NCBI GenBank assembly: GCA_963794065.1
Contig: CAWCDA010000033.1
Coordinates: 123,643-187,642 of the forward strand
Origin: an uncultured Actinomycetes bacterium
Lineage (GTDB): Bacteria; Actinomycetota; UBA4738; HRBIN12
Length of the DNA stretch: 64,000 bases
Direction: 5' to 3'
The translations under genes were made by a program, and so were the position numbers. How positions within the stretch are numbered: the stretch's first letter is position 1; each line of letters opens with the position of its first letter. This document shows, piece by piece, positions 1 through 64,000 of the stretch. The notes under the pieces are model-generated. The model searched no databases. It had not been told where the DNA came from and saw nothing but the letters and a program-made list of their open reading frames with translations.

Positions 1-65
1 CGAGCCGATAGCCACCAGCGAAGGTCGGGGCGATCTCCAAGGAGACGAACCGTTCTCAATGGTTC

Positions 66-296
66 TCAGACGAGCACTTCGACTTCCGTCGGGCGCGCGA
101 TCAAATAGATGAGCGTGCCGAGGAGCGGCAGGATGATGATGACCAGCGCCCACACCGCCTTCGCCCAACCCGAGTGATCGCGACGCCTGAAGTTGTCGAT
201 GAACGCCCAGATGACGGCGAAGAAGACGGTGAGCCAGAAGAAGAAGATGATGATCGTCCAAAAGATGCTCAACAGTGGATACGAATATGCCAGCAC
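66..296 (-). CDS. small membrane protein with PLD-nuclease N-terminal (PLDc_N) type domain
   Basis: ORF 66..353(-). Two hydrophobic helices flank FRRRDHSGWAKAVWALVIIILPLLGTLIYLIARP. Start moved to GTG at 296, preceded by GAAGGGAGAGG. Confidence 0.6.
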   Translation of the reverse strand: MLAYSYPLLSIFWTIIIFFFWLTVFFAVIWAFIDNFRRRDHSGWAKAVWALVIIILPLLGTLIYLIARPTEVEVLV

Positions 297-361
297 TGAT
301 GCCTCTCCCTTCGTTATCTGTGGGGGTCGGACCCTGTCGGGTCCGACCCTCAAGCAGTTGG

Positions 362-874
362 TTACTTGCCTTCGGCCTCTTTGATCTGCTTGGCCAGGTC
401 GTCGGCGCTCGCGTCGATCTCCTTGGAGACGAACTTGTTCTCCGCCTTGATGCTGGCGGCGACCTGATCGGCCAAGTTCGTTGCGTAGATCGCGATCAAA
501 CCGGCCTGACCGTTCTGCAGCACGGTACCGAGCTGCTTGAGATCGTCGTTATCCAAGCCGCCCTTGACGTGGCCGGCGACGGCGCCGGCCCCGGCACCAA
601 CTGCGGCGCCTACGGCGAGGCCGATGCCCGGAAGGAGGATCGCGGCCACAGCTCCGATGGCCAATCCTTCCCAGGCACCATGTCGCGTGGACGCCTCGTG
701 CTTGTCGACGACCTTGACCGTGCCATCGGCCCCGCGCTCCAAGACCGCTGCGTCGAAGTCGTGGCCGACTCCGGCGTTGGCATACATCGCCTTGACGGCC
801 TCGTAGTCGACCTCGGCGTCCGAGACGCTGTCGTAGGAGGCTCCGAGAACTACCAACGTGTCTTTCTCACTCAT
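362..874 (-). CDS. DUF1269-like glycine-zipper membrane protein
   Basis: ORF 362..874(-). Soluble N-terminal domain followed by a Gly/Ala-rich membrane segment GLAIGAVAAILLPGIGLAVGAAVGAGAGAVAG. Family assignment is from memory. Confidence 0.55.
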   Translation of the reverse strand: MSEKDTLVVLGASYDSVSDAEVDYEAVKAMYANAGVGHDFDAAVLERGADGTVKVVDKHEASTRHGAWEGLAIGAVAAILLPGIGLAVGAAVGAGAGAVAGHVKGGLDNDDLKQLGTVLQNGQAGLIAIYATNLADQVAASIKAENKFVSKEIDASADDLAKQIKEAEGK

Positions 875-961
875 GACTTTCCCCTTCTGATTCTGCGTTC
901 ACACATGCCGACCCACTCGTTCCCCTATCCCCCTGCTCAGCAGCACCTCCCAAGATCGCGG

Positions 962-2395
962 TCAGACACCCTCGATCGCCTCCAACCGGCCGGAGCTGAC
1001 CGCCTCGACGAACGCCTCGTAGTCCTTCTCGTTCTGATCCGCATAGCGTTCGGAGAAGTCGGTGATCGACCGGTCGAACTCGTCGCTCTTGCCGAGATAC
1101 GCGGCGATCGCGACGGGTCTCCCGACCGAGCGTGCGCCCGCGCCAGCGTCCATCCGCACAGCGTGTCGCGTAGAAAGCCGAGGCTGGCCGGGCCCATCGA
1201 TCTCGACGACGACCGAGCCCTTCATGTCGCGGAGCTGCCGCCAGTAGAGGTAGCGGTTGTCCTGCGACGCCCTTCGTCCAGCCGAGGTAGATGTCGCTGG
1301 CGGCCTGCATCATCCGCTGCCCTTGGACGACGCGCTCGCCGGGTTGCTTGAACCGGCTCTTCGGAAGGTGATCCTCGAGCACCGAGGCCGTCGCCTCCTT
1401 GACCTGGAGGAACAGGGGGTCCTGTTGGTCGCGGCCCTGGAGCAAGGCGATGAAGGCCCGCGTGCCGACGCTGCCGACGCCGACGACCTTGCGGGCCACG
1501 TCGATGATCTCGAAGCGTTCCAGCAGGTGGCGCCGGTCGTTCTGCAGGGTCGCCCGGTAGGCGCGGAACTGCTCGTGGATCACTGCTCGAGCTCGTCGGC
1601 CGACATCCCGGCGGCGGCGGGGAGGTCGCGTACCGGGATCACGATCGGCGGCTGGCTGACGATCCGGTAGCGGCCGTCGACCAGCTCGGCCAGCTTGGAC
1701 AGCGCCTGCAGGCTGTCGCGCGTGCGGGCCTTGGCGGCGATCTTCTTGCGCACCCTTCTCGCCCTTCTTCGCCTCCTTCTTCGCCTTCCCGGTCGCGGCT
1801 GCCGCGAAAGGTCTTGATCGCCGCCATCAGCTCCTGCTCGGACAGGCGGGCGTACCAGATCTCCATCGTGCCCATCTGCGCGAACTCGGCCATCGCCTCC
1901 CGGTAGGCCCGCACCGAGGCGAGCGTCGCCGCGCGTGTGTCGGCCTTGGAGAAGCCGTTGTTGCGTGCCGCGATCGTGAAGCTCGCGGACATGCGCTTCA
2001 CGTCGTATTCGAACGGGCCCGGGAGCGTCTCGTCGAAGTCGTTCAGATCGAACAGCAGGGTCCGCTCGGGCGATGCGAACACGCCGAAGTTCGAGAGGTG
2101 CGCGTCGCCGCAGAGCTGCATGATCAGGCCGGCCCGCGGCGTGTCCTTCAGGTCGGCGGCCATGATCTTGGCCGCGCCCCGATAGAACGTGAACGGCGAG
2201 ACCATCATCCGTCCGTGGCGCACCGGCACGAGGTCTTGCTCACGGGTCGCGTCCTGCTCCTCGAGGAGGGCGACCGGGTCGGGGCGATCCGCGGCCGGCG
2301 TCCAGCCCGCGTGGCTAGTGCGCGCGGCCTCATCGCGCGCTCGTTTCCCACGCGCTTTGCGTTCCTCGACGCTCGGGTGCTGGATCCTCGTGGAA
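962..2395 (-). pseudogene. DUF2252 family gene, multiply frameshifted
   Basis: DUF2252-type segments (LVPVRHGRMMVSPFTFYRGAA, QLCGDAHLSNFG, VGVGSVGTRAFIALLQGRD, AAYLGKSDEFD) lie in three minus-strand frames (ORFs 1639..2229, 867..1583, 962..1225). Single-base indels sit near 1800, 1755, 1584 and 1262. The N-terminal SVEERKARGK segment runs to about 2395 with no ATG/GTG/TTG after the upstream stop. Confidence 0.7.
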
Positions 2396-2653
2396 GCCAG
2401 GTGACCCTCAGCTCCCCTCGCCGGTTCGTCTCGTCGGTGACCTGACGTTGTTGGCGGCGACCGACGGATGGGCTCGCATCGTCTTACGCTGGCGCACTAC
2501 GCCCAGCCCGCCTCGATGGCGGGCAACACCTGTCTATAGCCTCCACAGCTCCGGTCGTCAAACCCGAACGGCAGATGTCGTATTGCTCATTCGCGCTGAA
2601 TTCGGCAGACTGAGCCTCCGCCCTTCGGGGTACGCCGCCGCGAAAACCGGGGA

Positions 2654-3334
2654 TTGGGAGCGAGGCAAGTGGTCGCCAGGGATCTGTTGCGACCCGATGA
2701 GGTCGTCCGCGTGGACGACCTTGGCGCGCGCTCAGACGGGTCGGTGCTGGCGTCGCTCGAGGTGCGATGGATACTGCCGGGCACGGTTCCTCCCACAGTC
2801 GAGGCGTGGCTCGGACCATTCACCGCACCCTCCGAGCACCGCGAAGATCGGTACCTGTTGCAAGGCTCCGCAACGCTCGGGATCAAAGTGAAGGACGGCC
2901 GGCTGCTCGACGTCAAAGTCTTCCAGGGGCGCAAGGGCCGGCTCGTGGGCGTGCCGGCTGGCCAGACCGAACGATGGCAGCGCTGGAGCTTCCCGATCGA
3001 GTCCGGCAATCCTCCGATCCCCCGCGACGCGGGCTGGCTTCCGGTGGAAAAGGTTCGCCGGCGACGCTGGTTCTCGTGGATCGACGGCCGCGCCATAGAG
3101 GTCAGTACTCCCGACGCGGCGGATGGGGGGATGGAGTTGACCGATTTCGCGATCGGTCGGCAACGATGGTGGACCGTTGCCCTCGAGACGAAGGGTGACG
3201 GTCCGGAGATGTTGGCGCTGCTGCAGGGCGCGGCGCGCCTGGTGTTCGCTTCGACACCGCCGCCCCCCGATGCGGTGCCACTGCTGTGTGCGCCCACCAC
3301 CTCGTACCCGCGCCTGCTGCTCGGGCTCGGCTGA
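2654..3334 (+). CDS. hypothetical protein (possibly CYTH-like fold)
   Basis: ORF 2654..3334(+), with a coding-like composition. Alternating charged beta-strand pattern (LEVRW, REDRYL, LGIKVKDGRLLDVKV, VEKVRRRRW, MELTDF) resembles triphosphate-tunnel proteins, but there is no firm motif. Confidence 0.4.
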   Translation: MGARQVVARDLLRPDEVVRVDDLGARSDGSVLASLEVRWILPGTVPPTVEAWLGPFTAPSEHREDRYLLQGSATLGIKVKDGRLLDVKVFQGRKGRLVGVPAGQTERWQRWSFPIESGNPPIPRDAGWLPVEKVRRRRWFSWIDGRAIEVSTPDAADGGMELTDFAIGRQRWWTVALETKGDGPEMLALLQGAARLVFASTPPPPDAVPLLCAPTTSYPRLLLGLG

Positions 3335-3354
3335 CCAGCCGCATCCACGCTGAG

Positions 3355-4623
3355 ATGGAGGCGGGGCTGGTGCTCTTTGGGGCCACCCTGGCGATCTATG
3401 CTCTGTTCGCTTCGCGACTTGACCGGTGGTCCATCGGGGCCCCGATCGTCTTGGTCGCGGTCGGACTCGCGATCGGCCCGCAGGGTCTCAACGTCCTCTC
3501 CCTCAACATAGGAACATCTCCCATCCGCGTGCTGGCCGAGGTGACGCTGGCGTTGCTGTTGTTCACGGACGCCTCCACCGTCGACCTACGCTCGGCGGAA
3601 CGCGACGCCAGACTGCCTGGCCGTCTGCTGCTGATCGGGCTCCCGCTGACGATCGGCCTGGGAGCGGTGCTCGCGCGGCTGATCCTTTCGGCAGAAGGAT
3701 GGGCCTCGGCAGCGCTGCTGGCGGCCATCTTGGCCCCCACCGATGCGGCCCTCAGCCTCCAAGTCGTGACGAACAAAGCGGTCCCGGCGAGGATCCGACG
3801 TACGTTGAACGTCGAGAGCGGACTGAACGACGGCATCGCGACACCGTTCGTAGCCTTCTTCCTCGCCGCGGTCGTCGCGACCGAGTCCAGCGAAACCCAC
3901 CACTGGTTGTGGGAGTCCATCTCCCAGCTGGGCATCGGGATCCTCGTCGCCGTCGCGGTCGGGGTGGTTGCCGGTGCCGGCGTGAGTTGGGCACGGAGAC
4001 ACGGTTGGACGACTCCGACGTCCGAGCAGCTGTTCGTTCTGGTGCTCGGTCTGTTGTCCTATGGGATCTCGATCGAGGCGGGAGGAAACGGGTTCGTCGC
4101 AGCGTTCGTGGCGGGGCTCGTCTTCGGCGCGACGACGAAAGGCGCGCTCCGGGAACCCACCGAATTCGCCGAGACCATCGGCATGTTCCTGTCGTTCGCG
4201 GTCTGGGGACTGTTCGGACTCGTCTTCGTCGGTCCGGCATTGAGCGGCAGCGTGCAACTCGCCCCGATCGCATACGCGGTCCTGAGTCTTACCTTGATCC
4301 GCATGGTGCCGGTCTCCATCGCACTCCTCGGCAGCGGCCTGAGGCCCGACAGCGTGGCGTTCATCGGCTGGTTCGGGCCGCGTGGGCTCGCCTCGGTCGT
4401 GTTCGGGCTCCTGGCCTACGACGCGCTGACGTCGGCAGGTCTGCCCATCACCACCTTGCAGCTGACCGTCACGTGGACGGTCCTGCTGTCCGTGGTGCTG
4501 CACGGGCTCAGCGCCGGGCCGTTCGCGAAGATCTACGGGGGTCGGGTGCGCTCTGCCGCTCCACCTCCTATGGAGCTCCAAGGCTCCGAGAAGGTGGGCA
4601 CGCGACGTCGGGGGCTCACGTAA
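3355..4623 (+). CDS. cation:proton antiporter (Na+/H+ exchanger family)
   Basis: ORF 3286..4623(+). Polytopic membrane protein with LLFTDASTVDL, NVESGLNDG and GPRGLASVVF segments. Start placed at ATG 3355 (MEAGLVLFGATL...). Confidence 0.8.
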   Translation: MEAGLVLFGATLAIYALFASRLDRWSIGAPIVLVAVGLAIGPQGLNVLSLNIGTSPIRVLAEVTLALLLFTDASTVDLRSAERDARLPGRLLLIGLPLTIGLGAVLARLILSAEGWASAALLAAILAPTDAALSLQVVTNKAVPARIRRTLNVESGLNDGIATPFVAFFLAAVVATESSETHHWLWESISQLGIGILVAVAVGVVAGAGVSWARRHGWTTPTSEQLFVLVLGLLSYGISIEAGGNGFVAAFVAGLVFGATTKGALREPTEFAETIGMFLSFAVWGLFGLVFVGPALSGSVQLAPIAYAVLSLTLIRMVPVSIALLGSGLRPDSVAFIGWFGPRGLASVVFGLLAYDALTSAGLPITTLQLTVTWTVLLSVVLHGLSAGPFAKIYGGRVRSAAPPPMELQGSEKVGTRRRGLT

Positions 4624-4646
4624 CTAGCCGATCATCACGGAGCGAC

Positions 4647-4769
4647 TGTGGTGGTGATTGGTCTTGGTTGGTTGGTTGTTCTCAGAACTCCCTGACCAGG
4701 CTGTACGCCGTCGTATTTGGGGAGTATCCACAGGTTAAGAGTGAGAGTACCCACAGCTGCAGCGCAGGG
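4647..4769. repeat. unclassified conserved intergenic module, copy 1 of 5 (G/T tract 4647-4677 plus core 4678-4769)
   Basis: Core GTTCTCAGAAC-TCCCTGACC-(20 nt)-TGGGGAGTATCCACAGGTTAAGAG-TGAGAGTACCCACAG-CTGCAGCGCAGG. It aligns without gaps to the copies at 9729, 21860, 24944 and 26362. Confidence 0.85.
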
Positions 4770-4931
4770 CGTCCGTCTTCCCACTGTCGGCAACGCTGAA
4801 CCGTCCGACCGCCGCTCGTCGACGCCCTTGACCGGCGATGCACCCCGTCTTCAGATCGGCGATGGAAAACGAAAGGGGTCACGGCCGAGGACGCGACCTC
4901 TTCCAGTGCGATCCGTCGGCTCTCGCTTCGA

Positions 4932-5462
4932 TCATGATCGAGACATGGTGTAGTCAGCCAGGAGCGTCCAGGTTCGACCGCCGTCGGTGGAGCGCTCCCC
5001 TCGCCAGATGAACGACGACTCGCGGATGTCGTTGAACGACCAACGTCGTGACGAGCCGTCCGGACCTTCGCCCTCCAGCACGATGCGACCGTCAACCGAT
5101 CCGCCGTAGACAACGACCACCGCGGAAGCCTCGGGCAGTATCCACACGACGGTCCACCGCTCTGCCGTCGGATCAAAGAAACGAACCGATGTCCCGACCT
5201 GTCGCTCGCCCCTGCCGTCGCCCACATCGCCTGTCCACACGTCCTGGAGCGCCTGCCCATCCAGGATCCAGCCGAAGGTCACGTGTCCCGGGTAACGCTC
5301 TTTGACGGAGCCGTCCTCCTCGAGATGTACGTACTCGCACTCCCACGTTCCGACGAACCGATCGAAGATCCGAGCCTGATCGTTGCTGGAAGGTTGTCCG
5401 TTGTCAGCGTGGAGCACCTCGCGCAACCTCGTGCCGGTGTCCGTCACGGTCTCTTCTTGCAT
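4932..5462 (-). CDS. hypothetical protein (beta-rich, DUF1579-like guess)
   Basis: ORF 4932..5462(-), coding-like, with no catalytic motif recognised. Confidence 0.45.
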   Translation of the reverse strand: MQEETVTDTGTRLREVLHADNGQPSSNDQARIFDRFVGTWECEYVHLEEDGSVKERYPGHVTFGWILDGQALQDVWTGDVGDGRGERQVGTSVRFFDPTAERWTVVWILPEASAVVVVYGGSVDGRIVLEGEGPDGSSRRWSFNDIRESSFIWRGERSTDGGRTWTLLADYTMSRS

Positions 5463-5472
5463 GACGATCAGC

Positions 5473-6333
5473 TTAGGGAGCGAGACTGCCGTCCGCTGTC
5501 AAGAACGTGCGCAATTCGGTCAGGTCGCCAACGGCGAGTGTGTGCCTGGCCGCTCCCGGTGAAACCCCGAACACGGATCGAAAGCGGGCGCTGAAGTGGC
5601 TGTGGCTCGCGAACCCGAGATCGCTCGCAAGTGCGGCCAGATCTTCTGCGCCATCTGCGAGTCGCTCGATCGCCCCCGCCAAGCGAAGGCGCAAGAGGTA
5701 TCCGGAAACCGAGGTCCCTGTGACGGTACGGAACTGACGAGCCAGGTGGAAGGGCGAACAGTGGACCGCCCGAGCGAGTTCTTCGAGGTGCCATCGTCGT
5801 GCCGGCTCCCCTGCCAACAGCTCGCGGGCCTGTTCGATCCGCACGGGCTGATGCCGGCTCTGGGGGCGATACCCGGATGTTCGCCCCAGGTCGGCGGATA
5901 TCCCCCCGAGCAGACCCAGCGCAACGTCTTCGGCCTCGATAGTGTTCAACACGTTCCGCCGGAGGCCCGCTGCGAGCGCTCGCGCGCGAAGGAACGTCCT
6001 CGGCTCGACCGCGCCCCCGAATGGACCGCCGGGCTTCAACGCGTCTTCGACGATCTCTTGCGGGAACACGAGCACCAGGGAGTGATCACCCAGGTCCCCG
6101 GGGTGCCCGATGCGGTGGTCTCGGTCCGCCTCGAAGATCACGGTGGATGCGACATCGGCGACCGCGATCTGATTCCCGCGGTGAACCTCGAAGACGCCGT
6201 CGAGCGGAAGGATGAACTGGGTGACGCTCGCATGCTCCTCGGCACCCGGTCCGCCACGGCCCGCCGTGCAGCGGACATCCCACACCTCAAGTGTCGGGCT
6301 GTCAAGGAGACAGACGCTTGGTCGCACGCTCAT
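5473..6333 (-). CDS. AraC family transcriptional regulator
   Basis: C-terminal double HTH (HLEELARAVHCSPFHLARQFR ... LGFASHSHFSARFRSVFGVSP). Divergent from the 6466-8901 operon. Confidence 0.85.
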   Translation of the reverse strand: MSVRPSVCLLDSPTLEVWDVRCTAGRGGPGAEEHASVTQFILPLDGVFEVHRGNQIAVADVASTVIFEADRDHRIGHPGDLGDHSLVLVFPQEIVEDALKPGGPFGGAVEPRTFLRARALAAGLRRNVLNTIEAEDVALGLLGGISADLGRTSGYRPQSRHQPVRIEQARELLAGEPARRWHLEELARAVHCSPFHLARQFRTVTGTSVSGYLLRLRLAGAIERLADGAEDLAALASDLGFASHSHFSARFRSVFGVSPGAARHTLAVGDLTELRTFLTADGSLAP

Positions 6334-6465
6334 GCGCTGATGGTAGAGAGCCTTGTCGGTTTGCGCTATCGATCGATCGGGCTCGCTGGATAGGCCTACG
6401 GCCGCGCGTACGGCTTCGAACGCGCGATGGACAACTTGGGCGCGATCTCGTGAGTCTCTCGGGCG

Positions 6466-7584
6466 ATGGAGCGACGTACGCAGATCGAGGCATGGGGCTA
6501 CCCTGTGTCAACGGTGACGCTCCCGATCGAGCCGTTCGAGATGCAACTCCCGCCGGGATGGATCGTGTTCGGTCCCGGGACGCTCCACCGCGTCTCGGAC
6601 GTCGTCGAGCGGATCAGCGTCGGCAGGATCATGCTGGTCGCCGGCGGCTCCGCCGCCGTGATCAGCGAGTCGGTTCGAACCCAACTCGGCGAACGCATCG
6701 TCGCGATGCATGACGACGTCCGTCAACACGTGCCCGAGGAGCTCGCCGACATTGCCGTCCGCCGGGCCCGCGACGCGAACGCCGACGGCGTGATCACTGT
6801 CGGCGGAGGATCGTCGATCGGGCTGGGCAAGGTCGTCGCCGTCTCGCTCGAGATCCCGTTGATCGCGATCCCCACGACGTACGCGGGCTCGGAGATGACG
6901 CCCGTCTATGGGGTCACCGCCAAGCAGAAGGTGACTCGTCGCGATCCCCGCGCGCTTCCGAAAGCCGTCGTCTACGACCCTACGACCACCCTCAGCTTGC
7001 CCCCGCGGGTCACCGCGACGAGCGGGCTGAACGCACTCGCCCATTGCATGGAGGCCATCGTCGGACCTGGCGCGACCCCATTCTCGGCGCTCGTCGCCCG
7101 CGAAGCGGCCGCGCTCTTACCGGACGCCCTGCGCGCGTGCGTCCACGACGGAAGGGATCTCGCGGCGAGGTCGGTCGCGCAGTACTCGGCGTTCCTCGCC
7201 GGCCGGTCGCTCGCTCTGGCGGGCACAGGACTGCAGCACAAGCTCTCGCACATCCTCGGCGGCCGCTACGGCGCGATCCACGCCGAGGTGCACGCGGTAC
7301 TGCTCCCCCACGTTGCCGCGTTCCACGAGGCGGAAGCGCCGGTCAAGATGGCCGCCTTCGCCAGAGTCCTCGAGACCGATCGGGACGCTTCTGACGCCTT
7401 GCGTCACCTAGCGATCGACACGGGAGCGCCATCTTCCCTCGACGAGCTCGGACTGCCGCGCGCGGCGATCGACGTCGCTATGAACGACCTCGGCGACATC
7501 GACGACCCCGCCGCGATCAGGACTCTGCTGGAAAACGCGTTCGAGCCTATGATGCGAACGTCGACCGAAGGAGGCTCGTCATGA
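6466..7584 (+). CDS. maleylacetate reductase-like iron-containing alcohol dehydrogenase
   Basis: GGGSSIGLGK, IPTTYAGSEMT and SGLNALAHCMEA segments. The start may instead be at 6514 or 6541. Confidence 0.75.
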   Translation: MERRTQIEAWGYPVSTVTLPIEPFEMQLPPGWIVFGPGTLHRVSDVVERISVGRIMLVAGGSAAVISESVRTQLGERIVAMHDDVRQHVPEELADIAVRRARDANADGVITVGGGSSIGLGKVVAVSLEIPLIAIPTTYAGSEMTPVYGVTAKQKVTRRDPRALPKAVVYDPTTTLSLPPRVTATSGLNALAHCMEAIVGPGATPFSALVAREAAALLPDALRACVHDGRDLAARSVAQYSAFLAGRSLALAGTGLQHKLSHILGGRYGAIHAEVHAVLLPHVAAFHEAEAPVKMAAFARVLETDRDASDALRHLAIDTGAPSSLDELGLPRAAIDVAMNDLGDIDDPAAIRTLLENAFEPMMRTSTEGGSS

Positions 7585-8396
7585 GCGAGTGGAACGGCAT
7601 GACCTACGAGGCCAAGGACAACATGCTCCGCGTCGTCCGAGAACAGGCCGAGGGCATGTTCGCGCTCGCCGAGCCCAAAGACATCTGGACGATGCCGACG
7701 AACTCGACCGACTGGCAAGTCCGCGACGTGATCGGGCACATCGTCGATGTCACCGAGGGGTACTTCGTGGGCTTCGATGCCGCGCGCGCGGAACAGGAGG
7801 GTCCCGAAAGCCACGGGTTGCCGATCATGGCGAAGCGGCTCGACGAGCACGCGCAGGAGTTCCGCGAGCTCTCTCAACAGGAGATGCTGGATCGCCTGAA
7901 GACCGACTTTCAAAAGATGATGGGGATCTTCGACGGTCTCAGCGAAGAAGACTGGTCGGGTCTCATCGTGAATCACGGGTACATGGGACCGCTCCCGTCG
8001 TTCTTCTACCCCGCGTTCCACCTGATGGACTACGGCGTCCACTCGTGGGACATCCGACAGGCGCTCGGCAAGGAGCACGCCCTGGACGGTGAGACGGCCG
8101 ATCTACTCGTGCCGTTCATGTTCGTGCTCTGGCAGTCGACAGCGCAGACGGACTTTGAGGACACCTTCAAGGTCGGGATCCGGATCCTCTCGGGCGAGAG
8201 CGCGGGCGACACGGTCCTGACCGTCTCGCCCGACGGGATGGGAGCCGAGCCGGGGAGCGTCGACGGCCTGCAGGTCGTGTACGAGTTCGACCCCGCGAGC
8301 TTCGTCCTTACCGCGTTCGGTCGCGCGAACGCCGGCACCTTCCGCGGGAGCCGCGACCTGTCGGACCGGTTCCTCCGCCTGTTCCTGAGGATCTGA
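7581..8396 (+). CDS. DinB / mycothiol-dependent maleylpyruvate-isomerase-type family protein
   Basis: ATGA overlap with the upstream gene. N-terminal DinB-like domain (WQVRDVIGHIVDVTEGYF). Confidence 0.6.
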   Translation: MSEWNGMTYEAKDNMLRVVREQAEGMFALAEPKDIWTMPTNSTDWQVRDVIGHIVDVTEGYFVGFDAARAEQEGPESHGLPIMAKRLDEHAQEFRELSQQEMLDRLKTDFQKMMGIFDGLSEEDWSGLIVNHGYMGPLPSFFYPAFHLMDYGVHSWDIRQALGKEHALDGETADLLVPFMFVLWQSTAQTDFEDTFKVGIRILSGESAGDTVLTVSPDGMGAEPGSVDGLQVVYEFDPASFVLTAFGRANAGTFRGSRDLSDRFLRLFLRI

Positions 8397-8397
8397 C

Positions 8398-8901
8398 ATG
8401 GCGAGCCAAGAGATCGACCTGGAAGCGATCAACGCGGAGCGCGAGCGAATCCGCGCCAAGTACTTGAAGCCGGAGGGTGAACGACCGGCGTCGTCGGTGC
8501 GCGGGATCCATCACACTGCGGTCCTGTGCTCCGACGTCGAGCAGACGATCCGGTTCTACCAAGACCTGCTGGAGTTCCCGCTCACCGACATCTTCGAGAA
8601 CCGCGACTACAAGGGTTCGAACCACTTCTTCTTCGACCTCGGGAACGGGAACCTGCTCGCGTTCTTCGACTTCCCGGGGCTCGACCTGGGGCCGTACGCC
8701 GAGGTGCTCGGCGGCCTGCATCACATGGCGATCTCGGTCGAACCGGAGAACTGGGAGCGACTCAAGGGGAAGCTCGACGACGCAGGGATCCCCTACCTGC
8801 ACGAGAGCGGGACGTCGATCTACTTCTCGGATCCCGACGGGACGCGCGTGGAGCTGATCTCTGATCCGCTCGGTTCGATGTACGGGACAAAGGTTCTGTA
8901 G
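8398..8901 (+). CDS. VOC (glyoxalase/bleomycin-resistance/dioxygenase) family protein
   Basis: GIHHTAVLCSD ... LHHMAISVE ... DPDGTRVEL, the typical VOC metal-ligand pattern. Starts 1 nt after the upstream stop. Confidence 0.8.
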   Translation: MASQEIDLEAINAERERIRAKYLKPEGERPASSVRGIHHTAVLCSDVEQTIRFYQDLLEFPLTDIFENRDYKGSNHFFFDLGNGNLLAFFDFPGLDLGPYAEVLGGLHHMAISVEPENWERLKGKLDDAGIPYLHESGTSIYFSDPDGTRVELISDPLGSMYGTKVL

Positions 8902-9567
8902 CTACCAGCCGCGCGAACGCCAGGTCTCGACGTACGGGCGTTCGCGCCCGAGCGTCGTGTCTATCCCGTGCCCGGGGCAAACACGCGTCTCGTCCGAGAA
9001 CTCGGTGAACAGCCGACCGATGCTGCCCATTACCTCGGTGAACCGCTCGACGTCGGCGGTCTTCCCGGGTCCCGCGGGGAACAAGGTGTCACCCGAGAAG
9101 AGGAAGCCGTCGGTCGTGTAGCACACGCTCCCGGGCGTGTGTCCGGGTGTGTGCAACGCGGTCACCGTCACGTCGCCGACCTTCACGACGTCGCCCTCGC
9201 CGATCGGGGCGAACGGCACCGGCGGCGGGTCTTCGGGATGCGCATAGACGGGAGCACCCAGCGCCTCGACGAGCGCCGGCAGTGCCGCGACATGGTCGAA
9301 GTGATTGTGGGTCTGGATGATGCCGGTCACCTTCAGGCCCTCGACGAGCGAGAGGATCCTGTCGGGTTCGTCGGCCCCATCGACGATCAGCGCCTCGTCA
9401 CCGGCGATCAGCGCGTACACGTTGTTCTCGTAGGAGCCGACCGCCACTTTGCGCACGCGGAGCGAGCCCGCGGCAGGATAGTCGTGCACCGGACCGCCGA
9501 CCGTTACAACGCCGAACTCGGCGGTCTCCGGTGGCCGCGGGGTCGCCGACGCATCGCCCATCACCAT
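8902..9567 (-). CDS. MBL-fold metallo-hydrolase
   Basis: HxHxDH motif (QTHNHFDHV), then HTPGHTPGS. ORF 8902..9672, with the start trimmed to ATG 9567. Its stop abuts the VOC stop (TAGCTA). Confidence 0.75.
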   Translation of the reverse strand: MVMGDASATPRPPETAEFGVVTVGGPVHDYPAAGSLRVRKVAVGSYENNVYALIAGDEALIVDGADEPDRILSLVEGLKVTGIIQTHNHFDHVAALPALVEALGAPVYAHPEDPPPVPFAPIGEGDVVKVGDVTVTALHTPGHTPGSVCYTTDGFLFSGDTLFPAGPGKTADVERFTEVMGSIGRLFTEFSDETRVCPGHGIDTTLGRERPYVETWRSRGW

Positions 9568-9707
9568 CGAGCCTACAAGGCAGTATCGAGCGATCGTGGA
9601 AACCCAGCCGGGCACTGTCGGCTTGCGGGATCTCACTACCATCACCGTCTCCGAACATCGGCTGAGCTCCAACGGTGAGACATTCGACTTTCGGGGGCCT
9701 CAGTTTC

Positions 9708-9818
9708 GAGAACACCCCTGAGTGGGGTGTTCTCAAGACTCCCTGACCACGCGGTTTGCGGCCTGTCTTGCGGAGTACCCACAGGTTAAGAGGGGTAGTA
9801 CCCACCCCTGCAGCGCAG
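9708..9818. repeat. unclassified conserved intergenic module, copy 2 of 5 (hairpin 9708-9734 plus core 9729-9818)
   Basis: Core GTTCTCAAGAC-TCCCTGACC-...-GCGGAGTACCCACAGGTTAAGAG-GGGTAGTACCCACCC-CTGCAGCGCAG. The G/T tract is replaced by a perfect 11-bp inverted repeat, GAGAACACCCC-TGAGT-GGGGTGTTCTC. Confidence 0.85.
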
Positions 9819-9821
9819 ACA

Positions 9822-11255
9822 TCAAGGAGACGAGCTCAGCTGGACGTCGCTCGTTTCAGCGCCGACGGCAACGGGCGCGCTGTGGCATCGCTTCCACTTC
9901 AGGCCACTGCCGCAGGGGCAGGGATCGTTACGGCCCCGCTTCGCATCCTCCGAGGCGTAGATAGCCATCAGGTCCGCTGGGGCCCTCCCGGCTCGAAGGA
10001 ACGCACTCATCTGTTGCATCGCCGGCGTCACGTGGTGGAAGAAGTCCTTGTAGCTCGGACACAGGTAGTGCTGGCCCGCCTCGCCGTACGGCGAGGTCGC
10101 GAAGCGGTCCTTCGGGCACCCACCGTTGCAGGCGAAGCGCACATCACAGTCCAGACAGAACTGGGTGAGCGTGTCGCGCTTGTCCTGGCCGAACTTCCGC
10201 TGCTGGGGCGAGACGATCAGCTCGAGCATGTGCTTGTCCTTGATGTTGCCCAGCAGGTAGTCGGGCTCAACGAAGTGGTCACAGGAGTACAGATCGCCCG
10301 TGTGCTCGATCGCGAGCTGCAGCCCACAGGTCTCGGCGTGCACGCACATCCCCCCGGGCTCGCCGTAGAAGTTGGTTAGCGCGGTGTCGAACATCTGGAC
10401 GTAGACGGTTCCGATGTCGCGACGGACCCATTCCTCGAACACGTCGATCATGAACCGCCCGTACTGCTCGGGACCGATCGACCGATGCGTCACGAGATCG
10501 CCCTCCTGCTTATACAGCGGCCTGCCCTTCACACCGTCGCCCCAACCAGAGTCGGTGATCTCGAAGTTCTCCTCGGTGGCGCGTTCGATGATCGGGATGA
10601 ACTGGATGAAGGTGGCACCGAGCTCATCGCGGAAGAACGTGTAGACCTCGCGACCGTGATCGCCGTTGACCGCGTGGATCGTGGTGAGCACGTTCCAGTC
10701 GACCTCGTGGCGCTTGAGGACGTCGAGGCCCTTCATCACCCTGTCGAAGGTGGGCTTGCCGCCCTTGTCGACACGGTAGGCGTCATGCATCTCACGCGGC
10801 CCGTCGATCGAGATCCCGACCAGGAACTCGTGCTCCTTGAGAAACTCTCCCCACTCGTCGTCCAGGAGCGTCCCGTTGGTCTGCATCGTGTTGAGGACGT
10901 GTTGGCCCGGCTGCGCATAGCGCTGCTCGAGCTCGATCGATCGGCGGAAGAAGTCCAGACCCATCATCGTCGGCTCGCCGCCCTGCCAGGCCACGACGAC
11001 CTCAGGGGCGCGGGCATGCGACTCCATCAATTGGCGGATGTAGGTCTCGTGGATCTCCTCCGCCATCCGGAACCGACTGCCCGGGTACAGCATCTCCTTG
11101 GACAAGAAGAAGCAGTACTCGCAGTCGAGGTTGCAGATCGCTCCCGTGGGCTTGGCCATCAGGTGGAAGGCCGGGGGGGCGCCGGGCATCGTCAGCATCG
11201 GGCTCGCGGACTCGGGGTCCACCGTCGAGTCCTTGGGCGGACCAAGTTCACTCAT
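9822..11255 (-). CDS. radical SAM/SPASM maturase, anaerobic-sulfatase-maturase-like, with C-terminal SEC-C motif
   Basis: CNLDCEYC radical SAM motif. Cys-rich SPASM region (CDHF..., CLDCDVRFACNGGCPKD). C-terminal RNDPCPCGSGLKWKRCH. Start set to ATG 11255; the longer ORF to 11678 reads through a foreign fragment. Confidence 0.8.
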   Translation of the reverse strand: MSELGPPKDSTVDPESASPMLTMPGAPPAFHLMAKPTGAICNLDCEYCFFLSKEMLYPGSRFRMAEEIHETYIRQLMESHARAPEVVVAWQGGEPTMMGLDFFRRSIELEQRYAQPGQHVLNTMQTNGTLLDDEWGEFLKEHEFLVGISIDGPREMHDAYRVDKGGKPTFDRVMKGLDVLKRHEVDWNVLTTIHAVNGDHGREVYTFFRDELGATFIQFIPIIERATEENFEITDSGWGDGVKGRPLYKQEGDLVTHRSIGPEQYGRFMIDVFEEWVRRDIGTVYVQMFDTALTNFYGEPGGMCVHAETCGLQLAIEHTGDLYSCDHFVEPDYLLGNIKDKHMLELIVSPQQRKFGQDKRDTLTQFCLDCDVRFACNGGCPKDRFATSPYGEAGQHYLCPSYKDFFHHVTPAMQQMSAFLRAGRAPADLMAIYASEDAKRGRNDPCPCGSGLKWKRCHSAPVAVGAETSDVQLSSSP

Positions 11256-11359
11256 ACCGGGTGAGATCCCCTCCTGGGCGACAACACGGCGTCGCTGATG
11301 GCCTCGACTGGCGCTGGTGGTCGCGGTCGTTCTGGTCAGCATAGGCGACGGCGAAATCC

Positions 11360-11531
11360 GCCGGGGATCGAGGTCGGCCACCGCCGGATGCAGCTCGGTC
11401 ATGCCGGTGTCGACCAGCACGCGCGCATCGGGATGGTCGATCACGTGCACGTACACCGGCATCCGCTCCGCCTCGGCGAGCAGATCGGCAACGCGGACCG
11501 GCGTGATGGTGATCGACGCGGGCGCGCTCAT
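11360..11531 (-). pseudogene. N-terminal remnant of an MBL-fold (lactonase-like) gene
   Basis: MSAPASITITPVRVADLLAEAERMPVYVHVIDHPDARVLVDTGM looks like the first ~55 residues of an MBL-fold hydrolase. The metal-binding motif is missing. It lies in frame with the downstream maturase ORF. Confidence 0.35.
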
Positions 11532-11661
11532 TGTGCGACCTCCTGTACCCGGTGACATCGAGGGAGACTGATGTTCCCACGTTGTGCCCGGATGCTCAGA
11601 CGCGGGGCCTTGATCAGGTCGTTTGCTCGAGATCACGTCCAGATCCGCGACGGGCCGCTGA

Positions 11662-12165
11662 ATGCACGACATGCCCATGACACGTCATCATGCAGCTGTG
11701 ATCGACGATCCCATCACCGTCAGTGACCATGACGACGGACTCGCTGCCGCTCTCTCGGATCGGATCAACGAGTTCAACGCCGAAGCGACCGGGTTCGACG
11801 ACGGGCGGTGGCTCCACGTTGCCAAGCGAGGAGGTGACGGGGGCGTCGAAGCGGGTCTGTCGGGTTGGACGTGGGGGGGTTGCGGCTACATCGAATTCCT
11901 CTGGGTTCGCGCCGACCTGCGAGGTGCTGGATTGGGTAGCCGACTGCTCGATGCGGCCGAGGCTGAGGCGAGGGCTCGTGGCTGTACACAGATGATCGTT
12001 TCCTCCCACAGCTTCCAGGCTCCCGACTTCTACAGGCGTTCGGGCTACGTCGAGTACGGGAGGATCGAGGGGTACCCACGCGGCCACGCCGAGGTGCACT
12101 TCGTCAAGTACCTCTCGGGACGCTCCCCCGCTCCGGCGCGGACGAACACGGAGACTCCGAACTGA
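11662..12165 (+). CDS. GNAT family N-acetyltransferase
   Basis: Acetyl-CoA binding segment LWVRADLRGAGLGSRLLDAAEAEARARG. Confidence 0.75.
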   Translation: MHDMPMTRHHAAVIDDPITVSDHDDGLAAALSDRINEFNAEATGFDDGRWLHVAKRGGDGGVEAGLSGWTWGGCGYIEFLWVRADLRGAGLGSRLLDAAEAEARARGCTQMIVSSHSFQAPDFYRRSGYVEYGRIEGYPRGHAEVHFVKYLSGRSPAPARTNTETPN

Positions 12166-12185
12166 GCAGAGGTCGACAAGCGGAA

Positions 12186-12210
12186 CCGACCGAGCACGCG
12201 GCTCGGCCGG
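12186..12210. terminator. possible bidirectional hairpin between convergent genes
   Basis: CCGACCGAGC-ACGCG-GCTCGGCCGG (10-bp stem, one mismatch). No U tract. Confidence 0.25.
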
Positions 12211-12235
12211 TCAGCTCGATCACCGGGTATCTCAG

Positions 12236-12628
12236 CTACTCGCCTCCCGCAGACGCCTCCAGGTTCTTGGACACGACGGCCATCGTCTGGTCGTACTCGT
12301 CGGCCGGGCTGAACTCGATCACCTGGGTCCCGGGAAGGCCGACCTCACCCGTGTGCCCGGGTCCGACGTAGTAGGCCTCGCCCGCTTCCGCGACGATGTC
12401 ACCTTCTGGCCGGTGCATGATCATCCGGCCTCTGATGACGTAGCCCCAGTGGTGGCTCTGGCATCTGTCGTCGGGCAGCCCTTGATACATGGGCGTGAAG
12501 TCCCCGGCCTGATCGAAGGACTCGAACCCGAGGATGTACCCATCCTCGCGCGCATACCGCCCCTCGAACCCAGGCATGCTCTCAACCTGGGGAGCACTGT
12601 CCTTGTTGAGCTTCGTTCCCGTTCCCAT
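12236..12628 (-). CDS. cupin domain protein
   Basis: Single cupin barrel of 130 aa (HHWGYVIRGRMIMH ... YYVGPGHT). Confidence 0.65.
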   Translation of the reverse strand: MGTGTKLNKDSAPQVESMPGFEGRYAREDGYILGFESFDQAGDFTPMYQGLPDDRCQSHHWGYVIRGRMIMHRPEGDIVAEAGEAYYVGPGHTGEVGLPGTQVIEFSPADEYDQTMAVVSKNLEASAGGE

Positions 12629-12739
12629 CGATGCCCCCTACTTCTCCGTTGACGCCCGTCACGGTGTGACGTGCCTGGCATGCGCCCTTGCCGGATCACT
12701 CGCTGGTGCTCATCGTCACCCCCTTCCATCACCGCCTCC

Positions 12740-13285
12740 TCAGTGCTCGTTCGCGTACGTCGTGAGGTTGCGGAGCATCCTCTTGGCGTAGCTCCTCGTC
12801 GCCATACGGGCGATCGGGCGGAGCGCCGCCGAGCGCAACACCACCGGCGGGTTCGTCCACTTCGAGATGTGCACCCGGTAGGTCACCGCGCTCCCGGCGC
12901 CCTCCGGGGCGATCTCGAAGCGGTACGTGATACGTGTGTCGCAGGCGGGCTTCCCCGGCTTCTTGGGCTCGAGGTGACCCTCGGTGACGAACTCGAACAC
13001 CGAGGGGCTCGTCGCCTCGGTCACGACCGAGCGATCGGTGAACGACCCCATCGGGTCATCGCCGGTGCTGTGGAACTCCGTACCCACGACCGCCGGGTCA
13101 GCCGCGGCCTCCAGCGTGCGGAGCCCGAAGTTCTTCTTGCCGTGCATGCTGCCAGCCCAGGTCGTGTGGGTCGACAGGTCCGTGAGGGTCGCGTAGATCC
13201 GCGCGGGCGGAACGCTCGCACTCCGCGACACGACCAGATCGGGCATGTCGATCCGCCCGGCCTCCAGCTGCTGCTTCGTTCCCAT
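12740..13285 (-). CDS. SRPBCC (START/Bet v1-like) family protein
   Basis: ORF 12740..13318(-), with the start at MGTKQQ. Typical SRPBCC opening (VSRSASVPPARIYATLTDLSTHTTWAG). Confidence 0.65.
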   Translation of the reverse strand: MGTKQQLEAGRIDMPDLVVSRSASVPPARIYATLTDLSTHTTWAGSMHGKKNFGLRTLEAAADPAVVGTEFHSTGDDPMGSFTDRSVVTEATSPSVFEFVTEGHLEPKKPGKPACDTRITYRFEIAPEGAGSAVTYRVHISKWTNPPVVLRSAALRPIARMATRSYAKRMLRNLTTYANEH

Positions 13286-13357
13286 GGGGCCACCTCCTCG
13301 TGGTCTCGTTGCTGCCACGATGCGGGAGCCAGCCTCGGGAAGGATCGGGAGGATTGC

Positions 13358-14992
13358 CTATTTCACGTCCGAAAGGTATCTGTGCGCGTAGGCGGCAGCC
13401 TCGGAGCGGTTGCGAACACCCAGCTTGGCCAAGACGTTGCTCACGTGGTGCGCAGCAGTCTTGGTGGAGATGAACAGCCGGGCGGCGATCTCGGCGTTCG
13501 TCAGGCCCTGGCCGAGCAACGCGAGGATCTCGCGCTCGCGTTTGGTCAGGCGCTCGAGTCCCTTGGGGCCCGCACGACCGGTCGCGCCCAGGTCGCGGAG
13601 CAGGCTCGCGGCGATGTCGGCGTCGCGAACCGCCCCGATCTCATCGAAGGCTGAAAGCGCCACGCGGGCCTCCTCGATCGCCAACGTGGGCTCGGCGGCG
13701 CGCACCGTGCGGGCGATCTCGATGCGGGTCTGGGCTGCCTGGAGCGGCATCTCGAGGCGCCCGTAGATCTCGAGCGCGCGTTCCAGGTCGGGGCGCGCCT
13801 CATCGCCGCGTGCGGCGGCCACGCGGCCAAGCGCGAGCGCGGCGTCGGCCCGATCGCGCTCTCGCTCGGACTCCTGCGACAGCACGTCGAGCTGCTGGGC
13901 GGCGTCGGCGGCCGCGCCGAGGTCGCCGTGGGCGATCTCGGCCTCGACGAGCGCGGCCAGCATCGAAACCGCGAGCAGGTTGTCGCGCCCCACGACGTTC
14001 AAACGGCGATGCAGTTCGGCGACGGCGACCGCCGACTCGCCGCGCGCGAGGAATAGTGCAGCCCGCGGGATCGTCATCTCGGGCAGGTCCTCGAGACCCG
14101 TGACCAGCTGGTCTGCCTCCTCGAACCGGCTCTGCGCCACGCGCAAGCCTGTGAGTAGCGCGGCTGGGTGCACGCAGCGCGCACGCTGGATGCCGGCCTT
14201 GATCGGCTCAAGCGATGCGACCAGGGTCTCTTCGGCCTTGTCCCACTCCCCTTTCTGCAGCTGATCCTCGGCGTCGCACACCATGCAGAACGACAGCAGC
14301 GGCGGGTGCTGATGCCGCTCCATGTAGGTATTGAAGACCTCGAGCCACCGCTCGACGCGCGACATGTCCGCCGTGAGGGTGCAGGCCTCAACCACATCGC
14401 AGAAAACGTCACCCAGCACCCGCGGGTCGTGTGCGCCGCCGGCGGTCGCCGCGGCGAGCGCGGCATCGAGATGGTCCATCCCGTCACTGATCCGTCCTTG
14501 GCGAACACGCGCCAGGCCCAACGCCGATAGGGCGTGGATCTCGAGCTGCGTGTCGCCGAACGCGCGCGCGATCTCGAGCGCCCGCTCAGCTTGGACGATC
14601 GCCGTGGTTGGGTCGTGCGTGCGTTCGGCCTCGGCCAACGCGATCCAGCCGTGCTCGGCGGAAGGCCCGTCGTCGCCGAGCGCGTCGGCCGCCAACTGGA
14701 GCCAGCCGTTGGCCGCGAAAGCGTTGCCGAACACCGAGGTGTACTCACGCGCCACAGTGACTGCGACCCGCGATGCGGCACGTGGATCGTGCGCGCGAAG
14801 GTACCCGTTGTAAGCGTCCTCCCACGCCGCGATCGCGCCGCCCGGGTCGTCGAGCCACCACCGGGCTGTCGCGAGGGCCTCGCTCGCATCCGGAGGAAGC
14901 GCACCCGCCGATCCAAGGGCGTCAACGGCGCCCGTCCAATCCTGCGAACTGAACGCTTCGCGGCCTGCGATCAGGAGATCCGTGGTTTCCAT
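13358..14992 (-). CDS. LuxR family transcriptional regulator with long TPR-like N-terminal region
   Basis: C-terminal LTKREREILALLGQGLTNAEIAARLFISTKTAAHHVSNVLAKLGV. Confidence 0.8.
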   Translation of the reverse strand: METTDLLIAGREAFSSQDWTGAVDALGSAGALPPDASEALATARWWLDDPGGAIAAWEDAYNGYLRAHDPRAASRVAVTVAREYTSVFGNAFAANGWLQLAADALGDDGPSAEHGWIALAEAERTHDPTTAIVQAERALEIARAFGDTQLEIHALSALGLARVRQGRISDGMDHLDAALAAATAGGAHDPRVLGDVFCDVVEACTLTADMSRVERWLEVFNTYMERHQHPPLLSFCMVCDAEDQLQKGEWDKAEETLVASLEPIKAGIQRARCVHPAALLTGLRVAQSRFEEADQLVTGLEDLPEMTIPRAALFLARGESAVAVAELHRRLNVVGRDNLLAVSMLAALVEAEIAHGDLGAAADAAQQLDVLSQESERERDRADAALALGRVAAARGDEARPDLERALEIYGRLEMPLQAAQTRIEIARTVRAAEPTLAIEEARVALSAFDEIGAVRDADIAASLLRDLGATGRAGPKGLERLTKREREILALLGQGLTNAEIAARLFISTKTAAHHVSNVLAKLGVRNRSEAAAYAHRYLSDVK

Positions 14993-15132
14993 CGGCGCAT
15001 CTTGACACGCACAAAGCACCCGCGGGAACCCGGATCGAGCGGCCTCCCACCCTGTGCCTGGGTAGTGCGCGAGGAGGTCACAGGGGTGGACTCGATGAAA
15101 CCAGCCGGGGTCCCTCGCACGAACCTGCTTGC

Positions 15133-16332
15133 CTAGATCGGGATCGCGATCTGGAATCGGGCACCCGTGTCGACATCGACCGCCGAGATCCTGCCGCCCA
15201 GGCCCTCGACGATCCGCCTTGCGAGCGTCAGCCCAAGCCCTGAGCCTGCGCCTGATCGAGCCGGGTCACCCCTGTAGAAGGGCTCGAAGATCTTTGAAGC
15301 CTCGTCGGGGGCGATCCCGATTCCGGTATCCGTGACCGAGAGCACGAGGGTTTCGCTGGTACGCCGCGCATCGATGCGGACCGTGCCGTCGGCCGGTGTA
15401 TGACGCACGGCGTTGGTCAGCAGATTCTGCATCACCCTCACGAGCCGAGGGGAACAGGTGACTCCGGACACGCCGACGAGATCGGTCTCGAGCCGCAGGC
15501 CCTTCTCCCGCGCGGACACCGCAATGGTCGACACGGCCGAGCCGACGACATCCTCGAGCGCGACGCGGCGTCCCTCGACCTCGATAGCCCCCGCGTCCAG
15601 CTGGACGAGCTCGAACAAGTCATCGACCATCGTGACCAGCTGATCGACGGAGTGTCGCATCTGCCCAACGTAACGTTGCACCGTTGGGGCGTCGGCCACA
15701 ACGCCCTCGTCGATCGCCTCCACCATGGCGCGCAGAGACGCGAGCGGCGTTCGCAGATCGTGCGATACCGCGGTGATCAAGTCGCGACGAGTGCTCTCCG
15801 CACGCCGCTCGGTGGCTTGCGCCTCCTGTAACCGCGAGGCCATCGTGTCCAGCGTGCTACCGAGCCGATCGAGCTCCGCGCCCGCAGCCATCTCTCCCAC
15901 TCGGGCGTCAAGGTCCCCCTCCCCCAGGCGTGCCGCGGTCACGTCGACGATCTCGAGCGCCTCCGCCGAGCGGCTAGAGGCAGCCAGAGCGGCAGCGATG
16001 CCGGCGCCGACCGCGAACACGACGACCACGGTCACGAGTGCGGCGTCGTGGTCGCTCACGAACATCTGCTGGCTCAGGACGAACACATTGGCGATCGCAA
16101 CTGTAGCGGCGAGGACGGCAACTCCCACGAACTGGGCACGAAGAGACAGGCGCGCGAGGATCCGACCGCCGATGGTCGCCGCCAGCACGGTGAGCATGGC
16201 GGCCGGAAGGAGCGCCCGCGAGATCCCCGCGACTTCAGCGCGCATACCGAGCGCGAGGCTGGCCAGGAAGGTACCGAGCGCCCCCGCCGCCGCCACCATG
16301 ATGACGACGAGCGATCCTCGCCACCGTCTCAT
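15133..16332 (-). CDS. sensor histidine kinase
   Basis: Two TM segments, H box AVSHDLRTPL, N box NLLTNAVRHTP, G boxes DTGIGI and GSGLGL. 4-nt overlap with the regulator gene. Confidence 0.85.
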   Translation of the reverse strand: MRRWRGSLVVIMVAAAGALGTFLASLALGMRAEVAGISRALLPAAMLTVLAATIGGRILARLSLRAQFVGVAVLAATVAIANVFVLSQQMFVSDHDAALVTVVVVFAVGAGIAAALAASSRSAEALEIVDVTAARLGEGDLDARVGEMAAGAELDRLGSTLDTMASRLQEAQATERRAESTRRDLITAVSHDLRTPLASLRAMVEAIDEGVVADAPTVQRYVGQMRHSVDQLVTMVDDLFELVQLDAGAIEVEGRRVALEDVVGSAVSTIAVSAREKGLRLETDLVGVSGVTCSPRLVRVMQNLLTNAVRHTPADGTVRIDARRTSETLVLSVTDTGIGIAPDEASKIFEPFYRGDPARSGAGSGLGLTLARRIVEGLGGRISAVDVDTGARFQIAIPI

Positions 16333-17012
16333 GGCTCGAACCGATAGCCGACGCCCCAGACGGTGACGATGCGTTTGGGCTCGGACGGATCGAGCTCGAC
16401 CTTCTCCCGCAGGCGTCGGACGTGCACGGTCACCGTCGAGGAATCACCCTCCCAAGCGAAGTCCCAGACCTCCTCGAGCAACTGCGTGCGAGTGAAAGTC
16501 ATGCCCGGAGATGCAGCGAGGAAGGCGAGCAGATCGAACTCCTTGCGGGTGGTCGGCGTGATCGTGCCTCGCACCACGAGCTCGCGACGGCCTCGATCGA
16601 TCGTTACGTCGCCGAACACCAATGCGCCTTCCACCGAGGTCGTCTCGTTCGTGCGTCGCAGGACGGCGCGAACGCGCGCGACGACTTCGCGCGGGCTGAA
16701 CGGTTTCGTGATGTAGTCGTCGGCGCCGAGCTCGAGCCCAACGATCCGATCTGTTTCCTCACCCCGAGCGGTCAGCATGATCACAGGGGTCGGCGAGGAG
16801 GCGCGCAGACGCCGGAGTACCTCGTAGCCGTCGATCTCCGGCAGCATCAGATCGAGCACCACGAGGTCGGGCGCGCTCTCCGTGATCCGTTCGAGCGCCG
16901 AACGGCCGTCCGCCGCCTCGGACACTTCGAAACCATCGAGTGACAGGTAGCGAACCAATACGTCGCGGACCATCGGTTCGTCGTCGACCACGAGCACGCG
17001 CGAGGCAGCCAT
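16329..17012 (-). CDS. OmpR/PhoB family response regulator
   Basis: Receiver domain (RVLVVDDEP ... VVLDLMLPEIDG) plus winged helix (TVWGVGYRFEP). Start trimmed to ATG 17012. Confidence 0.9.
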   Translation of the reverse strand: MAASRVLVVDDEPMVRDVLVRYLSLDGFEVSEAADGRSALERITESAPDLVVLDLMLPEIDGYEVLRRLRASSPTPVIMLTARGEETDRIVGLELGADDYITKPFSPREVVARVRAVLRRTNETTSVEGALVFGDVTIDRGRRELVVRGTITPTTRKEFDLLAFLAASPGMTFTRTQLLEEVWDFAWEGDSSTVTVHVRRLREKVELDPSEPKRIVTVWGVGYRFEP

Positions 17013-17106
17013 CACATCGATGGTCGCAGAACTGTGTTGCGAGAGTCTTACGAACGAGGAACGGCCGCCCCGATGGCCGGCCGTTCCTCGCTCGGTCACG
17101 GAGTGA

Positions 17107-17553
17107 TCAGCCGTGGTACGGGATCAACGGACACTCGAAGCTCTTGACGACCCCGAGGTCCATCGCCCCGCCGGTGCCCCCGTCGGCGAGCGCTCCCCAT
17201 ACCTCGGCGTTGGTGTCCAGGACACCGTTCCCGTTGAGGTCGTGAGCCGCGACCGCGGCAGCGTAGGTGGAGTTCCAGCCGAGCAGGTGCACGCGCCAGC
17301 GGCCCCCGTTGAAGCCCGCGTCGCCGGGGCCAGCCGTGGCCACATTCATCTGGGCGCCACTGAATTCGTAGATCGTATCGAAGGAGCTCTCCGGGGCGCG
17401 CGTGCGGGAGAAGTCCGTCGGGGTACCGACCGTTCGGAACAGGGAGCCGTTGACGTAGATGGCGGGTCCCGTGACGCCGCCGGCGTGCGCCGCGGATGCG
17501 GGAAGCACCACGGCTGTGGCGAGGACTGCAGTGAGCATGATGCGCTTCAACAC
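17107..17553 (-). CDS. secreted hypothetical protein
   Basis: Signal peptide (LKRIMLTAVLATAVVLPASAAHA). GTG 17553 is preceded by GAAGGTG. No family recognised. Confidence 0.5.
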   Translation of the reverse strand: MLKRIMLTAVLATAVVLPASAAHAGGVTGPAIYVNGSLFRTVGTPTDFSRTRAPESSFDTIYEFSGAQMNVATAGPGDAGFNGGRWRVHLLGWNSTYAAAVAAHDLNGNGVLDTNAEVWGALADGGTGGAMDLGVVKSFECPLIPYHG

Positions 17554-17686
17554 GTTGCTGCACCTTCTTTCGTGATGGGTCGATGGAGGTTCGGCCGAAC
17601 CGACTTGCAGAAGCAATCTAGGCGGGAGGTGATGACCGCCCTCGATCGGGATCCTTTCGGTTTCCTGAACTCTCGGCTCGCTTGGA

Positions 17687-19737
17687 TCAGATCATGGGGG
17701 AGTCGTCGACCGACTCCCGGGGGGGTGGGGCCCCGACGGCTTGCCGCAGCAGCGCCTCCCCGCGGGCCGGAACGAACACACTGATGACGTCTCCGTCCGC
17801 GATGACGGTCTTCGGTTCGGGGAACAGCAGCTGGTCATCCCTCTGGATGGCGACGACTACCGTCCCGGACGGCCAGTCGGCATCTGCGATAGCTCGACCG
17901 GTCACCGCAGACGCCGGATGTACCTCTTCTTCGACCAGGACCGACCCCGGGAAGATCGAACCGAGGCTCTCGAGACTGGACGCAAGAGATCTTCGGTAGG
18001 CAGCCACCAGATCTGCGGTTCCCACCGTTCCGACAACGCGACGATCCGCGTCGAGGACCGGAACCCACGTGACGTGTTCGGTTGCGAAGATCTCAACGGC
18101 AGCATCGAGCGTGGCCTCGTCGGGAACAGCAGACAGATTCCCGTCCGCGATCGAACGAACCGGGGCATCCGGATCGGCTCGAAGGAGCTGGTCGATATCG
18201 ACCGAGCCCCGGAAGATCTGGTTGCCGTCGGTGAGCGGAGCACCGCTGAGCCCCAGCTCGGCCAGCTGTTCGTGCGCCTCGCGCACCGGTACGGCTTCGT
18301 TCAATACGAGTCGTGGAGGCCGCATCGCTTCTCGAACCGGCATCGATGCCAACAGTGGCAAGCCGAACCGGGCGCGATGCGCGGGAGCCTCCGCCCGGTT
18401 CCGCAGCTGACTCTCGTAGATCGTCTGGTCCCCGACGATCACGGTTGCAAGCCCGACGGCGACCATCGCCGGGGCCAACATCTCGAGGCTGCCCGTCATC
18501 TCGGCAACCATCAGCATCACCGCGAGCGGGGCGTGCGCGATGCTGCCGAAGCAGGCGATCATCGCGACCACCACGAACGGGGCCGGCGAGTGTGGAACCG
18601 CCGGCAAGCCTTGGGTCAGTCGCCAGACCGCGGCGCCGAGGAAGCCCCCGATCACCATGCCGGGACCGAAGATGCCTCCCGACCCCCCGGAGCCGATCGA
18701 CAGCGACGTCGCCAGGATCTTCGCGAACGGGAGCGCGAGGATCACCCACAGCGGGATGGTCATGATGGCAGTGGTCATCGCCACCTGGACCCAGCCGTAT
18801 CCCGTCCCGAGGATCTGCGGCATGGCGATGGCCATGAGCCCCACCAACGCGCCCCCGATCGCAGGCTTCAGCATGCGGCTGCCCGGTAGCCGATGCGTGA
18901 GGTGCGCGGTCGCGTAAAACGACGTCGCGTACAGGCGCCCGAGGAGTCCGGCCGCGACTCCGATAACGGCGTAGTAGAAGAGCTCGGCGGGGTGGTCGAA
19001 GTGGTAGCCGCCGGGTGTCGCGAAGATCGGCGTGAACCCGTCGACCGCCCCGAAGATGGCGAATCCGACGATCGATGCCACGAGCGACGGGATGAGCGCG
19101 TCGGCTTCCACGTCCTCGCGGTACAGGACCTCGGCGCCGAGGATCGCGCCTCCGAGCGGCGCGCGGAAGATGGCGCCGATCCCCGAGCCGATCCCGACCG
19201 TCACGGCGATCCTCGCGTCCGCCGGCGTCAGGTCGAGCCACCGAGCGAGCATCGAACCGAAGCCCGCACTGATCTGCGCAGTCGGCCCCTCACGGCCGGC
19301 GGACCCTCCGAACCGATCGTGATGGCGGAGGCGACGATCTTCACGAACGAAACGCGTGCTCGGATGCCCTTCGGGTTGTGGTGCACGGCTGCGATGGCGG
19401 CGTCCGTGCCATGGCCTTCCGCCTCGGGTGCGAGGCTGAACACCAGGATGCCGGAGATCAAGCCTCCAAGCCCGACGATCACCGGCAGCACCCACGGACG
19501 CACAAGATGGGATCCGGAGCCGAGCGTGGCCCCCTCACCCGCCGGCGCCGGCGGCGTGTAGCCGCCTGCAAGACCCAGGAAGAGGTCGGTGGACCAGCGA
19601 AGTGCCGCGGTGAACGCGACCGCGCCGAGGCCGGCCACGACACCGATCACGACGCCGAGGACAAGCCACTTCCGCAGGTAACCCGCTTGCCGAAGCCGGA
19701 TGGAGGTCTTCGCGAGGATGCTGCCACCGCGCTTCAT
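17687..19737 (-). pseudogene. ClC chloride channel with CBS pair and TrkA-C domain, interrupted by one frameshift
   Basis: N-terminus in ORF 19228..19737, the remainder in ORF 17687..19495. The expected ITIGSGGSAGREGP is split by a 1-nt deletion near 19306. ClC motifs GSGIGAIFRAPLGG and GSGGSGGIFGP are present. Confidence 0.8.
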
Positions 19738-20018
19738 CCGCTCGCCGCCCGAGAAGGCGGCAGAACGTCATCGGCTCGTTTCACGCTGACGTGACCGCAC
19801 CTCGGACACCGTGCTCCGAAACTCGGCGCCGGGACGGGCTGACCGTCGCGACAATGCACTACCCAGCGAGCGCCGGAGGGAGCCAGGTAGTCGCGAACCT
19901 CGTACCTGACCTGCCAAGTGCACAGGCAGTCGTCACAGACGAACGGATGGCGCTCGGCGCGGACGCTGATACGAACTTCGTCGAAGCTGCGGCCGAGGTC
20001 TGTCGCTTCGATCGTCAT
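19734..20018 (-). CDS. small Cys-rich (zinc-ribbon-like) protein
   Basis: MTIEATDL...FVCDDCLC...ARCPRCGH. ATGA overlaps at both ends (with the tetR stop at 20015 and the ClC start at 19737). Confidence 0.5.
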   Translation of the reverse strand: MTIEATDLGRSFDEVRISVRAERHPFVCDDCLCTWQVRYEVRDYLAPSGARWVVHCRDGQPVPAPSFGARCPRCGHVSVKRADDVLPPSRAASG

Positions 20019-20617
20019 GACCCGCCTATCCCGTCCAAGATCGCATCGAGGGCTTTGGCGACGTTGGCCCACCGGAAGCCGGATGGATCCAGTCCGGCGT
20101 GAAGCAGCAGCCCATCTCCGAGTGCGAGCAGGATCGCCGCCAACGCGTTCGCCGGTATCGATGCCAACTCGCCCGATGCGATGCTTGCCTCGATCCAACG
20201 CTTGAGCACCGCGCGTCTGGCTCTCACCACGGCGACCCATTTCTCCCGAACGGCGATGCTGGCCGACATCTCCGACCAGAGGTCTGCGCGGATCTGGAGT
20301 CGAGCTGGGTCGTCGCCGCGCTCGATCATCACGCGAGTGAATCGCCGCAGACGCTCAACGCCGCCCAGATCGGCTCGCTCGAGGTCCGCCATGAACGCAT
20401 CTATCTCTGCTGCCTCGTCCTCGAGAAGCCCGAGCAAGAGATCCTGCTTCGATTCGAAGTAGAGGTAGAAGGCTCCCTTGCTGACGCCGGCCTCGGCGCA
20501 GACTTCATCGACGGTGAGCGACTGGAATCCGCGATCCGCGACGCAGCGCCACGCAGCATCGATCAACTGCTGGCGACGAGCGACCCTGGTTTCAGCTGCG
20601 AGGCGAGGCATGAGCAT
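20015..20617 (-). CDS. TetR/AcrR family transcriptional regulator
   Basis: N-terminal HTH (GFQSLTVDEVCAEAGVSKGAFYLYFESKQDLL). Confidence 0.85.
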   Translation of the reverse strand: MLMPRLAAETRVARRQQLIDAAWRCVADRGFQSLTVDEVCAEAGVSKGAFYLYFESKQDLLLGLLEDEAAEIDAFMADLERADLGGVERLRRFTRVMIERGDDPARLQIRADLWSEMSASIAVREKWVAVVRARRAVLKRWIEASIASGELASIPANALAAILLALGDGLLLHAGLDPSGFRWANVAKALDAILDGIGGS

Positions 20618-20654
20618 CCTTCCGCCCGACGTCCGGAACTGCTCCTAGGCTATG

Positions 20655-20668
20655 ACTGACTGGTCAGT
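20655..20668. promoter_or_regulatory. candidate TetR operator palindrome
   Basis: ACTGAC-TG-GTCAGT, 38-51 nt upstream of the tetR start. Confidence 0.4.
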
Positions 20669-20794
20669 TTGGCAAATGGATTCGATCACCGGTGCTGGTG
20701 GTGTTCGGTGATCGCCTGAAAATCACGAGCCATGGCCGTTGCAACCCATCGTTCTTCCAGCGAGGCACCAGCTGCACACGCAGATTCGTAGTAG

Positions 20795-21157
<363 letters not shown>

Positions 21158-21196
21158 GCGTCTTATGAGACCAGGCCTTGAGCCAGGGAGGCACCG

Positions 21197-21607
21197 ATGA
21201 GCGAGATCTTCGTACGGCACGAGCAAGGCGATCGCTTCACGATCAGCGTTCGCGGCCATGACATCACCATCGATCAACCCCTCGAGGACGGCGGGGACGA
21301 CATGGGCCCGACGCCCAGCGAACTCTTCGTGGCCTCCCTCGCCGGATGCGTCGGCTACTTCGCGGAACGATTCCTGGTTCGCCATGACATCGCGACCGAG
21401 GGACTCGAGGTGCACGCGACCTACGAGTACGCCGACGATGCCCCATCCAGGGTGGCGTCGATCGACGTGCAACTCACCATCCCCGCCGGCGTCCCCGAGT
21501 CGAAGATCCCCACCTTGATGCGCGTGGTGGATCGCTGCACCGTCCACAATTCCCTGCGCCAGGCCCCGCAGGTTCGGATCTCGACGAAACTCCCCTCGTC
21601 TGTCTAA
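21197..21607 (+). CDS. OsmC family peroxiredoxin-like protein
   Basis: GPTPSELFVASLAGCVGYF ... VVDRCTVHNSL, the two conserved OsmC Cys segments. Confidence 0.85.
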   Translation: MSEIFVRHEQGDRFTISVRGHDITIDQPLEDGGDDMGPTPSELFVASLAGCVGYFAERFLVRHDIATEGLEVHATYEYADDAPSRVASIDVQLTIPAGVPESKIPTLMRVVDRCTVHNSLRQAPQVRISTKLPSSV

Positions 21608-21623
21608 GACCTCTGAGGACGAC

Positions 21624-21788
21624 GTGTGTAGAGCAGTGACGTGTCGGAGATGCGGCCTGCCGACCTGGAAAGGGTGCGGCGCCCATGTGGAGCAAGTACT
21701 CCGCAACGTTCCGCCCGCCGAACGATGCCCCGGTCACGCCGAGGAAATGAGGAAGTTCAGGCGCAGGTCCTGGTTCTCTCGCTCATGA
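21624..21788 (+). CDS. possible small Cys-rich protein (not in the ORF track)
   Basis: Hand-translated frame: VCRAVTCRRCGLPTWKGCGAHVEQVLRNVPPAERCPGHAEEMRKFRRRSWFSRS. GTG 21624 is preceded by GAGGA. It resembles small actinobacterial CxxC...GCG.HV proteins from memory only. Confidence 0.35.
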   Translation: MCRAVTCRRCGLPTWKGCGAHVEQVLRNVPPAERCPGHAEEMRKFRRRSWFSRS

Positions 21789-21821
21789 ACTTGGGTACAC
21801 GTGCCCCGGCGACTGACGCTC

Positions 21822-21949
21822 GGTAGTAGTCGGTCGGTCGGTCGGTCGGTGGGTGGGCTGTTCTCAGAACTCTCTCACCACACGGTTTCCGACACTTCTG
21901 GGGAACCTCCCACAGGTTAGGGGGGGTACCTCCCACAGCGGGTCAGAGG
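21822..21949. repeat. unclassified conserved intergenic module, copy 3 of 5 ((TCGG)n/G-T tract 21822-21859 plus core 21860-21949)
   Basis: Core GTTCTCAGAAC-TCTCTCACC-...-GGGGAACCTCCCACAGGTTAGGGG-GGGTACCTCCCACAG-CGGGTCAGAGG. Both internal repeats carry the same variant, ACCTCCCACAG. Confidence 0.85.
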
Positions 21950-22056
21950 CCCTTCTTCGCCACCGAAGGATCTCCTGGCCGGAAGGGAGAGGTGCCGAGC
22001 CACTCCGTCCATGTTCGCCGCCGTCCGTAGTCGAATGGTCGTCTCACGCGTCTTAC

Positions 22057-22578
22057 ATGATGATGCGAGAGACATTGACCGCCGATGCCGCAACCTCGCC
22101 GGGCCTCGAGACCCTCTATGAGCAACACGCTCCGAGCGCCTTGCGGTTCGCGTACTTCCTGAGCGGTGACCAGGAGACCGCCAGGGACCTCGTCCAGGAT
22201 GCGTTCGTCCAGGTCGCCGGTCGTTTCCGCTACCTACGGCAACCCGACGGGTTCGATGCGTACCTGCGCCGCACGATCGTGAACCTCAACGCATCAAGGC
22301 TGCGACGGCTCAAGGTGGAGCGATCGTCCCTGGCCCGTGAGGCTGCCTACCCGGCGGTTGGCGTCCCCGAGCGGGACCCTGCTGTCAGCGAGGAATTGTG
22401 GCAGGCGATCCTCGATCTCCCGCCACGACAGCGGGCGGCGATCGTCCTGCGCTTCTACGAAGACCTGAGCGAGGTGCAGGCTGCCGACATCCTCCGTTGT
22501 TCGGTCAAGGCCCTGAATCAGCTCGTGGTGAGAGCGATGAAGACCCTCCGCACCCAGATCGGCGAGGAGCCATCATGA
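22057..22578 (+). CDS. ECF-type (SigE-like) RNA polymerase sigma factor
   Basis: Region 2 (ETARDLVQDAFVQVAGRF) and region 4 (LPPRQRAAIVLRFYEDLSEVQAADILRCSVKAL). Start trimmed to ATG 22057. Confidence 0.85.
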   Translation: MMMRETLTADAATSPGLETLYEQHAPSALRFAYFLSGDQETARDLVQDAFVQVAGRFRYLRQPDGFDAYLRRTIVNLNASRLRRLKVERSSLAREAAYPAVGVPERDPAVSEELWQAILDLPPRQRAAIVLRFYEDLSEVQAADILRCSVKALNQLVVRAMKTLRTQIGEEPS

Positions 22579-23855
22579 ACGACCTCGAATCCAGGCTCCG
22601 CGGCGCGTTCCGCGAGCACGAAAGCGACGCGCCCGCGGTCGACCTCTCAGACGCACGCCACGTCGCAGGCCGGACGCGGCGCCGCCAGATCCTGAACGCA
22701 GCCGGCGCAGGCGTCGGTGCCCTCGCCATCGTGGTCGCGCTCACCACCGGGCTCGGCGGCCTGCTTCGCGCGGATCGCGTTCCTGCGGATCAGCCGCCGG
22801 CGGCGCCGCTGTCCGGCCCCCTCGCGTACGACCTCCGGGGTCACACCCACGTCGCCGGCCTGGACGGGTCGAACCCCGTCGCGCTCGACGACGTCGTCGA
22901 GCTCGACGACGAGTGCCCGGGCCACGTCTACACGAGTTTCTTGCCGTCGTGGTCGCCGGACGGGCGATACCTCGCCTTCCGCCGCTCCGCCGAGTGCGGT
23001 GACCTTACGCGCCGCGACGTCGTGATCGCCGACCTGCAGGGCAACGTCGTCGGGGTCTTCCCCGCCTCGAAGCTCGGATACGAGATCGGGTGGTCGCCCG
23101 ATTCCACGCGCGTCGCGGTGTGGGACGAGTACGGCTCTCGCGAGGGCACGTACACGATCGGCATCCACGGGATCGACGGCAGTGAGGCGCAGTTCGAGAT
23201 GCCTCGCGGATGGGCGCCGTCGTGGTCTGGCGGCCCGATCTGGACGGCGGACGGCGACTCGGTGATCGTGAGCGAGCTCGAGGTTCCCCTCGACGGCGGG
23301 ACCCCACGGGAGATCGCATTCCACGGAACGTTCATGGATCCATCCGGAGGGTGGTGGCAGGGTGCGCTCGCCTACTCGCCCGACGGCTCGCAGATGGCGT
23401 ACGGCACGCCCGAAGGGCTGATGGTCGCGCGGGCCGACGGCTCCGACCCCCGAGAGGTGTCCGCGGACGGCGCGCACACCGCGGCGTGGTCTCCGACCGG
23501 CGAGCTGATCGCGGTCGCCTCGGCCACCCCCGGCACCGATCAATTCACGAAGCGCGGGGACGGCGGGAACCACGAGCAGGCCCCGGACCGACTTCGGATC
23601 GTGGACGTGGCGACCGGGTCGACAACGCTGCTTGCCGAAGGCGGGACGTGGTACGTGGTCATCGGGTTCTCGCCCGACGGCGACCGCGTCCTGTATGGGG
23701 ATCACCGACCGGCGGTGGCGGGGCAACCCGACGGGGCCTGGGTCGACTCGATCTGGAGCGTCCGGATCGACGGCTCCGACGCCCGCCAGATCGCAGTGGG
23801 CACGTACACCGGGGACTTGCGCCCGGCCGGACCGGAGGGAGGGAACCAACCGTGA
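22575..23855 (+). CDS. membrane-anchored TolB-like (PD40/WD40-like beta-propeller) protein, candidate anti-sigma partner
   Basis: ATGA overlap with the sigma gene. One TM helix (GAGVGALAIVVALTTGLGGLL), then repeated W/YSPDG-type propeller blades. Confidence 0.6.
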   Translation: MNDLESRLRGAFREHESDAPAVDLSDARHVAGRTRRRQILNAAGAGVGALAIVVALTTGLGGLLRADRVPADQPPAAPLSGPLAYDLRGHTHVAGLDGSNPVALDDVVELDDECPGHVYTSFLPSWSPDGRYLAFRRSAECGDLTRRDVVIADLQGNVVGVFPASKLGYEIGWSPDSTRVAVWDEYGSREGTYTIGIHGIDGSEAQFEMPRGWAPSWSGGPIWTADGDSVIVSELEVPLDGGTPREIAFHGTFMDPSGGWWQGALAYSPDGSQMAYGTPEGLMVARADGSDPREVSADGAHTAAWSPTGELIAVASATPGTDQFTKRGDGGNHEQAPDRLRIVDVATGSTTLLAEGGTWYVVIGFSPDGDRVLYGDHRPAVAGQPDGAWVDSIWSVRIDGSDARQIAVGTYTGDLRPAGPEGGNQP

Positions 23856-24544
23856 GATCGCTGGTGCGGCTGTCGTTCTTCGTGCTCGTCTTGGCGGTGG
23901 GCGCGTGTCGCGGTGACGACGGCACCGATCCGCCGTCAACTACCGGGGCATCGAGCGGCGGCATCGAGGTCCTCGGCCCCGATGCAGACGTGAACGGGAT
24001 GAGCACCGCCGATCTGTTGGGGACGTACGCCGTCGGCGTCGTGGAGACTCCCCACGACGACTCGTCCGTGGCCGATCCGGCGAAGTGCGACATGGGCTTG
24101 TCCACCGAAGACGTCTACTTCGCCCCGACGCCCGGCGAGCCGGGGGATCTGTCGACGACGTGCACCATGTCCGCGGACCAGACGCTGCTGGTCGTGCCGA
24201 CGAGCGCGTTCTGCATCGACGCCCCCGAATCCGGCGGCACGGCTGACACGGCCTGCCTGGATAGCCTGTGGGATCTCACGAGTTCGTCCGTGACGATCGA
24301 CGGGGTCGAGGTCGAGGGCCTCGACGCATACGAGGTCGACTCGGAGGTCATCGACGTGACGCTGCCGGAGAGGAACGTCTTCGAGGACCACGAGGTGCCG
24401 GCCGGGGCAAGCCGCACCATCGCTCGGGGCCAGGTCGTCCTCGTACAGGGGCTCGCGCCCGGGGGTCACACCGTCGTGCTGGGGTTCGACTTCGGCAACG
24501 GCGAGTTCGCAGGTTCGTTGACGATCGACCTCACCGTCGAGTAG
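23852..24544 (+). CDS. lipoprotein, function unknown
   Basis: GTGA overlap with the upstream gene. Signal peptide with lipobox (FFVLVLAVGAC). Confidence 0.6.
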   Translation: MRSLVRLSFFVLVLAVGACRGDDGTDPPSTTGASSGGIEVLGPDADVNGMSTADLLGTYAVGVVETPHDDSSVADPAKCDMGLSTEDVYFAPTPGEPGDLSTTCTMSADQTLLVVPTSAFCIDAPESGGTADTACLDSLWDLTSSSVTIDGVEVEGLDAYEVDSEVIDVTLPERNVFEDHEVPAGASRTIARGQVVLVQGLAPGGHTVVLGFDFGNGEFAGSLTIDLTVE

Positions 24545-24726
24545 CCCGACCGAAAGGCGAGCACCCTTCGAACCCCGGGACTCGAGCCCGCGCGGCGATC
24601 CGCCACGGGCAGGTCACTCCCGATGATCGACTGACGGCCGGGGGAAGAAGGGTTGCGCCCAGCCGGCGATCCGTACGAGGTAACGGAACGACTCCGATGA
24701 GCGGCGCCCGTCCGCCGTCGCCGGTC

Positions 24727-24899
24727 ACCCTCGCGAAGCCGGCTGGCTCGCCGCGGTTCCGGAGCGTCATGCGCGTGCCGTCCGGGTCGTCCTCCCAGGT
24801 GTAGGTCGTCTCCATCGGGAACGGGGCCGTCGCTCGCGCGCTGCACGAGCCGCTCCCCGGCACGAGTTCCGTCACCTCGTACGTATAGGCGAGCTGCCA
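24727..24899 (-). pseudogene. C-terminal remnant of an SRPBCC family gene
   Basis: WQLAYTYEVTELVPG / ERLVQRASDGP (other frame) / FPMETTYTWEDDPDGTRMTLRNRGEPAGFARV. About 90 N-terminal codons are missing and there are two internal frame changes. The break lies 16 nt from the G/T tract of module copy 4. Confidence 0.4.
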
Positions 24900-24914
24900 T
24901 TGTGGGAGGAGGAC

Positions 24915-25035
24915 TTTAGTTGGTTGGTGGTGGTTAGTGGGGTGTTCTCAGAACCTAATGACCTGGGCGAACTGGCTCTTATGAGAGGAGTGCCCACAGG
25001 TTAAAGAGGGGAGGAGCCACACCTGCGGTGCAAGG
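24915..25035. repeat. unclassified conserved intergenic module, copy 4 of 5 (G/T tract 24915-24943 plus core 24944-25035), most diverged
   Basis: Core GTTCTCAGAAC-CTAATGACC-...-GAGGAGTGCCCACAGGTTAAAGAG-GGGAGGAGCCACAC-CTGCGGTGCAAGG. Same internal spacing as the other copies. Confidence 0.75.
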
Positions 25036-25091
25036 GTTCACGCGTGGGGGTTATATCAGGCCACCTGTATGCCCCGCCGCGGTCAGTCGCG

Positions 25092-26240
25092 TCAAGGTTC
25101 GGTTGCCGCCTCGGGGACGAGCGGGCGCGACACGACCGTGGCCGTCAGCGGACTCGACGGCGACTGCAGCGCGAGCCGGGTACCGATCTCCGCCGGCTCG
25201 TCGAGCAGCGCGTCTCCGGCGTGCCGTTCCAGCGCGTACGAGTACCCGGCTTGCCACACGACGCCGATCTGCTCGCCGTCGCCGGGCGTCTTGACCGGCC
25301 AGAACGTCTCGAGTTCGGGCGGGTCCTCGCCATCAATCGTGAACGCGACCGCGTGACGCCTCGGGGTCGTGCCGTCCGCGATCCGACGAAGCGCGTCCTG
25401 CCCGATGAACGGCGCGTCTTTGTCGAGATCGACCGTGTACTCGAGTCCCACCTCGAACGGGTTGATCTCCAGGTTGTCGCCGTAGCGGATGTCGGTCACG
25501 CCGCGCTCCCACGCCCGTTCCCCGATGACGGGCGTCACCAGCACTCCGACCGGATCCGAAGCACGCCGAACCTCCCGCCACACACGCCTCGCAGGCTCCA
25601 CATCGGGAGCGAACACCTCGTATCCGAACTCGCCGCTCCACCCGGTGCGAGAGACGAGCACCTCCACGCCTGCGATCGACGTCCAATCCCATGCGTACCG
25701 CGGCATCGATGCAACGCTCGGCGCGAGCGCCTTCATCACATCCAGAGCGCGCGGTCCCTGCAGCGCGAGCGGTGACACGGGTGCCTCGTGGACCTCGACC
25801 TCGTGCTCGGTGTGCAGTGCGACGGCTCGAGCCCATAGCGGGAAGTCCGCCGGTCCGTGACAGATCCACACGCGCTCGTCGCTCAACCGCAGCACGAGCG
25901 CCTCGCAGATGATTACCCCGTTTTCGTCACAGGCCGTCGCGTGCCTGCACCGACCCACCGTCTGTCCGGCGATGTCGCGCGTGAGTAGGTAATCGGCGAA
26001 CGCGACGGCGTCGGGCCCGGTCAATTCGAGCGCGCGTTCACACCCGACATCCCACAGCGTGACGCGTTCGAGGAGAGCCTCGTACTCGACGCGGCGGTCG
26101 CGGCCGTAGCTCGCGGGCAGCCACATCCGGTTGTACGGCCAAGCCATGATGGCGCCCTCCGCCATCGCGAACTCCAGGTAGGGCGACTCGCGAACATAGG
26201 CCGGATACCGGTGAAGCCGGGGCTCCTCATCGGAGGACAT
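25092..26240 (-). CDS. aminomethyltransferase (GcvT/glycine-cleavage T protein) family enzyme
   Basis: GcvT-family core (LWDVGCERALELTGPDA ... VSRTGWSGEFGYEVF). Confidence 0.8.
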   Translation of the reverse strand: MSSDEEPRLHRYPAYVRESPYLEFAMAEGAIMAWPYNRMWLPASYGRDRRVEYEALLERVTLWDVGCERALELTGPDAVAFADYLLTRDIAGQTVGRCRHATACDENGVIICEALVLRLSDERVWICHGPADFPLWARAVALHTEHEVEVHEAPVSPLALQGPRALDVMKALAPSVASMPRYAWDWTSIAGVEVLVSRTGWSGEFGYEVFAPDVEPARRVWREVRRASDPVGVLVTPVIGERAWERGVTDIRYGDNLEINPFEVGLEYTVDLDKDAPFIGQDALRRIADGTTPRRHAVAFTIDGEDPPELETFWPVKTPGDGEQIGVVWQAGYSYALERHAGDALLDEPAEIGTRLALQSPSSPLTATVVSRPLVPEAATEP

Positions 26241-26299
26241 CGTCGAACCCTACTTGGATCGGAGAAAGGGGTCATCGGTTGCTGACAGTAGGCAATTCC

Positions 26300-26452
26300 G
26301 TTAGTTCGTTCGTGGGTGGGTGAGTTGGGTGTGTGTGTGGTGGTGGGTTGGTTAGTGGGGTGTTCTCAGAACTCCCTGACCACACGGTTTGCAGCCCTTC
26401 TTGGGGAGTACCCACAGGTTAAGAGGGATAGTACCCACAGCAGGTCAGAGAC
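26300..26452. repeat. unclassified conserved intergenic module, copy 5 of 5 (G/T tract 26300-26361 plus core 26362-26452)
   Basis: Core GTTCTCAGAAC-TCCCTGACC-...-TGGGGAGTACCCACAGGTTAAGAG-GGATAGTACCCACAG-CAGGTCAGAGA. Confidence 0.85.
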
Positions 26453-26495
26453 CCTTTTCGGCCTTTCAAGGCCCACAGGGGCGTACGCTCGAACC

Positions 26496-27191
26496 TTGAA
26501 GAAGGCGGTCGCCGTCGTCGTTCTCGTCGCCATCGCCCTCGCGATCGGGGTGTGGTGGGTCGCGTTCCGGCAGGGACCCTCAGTTTCGGTCGCTGTCGCC
26601 GACATCCGAGCGATCGAGTTCTCCTCGTTCCCCGAAGGCCCCCCGCAGCCGGGGTTCACGGGGGGCGTGCCGGATCGCGTCAATGTTCCGATCCAACTCG
26701 TGGCAGACGAGATCCCGAGTCCTCTACCTGGACCGCTCCGACAAGGGATCTCCTGTAACGCCGGCGCCGAAATCGTCTTTCGCCTGCTGGACGCCAGGAC
26801 CATCACGTACGGGCCCTGTCGGATCCCCGCATCAATCGTCGCGTTCCGCGCCACCGCGTCCGCGGCGATCAACGACTACATCTCGAAGACCCCATCGGCG
26901 GACGCCGTCGGCGCCGGGATGCTGGCGCTGGCGCAGGCTGGACGGTTCCAGCATCCTCCTGATGGCATGAGCTACGACGCGCCGATCGACTGCCGGGTGG
27001 ACGACCCACATGGCTTCGAGGGAGCCCCGGTGTACCTCTGCGCCATCTCACTCGTAGGACAAGGGCCAACGGGCGGTCACCTGTGGGAGTGGGGCGCGCT
27101 CGTCGACGGCACGCTCCACACGCATCAAACGGACCCGCGCGAGATCCCGACCATCACCGGCCCCTGGGACCCACCGTGGCAGCCGGCATGA
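26496..27191 (+). CDS. membrane-anchored hypothetical protein
   Basis: ORF 26316..27191(+), whose first 60 codons are the repeat module. Start moved to TTG 26496, before the TM helix KKAVAVVVLVAIALAIGVWWVAF. The start is uncertain. Confidence 0.45.
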   Translation: MKKAVAVVVLVAIALAIGVWWVAFRQGPSVSVAVADIRAIEFSSFPEGPPQPGFTGGVPDRVNVPIQLVADEIPSPLPGPLRQGISCNAGAEIVFRLLDARTITYGPCRIPASIVAFRATASAAINDYISKTPSADAVGAGMLALAQAGRFQHPPDGMSYDAPIDCRVDDPHGFEGAPVYLCAISLVGQGPTGGHLWEWGALVDGTLHTHQTDPREIPTITGPWDPPWQPA

Positions 27192-27338
27192 AGGTCGCGT
27201 CGAAGCAGGCGGTTGCTTGCTCGACTACGCCTCGCATGGCCCAGGTACAGCAAGCAACGCGAGAGACTCCTGGTACTAAGAGAGGCACTAACCACCCACT
27301 TTGTCCCCTCTCTTGACGGCCAGGTCCGCGGGCCTCCA

Positions 27339-28535
27339 CTAGGGCAGCTTCACGTACCCGTTCTTCATCTTCCACAGGAAGTACTTCTCGAACGCGATCT
27401 TCGCCGCATGGTTCTGCGGACCCGGGATCATCACACCGTGCTTGCGGGGCGGCAGCATCTTGTCCGCCAAGATCGCGACCCCGTTGTTGCCGGCGTCCAT
27501 GATGCAGACTGCCGGGATGTCGCCGAAGCTCTCCTCCTTCGTGGGTTCCTCGCCGCGGATCTGCGATGCGATGTTCGTCGCCGCGACGTGCGCCATGGTC
27601 TCGGCAGGGAACCCCGTCTTCGGCACACCGACGGCGTTCGCCGTCTGCCACGGAGCGTTGACCGCGGCCGCGATCCCCACCGCGTAGACGTTCGGATCAC
27701 CGAGTGTCTGGTAGGTGTCCTTCACATCGATGAAGCCCTTCGGGTTGCCGAGTCCGCTCGCGTTGACCACGTCGGCACCGAGGAACGGCGGGACGACCAT
27801 CGCGTAGCGGAACGGGAGGTTCTTGCCGTCCGTCAGGCGGATCTCGCCGGGCACGATCTCCTCCATCGCAACATCGAAGATCCCTTTGATGTTCACGTGC
27901 TTGAAGAACATCCCGAGCATCTTCTCCCCGCCCGGGAGCCCACCGATCCCGAAATGACCGGCGAACGGCTCGGCGCTCACGTAGGAGACCGGCACCTTCA
28001 GTTTCTGCTTCTTCAAGTGGTAGGCGACGTTGAACACGAACTCGTATGCCGCGCCGAAGCAGGCCGCGCCCTGGGTCGCGCCGACCACCACAGGGCCGGG
28101 GTGGTTGACGAACCGAGCCCACCCCTCAGCCGCATCGATGGCGCCATCGAGCGATGTGATCGAGTACGCGTTGCCTCCGGGTCCAAGCCCTGGGACGACG
28201 TCGAAGTCGTTCAGGTACCCCGTGGCGATTACCAGATAGTCGTATCCGTATTCGCCGCGCGAGGTGGCGACCTTCTTCGCCTCGACATCGACCGATGTCG
28301 CCTCGCCGTGAACGAACTCGACGCCGCGGGACTCGAACGTCTTGGCCACCCGGAAGACCACGTCCTTCGCCTTGCGTTTGCCGAACGGGATCCAGATGAA
28401 CGACGGGTTGAACTGGAAGCGATCGGACTTCGAGACGACCGTAACGTCGACGTCGTCTCCCAGCTCGTCCTTGACGCTGAGCGCGGCCGTGAGGCCGGCG
28501 AAGTTCCCTCCAAGCACAAGCACCTTGGGTGTCAT
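27339..28535 (-). CDS. sulfide:quinone oxidoreductase-like NAD(P)/FAD-dependent oxidoreductase
   Basis: Rossmann segment VLVLGGNFAGL. Cys in GAACFGAAYE and AVCIMDAGN lie at the positions of the SQR redox cysteines. Start at ATG 28535. Confidence 0.75.
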   Translation of the reverse strand: MTPKVLVLGGNFAGLTAALSVKDELGDDVDVTVVSKSDRFQFNPSFIWIPFGKRKAKDVVFRVAKTFESRGVEFVHGEATSVDVEAKKVATSRGEYGYDYLVIATGYLNDFDVVPGLGPGGNAYSITSLDGAIDAAEGWARFVNHPGPVVVGATQGAACFGAAYEFVFNVAYHLKKQKLKVPVSYVSAEPFAGHFGIGGLPGGEKMLGMFFKHVNIKGIFDVAMEEIVPGEIRLTDGKNLPFRYAMVVPPFLGADVVNASGLGNPKGFIDVKDTYQTLGDPNVYAVGIAAAVNAPWQTANAVGVPKTGFPAETMAHVAATNIASQIRGEEPTKEESFGDIPAVCIMDAGNNGVAILADKMLPPRKHGVMIPGPQNHAAKIAFEKYFLWKMKNGYVKLP

Positions 28536-28671
28536 GCGTTGCCTCCCCGATCTCATGGATCGCGCCTCGCACTGGAGCGCTGCGCAGATCGTCCTGATCC
28601 TCAGGTCAGTCTAGATTGAGGCTCCGTGGCGTGAAGATGTCCTAGCTGCGCCGCGTCGGGAGGGTCCAATT

Positions 28672-28767
28672 CTGTCGTTGCTCGTTGTTGTGTCCGTGGT
28701 CGGTTGGTTGGTCAGCTGGTGAGTGGTGGGTGGGTGGTGGTGGTTGGTGGTGGTGGTTCGTCGTTAG
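28672..28767. repeat. G/T-only low-complexity tract (C/A-rich, G-poor when read on the minus strand) immediately 3' of tRNA-Tyr
   Basis: GGTTGGTTGG...GGTGGGTGGGTGGTGGTGGTTGGTGGTGGTGG, with about 5 C in the last 67 nt. Same composition as the tracts flanking four of the five repeat modules. Confidence 0.7.
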
Positions 28768-28849
28768 TGGGAGGAGGAGGATTCGAACCTCCGTAGGCAT
28801 CGCCGGCGATTTTACAGACCGCTCCCTTTGGCCGCTCGGGCATCCTCCC
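28768..28849 (-). tRNA. tRNA-Tyr (anticodon GTA), long variable arm, no encoded CCA
   Basis: Reverse complement: GGGAGGATGCCCGAGCGGCCAAAGGGAGCGGTCTGTAAAATCGCCGGCGATGCCTACGGAGGTTCGAATCCTCCTCCTCCCA. 7-bp acceptor stem GGGAGGA/TCCTCCC, anticodon loop CTGTAAA, T arm GGAGG-TTCGAAT-CCTCC. Confidence 0.9.
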
Positions 28850-28889
28850 GGATAGCGCACCGATGATACTGATTCGCTATCCTGCCGCC

Positions 28890-29378
28890 ATGGCGCAGGC
28901 AAGCTTCGACATCGTGTCCGAGATCGACATGCAGGAGGTCCGCAACGCGGTCGACCAGACCGGGCGCGAGCTCCACCAGCGGTTCGATTTCAAGAACACG
29001 CAAACCTCGGTGGAGCTGAAGGACGAGGCGATCGAGCTGGCCTCGGGCACCGAGGATCGGCTGAAGGCCGCCTACCAGGTCCTCGAGGAGAAGTTCGTCC
29101 GCCGCCAGGTGCCGCTCAAGGCGATGCAGCCCGGAGAGGTCGAGCCGGCCGCCAAGGGCTCCGTCCGCCAGACCGTCAAGCTGGTCACCGGCATCACGGA
29201 CGAGAAGGCCAAGGAGATCTCCAAGTTCGTCCGCCAGGCGGTGCCCAAGGCCCAGACCCAGATCCAGGGCTCCCAGGTGCGGGTCTCGAGCAAGTCCAAG
29301 GACGATCTGCAGGCCGCGATCGCCGCCGTGAAGGACCACGATTTCGGGATCGCCCTGCAATTCACGAACTACCGATAG
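28890..29378 (+). CDS. yajQ: YajQ family (UPF0234) nucleotide / cyclic-di-GMP binding protein
   Basis: MAQASFDIVSEIDMQEVRNAVDQ...FDFK, a near-canonical YajQ N-terminus. 163 aa. Confidence 0.85.
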   Translation: MAQASFDIVSEIDMQEVRNAVDQTGRELHQRFDFKNTQTSVELKDEAIELASGTEDRLKAAYQVLEEKFVRRQVPLKAMQPGEVEPAAKGSVRQTVKLVTGITDEKAKEISKFVRQAVPKAQTQIQGSQVRVSSKSKDDLQAAIAAVKDHDFGIALQFTNYR

Positions 29379-29447
29379 GGCCCGTTCGTAGGATTGTCCG
29401 AGGGCAACATCGGGTTTACACTCGCCCGCAGCAGATAGGGGGTCCCC

Positions 29448-29744
29448 ATGCCGCGCTACGTCATACAACGCAGGTTCGACGTCGGATCCGATCAGATGCC
29501 AGAGATCGGCCGCCGTTCGAGACAGATCATCGAGCAGGAGTTCACGAACGTCGTCTGGGTCCACAGCCACGTCGCCGTCGAGGAGGATGGGCACGTCCGA
29601 ACGTTCTGCCTGTACGACGCACCGGACCTCGAGGCGATCCAGCAGCACGCCGAGATGCTCGGGGACCACATCGTCGACGGCGTGTACGAGGTTGCCGGCG
29701 ACGTGACGCCGGCGGACTTCCCACCCTTGCCCGAAACGAACTAG
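29448..29744 (+). CDS. DUF4242 family protein
   Basis: MPRYVIQRRF...WVHSHVAVEEDGHVRTFCLYDAPDLEAIQQHAE. Family assignment from memory. Confidence 0.6.
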   Translation: MPRYVIQRRFDVGSDQMPEIGRRSRQIIEQEFTNVVWVHSHVAVEEDGHVRTFCLYDAPDLEAIQQHAEMLGDHIVDGVYEVAGDVTPADFPPLPETN

Positions 29745-31846
29745 CTCGATTCCTGGGGGGCCTGGTGCCCTCGCGCGGCCTCCACATCGGGCGTGTGCCA
29801 CGCCGAGGCCGCCGCAAGCGCGCGCTTCATGACGATGTCGTGCTTGAGCTTCGGTTCGTCTTCCGGCACAAGCTCGAGCGCCTGCGCGTAGAGATGTGCG
29901 GCACGTGCTTTCGCCCACCCACGCCCCGCGAGGTCGGCCGCCGCGAGCAGGTACTCCATCGCTTTGGCGGCATCGCCGGCCTCACGCCAGTGATAGGCGA
30001 GCGTGGCATCGGCGTCGCCGGCACGGAGCGACACCTCTTCCAGGTATTCCGCGGTGGTCCGGTGACACCGACGCCGCTCGTCTCGAGGCAAGGTCAGGTA
30101 GGCCACCTCGCGGATCAACCCGTGCTTGAAGCTGAACTGTTGATCGCCCTTGATCCGCGATGAGGCCTCGCGACGGATCAGGTCGCGGCGCTCGAGCGAC
30201 CCGAGCAGTTCGGGAAGGTCGGGCCGATCGACCCGCAGCCGCTGCAACACACCCCGCCAGAACACCTTGCCGACGACCGAGGCGTCGAGCACCACCTCTC
30301 GCTCGGCGGAGGGCAACGCGTCCAGGCGCGCCGCAACGATCCCGCGGATCGTGCCGGGCAGCTGGCTGGCGTCCCGTGTCGAACGCTCGGCGAGCGACGC
30401 GGTGAGCTCTTCGATGAACAGCGGGTTCCCGTCGCTCGAGGCGGCCAGCGAGTCGGCGCGGTCCACCAACCCGTCGAGCCCGCGCTGCTCGAAGAGCCGG
30501 CCGGTCAACTCGATCGCGTCCTCGGCGCTCAGCGGCTCGAGGGAGACGGTTCGCGACGTCAACAGACCACCGGCCCACGTCGGTCGCGAGGTCAGCAACT
30601 CCGGCCGGGAGGTCGCGATCATCAGCAGCGGTACGTCCTGCACCCGCGACGCGAGGTACTCGATCAGGTCGAGCAAGCTCGGGTCGCTGAAGTGGATGTC
30701 CTCGAACACCATCATCGTCGGGCGATCCCGCGCCACCGCCTCGACGAAGAGCCTTGCCGAGAAATACAACGTCTCGCGATCGGCCGGACCGTTCTCGACG
30801 GGCAGCCCAGCCAGGATCGCGACCGCGTCGGCGACCTCGGCTGGGTCCTCCCCCACCGACAGCTCGACCGCCTTCGCCCGCAGCTTGCCGATCGCGTCGG
30901 CCGGGTCGTCACTGTCGTAGATGCCGGCGACCCTTGCCACGTGCTGAGCGAACGCGCTGTACGGGCCGGTGTCGCCGTATCCGGCCGATCGCCCCCGCAG
31001 CGCGTGCCCACCGGATTCCGTCACCCGGTGCGCGAGCTCGTGCGCCAGCCGCGACTTGCCGATGCCCGCCGGTCCGAACACCGTGAGCAGGGAGCATCGG
31101 CGTTCGGAGGCGACGATGTCCCACATGCCACGCAGTGCCGCGAGCTCCTCGCCGCGTCCGACGATCGGGACCTCGGAGAAGACCCGCTCCCCCGCGGCCA
31201 CGAGCGGCGCGAGCGCGATCCACGCGGGCACCGGGTCGACCTTGCCCTTGGCTGTGATCGCCTCGACCTCCCGATATTCGATCACCGTCCGCGTCGACGA
31301 ATACGTCTCCTGGCCGACCAGGACCGAGTCCACCGGGGCGTTGGACTGCAGGCGCGCCGCCGTGTTGACGACGTCGCCGGCGACCATCGCCACGCCGGTC
31401 TCGGGCCGGGCACCGAGCGCAACGATCGCCTCGCCGGTGTTGACGGCGGCGCGGATCTGCAGTTCGAGCAGTGGGTCAGCCTCGTCCATGTCGGCGATCG
31501 AGTCACGAACGGCCATCGCCGCCCGGACCGCCCGCTCCGCATCGTCGCCGTGCGCGATGGGGGCGCCGAAGACCGCCATCACCGCGTCGCCGATGAACTT
31601 CTCGACCGTGCCGCCGAACCGCTCGATCTCGGCGCGGGCGCGCTCGTAGTAGCGGGTCAGCATCGCCCGGACATCCTCGGGATCGAGCTGCTCCGACTTG
31701 GACGTGAACCCGACCAGGTCGACGAAGAGGACGGAGACGACCCGGCGCTCCTCCCGGGACGAGGCCTCGTCGAGCGGGGTCGCGCAGGCCTGACAGAAGC
31801 GAGCTCGCTCCGAGTTCTCTTCACCGCATGCAGGGCATCGGATCAC
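29741..31846 (-). CDS. class III adenylate/guanylate cyclase fused to an AAA ATPase and TPR-like region
   Basis: N-terminal zinc ribbon (CPACGEEN...CQAC). Cyclase core (VSVLFVDLVGFT, EKFIGDAVMAVFGAP). P-loop GPAGIGKS. Confidence 0.8.
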   Translation of the reverse strand: MIRCPACGEENSERARFCQACATPLDEASSREERRVVSVLFVDLVGFTSKSEQLDPEDVRAMLTRYYERARAEIERFGGTVEKFIGDAVMAVFGAPIAHGDDAERAVRAAMAVRDSIADMDEADPLLELQIRAAVNTGEAIVALGARPETGVAMVAGDVVNTAARLQSNAPVDSVLVGQETYSSTRTVIEYREVEAITAKGKVDPVPAWIALAPLVAAGERVFSEVPIVGRGEELAALRGMWDIVASERRCSLLTVFGPAGIGKSRLAHELAHRVTESGGHALRGRSAGYGDTGPYSAFAQHVARVAGIYDSDDPADAIGKLRAKAVELSVGEDPAEVADAVAILAGLPVENGPADRETLYFSARLFVEAVARDRPTMMVFEDIHFSDPSLLDLIEYLASRVQDVPLLMIATSRPELLTSRPTWAGGLLTSRTVSLEPLSAEDAIELTGRLFEQRGLDGLVDRADSLAASSDGNPLFIEELTASLAERSTRDASQLPGTIRGIVAARLDALPSAEREVVLDASVVGKVFWRGVLQRLRVDRPDLPELLGSLERRDLIRREASSRIKGDQQFSFKHGLIREVAYLTLPRDERRRCHRTTAEYLEEVSLRAGDADATLAYHWREAGDAAKAMEYLLAAADLAGRGWAKARAAHLYAQALELVPEDEPKLKHDIVMKRALAAASAWHTPDVEAARGHQAPQESS

Positions 31847-31896
31847 GGAGGCAGCCTATCCCGAGTCTGGTTGCTCCGCGCCGATGAGCCTCAGCG

Positions 31897-32310
31897 CTAC
31901 GGCTGTCCCGCGGTCTCCTCCTCGAGACGTTCGCGCTCGCGCTCGATCTCTGCGTCGTTCTTCCGCTCCAACCCGATCAGCTTGTCGTGCGCCTTCTCCG
32001 ACGACGCGATCAGCTCGTCCAGCTTCACATGGGTCGCCACCGAATCCCTGTTCTGCGTCGCCTGGATCACGAAGACCATCAGGAACGTCATGACCGTCGT
32101 ACCTGTGTTCACGACGAGCTGCCAGGTGTTCGAGAAGTGGAAGAGCGGCCCGGAGATGAGCCAGAGCACCATCAAGCCGACCGCTCCGATGAACGCCCAC
32201 TCGGACCCCGTGTACCGGGCCACCGCGTTGGTGAAATGGACGAACGCAGAGCCGCGGGAACCGTCCTCGCGCCGCCTCTTCGAGGTTGCCATCGCCGCCT
32301 CCTCGCGCAC
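31897..32310 (-). CDS. low-affinity iron permease family protein
   Basis: FSNTWQLVVNTGTTVMTFLMVFVIQATQNRD and HVKLDELI segments. Confidence 0.7.
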   Translation of the reverse strand: MREEAAMATSKRRREDGSRGSAFVHFTNAVARYTGSEWAFIGAVGLMVLWLISGPLFHFSNTWQLVVNTGTTVMTFLMVFVIQATQNRDSVATHVKLDELIASSEKAHDKLIGLERKNDAEIERERERLEEETAGQP

Positions 32311-32423
32311 GAAACGGTGGCGGTGTTCCCCGGCTCGCCCGGGACGAAACCTCGCGGATTGCTCCAGATTGCCTGGCCAGGCCCGCCCCGGGTAGGCTTT
32401 CGGCTCTTCAGGAGGTGATACGC

Positions 32424-33809
32424 ATGGACCTTGAGCGGATCAAGGCACGCTCGGCGGAGATCGCCGAAGCGGAAACCCCCAAGTTGCTCGCCAACACCGG
32501 CGCGTCGAAGTCGCTGCATGCTCGCGCGATCAAGAGCATGCCCGGCGGCGTCGCGTCCAACTTCCAGGCCGGCGACCCCTACCCCGTGTATCTGGAGAAG
32601 GGCAAGGGTTCGAGCGTCTGGGACGTGGACGGCACCGAGTACAAGGACTTCCACGGTGGGTTCGGCGTCAACGTCGTGGGCCATGCGCACCCCAAGATCG
32701 TCGAGGCGCTGACGAAGGCCGCGAGCAACGCGATCCACTTCGCGGTCACCACGCCCGACACGATCGCGCTGGCCGAGGCCATCTGCGAGCGGTTCCAGCT
32801 GGAGCAGATGCGGTTCGTCAACTCCGGGACCGAGGCGACGATGGATGCGATCCGCGTCGCCCGCGCCGCGACCGGCCGCGACAAGATCATCAAGATGGAG
32901 GGCTCCTACCACGGGCACCACGACTCGGTGCTGTTCTCCGTCGTTCCCGAGGCCGACGTGCTTGACATGCGCTTCACGACGGGCGGCACCGGGGACCAGT
33001 CGTGGTACTCCACCGAGCCGACGTCCAAGGGCGTGCCGGAGGCGCTGTGGGACACCGTGGTCGTCGTGCCGTTCAACGACGCGGCGGCCGCCGAGGAGGC
33101 GCTCGCCGACAACGAAGGCCAGATCGCGGCCGTGATCCTCGAGCCCGTGATGATGAACATCGGCATCGTCGAGCCGGCCCCCGGCTACCTGCAGGCGCTC
33201 AAGGACTCCTGCGACAAGCACGGCGCCGTCTTGATCTTCGACGAGGTCAAGTGCGGCGGCACGATCGCCTACGGCGGCACCGCGGAGCGCTACGGCGTGA
33301 AGCCACACATGGCTGCGTTCGCCAAGGCGATCGGCGGGGGCTCCACGATCGGCGCGTTCGGCGGTGAGGCCCGCTTCATGGAGTGGGTGAGCAAGGGCGC
33401 CGCGCAGCAGGGCACGTTCAACGGCAACCCGCTGTCCTCGGCCGCCGGACTTGCGGCGCTGACGCAGGTGCTGACGAAGGACGCGTACGACTACCTGGGC
33501 AAGCTCGGCACCATGCTCGCGGAGGGCTGCAACCGGGCGATCGTCGAGACAGGCCTGCCGGCCCACACGGTCGACCTCGGCGCGAAGGGCTGCGTGTCGT
33601 ATCGCGACAAGCCGCTGACCAACTACCGGGATTTCCTGGAGACGCACACCGAGATCTACTGGGCCTCCTACCCGTGGATGGTGAACCGGGGGATCTTCAT
33701 GACCCCCGGCGACGAGGAGCAGTGGACGATCTCGGTACAGCACACCGAGGACGACATCGCGAAGTACGTGGACGCGTTCGGCGAGTTCTGCCAGGAGCTC
33801 TCCAAGTAA
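32424..33809 (+). CDS. class III PLP-dependent aminotransferase (glutamate-1-semialdehyde aminomutase-like)
   Basis: GGAGGTG lies 6 nt upstream of ATG 32424. [33 protein letters not shown] and LIFDEVK segments. Confidence 0.85.
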   Translation: MDLERIKARSAEIAEAETPKLLANTGASKSLHARAIKSMPGGVASNFQAGDPYPVYLEKGKGSSVWDVDGTEYKDFHGGFGVNVVGHAHPKIVEALTKAASNAIHFAVTTPDTIALAEAICERFQLEQMRFVNSGTEATMDAIRVARAATGRDKIIKMEGSYHGHHDSVLFSVVPEADVLDMRFTTGGTGDQSWYSTEPTSKGVPEALWDTVVVVPFNDAAAAEEALADNEGQIAAVILEPVMMNIGIVEPAPGYLQALKDSCDKHGAVLIFDEVKCGGTIAYGGTAERYGVKPHMAAFAKAIGGGSTIGAFGGEARFMEWVSKGAAQQGTFNGNPLSSAAGLAALTQVLTKDAYDYLGKLGTMLAEGCNRAIVETGLPAHTVDLGAKGCVSYRDKPLTNYRDFLETHTEIYWASYPWMVNRGIFMTPGDEEQWTISVQHTEDDIAKYVDAFGEFCQELSK

Positions 33810-33843
33810 CGCTCGCGATCACGGGTAGCGACCAGACGCGGTG

Positions 33844-33871
33844 GGCCGGCCCTCGGGCCGGCCTTTCGTTT
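33844..33871 (+). terminator. intrinsic terminator
   Basis: GGCCGGCC-CTCG-GGCCGGCC (8 G-C pairs) followed by TTTCGTTT, 35 nt after the aminotransferase stop. Confidence 0.7.
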
Positions 33872-33932
33872 ACCGCGAGTGAACAGTAGGCGTAGCCGGA
33901 TGTGAACGAGCGGGTTTGAGGGGAGGTTCCGC

Positions 33933-35285
33933 ATGCAGTTCATGCACGAGTACACCGACGAGACCGAGGAGATGGCGCGGGCGCTCGTGGCCTACGCGCG
34001 GAATCGCATCGCGGCCGCGCAGCCTCTGGACAACGTGGTCCCCGCAGCCGAGCTGGACAAGCGCGCCGGTGCGACCGTGACCGCCTCGGGGATCGGCTGG
34101 GAGGAGGCGCTCCGCCTCTGGGGCGAGGTGCTCGCCCCGGCGACGATCTCCACCGACCACCCGGCCGCGCTCGCGTTCGTGCCGGGCGCTCCCACCAAGG
34201 CGAGCGTGCTGTTCGACCTGATCGTGGGCGCCTCCTCGACGATCGCCGCGGGCTGGATCGACGGCGCGGGCGCGATCTGGGCGGAGAACCAGGCGCTGGC
34301 ATGGCTGGCGAACGCGGCCGGCATGCCCGCCGACGCCGGCGGCGTGTTCGTGAGCGGTGGCTCGGCCGGGAACCTGTCGGCGCTGGTGGCCGCGCGACAC
34401 GCGGCGGCCGCCGATCGAGCGCGCCCCACCCGCTGGCGGTTCGCCGCCTGCGAGACCGTCCACTCGTCGGTAGCCGCGGCCGCGCGCGTGATGGACGTCG
34501 GGGTGTTGGACGTGCCGGCCGACGAGCACGGGCGGCTCACCGGCGAGGCGCTGCGACGAACCCTGGACGCCGACGGCGGCGCCGGATTGTTCGCGGTGGT
34601 GGTGAGCGCGGGCGCGACGAACGCCGGCACCGTCGACGATCTCGAGGGCGTGGCCGACGTTTGCGCGGAGCGTGGCCTGTGGTTCCACGTGGACGGCGCC
34701 TACGGGGGCGCAGGACTGCTCGCGCCGAGCGTCCGCGGGCTGTACGACGGGATCGAGCGCGCGGACTCCTTCATCGTGGATCCGCACAAGTGGCTGTTCG
34801 CGCCCTACGACGCGTGTGCGCTGCTGTACCGAGACCCATCGGTCGCCTTGCGGGCGCACCGCCAGGAGGCCTCGTACCTGGACACGTCGAACGCAGCGCC
34901 GGATTGGAACCCGGCGGACTACGCCTACCACCTGTCGCGGCGGGCCCGGGGGCTGCCCTTGTGGTTCTCGCTCGCGACCTACGGCACCGACGCCTACCGC
35001 CAAGCCATCGAGGCGGTCTTGACGATCACGCGACAGACCGCCGCGCTCGTCCACGAACACCCGAAGCTCGAGTTGATCATGGAACCTGAGCTGTCGGTCG
35101 TGCTATTCCGCCGGCTCGGCTGGGAGCCCGACGACTACGAGGCGTGGTGGCACCGCTTGGTCGACGCGCAGATCGCGTTCGTCCAGCCGACCTCATGGAA
35201 GGGCGAGAAGGTCGCGCGTCTCTGCTTCGTCAACCCGCGGACCACGCTGGATCACGTGCGGGCGATCCTGGGGACGATGGCCTAG
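33933..35285 (+). CDS. group II PLP-dependent amino-acid decarboxylase
   Basis: SGGSAGNLSAL, HVDGAYGGAG and DPHKWLFAPYD (PLP lysine) segments. Confidence 0.8.
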   Translation: MQFMHEYTDETEEMARALVAYARNRIAAAQPLDNVVPAAELDKRAGATVTASGIGWEEALRLWGEVLAPATISTDHPAALAFVPGAPTKASVLFDLIVGASSTIAAGWIDGAGAIWAENQALAWLANAAGMPADAGGVFVSGGSAGNLSALVAARHAAAADRARPTRWRFAACETVHSSVAAAARVMDVGVLDVPADEHGRLTGEALRRTLDADGGAGLFAVVVSAGATNAGTVDDLEGVADVCAERGLWFHVDGAYGGAGLLAPSVRGLYDGIERADSFIVDPHKWLFAPYDACALLYRDPSVALRAHRQEASYLDTSNAAPDWNPADYAYHLSRRARGLPLWFSLATYGTDAYRQAIEAVLTITRQTAALVHEHPKLELIMEPELSVVLFRRLGWEPDDYEAWWHRLVDAQIAFVQPTSWKGEKVARLCFVNPRTTLDHVRAILGTMA

Positions 35286-36751
35286 CTGCCGAGCGCCAAC
35301 GACGACAGCTCGCCAAGTCGGAACAGCGCGTTGGGCAGTACGAAGATCAGCAGGATGCCCGCCAGCGCGATCGTCACGACGGTGCCGAGCAGCACCGGGG
35401 TGCGCACGCGGACCTCTTCGGCCGGGGGGTCCTCGAAGATCATGGCCCGTGGGATCAAGAAGTAGTACCCCACGCTGATGACGGAGTTGATCACCATGAT
35501 CGCGGCCAGCCAGTAGCCGATCCCGCCTCGATCGATCGCCGCGGCGAAGATGCCCAGCTTCCCCCAGAACCCACCGGTCGGCGGCACGCCGGCGAGCGAC
35601 ACCATGAACGCGGTCATCGCCACGCCGAGCAACGGCGCCGACTTCATCAGGCCCGCGAAGTCCTCGATCCGCAGGTTCGGGCGACGCTCCGACACGGCGG
35701 TCACCACCGCGAACGAGCCGAGGTTCATCACCGCGTAGATCAGGATGTAGGCGACCGCCGCGGTGAACGCCGACTGGTTCACGCCCGCGTCGCCCGACAC
35801 GAGCGCGAACGGCAACAGGATGTACCCGGCCTGCGCGATCCCCGAGTACGCGAGCAGCCGCACCGCCTGACGCTGGCGCAGCGCGACCAGGTTCCCCAAC
35901 GTCATCGTCAACACGGACAGCAGCGCGAAGATCGGCGCCCAGAACTCCCACTGGCCCACGAACGCCACGAACATCAGCTGCAACAGGCCCGCGAACCCCG
36001 CGGCCGCCGACGCGACCGCAAGGAACCCCGCCACGGGCACGGGCGAGCCCTCATAAGTGTCCGGCGCCCAGAACTGGAACGGCACGGCCGAGACCTTGAA
36101 CGCGAACCCGACCACGACGAACAGGATCGCCACCTGCGCCAGCGTCTCGCTCGGCCCGGTCAGACCGCCGAGCTTGGCCGCGATCGCGTGCAGCTCCAGC
36201 GCGCCCGTCAGCCCGTAGATCAGGCTCATCCCGTAGAGCATCACCGCGGTCGACAGCACCCCGATGATGAAGAACTTCAGCCCGCCCTCGTTCCCGCGGA
36301 TGTCGGACTTGCGGAACGCCGCCATCAGGAACCCGGGCGCCGACACGAGCTCCAACGCCAGGAACAGCATCAGGAGGTTCCGCGAGGCCGGCATCAGCGT
36401 GCAGCCGAGGAACGCCGTCAGCAGCAGGAAGTAGTACTCCCCCTGGTAGAAGCCGCCGTCGCGCAGGTATCGGTAGGAAATCAACAGGACGACCACCGCA
36501 CACACCAGGAAGAACGCCTGGAAGATCAGCGTGAACGCGTCGACCACATAGGCGCCGCCGAACGCGGACCGCTCTCCTTGACCGACCAGCGACAAGACGG
36601 CGGCCAGCGAGGCCAGCACACCGACCATCGCGACCCACATCGACACCGACTTCGCGCGCGCCGGCAGGAAGAGATCGACGATGAGCACCACGAGGATCGT
36701 GGCCGCCAGGATCTCGACCGGCAGCAGCGCGTGATAGTCGATGGTCAGCAA
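35282..36751 (-). CDS. nuoN: NADH-quinone oxidoreductase subunit N (partial second set)
   Basis: 489-aa antiporter-like polytopic protein, last gene of the 10-gene set. Its stop shares CTAG with the convergent decarboxylase. Confidence 0.85.
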   Translation of the reverse strand: MLTIDYHALLPVEILAATILVVLIVDLFLPARAKSVSMWVAMVGVLASLAAVLSLVGQGERSAFGGAYVVDAFTLIFQAFFLVCAVVVLLISYRYLRDGGFYQGEYYFLLLTAFLGCTLMPASRNLLMLFLALELVSAPGFLMAAFRKSDIRGNEGGLKFFIIGVLSTAVMLYGMSLIYGLTGALELHAIAAKLGGLTGPSETLAQVAILFVVVGFAFKVSAVPFQFWAPDTYEGSPVPVAGFLAVASAAAGFAGLLQLMFVAFVGQWEFWAPIFALLSVLTMTLGNLVALRQRQAVRLLAYSGIAQAGYILLPFALVSGDAGVNQSAFTAAVAYILIYAVMNLGSFAVVTAVSERRPNLRIEDFAGLMKSAPLLGVAMTAFMVSLAGVPPTGGFWGKLGIFAAAIDRGGIGYWLAAIMVINSVISVGYYFLIPRAMIFEDPPAEEVRVRTPVLLGTVVTIALAGILLIFVLPNALFRLGELSSLALGS

Positions 36752-36754
36752 GCG

Positions 36755-38308
36755 CTACCCACTCACGATCTTCACGATGGCGTCGACGCCGGTGGCGGTC
36801 GTGTCCAGGATCAGGCTCGGGAGCAGCCCGAGCACCAGCGTCAGCGCCAGCAGCGGGACCCACGACACCCATTCCACCGCCAGGATGTCGCGGAAGTGAT
36901 GCTCCTTCCAGGTGCTGGGCGCCTCGCCCTGGTTCACCCGTTGGAGCATCCACAGGAAGTAGCCCGCGGTCAGGATCGTGCCGATGCCCCCGATGATCAT
37001 GAACGTTCGATACAGGCCGACGTTCAAGCCGACATCGGTGTTCGGGCTGAACGATCCGAGCAGCGCCATGATCTCGCCCCAGAACCCGGCGAGACCCGGC
37101 AGGCCCAGCGAGGCGATCGCCACGAAGGCGAAGATGCCCGCCATCTTGGGCATCAACTCGCTCATGCCGCCGCCGATCGCCGCGATCTCGCGCGTGTGGT
37201 AGCGGTCATAGATCGACCCGACGCAGAAGAAGAGCATGCCGGTGATCACGCCGTGCGCGACCATCCCGAAGATCGCCGCCTGGATCCCGATCGTCGTGAG
37301 CGTCGCGATGCCGAGCATCACGAATCCCATGTGGCCGACCGAGGAGAACGCGATCAATCGCTTCAGGTCCTTCTGGGCGAGACAGGCGAGCGCCGCGTAG
37401 ACGATCGCGATCGCCGCCAGGGCCCCGATCCACGGCGCGTAGGCCACCGCGCCCTCCGGCATCACGGGCAACGCGATCCGCACGAACCCGTAGGTGCCCA
37501 TCTTGAGCATGATCCCGGCCAGCAGGACCGACCCGATCGTCGGCGCCTCGGTGTGCGCGTCGGGCAGCCATGTGTGGAACGGCCACATCGGCACCTTCAC
37601 CGCGAAGCCCAGCGCGATCGCGCCGAACACCACGAGCTGCAACGTGTGCGCGTAGCCGCCGGACGCGCCGAAGGCGGTCAGCGCCTGCAGGTCGAACGTG
37701 TGCTTGCCGTCGACCATGGGCCCGTTGAAGTAGAGGGCCAGGAACCCCAACAGCATGAACACCGACCCGAACAACGTGTACAGGAAGAACTTGATCGAGG
37801 CGTACTGGCGGTTCGCCGAGCCCCAGACCCCGATCAGGAAGTACATCGGGACCAGCACGAGCTCCCAGAACACGAAGAACAGGATCAGGTCGAAGGCGAT
37901 GAACGTGCCGGCCATGCCGGTGATCAGCAACAGCGTCAGCGCGACGAAGGCCTTCGTGCGCCCCGGCTGCGGCACGTACCGGTAGGTGTAGATCGCGCAG
38001 AGCAGCCCCAACAGGTAGGTCAACACGAACAGCGGCATCGAGATGCCGTCGATACCCACGTGGTAGCGAGCCCCGATGACCGGGATCCACTTCACGTTCT
38101 GCACGAACTGCAGCTCGCCGCTGCGCCCGTAGTCGAACTGGAAGGCGATCACAGCGGCGCAGATGAAGGCCAGCGTCATGATCACGACGCCGAGCCCGCG
38201 GATCATCTTGTCCTTCTCCTTGGGCACCAGCAGGATCACGAGCGCGCCGACGATCGGCAGGAACGTCGTGATCGTGATGGCCCATTCTTGCCAGGTCGAC
38301 TCGTTCAT
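36755..38308 (-). CDS. nuoM: NADH-quinone oxidoreductase subunit M (partial second set)
   Basis: 517 aa, with HTWLPDAHTEAPT and SSVGHMGFV segments. Confidence 0.9.
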   Translation of the reverse strand: MNESTWQEWAITITTFLPIVGALVILLVPKEKDKMIRGLGVVIMTLAFICAAVIAFQFDYGRSGELQFVQNVKWIPVIGARYHVGIDGISMPLFVLTYLLGLLCAIYTYRYVPQPGRTKAFVALTLLLITGMAGTFIAFDLILFFVFWELVLVPMYFLIGVWGSANRQYASIKFFLYTLFGSVFMLLGFLALYFNGPMVDGKHTFDLQALTAFGASGGYAHTLQLVVFGAIALGFAVKVPMWPFHTWLPDAHTEAPTIGSVLLAGIMLKMGTYGFVRIALPVMPEGAVAYAPWIGALAAIAIVYAALACLAQKDLKRLIAFSSVGHMGFVMLGIATLTTIGIQAAIFGMVAHGVITGMLFFCVGSIYDRYHTREIAAIGGGMSELMPKMAGIFAFVAIASLGLPGLAGFWGEIMALLGSFSPNTDVGLNVGLYRTFMIIGGIGTILTAGYFLWMLQRVNQGEAPSTWKEHHFRDILAVEWVSWVPLLALTLVLGLLPSLILDTTATGVDAIVKIVSG

Positions 38309-38323
38309 GGGTTCCCTCGTTCC

Positions 38324-40313
38324 TTACCTGATGAAGAAGGCGGCCAGGGCGATCACGCCGGCGAACAAGCCGACCGCGTACCACTGGACCTTGCCGGACT
38401 GGAGCGTGCGCAGACCCTTGCCGAAGGTCTCCATGGCGGTGCCCGCGCCGTTGACGACAGCGTCGATGATGTTGCGATCGATCCACATGATGCCGCCGGA
38501 CAGACCCTTGGAGCCGCCGCCCGCCGCGTTCACGACGGCGTCGAGCACGTGCTGGTTGAACCAGTAGATGCCTGCCGACCACGTGTCGCGGATCGGGCGG
38601 ACGATGCCACCCCAGTAGAAGTCGTCCAGGTAGTACTTGTGCTCGAGCAGGTTGTAGAGGCCGCCCAGGTTCGTGATCGGATCGGGTGCCCGGTACTCCT
38701 TGTAGACGCGATACCCGAAGAGGATCCCCAGGCCGACCGCCAGGATCGAGATCGCGGCAACGAGCGGGCTGAAGACGGGCACCTCGGGAACGCCGCCGAA
38801 GTAGACCCAGTCCATGAACGGCGCCCCGACGGGAGCGAACCCCAACAGGCCGACGAAGCACGTCGCGATCGCGAGGAGCACCAGCGGCGCCGTCATCGAC
38901 CGCGGCGACTCGTGCAGGTGCTCGGTCCCCCGGTACTCGCCGTGGAACGTCTTGAGCACCATGCGGGTCGTGTAGAAGGCGGTGATCACCGCGCCCACCA
39001 GCAGCACGGCGCCCAGCCAGTACGTCTGGGAGTCCTTCGCGACCAGGATGATCTCGTCCTTGGAGAAGAACCCGGCGAACGGCGGGACACCGGCCAGCGC
39101 GAGCGAGCCGATCACGAACGTCGCGTACGTGAGCTTCATGTGCTTCCGCAGGCCGCCCATGTCGCTCATGTTGTTCGAGTGGGCCGCGTGGATCACCGAG
39201 CCGGCGCCGAGGAACAGCAGCGCCTTGAAGAAGGCGTGCGTGAACAGGTGGAACATCGCGGCCGGGTAGCCGGCCTCCCCCATCCCGAGCGCGGCCACCA
39301 TGTAGGCGAGCTGGGAGATCGTCGAATACGCGAGCACCTTCTTGATGTCGTCCTGCACAAGGGCAAGCAACGCCGCCAGCAGCAACGTGATCGCGCCGAT
39401 GATCGACACGATCGTGAGCGCGATCGGGTCGGCCTGCACGAAGACCTCGAAGGTGCGCGCGACGAGGTAGATGCCCGCCGCCACCATCGTGGCCGCGTGG
39501 ATCAGCGCCGACACGGGCGTCGGGCCGGCCATCGCGTCGGGCAGCCACGTATACAAGGGGAACTGGGCGGACTTGCCGATCGTGCCGCCGAACATCAGCA
39601 GCGCCGCGCACGTGATCAACAGGACCGAGACATGCCCGGCGGCGACCGTCTCGCTGATCACCTGGATGTTCGAGGTCGTCATGCCCGGTGGCGTAGACCA
39701 GCGCGAAGATGCCGAACATGAACGGCACGTCGCCGACCCGGGTCGTCAGGAACGCCTTGATCGCGGCCGAGGAGTTCGCGTGGTCCTCGTACCAGTGCCC
39801 GATCAACAGGTACGAGCAGACGCCCATGATCTCCCAGCCGACCAGCAGCTGGAACAGGTTGGAGGCGAGCACCACGACCAGCATCGCGCCGGTGAAGATC
39901 GACAGCACGACGTAGAACCACGTGTAGCGCTTGTCGCCGTGCATGTACCCCAGCGAGTAGATGTGGACCATCAACGAGATCGACGTGACGACGACCAGCA
40001 TCACCGCGGTCAGGCCGTCGACGTAGAACCCGAGCTGTACCTGGAGCGTCCCGATCCGGAACCACTCGATGTTGTGCTCGAAGTTCCCGCCGCCCTGCAC
40101 GAAGCTCCACACCACGCCGAGCGACAGCACGAGACCGATGCCGATCGCGAGGATCCCGTAGACCGGCCCCTTGCCGGGGGTGCGCTTGCCGAAGAACAGG
40201 GTCAGGGCCCCGGAGGCGAATGCGAGCAGCGGGATCAGGAACGCGTGCTCCACGAACCAGTTGACGGTCGTCGCCGACGTCGTCGTGACCTCCTGGGCCA
40301 GCACGCCTACCAC
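38324..40313 (-). pseudogene. nuoL: NADH-quinone oxidoreductase subunit L (partial second set), one frameshift
   Basis: N-terminal ~210 codons lie at the start of ORF 37206..40313, the remainder in ORF 38324..39682. FGIFALVYATG / MTTSNIQVIS are joined by one extra base in a GGG run near 39685. Confidence 0.8.
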
Positions 40314-40609
40314 TTGAGCAGGTCCACTTCGTCGACGTTGATCGAGGCGCGGTTACGGAACAGCAGGATCACGATCGCGAGTCCGATCCCGACCTCGGCG
40401 GCCGCGACCGCGATCACGAACAGGGCGAAGATCTGGCCGGTGACGTCCTTGAGGCTGGCCGCGAACGCCACCAGGTTGAGGTTGACCGCGTTCAGCATCA
40501 GCTCGATCGCCATCAGCACCATGACCGCGTTCCGCCGGGCCAGCACGCCGTAGACGCCGGCGGAGAACAGGAGCGCCGCGAACACCAGCACGAGCGGCAG
40601 CCGGATCAC
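40307..40609 (-). CDS. nuoK: NADH-quinone oxidoreductase subunit K (partial second set)
   Basis: 100 aa with three TM helices ([13 protein letters not shown]). GTG start. Confidence 0.9.
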
Positions 40610-41122
40610 GCCGCCCCTCCGTCATCCTTGCGAGCGAGCACGATCGCGCCGATCAGCGCCGCTAGCAGGAGGAACGACACGACCTCGAAGGGCAGGACGT
40701 AGTCGCGGAACATGCGATTCGCCGATCGCCTCGGTGGTGCCGGCCACCGGCTGGGAGGCGACGGTCGTGCCGACCGGCCAGACCCGCAGCAACAACGTCG
40801 CGAGGCCGACGAAGATCAACAGCGCGACCACGGCCCCCACGATGCGGTTCTGCGGCAGGTGGTCGAGGGTGTCGCGACCGATCGGCGCCTTCGTGAGCAT
40901 CAGCCCGAACAGGAACAGGATCACGATCGCGCCGACATAGATCAGGATCTGGGTCCATCCGACGAACTCCGCGCCGACCAGAAGGAACGTGATGCCGACA
41001 CAGGCCAGCGCGACCACCAGGTAGAGCGCCGCGTGCACAACGTTGCGCGCGGTCACCACCGCGACTGCGGCGAGTGACCCGATCACGGCCACGACCAGGA
41101 AGGCGTACTCCTGCGCGGTCAC
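40606..41122 (-). pseudogene. nuoJ: NADH-quinone oxidoreductase subunit J (partial second set), C-terminal frameshift
   Basis: ORF 40622..41122 loses homology after TTEAIGES. The next frame reads [31 protein letters not shown] and ends in a GTGA overlap with nuoK. There is a one-base insertion near 40714. Confidence 0.75.
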
Positions 41123-41619
41123 GAGGCCGCCTCCTCAGGCGCCTCGGCGCCCTCCTCGAGGGCGGGCGGGGGCTTCACCGTGTAGGTCCACTCCTCCAGC
41201 CGCTCGCGTTCGTGGACCATCTCCTTGATGTCGTACTCCGCGTACTCGAACTCCGGGCTCCAGAACAGCGCGTCGAACGGGCAGACCTCCACGCAGATGC
41301 CGCAGTACATGCACAGGGAGAAGTCGATCGCGAACCGGTCGAGGATCTTGGCGCTGCGCGCGCGCCCGCCGCTGGCCGGCTCGTGCGATTCCTTGTGCGC
41401 GTCGATGTAGATGCACCAGTCGGGGCACTCGCGCGAGCACTTGTAGCAGACCGTGCAGTTCGCTTCCTTGAGGGCGATGACGCCGCGCGTGCGCGCGGGC
41501 AGGTCGGGCTTCACGTGTGGGTACTGGACGGTCACGGAGCGCTTCGTCATCGTGCGGAGCGTCACCGCGAGGCCCTGGAGCAACCCGAGCCCGATCCCCT
41601 GCTCCTTCTGGGGCTTCAT
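41119..41619 (-). CDS. nuoI: NADH-quinone oxidoreductase subunit I (partial second set)
   Basis: Two 4Fe-4S motifs ([24 protein letters not shown]). Start at ATG 41619. Confidence 0.9.
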
Positions 41620-42623
41620 GCGTTCGCCACCTTCACGAACGCGACGCCGAGGATCCAGATCAGGGTGATCGGCACCAGCTTGATCCACGCGAAGCGCTGC
41701 AGCTGGTCCTCACGCAGGCGCGGGAACGTCGCCCGCAGCCACACGATCACGAAGGACAGCGCGAAGATCTTGCCGAACATCCACACCGGCCCCGGCAGGA
41801 ACGACAGACCCGGCAGGGGCAGGTACCCGCCCAGGAACAGCGTGGCGGCCACCGCCGACATGACGACGATGCCCCCGTACTCCGAGAGCAGGAAGAAGGC
41901 GAACTTCAACCCGGTGTACTCGGTGTACGCGCCGAAGATGATCTCCGAGTCGGCGACCGGCATGTCGAACGGGGGCCGGGTCAACTCGGCCACCGCGGCC
42001 ATCATGAACACGATGAACAGCGGGAACAGCGGGATCACGTACCAGATGTTCTGCTGGGCTTCGATGATGCCGATCAGCGAGGTCGTGGCGGCGAGCATCA
42101 CCGCGGCGGCGGCGGCGAGCACGAGCGGCAGCTCGTAGGCGATCAGCTGCGCGGCGGCGCGCAGCGCGCCCATCAGCGAGAACTTGTTCGCCGAGGACCA
42201 GCCGGCCATCAGCACGCCGAGGACTCCGATCGAGCTCATCGCCAGCACGAAGAAGATGCCGATGTCGAGGTCGAGCGCGTACAGGTCGGCGCCGAACGGG
42301 ATGACGACCAGCACGATCAGGTACGGAACGAGCGCCACGCCAGGCGCGATGGAGAAGACGGTGCGATCGGCCGCCTCGGGGACGATGTCCTCCTTCTGGA
42401 TGAACTTCGCGCCGTCGGCCATCAGTTGGGCCCACCCGTGGAACGCGCCGGCCTCCATCGGGCCCATCCGCGCCTGCATGTGCGCGAGGACCTTGTGCTC
42501 CATGTAGCCGACCGCAAGCGGCACGACCAGGAAGATGATCAGCACGAGCATCGCCTTGAGCACCAAGGGGATCCAATACCCGGAGAAGAGGTCGTCGATC
42601 GCGGATGCCTCGGCGAGCAGCAT
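41616..42623 (-). CDS. nuoH: NADH-quinone oxidoreductase subunit H (partial second set)
   Basis: [18 protein letters not shown] and [19 protein letters not shown] segments. Its ATG overlaps the nuoC stop (TGATG), so no space exists for nuoD. Confidence 0.9.
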
Positions 42624-43138
42624 CACTCGTCCTCGTCCTCCTCGCCCTCGACGGCGCCCGGCCACGGCTTGGCCTCGCGCGCCATCAGCGGGAAGTCCTT
42701 CCGCAACGGGTGGCCCTCGAAGGGCTCGGAGAGCAGGAGCTTCACGGGGCGCGGATGCCCCTCGACCCGGATGCCGAACATCTCCATCATCTCCCGCTCG
42801 TGCCAGTCGCACGTCGGGTAGAGGTCGCTGATCGTCGGCACCGACGGCTCCGCACGCGAGACACGCGTCTTGATCCGCACCGCGTGGTGATGCTCGGTCG
42901 ACACGAGGTGCGTCACGACCTCGAAGCCCGTCTCGGGGCCGAAGTCGACACCGCCGGTGAAGTCGCAAAAGTCGCAACCGATCTCGGGCTCGTCGCGGCA
43001 ATACCGGACCGCGTCGTGATAGCGATCGACCGAGACGGTTGCGACCGCGTGCCCGAAGGCATCGGCGACCTCGACGTCATCGCCGAAGCGCGCCCGCAAC
43101 CGCGACCCGAGGTCCTCAGGAGACAGCCGTCGTCCCAC
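42623..43138 (-). CDS. nuoC: NADH-quinone oxidoreductase subunit C (partial second set)
   Basis: 171 aa, with [20 protein letters not shown] and PLRKDFPL segments. Not fused to a NuoD domain. Confidence 0.85.
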
Positions 43139-43616
43139 TGCGGAACTTCTCCTGGATGTCTTCGTGTTTGATCTTCTCTTGGAGCTGCACGATGCCGTGC
43201 AGCAGCGCCTCGGGCCGCGGCGGACAGCCGGGCACGAACACGTCGACCGGGATGATCTGGTCGACGCCCTTGGTCACCGCGTAGCTGTCCCAGTACGGAC
43301 CGCCGCAGTTGGCGCAGGACCCGAAGGAGATCACGTACTTCGGGTCGGGCATCTGGTCGTACAGGCGCTTGATGACCGGGGCCATCTTGTCGGTCAGCGT
43401 GCCGGCCACGAGCAGGAGGTCGGCCTGGCGCGGGCCGTGCGCGAACGGGATCACGCCGAGTCGGATGAAGTCGTTCTTGGCGGCCGAGGCGGAGATGAAC
43501 TCGATCGAGCAGCAGGCGAGGCCGAAGTTGAACACCCAGAGGCTGTAGCGGCGTCCCCAGTTGAGGATGAACTTGACGGGCTTGACCCTGGGCAACGCCG
43601 TCTTCTCGGTGATCAC
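43116..43616 (-). CDS. nuoB: NADH-quinone oxidoreductase subunit B (partial second set)
   Basis: N2-cluster ligands retained ([24 protein letters not shown]). GTG 43616 overlaps the nuoA stop. Confidence 0.9.
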
Positions 43617-43975
43617 GCCCACTTCAAGACCCCCTTGCGCCACGCGTAGAGCAGGCCCGCGCCGAGGATGCCGATGAAGATCGCCATCTCGACGACGGCG
43701 GTGTAGCCGAGCGTCACGAACACACGCGCCCACGGGAACAGGAACACGGACTCGACGTCGAAGATCACGAACAGGAAGCCGTAGACGTAGTACCGGATCT
43801 GGCTCTGGGACCAGCCCTCGCCCACCGGATCGATGCCGCACTCGTAGGTCAGGTACTTCGCCGTGGAGGGGCGGCTGGGGGCGATCAGCCTGGCCGCGAG
43901 GAAGGCAACGATGACCAGCAGCGCCCCCGCGAGCGCTACCGCAAACACGACTCCGTACGATCCGAAATAGGTCAC
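43613..43975 (-). CDS. nuoA: NADH-quinone oxidoreductase subunit A (partial second set)
   Basis: 120 aa with three TM helices (YECGIDP ... [14 protein letters not shown]). Confidence 0.9.
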
Positions 43976-44068
43976 GACGTGTATGCGCCTTCCCCAGCGC
44001 GGCCGTATCCTAGCAGCGCGCCTGGCCCGCCCGTTCGAACGAGCCGGTCGGCCCCCTCTCCTTGCGGC

Positions 44069-45084
44069 CTACGGGACATCGGCGCCCGCGTCCGCGCCGC
44101 AGCGCACCGCCAGGAACCGCGCCAATTGGATCAATGCATGCCGGGCTGTGCCGTCGGGCAACTGGCGCGCCAATGCGTCTGCCCGAGCGACCTCCGTGGA
44201 CACCGCGGCTCGGGCGTGCTCGATCGACCCCCGCCGCGGACGATCTGCAGCGCCCGGTCGAGCATCTCGCCGTCGGGAGCGCCGTGCGCGAGCAGTCGCT
44301 GCAGCTCAGCGCGGTCCGGCCCCTCGTGGAGAGCGTGCAGGACGGGCAGGGTATAGACGCCCTCCCGCATGTCGGTGCCCGGCTCCTTGCCGAGCTCGAG
44401 CTGCGAGGCCGTCACATCCATGATGTCGTCGGACAGCTGGAAGGCCATGCCGATCGACTCGCCGAACGCCTCCAGGACCTCCAGCTGGTCCTCCGGCGTA
44501 TCGGAGAGCAGGCCCCCGAGCCGGCACGACGTCGCGATCAGGATGCCCGTCTTGCGCCGGATGATCTCCAGGTAGGCGGTCTCGGTCTGCTCGAGCTTGC
44601 CCGCGGCGTCCACCTCCCGGATCTGGCCGTCGCAGAGCACCGCGATCGTGCGGGCGAGCAGACGGCAGACCTCCGTGCCGAGGTCGGCGGACAGCTCCGA
44701 GGCCCGCGCGAACAGGTAGTCGCCGGTGAGGATCGCCACCGTGTTGTCCCAGCGGGCGTTCGTGCTGGCCACGCCGCGCCGATCCTCGGCTTCGTCGATC
44801 ACGTCATCGTGATACAGCGTCGCCAGATGCGTCAGCTCGATCGTGACCGAGCCGGGGATCAGCCGCGGGTCGGTCGGGTCGCCGAAGTACCCCGCGAGCA
44901 GCACCAGCATCGGCCGGAAGCGCTTGCCGCCGGCGGACAACAGGTACCGCGCGGTGGCGGCCAACAACTCGGAGTCCGCGACCACCGCCTTCTCGAGCGC
45001 GTCTTCGACCCGGTCCAGCCGGCCCCGGATCTCGGCCTCAAGGGCCGCGTCGGGTGCTTCCAATCCTGGGATCACTCTGCGCAT
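44069..45084 (-). pseudogene. polyprenyl diphosphate synthase (HepT/GrcC-like), one frameshift near the 3' end
   Basis: DDxxD motifs (LYHDDVIDE, FQLSDDIMD). Starts 2 nt after the nuoN stop. After DRALQIVRGG the true C-terminus (GSIEHARAAVSTEVARADALARQLPDGTARHALIQLARFLAVR) is in another frame. The indel lies in a G run near 44230. Confidence 0.8.
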
Positions 45085-45086
45085 CC

Positions 45087-46586
45087 TCACCACCTCAAGA
45101 TCGATGCTTGTTCGATGATGCTCGAAAGCAGGCGCGGGAACACGCCCAGCACCACCACGGTCACGGCCAGGACGAGCCCGGCCATCTCCGGCACGACCGA
45201 CCGGTCGTCGGTCAGCTCGCCACGCGGTTCGCGGAAGTACATCCGCACGATCACCCGCAAGTATGCGTACGCCGCGATCACGCTGGCCAGCACGCACACG
45301 AGCGCCAGCGGCCAGTTCCCTGCCGCGATCGCCGCGCCGAACACCGTCAGCTTGGCGATGAAGCCCACCGTCGGCGGGATGCCGGCCAGCGACAAGAGGA
45401 AGACCGTCAACAGCGCGGCGAGGCCGGGGCTCCGCGCCGCGAGCCCGTCGTAGCTGTCATAGGACGAGGGCTCCTCGGTCTTCGTCGCGACCAACATCGT
45501 GACGCCGAAGGCGCCGACGGTCATGACCGCATAGGCGATCAGATAGAACATCGCCGCCCGGATGCCGGTGGCGTTGGCCGACGTCAGGCCGGCCAGGATG
45601 AACCCCGCATGGGCGACGGCGGAGTAGGCCAGCATCCGCTTCACGTCGCGCTGCGCCGCGGCCAGCACGGCGCCCGTCAGCACCGAGATCACCGCCAACG
45701 CGTAGACGATCGGCGTCCAGTCCCAGGTCAGCGGTTGCAGCGCCACGTCGAACACGCGCATCAGCGCGAAGAACGCGGCCACCTTCGTCGCGGCGCTCAT
45801 GTACGCCACCACAGGCGTCGGCGCCCCCTGGTAAACGTCGGGCGTCCACATATGGAACGGCGCCGCCGAGATCTTGAACCCGAACCCGATCACCAGGAAT
45901 CCCATCGCCACGAGCGCGAGCGCTTGCGAGCCCGTCTGACCGCCGAGCGCAGCGACGATCGTCGTGATCTTCGTGCTGGCGGTCGCGCCGTAGGCCATCG
46001 CGACCCCGTAGAGGAAGAACGCCGAGGAGAACGCGCCGAGTAGGAAGTATTTCATCGCCGCCTCGTTGCTGCGCCTGCCCCCCATCCCGGTCAGGACGTA
46101 CAGCGCCAGCGACAGGATCTCGAGCGCGAGGAACACGACGATCAGGTCGTTGGCCGTCACGATCAGGCACATCCCCGCCGTCGCGAACAGGAGCAGCGGG
46201 AAGAACTCGCCGCGGTACTCGCCCTCGCCGCCCGCCTCGTGCCACGCGTAGAGGCACCCGAACGCGGCGACGAGCACCAGCACGATCGTCGCGACGACCG
46301 AGAACCGATCGACGGCCACCGTGTCGCCCAGCACGAGGGGCGCGCCGGTCCAGCTCCACAACGCCGTCGCGGTCACCCCGGCCGCGAGCAGGCCGACGAG
46401 CGCGATCGCCAGATGCACCGAGCGGTGGCTCCGTCGCGCGAACGCCTCGTACAGCATCCCCAGGATGCCCGCCGCACAGAGCGCGAGCTCCGGCAGGATC
46501 GGCTTGAACTCCAGGACGGGCGTCGGGATCGGGGCGTCCGGACCGGTCGGCGCCGCCTGGGCGAGGTGCAGCAGCAGGGCGATCAT
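45087..46586 (-). CDS. nuoN: NADH-quinone oxidoreductase subunit N (complete set)
   Basis: 499 aa, last gene of the 14-gene operon. 4-nt overlap with nuoM. Confidence 0.9.
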   Translation of the reverse strand: MIALLLHLAQAAPTGPDAPIPTPVLEFKPILPELALCAAGILGMLYEAFARRSHRSVHLAIALVGLLAAGVTATALWSWTGAPLVLGDTVAVDRFSVVATIVLVLVAAFGCLYAWHEAGGEGEYRGEFFPLLLFATAGMCLIVTANDLIVVFLALEILSLALYVLTGMGGRRSNEAAMKYFLLGAFSSAFFLYGVAMAYGATASTKITTIVAALGGQTGSQALALVAMGFLVIGFGFKISAAPFHMWTPDVYQGAPTPVVAYMSAATKVAAFFALMRVFDVALQPLTWDWTPIVYALAVISVLTGAVLAAAQRDVKRMLAYSAVAHAGFILAGLTSANATGIRAAMFYLIAYAVMTVGAFGVTMLVATKTEEPSSYDSYDGLAARSPGLAALLTVFLLSLAGIPPTVGFIAKLTVFGAAIAAGNWPLALVCVLASVIAAYAYLRVIVRMYFREPRGELTDDRSVVPEMAGLVLAVTVVVLGVFPRLLSSIIEQASILRW

Positions 46587-48112
46587 CCGCCGCTCCCCGG
46601 TTCGGCTACCTCGACGCCTGGGACCACCGTCGTCGCGTGGTCGGGCGCGACGTGCTCGATCACGCGGGCGGTCGCGGGGTCGATCGATTCCGTCATGAGC
46701 TTCGGATAGACGCCGAACACGAGCAACAGCGCGAGGACCGGGACGATCACAGCCACCTCACGGGCCGACACGTCCGCCAGCCCGCGATGCTCCTCGCGCA
46801 CCGGGCCGTAGGCGACGCGCTGGTAGGACCAGAGGAGGTAGATGGCGCCGAGCACCACGGCGATCGAGGCCGCAGCGCCCAGCCAGTGGCTGACCGCGAA
46901 CGTGCCGACGATCACGAGGAACTCCCCGACGAACCCATTGAGCCCCGGCAGCCCGGCCGAGGCGAAGACCGCGAACAGGAAGAACCCCAGCAACCACGGC
47001 ATCACGCTCGCGAGCCCGCCCATCTCGTCGAGCCGTCGGGTGTGCGTGCGGTCGTACACCATCCCGACCAACAGGAACAGCGCGCCGGTCGCGAGACCGT
47101 GGTTCACCATCTGCAGCACGCCGCCGCTGACCGCCTGTTGCGTGAGCGCGAAGAGGCCCAGCACCACGAACCCGAGGTGGGACACACTGGAGTAGGCCAC
47201 CAACCGCTTCACGTCGCGCTGGCTGATCGCGCAGACCGCGCCATAGATGATGCCGATCACCGCCAGCACCGAGACCGGCGTCGCGAAATGCTTCGAGGCC
47301 TCAGGGAACAACGCCATGTTGAATCGGATCAACCCGTAGGCCCCTACCTTCAAGAGCACACCGGCGAGCAGCACCGAGCCCGCGGTCGGCGCCTCGGTGT
47401 GCGCGTCGGGGAGCCACGTGTGCAACGGGAAGACCGGCACCTTGACCGCGAAGGCGATGAAGAACGCGAGGAACAGCCAGCGCGCGGTCTGGACCGGCAG
47501 CGTCGTCGCCGTGTCGGCCAGCGAGCGCAGGTCGAACGTGCCGCCGCCGGCACGCGCGTACAGGAAGATGATCGCGAACAGCAGGAACGCCGAGCCGGCC
47601 ATCGTGTAGAGGAAGAACTTCAGCGCCGCGTGCACCCGGCGCTCGCCCCCCCACCCGCCGATCAGCAGGTACATCGGCACGAGGATCGCCTCGAAGAAGA
47701 TGAAGAACAGGATCAGGTCCAGCGCCAGGAACGAGCCGAGCACGGCGGTCTCCAGCACGAGCATCGCGATCATGTAGCGTCGGATCTCGGTCGTGATCGG
47801 CCACGAGGCCAGCACCGAGACCGGGAACAGGAACGTCGTCAACAGCACGAGCCATAGGCTGATCCCGTCGACACCGACGAGGTACTGCAGCCCGATCCCC
47901 GGCACCCACGAGGCCTGCTCGACCAGCTGGTAGCCGGGGTCGGCGCTGTGGAACCGCCCGAGCATCGCGAGCGAGACGGCGAACACGACGAGTGTGACGA
48001 GCAGGGCGAGCCATCGTGCGCCGGCGTCGCTGACCTCGCGCCCGCCGAGCACCAACGCCAGCGCGCCCAGCAGGGGCAAGAAGATCACGAGGCTCAGGAG
48101 GTGGCCGCTCAC
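46583..48112 (-). CDS. nuoM: NADH-quinone oxidoreductase subunit M (complete set)
   Basis: HTWLPDAHTEAPT and SSVSHLGFV segments. GTG 48112 overlaps the nuoL stop. Confidence 0.9.
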   Translation of the reverse strand: MSGHLLSLVIFLPLLGALALVLGGREVSDAGARWLALLVTLVVFAVSLAMLGRFHSADPGYQLVEQASWVPGIGLQYLVGVDGISLWLVLLTTFLFPVSVLASWPITTEIRRYMIAMLVLETAVLGSFLALDLILFFIFFEAILVPMYLLIGGWGGERRVHAALKFFLYTMAGSAFLLFAIIFLYARAGGGTFDLRSLADTATTLPVQTARWLFLAFFIAFAVKVPVFPLHTWLPDAHTEAPTAGSVLLAGVLLKVGAYGLIRFNMALFPEASKHFATPVSVLAVIGIIYGAVCAISQRDVKRLVAYSSVSHLGFVVLGLFALTQQAVSGGVLQMVNHGLATGALFLLVGMVYDRTHTRRLDEMGGLASVMPWLLGFFLFAVFASAGLPGLNGFVGEFLVIVGTFAVSHWLGAAASIAVVLGAIYLLWSYQRVAYGPVREEHRGLADVSAREVAVIVPVLALLLVFGVYPKLMTESIDPATARVIEHVAPDHATTVVPGVEVAEPGSGG

Positions 48113-50007
48113 ACCCGCACCCCGATGAACCCGAGCACCAGGACCGCCCCGAAGAACAGCACGAGCGCGTACGTACGCACGAAGCCCGTCTGGATCAGCC
48201 GGCCGCCGCTGGCGGCCCGCTTGACCGCGCCGGCCACGCCGTTCACCGCGCCGTCGATCACCTTCGTATCGACGACGTCGCCCGTCATGCGTGCAAGCGC
48301 CTTCGCGGGCTGGATGATGACCACGTCGTAGGCCCGGTCCACGTACCAACCGTGCTGCGCCGCCGTGGCCATCGGCTCCATCCGCGAGCGGAAGGCAGCG
48401 GGATCGATCCGACCCGAGCCGTAGATCCACCACGCGGTGGCGAGCGCCAGGATCGCGACCGCGACGGCGATCCCCGCGAGCGCGACGAACGTGAGGCCGG
48501 TCCCCTCGTTCAGGACGCCGGTCACCGGCTCGAGGTATGCGGCAAGACGCCCGTCCGGGGACAGCTCCAACAGGCCCGCGGACGCGACCCCGATCGCGAG
48601 GATCGCCAGCGGGATCCACAGAAGCGGCGAGGACTCGTGGGCGTGCTCGGCCCGCTCCGATCGCGCCGAGCCGAAGAACGTCATGATCAGCATCCGGCCG
48701 AGGTAGAACGCGGTTAGGAACGCGGCGAGCGTGCCAAGTGCGTATACCGCCGTGCGTCCGGTGTGTTGCGCGACCTCCAAGAGGGCGTCTTTCGCGAAGA
48801 AGCCAGCGAGCGGCGGGATCCCGGCCTGTGCCAGGGCGCCGACGAGGAACGTCACGAACGTGATCGGCATCGCCTTGCGCAGCCCGCCCATCTGGCGCAT
48901 GTCCTGCTCGTCGTGCATCCCGTGTATCACCGAGCCGGCGCCCAGGAACATCAGCGCCTTATAGAACGCGTGTGCGACCAGAAAGAACATCGCGACCGCG
49001 TAGGCGCGCATCCCGACGGCGATGAACATGTAGCCGAGCTGGCTGATCGTCGAGTACGCGAGCACGCGCTTGATGTCGAACTGCGCGATCGCGCATGTGG
49101 CCGCGAACAGCGCCGTGGCGACGCCGATCACGAGCACCACCGTGAGCGCGACCCCGGAGACCTCGAACAGCACGTGCGAGCGGATGACCAGGTACACCCC
49201 GGCGGTCACCATCGTCGCCGCGTGGATCAGCGCCGATACCGGTGTCGGGCCCGCCATGGCGTCGGGCAACCAGACCTGCAACGGCAGCTGCGCCGACTTC
49301 CCGATCGCCCCCGCGAACAACAACAGCGCGATCACCGTGGCCGCGTCCTTCGTCAAGACGCTCGAGGCCGTGCCGAAGATCGGCACGAAGTCCAGGGTGC
49401 CGAACTTGAAGACCAGCGTGGCGAGGCCGATGAGCATCAGCGTGTCGCCGATGCGCGTGGTGATGAACGCCTTCTTCGCGGCCTCGGCGTTCCCGACCTT
49501 GTCGAACCAGAAACCGATCAACAGGAACGAGCAGAGTCCGACGCCCTCCCACCCGAGGTAGAGCACCAGGTAGTTGGCGCCCAGCACCAACATCAGCATG
49601 AAGAACACGAACAGGTTGAGGTAGGCGAAGTACCGGCCCGGGCGCGGGTCCTCGGCCATGTAGCCGATCGAGTAGAGGTGGATCAGCGCACCGATCCCCG
49701 TGATGACCAGGATCATCGTGGCGCTCAGGGAGTCCAACCGTAGGTCGGCCCCGACGCGGAACCCGCCGACCGAGATCCAGTCGAAGAGATGCTGCAGCGC
49801 CAGCCGTTCCCCGGCGGGGCGGCCCAGGAGGTCGGCCACCACCGCCACCGAGATCGCGAAGGACGCCGCCACGGCAAGCGTCGCGAGCACCCCCGCCCAG
49901 CGACCGAGCCGCTTCCCGAGGAACAGGTTGAGTGTCGCGACCGCCAGTGGGATCGCCGGGATCAGCCACAGCACGCTCGCGTCGTGGGATGTCAGGGTCT
50001 CTACCAC
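48109..50007 (-). CDS. nuoL: NADH-quinone oxidoreductase subunit L (complete set)
   Basis: 632 aa, intact ([22 protein letters not shown]). Confidence 0.9.
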
Positions 50008-50306
50008 CGCATCTCCCGGACGTCGTCGACGTCGACGCTGCGGCGGCGCCGGTAGATCGACACGATGATCGCGAGGCCGACGACCACCTCCGCCGCTGCC
50101 ACCACCATCGAGAAGAACGCGAGCACCTGCCCCGTCAGGTCGTTGTGCATGCGCGCGAACGCGACGAGGGTCAGGTTGACCGCGTTCAGCTGCAACTCGA
50201 CCGACATGAAGATGCGCAGCGCGTTGCGGTTCACGAGCACGCCCACGGTGCCCATCGCGAACAGCACGGCCGCCAACAGGAGGAAGTAGCTGATCGGCGT
50301 CCTCAC
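50001..50306 (-). CDS. nuoK: NADH-quinone oxidoreductase subunit K (complete set)
   Basis: 101 aa ([13 protein letters not shown]). GTGA overlap with nuoJ. Confidence 0.9.
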
Positions 50307-50878
50307 GGCCTGGCCCCGGCCCCGGCCTCGGCGGTGGCCACCAGCTCCGCCTGGGTGACGGCGCGCACCTTGCGCTGCGCCAGCACCATCGTGGCGATCG
50401 CGGCCACGATCAGCAGGATCGAGGTGACCTCGAACGGGAAGAAGTAGTCCCGGAACAACACCTCCGCGATCGCCTGCGCGTTCCCGTTGGGCTGCAGCTG
50501 GTCGAACCCGTCGGGCGCGAGCGTCGAGAACCCGATCGCCGCGTGAACCGCGACCGTGATCTCGACGATGAACGCGAGCGCCAACACGATCGCGAGCGGC
50601 CGCTGCAGGAACAGCCGCTCGGTGCGCACGTCGCTGCGATCCACTCCGAGCAGCATGATCACGAACAGGAAAAGCACCATGATCGCCCCCGCATAGACGA
50701 CGATCTGGACCGCGAACAGGAACGGCGCATCCAGCAGCAGGTACATCACGGCGATGCAGCCAAAGTTCACGACCAGGAACAGCGCCGCGTGGATCACGTT
50801 GCGCATCACGAGCATGCCGACCGCGGCGGCGATCGAGATCGGAGCGAAGACCCAGAACACGACGTTGTCCAGGGGCAC
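50303..50878 (-). CDS. nuoJ: NADH-quinone oxidoreductase subunit J (complete set)
   Basis: 191 aa, with an intact C-terminal helix ([26 protein letters not shown]). Confidence 0.9.
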
Positions 50879-51379
50879 CTACATGCCCTCCTTGTCGACC
50901 GGGTCGGTGCCCAGGGCCGGCGGCGGTTCGAGCAGCTGCTCCTTGGTCCAGATCGCGTCCTCGCGCGAGGTGAACGCCATCTCGTAGTAGCTGGTCAACG
51001 TGAGCGCCCGCGTCGGACATGCCTCGACGCACAGGCCGCACATGATGCAGCGCAGGTAGTTGATCTGATAGTCCTTCGCGTGGCGCTCGCCTGGGCTCAC
51101 CGGCGCGGCCGGATCGTTGTCCTCCCCCTCCACCCAGATCGCGTCGGCAGGGCATGCGTAGGCGCACAGCTCGCACCCGATGCACTTCTCGAGACCGTTG
51201 TCGTGGCGGTTCAGCCGGTGCCGGCCGATGTGCGAGCGCTCCGGCGGCGGCACGATCTCCTTCGGGTACTGCTCGGTGTTGTCGCGACGGAAGGTCTGCT
51301 TGAAGACGGTGCCCATGCCCTTGGCCACCGCCCAGACGGGCGAGGAGCGGCGCTCGGGCTCGGTGGTCTCGTCGCTCAT
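50879..51379 (-). CDS. nuoI: NADH-quinone oxidoreductase subunit I (complete set)
   Basis: [12 protein letters not shown] and [12 protein letters not shown] motifs. ATGA overlap with nuoH. Confidence 0.9.
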
Positions 51380-52500
51380 GCTGGCACCTCCTCGTGGCGT
51401 GCGTCGAGCAAGGGCTTGACCATCGTGCCGATCAGCCAGGCGGCGACGATCAGACCCACCGCGATGACGGCGCCACGCTGTCGCCCGTACCGATCCGGGA
51501 GCACGATGATGGCGCCGGTCGCGAGCACCCAGAACAGCCCGAACGGGATCAGGTACTTCCACCCGAAGTTCATCAGCCGGTCGTAGCGCATGCGCGGCAA
51601 CGTCGCGCGCACGAGCATGAATAGGTACATCACGCACACGAGCTTGAACAGGAACCACACGACTCCGCCGACCACGAACCACGCGCCGTCCCACGGCCAG
51701 GGGCCGCGCCAGCCGCCGAGGAACAGGGTGACGGCGATCGAGGACACGACGACGGCGTTGACGTACTCGCCGAGCATGAACATCGCGAACGGGATGCCCG
51801 AGTACTCCGTGTGGAACCCCGCCACCAGCTCCGACTCGGCCTCCGCCAGATCGAACGGCGGGCGGTTGACTTCCGCAAGCGCGCAGATCAGGAACACGGC
51901 GAAGGCCGGGAACTGCGGGATCGCGTACCAGACCTTGGCCTGCGCATCGACGATCTCGGAGGTGCGCAGATGCCCCGCGAACATCAACAGCGCGACGAGG
52001 GAGAGCCCCATCGCGACCTCGTAGCTGATCATCTGGGCGGTGGAGCGCACCCCGCCCAGCAACGGGTAGTTCGAGCCGCTCGACCAGCCGGCGAGCACGA
52101 CGGTGTAGACGCCGATCGAAGTCATCGCGAGCACCCAGAGCACACCGATCGACAGGTCCGTCAGCTGGAGCCCGACGGTGCGCCCGAAGATGTACACCGA
52201 GGGCCCGAAGGGGACGATCGCGAACGCGAGGAATCCAGGGATCACCGCGAACATCGGCGCGAGCCGATAGACCCACGGGTCGGACTGGGTGGGCTTGATC
52301 GCCTCTTTGAAGAAGAGCTTCACCCCGTCCGCGAGCGAGAGTAGGACCCCGCGGGGCCCGGCGCGCACCGGGCCCACCCGTGTCTGGAAGTCGGCGATCA
52401 CCTTGCGCTCCATCCAGATGAACAGCAGGACAGAGACCATGATCCCGACGAACACGATCACGACCTTGCCGAGCAGGATCCCCCAGTCGATCCAGGTCAC
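51376..52500 (-). CDS. nuoH: NADH-quinone oxidoreductase subunit H (complete set)
   Basis: [18 protein letters not shown] and [19 protein letters not shown] segments. GTGA overlap with nuoG. Confidence 0.9.
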
Positions 52501-54884
52501 GACGCATCCTCCCCGACGGCGGCGAGCGCCTCGGCGTCGACGGCCTCGACCTCGACCGCGGTGGTGAAGCTCCCCGACAGCAGCGTGTTGGCCGCCAGCC
52601 CCGGCTGGTTGAACGGCACGAACACAGTGCTGGGCGCGATGTGCTCGGTGACGCGCAGCGGCACGACGGCCTCGCCGGCTGCGGTGCGCAACCGGACGCC
52701 CAGGCCGTCGGCGAGGCCGTGCGAGGCCACGTCGCTCGGGTGCATCTCGGCGAAGGCGGGCTCCGACAAGGTGGCCTTGAGCTCGTCGGCACCCTCGGAC
52801 ATCCGGCCCTCGTCGACCAGCAGGTGATAGGTGAAGAGCGTCAGAGCCTCGGACACGGGCGTCGGACCGGTGGGCGAGGGCACCACCGTGACCTCGCGCG
52901 CGGCCCACAGGCGCGCCATCTCCTCGTGTAGCTCGTCCAGGGTGTCGAAGCCGAGGTCGCCGCCGGACGCGGCCGCGAGCCCCGCGAAGATCTCCCAGTC
53001 CGGACGGCTGATCCCGGCGGCGGTGCGGAGCGGACCGATGCGTTGGCTGCGGCCCTCCCAGTCGCTCACATGCCCCTCGCGCTCGAGGAACGATGCGGCC
53101 GGCAGGAACACGCTCGCATACGGCTGCAGGTCGCCGAGCTCCAGCGACTGGACGACGACGGTGGCGACGTTCTGCAGCGCCCGCCGGGCGAGCCCGGCAT
53201 CGGGGGCGTCGCGGAGCGGGTCGACCCCGATCAGGTAGAGGACGTCGAGTTCGTGCTCGGCCGCGGCACGCAGGATCTCGGTCGTGTCGCGACCGACGGT
53301 CTCGGTCATCACAGGTCCCCAGACCGCCTCGAGCTCGGCGCGCTCCTCGGGGACGTCCAGCCGGCGGCCGCCCGGCCCGAAGCCGGGGTGCACGCCCGCC
53401 CGCAGCGCGCCGTGATCGCCCGCGCGACGAGCGACCCACCCGAACCGGGCGCCGTGCGTCCGCGCGGCGGCGACGGCGGCATCGGCGGCTCCCGCCTGCT
53501 CCCCGAGGCGTGCGCCGGCGAGGACGATCCCGCGCTGCCCGGCAGCATCGAGCGCTGCACCGGCGCCCGCCCGATCGCTGCCCGCCGCGATCGCGGCGAG
53601 GGCCTCGACCTCATCGCCGGGACGCACGAGCACGTGGTCGGCGACATCGTGCAGCCGGGTCCGGCGCGCGGCCACGACCACGATCCGTGCGCCACGGGCC
53701 GCCGCCTTGCGCAGCCGGAGGTGCAGGATCGGCACTTCCTGCTCCGCATCGAGCCCGACGACCACGATCGCGGCGGCGCTCTCGATCTCGCGATACGTCA
53801 CGGTCTCGGCTCCGGCCGCGGCCAACAACTCGGCCGTCCCGCCGTGCGGTGCCCGACGGTGATCCACGTCGTTGGTCCGCAGCACCGTGCGCGCGAGCTT
53901 CGACAGCGCGTAGGCGTCCTCGTCGAGCAGGCGCCCGCCCGCGATCACCCCGACACGCGCGCCGTGGCACGCGTCGGCGACCGCGGACAGCGCCTCGCCG
54001 AACGAGGTCGCCTCCAAGCCGCGATCGCGCACGAGAGGCGTCGTGATCCGGCCGCCCGCGTCGTCGTGGTGGAACGCGAATCGGCCCTTGTCGCAGAGCC
54101 AGGCGTCGTTGACCTCCGGATTCTCGCGGGCGAGCACACGCACCACCTCGCCGCGCCGCTGGTCCACGCGGACCGCGCACCCGGCGCTGCAGTGTCGGCA
54201 GACGCTGTCGACGCTCGTCAGGTCGAACGGCCGCGCGACGAACCGGTAGGGCGTGGCGGTCAAGGCGCCGACCGGGCAGATCTGCACGACGTTGCCGGAG
54301 AACGGCGACCGCAGATCCTCGCCGGCGGCGATCGCGACCCGCTCCCCCGCTCCCCGCGCGTAGAGCTCCAGGAATCGGTCCCCGCTGATCTGGTCGCAGA
54401 ACCGCGTGCAGCGCGCGCACAGCACGCATCGCTCCCGATCCAGCCCGATGAGCGGCGACATCGGGATCGGCTTCGGGAACGTTCGCTTGGCCTCGACGAA
54501 GCGGCTCTCACCGGGTCCGAACGCCAGCGCCTGGTCCTGCAGCGGGCATTCCCCGCCGCGGTCACAGACAGGACAGTCCAACGGATGGTTCAGCAACAGG
54601 AACTCGAGGTTCGCCACCTGCGCCTGCCGCACCGAATCGTTCGTGTTCTGCGTGCTCACCACCATGCCCGGGGCGACGGTGACGGTGCAGGAGGTCGCGA
54701 GCTTCGGCTGCCCCTCGACTTGGACGTAGCACTGGCGGCACGCGCCCGCAGGCTCCAGGTAGGGGTGATCGCAGAACCGAGGGATCTCGACCCCGACCTG
54801 CTCGGCCGCGCGGATGATCAGCGTGCCCTTCGGGACGGTGACCTCGGTGCCGTCGATGGTCAGGGTGACCAGGTCCGCGCTCAC
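52497..54884 (-). CDS. nuoG: NADH-quinone oxidoreductase subunit G
   Basis: 795 aa. 2Fe-2S and 4Fe-4S Cys clusters ([27 protein letters not shown]). Confidence 0.9.
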
Positions 54885-56176
54885 GCGAGCACCTCCGCGG
54901 GCTCCTCGCGGAGCGGGCACCGGCCCAGCCGCACATGCTCCTCGTACTCCTCGGCGAAATGCGCGAGCGAGGAGTTGATGACGCTCGCCGTGCCGTCGGC
55001 CAGCGCGCAGAACGCGCGGAACAGGATGTTGGTCCCCATGTCGTGCATGAGCGGCAAATCCTCGCCGCGTCCGTACCCGTCCTCCAGACGCTCGAGCACA
55101 CGGGTGGCCCACCAGGTTCCCTCCCGACAGGGGGTGCACTTGCCGCAGGACTCGTGGGCGTAGAACGCGACCATCCGCTGCGCGCAGTCCACCACGCAAT
55201 CGGTCTCGTCGAGCACCATGATCGCCGCCGTGCCGAGCAGCGACCCCGCGGCCGCGAGCGACTCGTAGTCCAGGCCGGTGTCGACGTGGGCCGCGGTCAG
55301 CAACGGCGTCGAGGAGCCACCCGGGGTCCAAGCCTTGAGCGCGTGTCCGCCGAGCACACCGCCGCCGAGCTCTTCGAGCACCGCCGAGAACGGCGTGCCC
55401 AGCGCGATCTCGTAGTTCCCGGGACGCTCCACCTTGCCGCTGAGCGTGAGCATCTTCGTGCCGGGCGACTTCTCCGTGCCCACCGAGCGGAACCACTCGG
55501 CGCCACGCGTGATGATGTCGGGCACGTTCATGAGCGTCTCGACGTTGTTGATCACCGTCGGGCTCGCGAACAACCCCTCGACGGCCGGGAACGGGGGGCG
55601 CAGACGTGGCTGTCCGCGTAGGCCCTCGAGCGAGTTCAACAAGGCGGTCTCCTCACCGCAGATGTAGGCGCCGGCCCCGCGATGCAACACGACATCCACG
55701 CGCGTGCCCGAGCCGCAGACATCGCCGCCGAGGTATCCGCCCGCGTAGGCCTCGGCGATCGCGCGCTCCAGCACGATCGACTGCCAGAGGTACTCGCCGC
55801 GCACGTAGATGTATGCGGTCTCGCATCCGATCGCGAGCGCCGCGATCGCGGTGCCCTCGAGCAGCCGGTGCGGCTCGCGCTCGACCAGCTCGCGGTTGTT
55901 GCACGTGCCGGGCTCGGACTCGTCGAAGTTGACGACCACGTAGGTGGGTTTGCCGGTGTCACGAGGCACGAACCCCCACTTCATCCCCGTGGGGAATCCC
56001 GCCCCGCCCCGGCCGCGCAGACCGCTGGCCTTCACGAGCTCGACGATGTCGCCGTCGTCCATGCCGAGCGCCTGGCGCAGCCCCGCGTACCCGCCGGCGG
56101 CGACGTACCCGTCGAGCCCGATCGCGCTCGGGTCGCCCCAATTGCGCGTCAGACGCGGCTCGAGGTCGATCGTCAC
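54881..56176 (-). CDS. nuoF: NADH-quinone oxidoreductase subunit F
   Basis: GAGAYICGEETALL (FMN/NADH site) and ESCGKCTPCREG (N3 cluster). Confidence 0.9.
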   Translation of the reverse strand: MTIDLEPRLTRNWGDPSAIGLDGYVAAGGYAGLRQALGMDDGDIVELVKASGLRGRGGAGFPTGMKWGFVPRDTGKPTYVVVNFDESEPGTCNNRELVEREPHRLLEGTAIAALAIGCETAYIYVRGEYLWQSIVLERAIAEAYAGGYLGGDVCGSGTRVDVVLHRGAGAYICGEETALLNSLEGLRGQPRLRPPFPAVEGLFASPTVINNVETLMNVPDIITRGAEWFRSVGTEKSPGTKMLTLSGKVERPGNYEIALGTPFSAVLEELGGGVLGGHALKAWTPGGSSTPLLTAAHVDTGLDYESLAAAGSLLGTAAIMVLDETDCVVDCAQRMVAFYAHESCGKCTPCREGTWWATRVLERLEDGYGRGEDLPLMHDMGTNILFRAFCALADGTASVINSSLAHFAEEYEEHVRLGRCPLREEPAEVLA

Positions 56177-56748
56177 GACGCGGGGACCTCCTCGAGGCCC
56201 GCCAGCGCGCGGGAGGCGGCCTTGAAGCTGGCGAACGCCGGGCCGCGAGCGGGCGCCGGCACATCGCCGGCGCGCAGGGTCTCGATCAGCTCGCGCATCC
56301 GGTCGGGACTGACCGCGTCGTAGTTGCAGAAGTTCACCTGCACCGCCGGTGCGAAGTCGCAGACGCCGAGGCATTCCTCCTCGTGGACCGTGAACAGGCC
56401 GTCTGCCGACAGCTCCTCGCCGTGTTCGATACCGGCCGCCTCGTGGGCGGCCTCGAAGACATCCGCGGCGCCGCGCAGCTTGCAGGCGAGGTTCGTGCAC
56501 ACGTTGACGACGTGCTCGCCCGTGGGCCGCAGCCGGTACATCGAGTAGAAGGTCGCGACCGCCTCGACCTCGGCCGTCGTGATGCCGAGCAGCTCCCCGA
56601 TCTCGCGCAGCGCCTCGCGCCCGACCATGCCCTCGACCGACTGCGCCACGTACAGCAGCGGCATGATCGCGGAGCGCTGGTGCTCGGCGGGATAGCGGGC
56701 CAGGATCGCGCGCGCGTCCTCCAGCACGCCGCCCTCGAAGATCTTCAT
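56173..56748 (-). CDS. nuoE: NADH-quinone oxidoreductase subunit E
   Basis: Thioredoxin-like 2Fe-2S protein (CTNLAC ... CLGVC). Confidence 0.9.
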   Translation of the reverse strand: MKIFEGGVLEDARAILARYPAEHQRSAIMPLLYVAQSVEGMVGREALREIGELLGITTAEVEAVATFYSMYRLRPTGEHVVNVCTNLACKLRGAADVFEAAHEAAGIEHGEELSADGLFTVHEEECLGVCDFAPAVQVNFCNYDAVSPDRMRELIETLRAGDVPAPARGPAFASFKAASRALAGLEEVPAS

Positions 56749-58061
56749 TAGCGATCGACCCCACCCATCACGGGGTCCAGCGACGACACGGCCGCGATGA
56801 CGTCGGCAACCAGGTAGCCCTCGATCACGTCGGGCAGCGCCTGCAGGTTCACGAACGAGGGGTCCCGGATCTTCACCCGGTAGGGCCGATGCTCGCCGTC
56901 GGAGACCAGGTACATCCCGAGCTCGCCCCGCGGCGCCTCGACGCAGCTGTAGACCTCGCCCGCCGGCACCTCGACGCCCTGCGTCACCATCTTGAAGTGG
57001 TGGATCAGGGCCTCCATCGACCCCTCCATGATGTGCGCGAGGAACTCGGGGTCGTTGCCGATGCCGTCGGGACCGACCGACAGACGCGACTGCCAACCGA
57101 TCTTCGGGTCCTCGATCATGAACGGACCCGGCGTGGCTTGGAGCCGCTCGAGGGCTTGTTCGACGATCTTGAGCGACTCGCGCATCTCGTCGATCCGCAC
57201 GCGGTAGCGCGCGTACGCGTCGCCCTCGGTGCGGGTGGGCACGTCGAAGTCGAACGTTTCGTAGCCGCCGTAGGGCATGTCCTTGCGGAGGTCCGCCGTC
57301 GAACCCGCGGCGCGCAGCACCGGTCCGGTGACCCCGAGCTCGAGGCACCGCTCCTCCGAGAGCACCGCCACCCCTTCGTGGCGCTCACGCCAGATCGGGT
57401 TGTCGTTCAGCAGCGTCTCGTACTCGTCGATCCGGCTCGGCAGGATGTCGATCAGGTCGCGGATCTTGCGCGGGCCGTCCTCGGGCAGGTCCATCACGAC
57501 GCCACCGATGCGGATGTAGGCGTGGTTCATGCGCAGGCCGGTGAGCCCCTCGAAGATGTCCATGATCATCTCGCGCTCGCGGAGTCCGTAAAGCATGATC
57601 GAGACGGCGCCCATCTCCAGGCCGGTCGTCGCAAGGCCGACCAGGTGCGACGTGATCCGGTTCAGCTCGCACACCAGGACCCGGATCAACCGCGCGCGTT
57701 CGGGCACCTCGACGCCGAGCAGCCGCTCGACGCCCAGGCAATAGGCCAGCTCGTTGAAGAACGGCGCCACGTAATCGGCGCGCGTGACGTAGGTGATGCC
57801 CTGCACCCAGGTGCGGTACTCGGTGTTCTTCTCGATGCCGGTGTGGAGGTAGCCGATCACCGGCTTGCAGCGGATCACCGACTCGCCGTCCAGCTCGAGC
57901 AACAGGCGCAGCACGCCGTGGGTCGAGGGGTGCTGCGGCCCCATGTTGATGATCATCGTCTCCTGGCGGAAATCGCCCGACACCGGGTCGCGGAACGCCT
58001 CGGCGATGTCGCCGGCCGGATCGAAGGCGGCGCCGGCGCCGCGCTGACCGGGGTCGCTCAC
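56748..58061 (-). CDS. nuoD: NADH-quinone oxidoreductase subunit D
   Basis: [15 protein letters not shown] and a C-terminal [15 protein letters not shown] overlap with nuoC. Confidence 0.9.
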
Positions 58062-58558
58062 GCCATCCCCCGCTCGTCGATCGGCGGCATCGTCGCGCCG
58101 TGGTACCAGGTGGGCACGCCCCCGAGCGGCTCGTCCTTCCGCAAGGGATACCCGTCCCAATCGGCGGGGAGCAGGATCCGCGTGAGGTCCGGATGCCCGG
58201 CGAAGTCGATCCCGTAGAAGTCGAACGTCTCCCGCTCGTGCCAGTTCGCCGTCGGGAACAACGACGTCACCGACGGCACCCGAGCGTCGTCGTCCCCACA
58301 GCCGACCTTCACACGGAGACGGTGGCGCAAGGTCATCGATCGCAGCTCGTAGTCCAGCCAGAACGCCGGCTCGCGCCCGGGCCAGTGCGTCGCGGTGATG
58401 CTCGACAGGAATCCGAGCTCCAGCGTCGGTTCCTCGCGGAGCCACGCGAGGGCCTCGAGGAGCTGCTCGCGGTCGAGGACCACGCTCAGCTCGCCGCGAG
58501 CCACGAGCACATCCGGATAGCGAGCCGCGACGGTCGCGGCCATCGCCTCGAGGCTCAC
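58058..58558 (-). CDS. nuoC: NADH-quinone oxidoreductase subunit C (complete set)
   Basis: [20 protein letters not shown] and PLRKDEPL segments. GTGA overlap with nuoB. Confidence 0.9.
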
Positions 58559-59067
58559 CGGAAGGGCTCCTCGGTTCGCACCTTCTTCTGCAGCGTGAGG
58601 ATCCCGTGCATGAGCATCTCCGGCTTGGGCGGGCACCCGGGGACGTAGACGTCGACCGGCACGATCGTGTCGACGCCCTGGACGATCGCGTAGTTCGTGA
58701 ACATGCCGCCAGCCGAGGCGCAGACGCCCATCGAGATGACCCACTTCGGCTCCGGCATCTGGTCGTAGATCCGCCGGAGCACCGGCGCCATCTTCTGCGA
58801 CACGCGGCCGGACACGATCATGAGGTCCGCCTGCCGCGGCGAGGCCCGGAACAGCTCCATCCCCCAGCGTGAGAGGTCGTACTGCCCGGCGCCCGTGGCC
58901 ATCATCTCGATCGCGCAGCAGGCAAGGCCGAAGGTGGCGGGCCACATCGATTGCTTGCGGGCCCAGCCGATCGCCCGATCCATCGTCGTCAGCAGGACGC
59001 CGCGCTCGACCTCCTCGGTCGATCTCCTCGGGCGTCGTGCCGAGGTGGATCCCCTCGTAGCGCTCAA
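58555..59067 (-). CDS. nuoB: NADH-quinone oxidoreductase subunit B (complete set)
   Basis: [18 protein letters not shown] and VPGCPP segments. The only in-frame start upstream of the conserved [11 protein letters not shown] segment is TTG 59067, which overlaps the nuoA stop (TTGA). The start call is tentative. Confidence 0.8.
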
Positions 59068-59504
59068 CCGGCATGGGCCACGTCCTCGACCAGCGAGCGC
59101 TCGCGGATCGCGATGTCCTCGGCCTCGTTCGGCGTGACCTCCTCGTGCGCCCAATCGAACCCGCCCTTGCGCCAGATGTAGACGTAGGCGACGAACACGA
59201 GCCCGATGAACACCGCCATCTCGACGAGCCCGAACATCCCGAGACGTCGGAACGACACGGCCCACGGGAACAGGAAGATGGTCTCGATGTCGAAGATGAT
59301 GAACAGCATCGCGACGACGTAGAACTTGACGCTGAACCGCTCGCCGCGCGGCAGCCGCACCGGATCGTTGCCGCACTCGTACGCGGACAGCTTCACGGGG
59401 TTGGGCTTGCTCGGACGCAAGAGCGACGAGACGGCCAGCGAACCGATCGCGAAGACCGCAGCGAGCCCCGCCATCACCACGATGGGCAGGTAGTCGATCA
59501 GCAT
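59064..59504 (-). CDS. nuoA: NADH-quinone oxidoreductase subunit A (complete set)
   Basis: YECGNDP ... [14 protein letters not shown]. Confidence 0.9.
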
Positions 59505-59530
59505 CGGGCCCCCATCCTACGAGCCATCGC

Positions 59531-60790
59531 TCAGGCCGCCCTCGCCACCCGGATCGCCAGGTCGAGCATGCGATCCTGCAGGTCGCCGTCCGGCCCGTCG
59601 CTGAGGTTCGCCATCGCGCGGAGCGCGAAGGCCATGATCGCCCGACGGGGGAGCAGGTGCTCGGTCGCACGGCCCATGATGGCCGGCTTGCCGATCACCT
59701 TGGCGAACTGGCGCCCGATCGCGAAGTAGCCGCCGTAGGTGTCGCGCAGGACCTGGCCGTATCGCATCGTCAGCGCCGGACGGTCGTTGACGAGCGCCTC
59801 GTGCACGAGCTCTGCGGCGATCTGACCTGTCTCGATCGCGTAGGCGATGCCCTCGCCGTTGAACGGGTTGACGGCCCCGACGGCGTCCCCGACCAGCAGC
59901 AACCCCGGCACGACCGCGGGCGCCCGGTTCATGCCCATCGGCAGCGGCCCCGACAGCACGCGGCCCTCGGCGGTGTCCTCGTCGATGCCCCACTCCGGCG
60001 GCAGCATCCGCGCGAAGGCGGCGAAGAGCTGCTGGGCGGACACGTCCTTGAAGTTCGAGAAGGTGTTGAGCAGGCCGGCGCCGAGATTGATCCGACCGCC
60101 CGCAACCGGGAACAGCCAGCCGTAGCCCGGCAACAACAGATCGCCGTCCCACAGGTCGAGCCACGATTCGATCCAAGGCCCCGGGTGGTAGTCCACGCGG
60201 TAGTAGCGCCTCGCCGCGATCCCCAAGGGCTTCCCGGGGTCCCGGCGCACGCCGGCCGGCTTCCCGAAGCGGCTCGCGGCGCCGTCGGCGGCGACGACGT
60301 AGCGGGCGCGGATCGTCCGCGGTTCCGCATCGCGCTCGCCGGTGGTCCGCACGGATGCGCCGCGGACGTACCCGTCGACGAACACCGGCTCGATCGCCTC
60401 GGTCCGCTCGAGCAGCCGGGCGCCCGCCTTGACGGCGCGATCGGCCAGCAGGTGATCGAACCCGTCCCTCGGCATGACGAGCCCGAAGGGCGGGAACGAA
60501 GTCAGGTCGGGCCAGGGCAGCTGGATCGTGGTGCCCCGCGCGTGCACTCGCAGCCCGATCACCCGCTCGAAACGCGGGTCCTCGGTGTCGACGCCCATGT
60601 CCTGGATCGCCTTGACCGAGCGGGGCGTCAGACCGTCGCCGCACACCTTCTCCCGAGGGAACGCGGCCTTCTCGATGACGGTGACGTCGATCCCGTGCCG
60701 GGCGAGGTGATAGGCGGTCGCGGACCCTCCCGGGCCGGCGCCGACGACGAGCACGTCCGTCTCGATTTCCTGCACCTTCACGCCCCCCAT
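59531..60790 (-). CDS. geranylgeranyl reductase family flavoprotein (MenJ-like by context)
   Basis: [17 protein letters not shown] fold and [18 protein letters not shown]. Ends 26 nt before nuoA. Confidence 0.8.
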
Positions 60791-60837
60791 GCCCTGGTCG
60801 CCGCTACCGCCCAGGGTTTGTGAAACTTTTCACAAGC

Positions 60838-61311
60838 TCAGCCTACCGCACCCTGGCGGCATGCCCGGCGGCAGTCTAGCCGCGTGGGCGTGTGGTCCCA
60901 CGTCGCCACGACCGCGGGCACCACGCGAAGGAACCCGAGGACGGGAACGGCCTGGGTGAACCGCTCGAACCCCTCCCCCGCCAGCAGCGTTCGATACTTG
61001 TCGTGCCACGCCGACATCGGTGCGCGGAGGTCGGGATGCTCGGCCGGCAGCGACTCCGCCGTTCCGTCGATCCGAGCGCCGGACATCTCGAGCCAGTCGC
61101 GGCCACGATCCACCAGCACCGACACGCGCGCGTCGCGCAGCGCGTCCTCCCAGGTGGTGTCGCCCATCCTCGTCGCGACGTAGATCGCGTCCTCCTGCCA
61201 GACGAACCATCTCGACGCGACGTGGGGACCCCCGTCCGGGCGCACGGTCGCCACGCGGCAGGTCGGCACGTCGCGGAACATCCGCCGGATGACGGCGACG
61301 TCCTCGGTCAC
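60838..61311 (-). CDS. pyridoxamine 5'-phosphate oxidase-like (FMN/F420-binding split-barrel) protein
   Basis: VIRRMFRDVPTCRVATVRPDGGPHVASRWFVWQEDAIYVAT. GTG 61311 in a GTGA overlap with the upstream reading frame. The extreme C-terminus is uncertain. Confidence 0.6.
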   Translation of the reverse strand: MTEDVAVIRRMFRDVPTCRVATVRPDGGPHVASRWFVWQEDAIYVATRMGDTTWEDALRDARVSVLVDRGRDWLEMSGARIDGTAESLPAEHPDLRAPMSAWHDKYRTLLAGEGFERFTQAVPVLGFLRVVPAVVATWDHTPTRLDCRRACRQGAVG

Positions 61312-62184
61312 AGCGACCCCACGAGCTCGGCCAGCTGATCGAGGGCGACGACGGCCTCCGGCGCGAGCGGGTCCCCGAGCGTCGCGCGGGCGCGTCGCCA
61401 CCAGCGCGACCGCGTCCTCGCGTGTCGCGCCGCGGGCGCGTCACCGTCCGCCAGATCGTCCAACAGCTGGAAGGCCTGCCCCAGAGGCCGCCCGTAGCGA
61501 CGCAGCGCTCCATCCACTCCTGTCGACGCGCCGGCGAGCGCCGAGCCCACCAACAGCGGGCCCTCGACCGTGTAGGCGCCCACCTTTGAGATACGCGACC
61601 GTGTCGCGGCGCGACCTCGACGGACGCGAGGTCGAGGTACGCGCCCAAGCGCGAGCTGCAGCCGGAGTCGTCTGGAACCTCGCCGCGGCGGCGGCCTGCC
61701 GTTCGGACGGTGAACCCGAGCTCGCGAACAACTCGATCGGCGAAGGCGGCCGCCAGGTCGCCGGCGACGATCGCGATCCCGGTGCCGACGCAGCGCGGGA
61801 CGCGCCTGTCCGCGGCGCGCCGCCGGCGGCGGCCTGCCGCGCATGCACCGTCGGCTCCCCGCGTCGCTCCGTCATCGTCGTCCATCACGTCGTCGTGGAT
61901 CAGCGCCATCGTGTGCAGCAGCTCCAGCGCCGCGGCCGACCGACCAGATCGAGGGCATGTCGGCGCCGCCGGCGGCGCGGTACCCCCAGACGCAGAACGC
62001 CGGCCGGATGCCGCTTGCCGCCCGCGCGCACGAGCCGCTCGATCTCATCGATCGGCTCGGTCGCGCGCGGCTCGATCGCGACGGCCTCGGCGCGGCGATC
62101 CTCGAGGAAGGAGCCGAGCACCTCGTCGATGCGCGTCGCGACCCCCGCGAGTGCGGGGACGGCGGCAGCGGAGGTCGGCGTCAT
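61308..62184 (-). pseudogene. second polyprenyl diphosphate synthase, shattered by about eight frame changes
   Basis: Recognisable segments alternate among all three minus-strand frames: MTPTS..RAGGKR / IRPAFCVWGYRAAGG / ALIHDDVMD / RRGEPTVHAR / GIAIVAGDLAAAFAD / IELFASSG..AAAARFQTT / LGAYLDLA / RDTVAYLKGG / AYTVEGPLLVG..LGQAFQLLDDL. Confidence 0.75.
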
Positions 62185-62249
62185 GCGGCCCAGTATCCCA
62201 AGCCCGGCCCAGCGACAGGCAGACCGCCTATCATGGTGCGCCGAAGCCC

Positions 62250-63190
62250 ATGAAGCGCACCGTTCGCGCCCTCGCCACGGCGACCGTCGTCGCCATCCTG
62301 CTGCTGATCGCGTGGGGCGGGGTGGTGCGTGCAACCGGCTCGGGCGACGGGTGCCCGGACTGGCCGCAGTGTTTCGGCTCCTGGATCCCGCGCTTCGAGT
62401 ACCACACTCTGATCGAGTACACGCACCGGCTGCTCGCGTTCCTCGCGCGGGTGCTTGACCCTGGCATTGGGGATCGCCGGCGGCGTGGTCGCTGCTTCGG
62501 CGCCGCGACCTCGACCGCCCGGCGGCGATCTGGCCGTGGTCCTGCTCCCCCTGTTCGTGGCGCAGGCCGCGATCGGCGGCTGGATCATCGCGACCCACGA
62601 GGACCCGGGCGTCGTGACGATCCACTTCGCGGTCGCGTTCCTCGTCTCGGGGATCGCGGTGGCGATCGCCGCGCGCGCATGTGGCTCCCGGCGGGGTCGG
62701 GGCAGCCGCAGCTATCGACGGCTGATCGCCTGGACGGCGGCTGCGACCTACGGGTTGTTGCTCGTCGGCACCTACGTCCGCGCCGAGGGCGCGGGGCTCG
62801 CCTTCCGCGAGTGGCCGCTGATGGGCGACAGCATCGTTCCCGATCTCGCGCGACCGGGCGCGGTCGCGATGTTCGCCCACCGGCGTGCTCGCGATCGTCA
62901 TCGTCGCCCTGTTCGTGTGGTGCATGGTTCGAGCGCGCACGATGCGCCCGCGGTCTCCGCTGCTGGTTCGCCTCTCCACTGCGGCCCTGGCGCTCTTGGC
63001 CTGCAGGTACTGGTCGGCGGCGCCAACGTCTTGACGGAGCTCGCGACCTGGGCGCGTGCCGCGCACGTCGGGCTGTCGGCGCTGATCTGGACCGCGGTCG
63101 TGGCGCTGGCGATGGCCGCGCGCGTCGAGCCCGCGGGCGACGCCGGCCGGCGAGGACGACTGCGAGACGGAACCGCTGGCCGGGCGAGAC
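62250..63190 (+). pseudogene. ctaA: heme A synthase (CtaA/COX15 family), at least three frame changes
   Basis: MKRTVRALATATVVAILLLIAWGGVVRATGSGDGCPDWPQCFG...HRLLAFLA, then shifts near 62452, 62882 and 63000. No in-frame stop precedes the ctaB ATG, so the 3' end is undefined. Confidence 0.7.
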
Positions 63191-63201
63191 CCCCGTCGGC
63201 G

Positions 63202-64000
63202 ATGGGCGACACCGTTCGCGCCTATCATCGCGCTGACGAAGCCCCGCATCATCGTGCTGCTGCTGATCATCACCGTGCCCGCGATGGTCCTGGCGGCGGG
63301 CGAGGTGCCCCCGGTCGGGCTGATCCTGGCGACGCTCATCGGCGGAACCCTGGCCGCCGGCGCCGCCAACGCGATGAACATGTACCTCGATCGCGACATC
63401 GACCAGATCATGAAGCGCACCCGGCAGCGACCGCTGCCGGGCCACCGGATCGAGCCCGACGCGGCCCTCCGGTTCGGGTTCGTGCTGGCCGCCGCCTCCT
63501 ACCTGTTCCTCGCTGTCACGGTGAACGTGCTCGCCGCGGTGTTGGCGCTGTCCGCGATCGCGTTCTACGTCTTCGTCTACACGATGTGGCTCAAGCGCTC
63601 GACCGACCAGAACATCGTGATCGGCGGCGCGGCGGGGGCCGTGCCGGTCCTCGTCGGCTGGGCCGCGGTCACAGGATCGCTCGCGATGCCGGCGCTCGTG
63701 CTGTTCGCGGTGGTCTTCGTGTGGACGCCGCCGCACTTCTGGGCGCTGGCGCTGCGGATGCGCGACGACTACGCGGCGGCCGGCGTGCCGATGCTGCCGG
63801 TGGTGCGCGGCGGCGGAGGAGACGCGGAAGCAGATCTTCCTGTACTCGCTCGTGCTGTTCGCCACGACGTTGCTGCTCGTGCCGATCGCCTCGATGGGCC
63901 CGGTCTACGTCGCAACCGCGGTCGTGCTCGGCGGCACGTTCGTCTACCGCTGCCTGCGGCTGTGGCGCGAGCCGACGGATGACCGCTCATGGCGGGTCTT
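63202..64000 (+). pseudogene. ctaB: protoheme IX farnesyltransferase (heme O synthase), partial at the window edge, at least two frame changes
   Basis: MGDTVRAY / [20 protein letters not shown] ... [21 protein letters not shown] ... [11 protein letters not shown]. Shifts near 63226 and 63812. The C-terminal frame ([16 protein letters not shown]...) runs off the window. Confidence 0.75.

Follow-up and report, generated by a model that had tools for sequence, protein, structure and literature searches.

The five copies of a conserved non-coding module in the window (the whole stretch of 64,000 nucleotides analysed here) form one oriented array that begins at the 3' end of a tRNA-Tyr gene (28767-28849), and each module marks where a gene cassette ends on the side away from the tRNA; these cassettes vary in presence and order between near-identical strains. 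We consider the modules to be probably the left ends of DDE transposons that target tRNA-Tyr, and of the cargo cassettes that such transposons left behind; the transposon family is most likely an undescribed one in uncultured soil actinobacteria. The palindrome and the two repeats of each module are better read as a terminal inverted repeat followed by putative subterminal binding sites, and the module as a whole would be a functional left end.

The cores of the five copies start at 4678, 9729, 21860, 24944 and 26362, all on the plus strand, where the initial annotation had placed them; the distances it gave, 49 nt from the core start to the start of the first CCCACAG-type repeat (5/5 copies) and 23 nt from there to the second, were also reproduced. 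An nhmmer profile built from the five copies recovers exactly those five in 64 kb (E 1e-24 to 5e-31) and no sixth, the next match having E > 4, and therefore the 35-kb respiratory half holds no copy, as had been stated. Searching for GTTCTCAGAACTCCCTGACC with up to three mismatches gave 4 sites in the window vs 0 in shuffles, and a CCCACAGGTTAAGAG pattern search gave all five copies and one weak off-target. The described ~92-nt unit keeps its fixed spacing but not its length: the conserved unit is longer (~100 nt), starting 7 nt earlier with GTGGGGT and often extending about 15-20 nt beyond the second repeat. It is non-coding, as had been proposed, given that single-base length variants exist and copy 4 has an in-frame stop. 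With 84 copies as input, RNAalifold predicts no structure for either strand, in agreement with the earlier failure to find a conserved helix, and the ACTCCC/GGGAGT pairing once offered as a candidate fails when more copies are inspected. The module matches no curated family, Rfam, a plasmid collection and a phage collection all being without a match; the Rfam search returned tRNA matches only, and an E-value scan of 24800-26600 returned only chance-level matches.

Related loci extend this picture. We found 233 module matches, 213 of them distinct, in more than 170 loci of uncultured soil Actinomycetota. Spacing could be measured in 192 of the 213, with a search pattern that itself permitted a 20-nt spread: palindrome to first repeat is 49 nt in 155, 48 nt in 10 and 50 nt in 17, and first to second repeat is 23 nt in 178, so that the fixed spacing also holds outside the window. 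Orientation is never mixed within one locus. The visible array starts abut the 3' end of tRNA-Tyr. Across loci there are 19 distinct junctions with tRNA-Tyr upstream, its relative orientation being the same in each; in four loci tRNA-Thr/Met lies past the far end of the array. Exact-pattern matches number only about 1-5 per genome, usually on one contig and beside tRNA-Tyr. One module, in locus L007, sits beside a phage-type integrase, so that some copies may lie outside tRNA-Tyr arrays. Among 76 copies with both neighbours called, 28 lie between convergent genes and 10 between divergent genes. The modules are not placed like promoters.

Outward from tRNA-Tyr, the window reads as follows (cargo lines carry no strand):

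28767-28849, minus strand: tRNA-Tyr (GTA); Rfam tRNA 52.4 bits, ARAGORN
28672-28766, minus strand: C/A-rich, G-poor junction tract of cassette 1, directly after the tRNA (TAACGACGAACCACC...); from the sequence
26456-28671: cassette 1 cargo; Pfam, blastn against strain contigs
27339-28556, minus strand: Pyr_redox_2 oxidoreductase of cassette 1; Pfam
within 26316-27191, plus strand: unknown ORF of cassette 1
26355-26455, plus strand: module copy 5, closing cassette 1, outer tip GTGGGGTGTTCTCAGAAC at 26355; profile, consensus
26300-26354, plus strand: GT-rich tract, CA-rich if read on the array strand, separating copy 5 from the GcvT-like cassette
25038-26299: cassette 2 cargo; Pfam, strain comparison
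25092-26240, minus strand: GcvT-like aminomethyltransferase of cassette 2; Pfam
24937-25037, plus strand: module copy 4, closing cassette 2; profile, strain comparison
21954-24936: cassette 3 cargo, including unknown sequence; Pfam, blastn
about 22090-22578, plus strand: ECF sigma factor of cassette 3; Pfam
22398-23855, plus strand: PD40 beta-propeller protein of cassette 3; Pfam
24917-24936: GT tract of cassette 3
21853-21953, plus strand: module copy 3, ACCT flavour in both direct repeats
21821-21852: GT tract of module copy 3
9823-21820: cassette 4 (12 kb), with OsmC, CsoR-like, TetR, CLC channel, response regulator, histidine kinase, LuxR, SRPBCC, cupin, GNAT and radical SAM/SPASM genes; Pfam, strain comparison
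9722-9822, plus strand: module copy 2, core GTTCTCAAGAC
9679-9721, plus strand: right-end remnant of the element
4773-9678: cassette 5 cargo, with metallo-beta-lactamase fold, glyoxalase, MDMPI/DinB, Fe-ADH, AraC and DUF1579; Pfam
4671-4772, plus strand: module copy 1, the last and most eroded
4648-4670: GT tract of module copy 1

The tRNA-Tyr 3' end, ...TCCTCCTCCCAC, is the anchor or target of the array, which runs leftwards on the minus strand, and it is abutted by different cassettes in the window, in L066/L067 and in L068. By blastn, the cassette 1 cargo is missing from strain contigs L066-L069 and the entire 3-kb cassette 3 block from L067; cassette 4 is common to the window, L067 and L075, the last having one extra module-bearing 3.5-kb block within it. 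Cassette 2 is 98-99% identical between strains and its flanks 92-96%, and copy 4, which closes it, has four different neighbours in four strains, each beginning right after ...CCCCAC. On its other side, the tract at 26300-26354 recurs in every strain, regardless of the upstream neighbour. The GcvT-like gene has its own leaderless-type TAGGGT box. Strain contigs that share a 100% identical GcvT-like protein differ in which cassettes they carry and in how these are ordered (U|G|T|D, U|T|G|D and U|G|OsmC, against U|P|G|PD40|OsmC in the window), and every such junction comes directly after ...CCCCAC or after the tRNA's ...CCCAC, the only sequence that the tRNA-Tyr end and the module tip have in common. 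The synteny break is always at the outer tip of the module, ...GAGAACACCCCAC|. Ends of alignments of at least 500 nt between loci concentrate at module positions 0-9, and 73/73 of the ends there have no colinear continuation; this breakpoint set includes independent pairs at 98.8% and 99.8% identity. Copy 1 has TTGGTTG in place of GGGG at its tip, and L075 shows no further module for at least 6 kb past it. The annotated window genes (Pfam) include no recombinase.

The module tip recurs, as a 25-29-nt inverted repeat, at the right end of a mobile element that is missing from the window. About 15% of the modules have GGGGTGTTCTCAGAACTGAGGCCCCTGAC 2-60 nt beyond them: the tip sequence in inverted form, at the head of a conserved ~175-nt element. 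In related loci the same inverted repeat is common to the module tip and to a right end adjoining a DDE-protein gene, which places an inverted terminal sequence beside a predicted transposase gene as expected of a DDE transposon end; the window keeps only a 29-nt relic of it (9690-9718), separated by a 3-nt spacer (9719-9721) from copy 2, with which it makes a "complete junction". At 9/19 distinct junctions, a gap of 3-15 nt separates the right end from the tRNA-Tyr 3' end, and the orientation never differs. The right end has none of the direct repeats of the left end, and most cassettes are without it. Complete junctions consist of two 25-29-nt inverted arms around a 5-nt spacer and fold as single strands into a bulged hairpin with a variable loop; z is -3.0 for the copy-2 junction, for which the L075 strain contig supplied the folded sequence, and ranges from -4.8 to -8.1 in another five. 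Identical 4-nt flanks border 4/13 right-end-to-module units (CCAA, CTCA, CCAC and CCGA), and the flanks of a fifth agree at 3/4 positions.

The junction tracts have a period of 4. Composed of 41% C and 20% G, they show a lag-4 autocorrelation of 0.53 vs 0.32 in shuffles (z = 37), and the first 3 nt after CCCAC are identical in 39% of within-locus pairs vs 9.5% between loci. The G-poor tract, which the initial annotation mentioned beside a possible minus-strand small RNA, is not an RNA feature; it is a tetranucleotide repeat that starts at the junction, in register with the insertion point.

Beyond the ~175-nt right end, on the opposite strand, lies a gene with a Y(2)R(3)E(6)K motif that is predicted, from conserved residues and modelled fold, to encode an unannotated DDE transposase. 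D162, D309 and E481 are invariant in 40 homologues. The model (pLDDT 84) has as its best PDB match the piggyBac transposase (E 1e-3, probability 0.97), with weaker matches to retroviral integrase cores; please note that the structural match is modest (TM about 0.3). In its last ~55 residues only, the protein weakly matches the C-terminal part of two models, DDE_Tnp_1_6 (Pfam, 23 bits vs a curated cut-off of 25) and IS1182 (NCBIfam NF033551, 39 vs 270), and it reaches the cut-off of neither family. A second protein, p306 (model pLDDT 91.6), matches Cre, XerH, XerA, IntI and lambda Int with probability 1.0. Across 40 homologues, however, its catalytic Tyr position varies (Y/F/H/N/E/D/A) and the HxxR His is replaced; p306 has the fold of a tyrosine recombinase but not the full catalytic R-K-H-R-H/W-Y set, and we infer that it may be a DNA-binding target selector or an end-binding partner of the transposase. 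The element also encodes a Cas4-like PD-(D/E)XK nuclease and a small AlpA/Xis-like HTH protein. Pfam and NCBIfam searches with the five conserved proteins gave PDDEXK_1/Cas4 and the weak DDE_Tnp_1_6 match only.

The right end closes the gene set in L196, L197 and L198, where the tRNA-Tyr 3' end is 3 nt away; L014 has the same junction with a truncated transposase, and L202 and L203 have the same gene layout adjoining YajQ. Genes and right end are both present in L196-198, L202 and L203, with no module within 4-13 kb, in L196, L198 and L203 counted to the left of the genes. L135 supplies the left end with the genes, in the order module, cargo, HTH, small protein, Cas4-like nuclease, p306 and p568 and in the orientation expected from the model, its contig stopping inside p568. 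We link the module to the left end because of the shared inverted repeat, the arrangement in L135 and the flank matches; the loci examined include no single one with both ends of an autonomous copy and its transposase.

On this evidence, the left end would consist of the terminal inverted repeat GGGGTGTTCTCAGAACTCCCTGACC and about 75 nt of subterminal sequence holding the two direct repeats. An autonomous copy, of which the window has none, would carry from the tRNA outwards the conserved ~175-nt right end, a ~570-aa DDE transposase, the ~306-aa tyrosine-recombinase-fold protein, the Cas4-like nuclease, a small protein, the small HTH protein, cargo and, by extension, the module. Such elements would insert in one orientation directly 3' of tRNA-Tyr, or of a resident module tip, at ...CCCA|CNNN, and repeated insertion at one point would move older units further from the tRNA. 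These units would then lose their transposition genes and right ends, with cargo and a co-oriented left-end module staying behind, and the outcome would be an integron-like cassette row that differs between strains. The G-poor tracts would derive from a 4-bp target duplication that grew into tetranucleotide repeats, either because insertion and excision recurred and left footprints or because of slippage.

The same arrays could be produced by site-specific recombination. The modules would then be the sites at which a tyrosine-recombinase cassette system attaches or recombines, either a system like an integron or integrative elements accreted in tandem; cassettes would leave as circles carrying module, spacer and inverted core, and re-integrate conservatively at ...CCCAC-NNN of the tRNA end or another module. 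The two inverted arms, 5-nt spacer and bulged single-strand hairpin of complete junctions would suit such a system, as would the tyrosine-recombinase-fold and AlpA/Xis-like proteins, direct repeats set at a constant distance from the core as arm-type sites are, the position at a tRNA 3' end and the permuted cassette order. We nevertheless regard it as rather unlikely. The Tyr and the HxxR His that p306 would need for catalysis are not conserved, and the inverted repeat adjoins the gene of a putative DDE enzyme whose triad is invariant; the matching 4-nt flanks, like the period of 4 in the tracts, agree with duplication of the target and not with a conservative exchange. When about 1 Mb of array sequence was scanned for motifs, no IntI-type or other active integrase came up, bar the phage-type one of L007, whose homologues target tRNA-Pro. 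Nor is the module an attC-type imperfect palindrome: R''(RYYYAAC)-L''...L'-R'(GTTRRRY) is not found, GTTCTCA/TCAGAAC do not fit, and palindromic structure appears only in the composite of module and right end.

A transcriptional role, in which the module would be a promoter or operator with a minus-strand leader, or a small RNA, and the G-poor tract a Rho-loading insulator, agrees with the C-rich composition of the tract, with the TAACCT hexamer invariant across the five window copies and with the two window copies that precede minus-strand genes. It strikes us as quite improbable as the main explanation: copies 1 and 3 have no downstream gene on the minus strand, divergent-gene contexts are depleted, and the synteny breaks and the repeat shared with the transposase-linked end would be left unexplained. 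The minus-strand small RNA that the initial annotation kept as an option likewise has neither an Rfam match nor a conserved structure behind it; the initial annotation's non-coding, DNA-level, MITE-like or recombination-like reading, without covarying RNA, was right. The module may still have a secondary insulating or promoter role. That these are repeats of a selfish or structural kind (REP, BIME or MITE-like) spread through the genome, tolerated at 3' intergenic positions and co-oriented by replication direction, is hardly plausible at all. Short, conserved and non-coding, and more frequent between convergent than divergent genes, the modules do resemble such repeats; they are few per genome, however, absent from the other 35 kb of the window and placed exactly at cassette presence/absence boundaries, with no RAYT or other linked gene found save the DDE element. 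REP/RAYT or dispersed MITE identity was rejected on the few copies at one locus, the unmixed orientation and the single terminal repeat per module.

Taken as transposon ends, the modules recall several known systems. Like Tn7-like elements, these would insert right behind a conserved gene, here 3' of tRNA-Tyr, with site and orientation both fixed, and would pair a nuclease, here Cas4-like, with a DDE enzyme; asymmetric ends with subterminal repeats, and repeated one-site insertion giving variable islands of defence and accessory cargo, are further likenesses (PMC10293859; PMC11014353). TnsF of Tn6022, an inactivated tyrosine-recombinase domain serving as target selector of a DDE transposon, may be a counterpart of p306 (PMC10293859). 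The five conserved proteins, in contrast, include no TnsA, TnsB, TnsC or TniQ/TnsD homologue by Pfam and NCBIfam and no ATPase was seen; the structure search of the DDE protein gives piggyBac, not MuA or TnsB, the enzyme thus appearing IS4/IS1182/piggyBac-like, and the target is a tRNA 3' end. Tn7 makes a 5-bp target duplication, vs the apparent 4 bp here, and piggyBac a 4-bp one. The Y(2)R(3)E(6)K signature, and a DDE triad carried by an RNase-H-like fold, would be common to the element and to IS1182, IS4 and piggyBac; the element differs as a multi-gene, cargo-carrying, site-specific element with ends of about 100 and 175 nt.

Integrons and CALINs are similar in their co-oriented arrays of unrelated accessory-gene cassettes, each ending in a ~100-nt conserved site, in strain-variable order and content, in the usual absence of an enzyme in cis and in a complete junction whose fold is a bulged, variable-loop hairpin. 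Here, however, cassettes are bounded on the loop side of the hairpin and not in the R' box, and the tRNA-anchored cassettes hold 1-12 genes with their own promoters in both orientations. A 2016 survey did not find complete integrons in Actinobacteria (PMC4889954). Mobile insertion cassettes, MITEs and solo ends are comparable as non-autonomous units that keep transposon ends and passenger genes and have no transposase, but here mostly one end is recognisable, in a single oriented array and not dispersed. The DDE proteins are labelled "hypothetical" where named, including in RefSeq on Streptomyces clavuligerus pSCL3.

All five copies of the module, i.e., a unit of about 100 nt made of a palindromic core and two CCCACAG-type repeats, were confirmed where the initial annotation had placed them, the copies starting near 4671, 9722, 21853, 24937, and 26355 on the plus strand; a 20-nt piece of the core matches four sites in the window and none in shuffles. 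A profile built from the five copies recovers just these five in the 64 kb (E values from 1e-24 to 5e-31), and the 49-nt and 23-nt spacings, the common orientation, the variable middle of about 20 nt with its fixed length, and the absence of modules from the other 35 kb of the window were all correctly described. The window has a G+C content of 67.5% and a gene content of actinobacterial type. We used GTTCTCARRAC-N(29-49)-CCACAGGTTA as the search pattern for relatives. Among species-representative genomes, 65 stretches match, mostly MAGs labelled Actinomycetota or Actinomycetes; the gap is exactly 39 nt in nearly all matches so labelled, and the few matches from other phyla, with odd gap lengths, are chance. 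More than 120 stretches with the pattern were found in JGI metagenome contigs. Arrays of this kind occur on long-read contigs such as ERZ25039487:contig_35371 (493 kb) and ERZ25039490:contig_38887 (407 kb), and on jgi Ga0506529_0000481 (98 kb). An nhmmer search of related loci gave 233 modules, 213 of them distinct, and mixed directions within one locus were never seen among the loci compared. The spacing from palindrome to first repeat is 49 nt in 155 of the 192 measurable modules, and that from first to second repeat is 23 nt in 178 of them.

The module consensus reads GTGGGGTGTTCTCAGAACtCcCTGACC, then about 20 variable nt, then GAgt.CCCACAGGTTAAGaggGGtAgtaCCCACAgcaGgtcaGaggcc. The four bases preceding each CCCACAG of the direct repeats (CCCACAGG) come in two flavours, AGTA-like and ACCT, and the flavour is nearly always the same in both repeats of a module (at least 29 ACCT/ACCT pairs vs about two mixed ones). 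Judged from the repeats themselves, this matching would fit one protein species reading both of them; common descent of the ACCT modules could be its source as well. One module in a related locus (L022, 1335-1440) carries three CCCACAGGTTA-type repeats, not two.

The GcvT-like protein encoded at 25092-26240 (minus strand) is 100% identical on eight contigs, six of which were examined. The gene orders in the strain contigs (L066-L069) and in the window are as follows.

Gene order of the array in strain contigs and in the window (slashes separate blocks)
L066: YajQ - tRNA-Tyr / GcvT / TMEM175 / DUF4386...
L068 and L069: ...tRNA-Tyr / TMEM175 / GcvT / DUF4386...
L067: ...tRNA-Tyr / GcvT / OsmC...
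Window: ...tRNA-Tyr / Pyr_redox + unknown / GcvT / ECF-sigma/PD40 / OsmC...

Every block is closed by a module, in the strain contigs and in the window. On the array strand, i.e., the minus strand of the window, each block junction falls directly after ...GAGAACACCCCAC, and the array-start junction falls directly after the ...TCCTCCTCCCAC of the tRNA. Between contigs, identity is 98-99% for the GcvT block and 92-96% for the flanking core genes. Of 440 alignment ends near a module (alignments of at least 500 nt), 77 fall at module positions 0-9 and 28 more in the adjacent bin; the ends abutting the module tip are true synteny breaks in 73 of 73 cases, among them independent pairs at 98.8% and 99.8% identity. 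At 19 distinct junctions tRNA-Tyr lies upstream of the array in the same relative orientation, and in four loci tRNA-Thr and tRNA-Met lie beyond its far end. It follows from the strain orders, the breakpoints at the tips, and the tRNA-Tyr anchor that the five copies bound the cassettes of a single oriented array, which runs from tRNA-Tyr (28767-28849) leftwards to copy 1, a cassette being cargo genes closed by one module. No further module was found for 6 kb beyond copy 1 in the strain contig L075.

The same contig holds at 13134-16633 an extra 3.5-kb block, absent from the window, between the radical SAM/SPASM/SEC-C gene and the GNAT gene; it comprises ydhR, AAA_16, two unknown genes, and one module, and it is not bounded by a module tip at each end. 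In the window, within 11440-11760, the start of the radical SAM/SPASM/SEC-C gene is probably near 11537, not at 11678. One MAG (L016, ~5280-5330) has an array cut down to a single module, and its tRNA-Tyr gene, beside YajQ, is truncated behind the anticodon arm.

Several identities for the module itself were considered. The initial annotation could match it to no family, and for Rfam this stands: at the gathering score, the whole window and 15 loci return tRNA only (in the window, tRNA-Tyr at 28768-28849, minus strand), and a permissive E-value scan of 24800-26600, around copies 4 and 5, gives chance-level matches only. A structured RNA was rejected. The CTGACC/GGTCAG and ACTCCC/GGGAGT pairings are broken in many copies, the latter having already been doubted as a general feature, and RNAalifold on 84 copies yields no consensus structure on either strand, in line with the earlier statement that no helix is backed by covariation. 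The contexts are wrong for a promoter or 5' leader, i.e., 28 convergent, 38 tandem, and 10 divergent among the 76 copies with both neighbours called, and sigma-70 and ECF hexamers, compared by hand, gave no consistent fit; copy 1 has the 3' end of a Na+/H+ exchanger gene on one side and that of a DUF1579 gene on the other. Phage attP was dismissed because the module pattern and the tyrosine integrase of locus L007 are both absent from viral contigs; the module is also absent from the phage collection and the plasmid collection searched. In the literature, the literal module sequence matched only primers, and keyword searches found no description of such an element. The L007 integrase was likewise rejected as the cognate enzyme, since its 59-66% homologues adjoin tRNA-Pro, without modules. 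This phage-type integrase (L007/L072, 143-1285) has a module 770 nt away and a contig end 142 nt upstream; the module there may lie outside any tRNA-Tyr array.

At about 15% of the junctions, GGGGTGTTCTCAGAACTGAGGCCCCTGAC, an inverted copy of the module tip with five extra bases, is found 2-60 nt after the tip; in the window, the inverted tip is at 9690-9718, adjoining copy 2. GGGGTGTTCTCAGAACTGAGGCCCCTGAC heads a conserved element of about 175 nt, hereafter the right end, which contains a second box of the terminal repeat TCTCAGAACTCC and a hairpin of 14-15 bp, AAGGGCGTCATCGG/CCGATGACGCCCTT, whose pairing is kept through changes on both sides. The direct repeats of the module belong to the left end only. 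The inverted core was also considered as a coding C-terminus and rejected: the open stretch of the ...GVLRCQGPQF frame is only 10-140 codons long, and its upstream part is not conserved. Behind the right end comes the 3' end of a gene on the opposite strand; this gene encodes p568, which has a Y(2)R(3)E(6)K motif, and is often a mere stub (L043, L063, L014). The hairpin is GC-rich and located just after the stop codon of this gene (e.g., L196 7741-7772, L043, L090, L143); it may be a terminator or a protein site.

Full-length p568 homologues are 555-585 aa long, are named "hypothetical" if at all, and have no precomputed Pfam domain. p568 matches Pfam DDE_Tnp_1_6 and the IS1182 family weakly, with neither match reaching the family cut-off. 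D162, D309 (in DxGYS), and E481 are invariant in 40 homologues. The best solved-structure match of the AlphaFold model (pLDDT 84) is a modest one to piggyBac transposase (E 1e-3, probability 0.97), followed by weak matches to retroviral integrase cores. PDB sequence-profile searches with p568 and p306, a protein of about 306 aa encoded beside it, gave nothing, and the PDB matches of both come from predicted structures only. On the motifs, the invariant acidic residues, and this modest structural match, p568 is a predicted DDE transposase.

A common gene block is found in L196, L197, L198, L202, and L203, encoding a small HTH protein (weak AlpA match), a ~155-aa protein, a Cas4-like PD-(D/E)XK nuclease, p306, and p568. 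In the first three loci, the block is followed by the right end, 3 nt, the tRNA-Tyr 3' end, and YajQ; L202 and L203 have the same gene layout beside YajQ, the right-end repeat being found in place in L203. The cargo left of the block includes either an AAA_15/21 ATPase or a type I restriction-modification system accompanied by a HEPN protein. The defence-type cargo occupies L196 1-3541, L198 1158-8287, and L203 928-2859. A search for terminal inverted repeats within these autonomous loci gave no left partner, and an intact element with both ends was found in none of the loci examined, in stretches of 8-21 kb. Homologues of p306 and p568 are on equal-sized contigs in 15 cases, suggesting that the two co-occur, and they are adjacent, both annotated as hypothetical, on plasmid pSCL3 of the cultured Streptomyces clavuligerus (NZ_CP086232.1, 255367-258095). 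About 200 nt downstream of the plasmid pair (7866-7909 of locus L201) there is a 21+21-nt palindrome, AACTCTCAGCACGGAC/GT/GTCCGTACTGAGAGTT, that resembles an end-to-end junction, but with a different end sequence.

The p306 model (pLDDT 91.6) matches Cre, XerH, XerA, IntI, and lambda Int with a probability of 1.0. Because its alignment shows neither a conserved tyrosine where the nucleophile would be nor the HxxR histidine, p306 is more likely a DNA-binding partner than a recombinase. In Tn6022, the inactivated tyrosine-recombinase domain of TnsF selects the target of a DDE transposon (PMC10293859). That conservative (site-specific) recombination builds the array instead, p306 having the fold for it without a conserved tyrosine or the HxxR histidine, we consider improbable.

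The module is linked to this element by the terminal inverted repeat common to its tip and the right end. In L135, a module, two cargo genes, HTH, p154, Cas4-like, p306, and p568 follow one another in the expected orientation, and the contig stops inside p568. The right end is absent from most cassettes; among 13 right-end-to-next-module units, four have identical 4-nt flanks (CCAA, CTCA, CCAC, and CCGA), and those of a fifth agree at 3/4 positions. Within one genome, the bases after ...CCCAC resemble each other at every junction, and they differ between genomes sharing a cassette, e.g., TAAC three times in the window and GACC three times in L068; 39% of within-locus pairs have the same first 3 nt, vs 9.5% of pairs between loci. 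Such likeness would be the expected product of repeated insertion with duplication at one fixed point.

The tracts that follow ...CCCAC are G-poor (C 41%, A 28%, G 20%, T 10%) and tetranucleotide in period, with a lag-4 identity of 0.53 vs 0.32 in shuffles (z = 37; lag 8, z = 22), and they start in register at the junction (CGAC 43, CAAC 29, CACC 17, TCAC 12, GAAC 9). As far as their sequence tells, they may descend from a 4-bp target duplication, and they could have grown by duplications retained after excision or by slippage seeded by the duplication. New units would insert between ...CCCAC and the tract, and for this reason the same tract would precede the GcvT cassette whatever is upstream.

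We rate the locus as probably a site-specific DDE transposon with cargo cassettes. The autonomous element would insert in one orientation at CCCA|CNNN just 3' of tRNA-Tyr; position and orientation are observed, and the chemistry is what we infer. The far end of the element would be the module; its tip, ending once more in ...CCCCA|C, could take the next insertion, and right ends are indeed seen abutting module tips. Older units would be pushed away from the tRNA, losing genes and right end (stubs of both are seen), so that cargo and a co-oriented module would stay, and leftover cassettes may move again in composites formed with an active copy next to them. The window itself contains the passive remains, i.e., five left-end modules and one right-end relic. 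The locus behaves like Tn7-type attachment-site islands, yet does not show what defines them; it also looks like an integron array, but the defining parts are missing, with no attC palindrome and no IntI. We only tentatively propose, and regard as somewhat unlikely, that the locus is a self-renewing gene-capture platform, driven by a heteromeric machine in which an IS4/piggyBac-like DDE enzyme would act together with a Cas4-like nuclease and a target selector of inactivated tyrosine-recombinase fold. Each inserted unit would then supply a fresh docking site, its left-end module; cassettes would be added, excised, and reshuffled singly beside tRNA-Tyr, integron-like but by transposition chemistry, and past insertion/excision cycles could be counted from the record left in the tetranucleotide tracts.

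If true, an abundant uncultured soil clade of Actinomycetota, a phylum in which complete integrons were not found, would keep a dedicated cassette array, variable among strains, at a single tRNA gene. Its builder would be a transposon family left as "hypothetical protein" in the annotations seen, i.e., a new IS/Tn family that has relatives on plasmids of Streptomyces and Rhodococcus, and a second, independent DDE transposon with an inactivated tyrosine-recombinase-type protein. It would also offer a site- and orientation-specific insertion system for high-GC Gram-positives, testable as a genetic tool, and the module would serve as a simple sequence marker of accessory-gene hotspots in actinobacterial metagenomes.

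Some observations concern the window genes and the cargo. The DUF2252 gene is split in the window, with a C-terminal piece at 962-1225 and an N-terminal piece at 1639-2229 (both minus strand), and is probably a pseudogene; the L075 copy is intact (509 aa). Upstream of the GcvT-like gene (26240-26300, minus strand), a TAGGGT box lies 6 nt before the ATG, with an ATGACC box another 18 nt upstream; together they look like a leaderless-type promoter, and cassettes may thus come with promoters of their own. An ECF sigma factor paired with a PD40/Tricorn-like beta-propeller protein recurs as cargo (window 22090-23855, L072 2121-4504, and L008), the pairs reading outward from the module.
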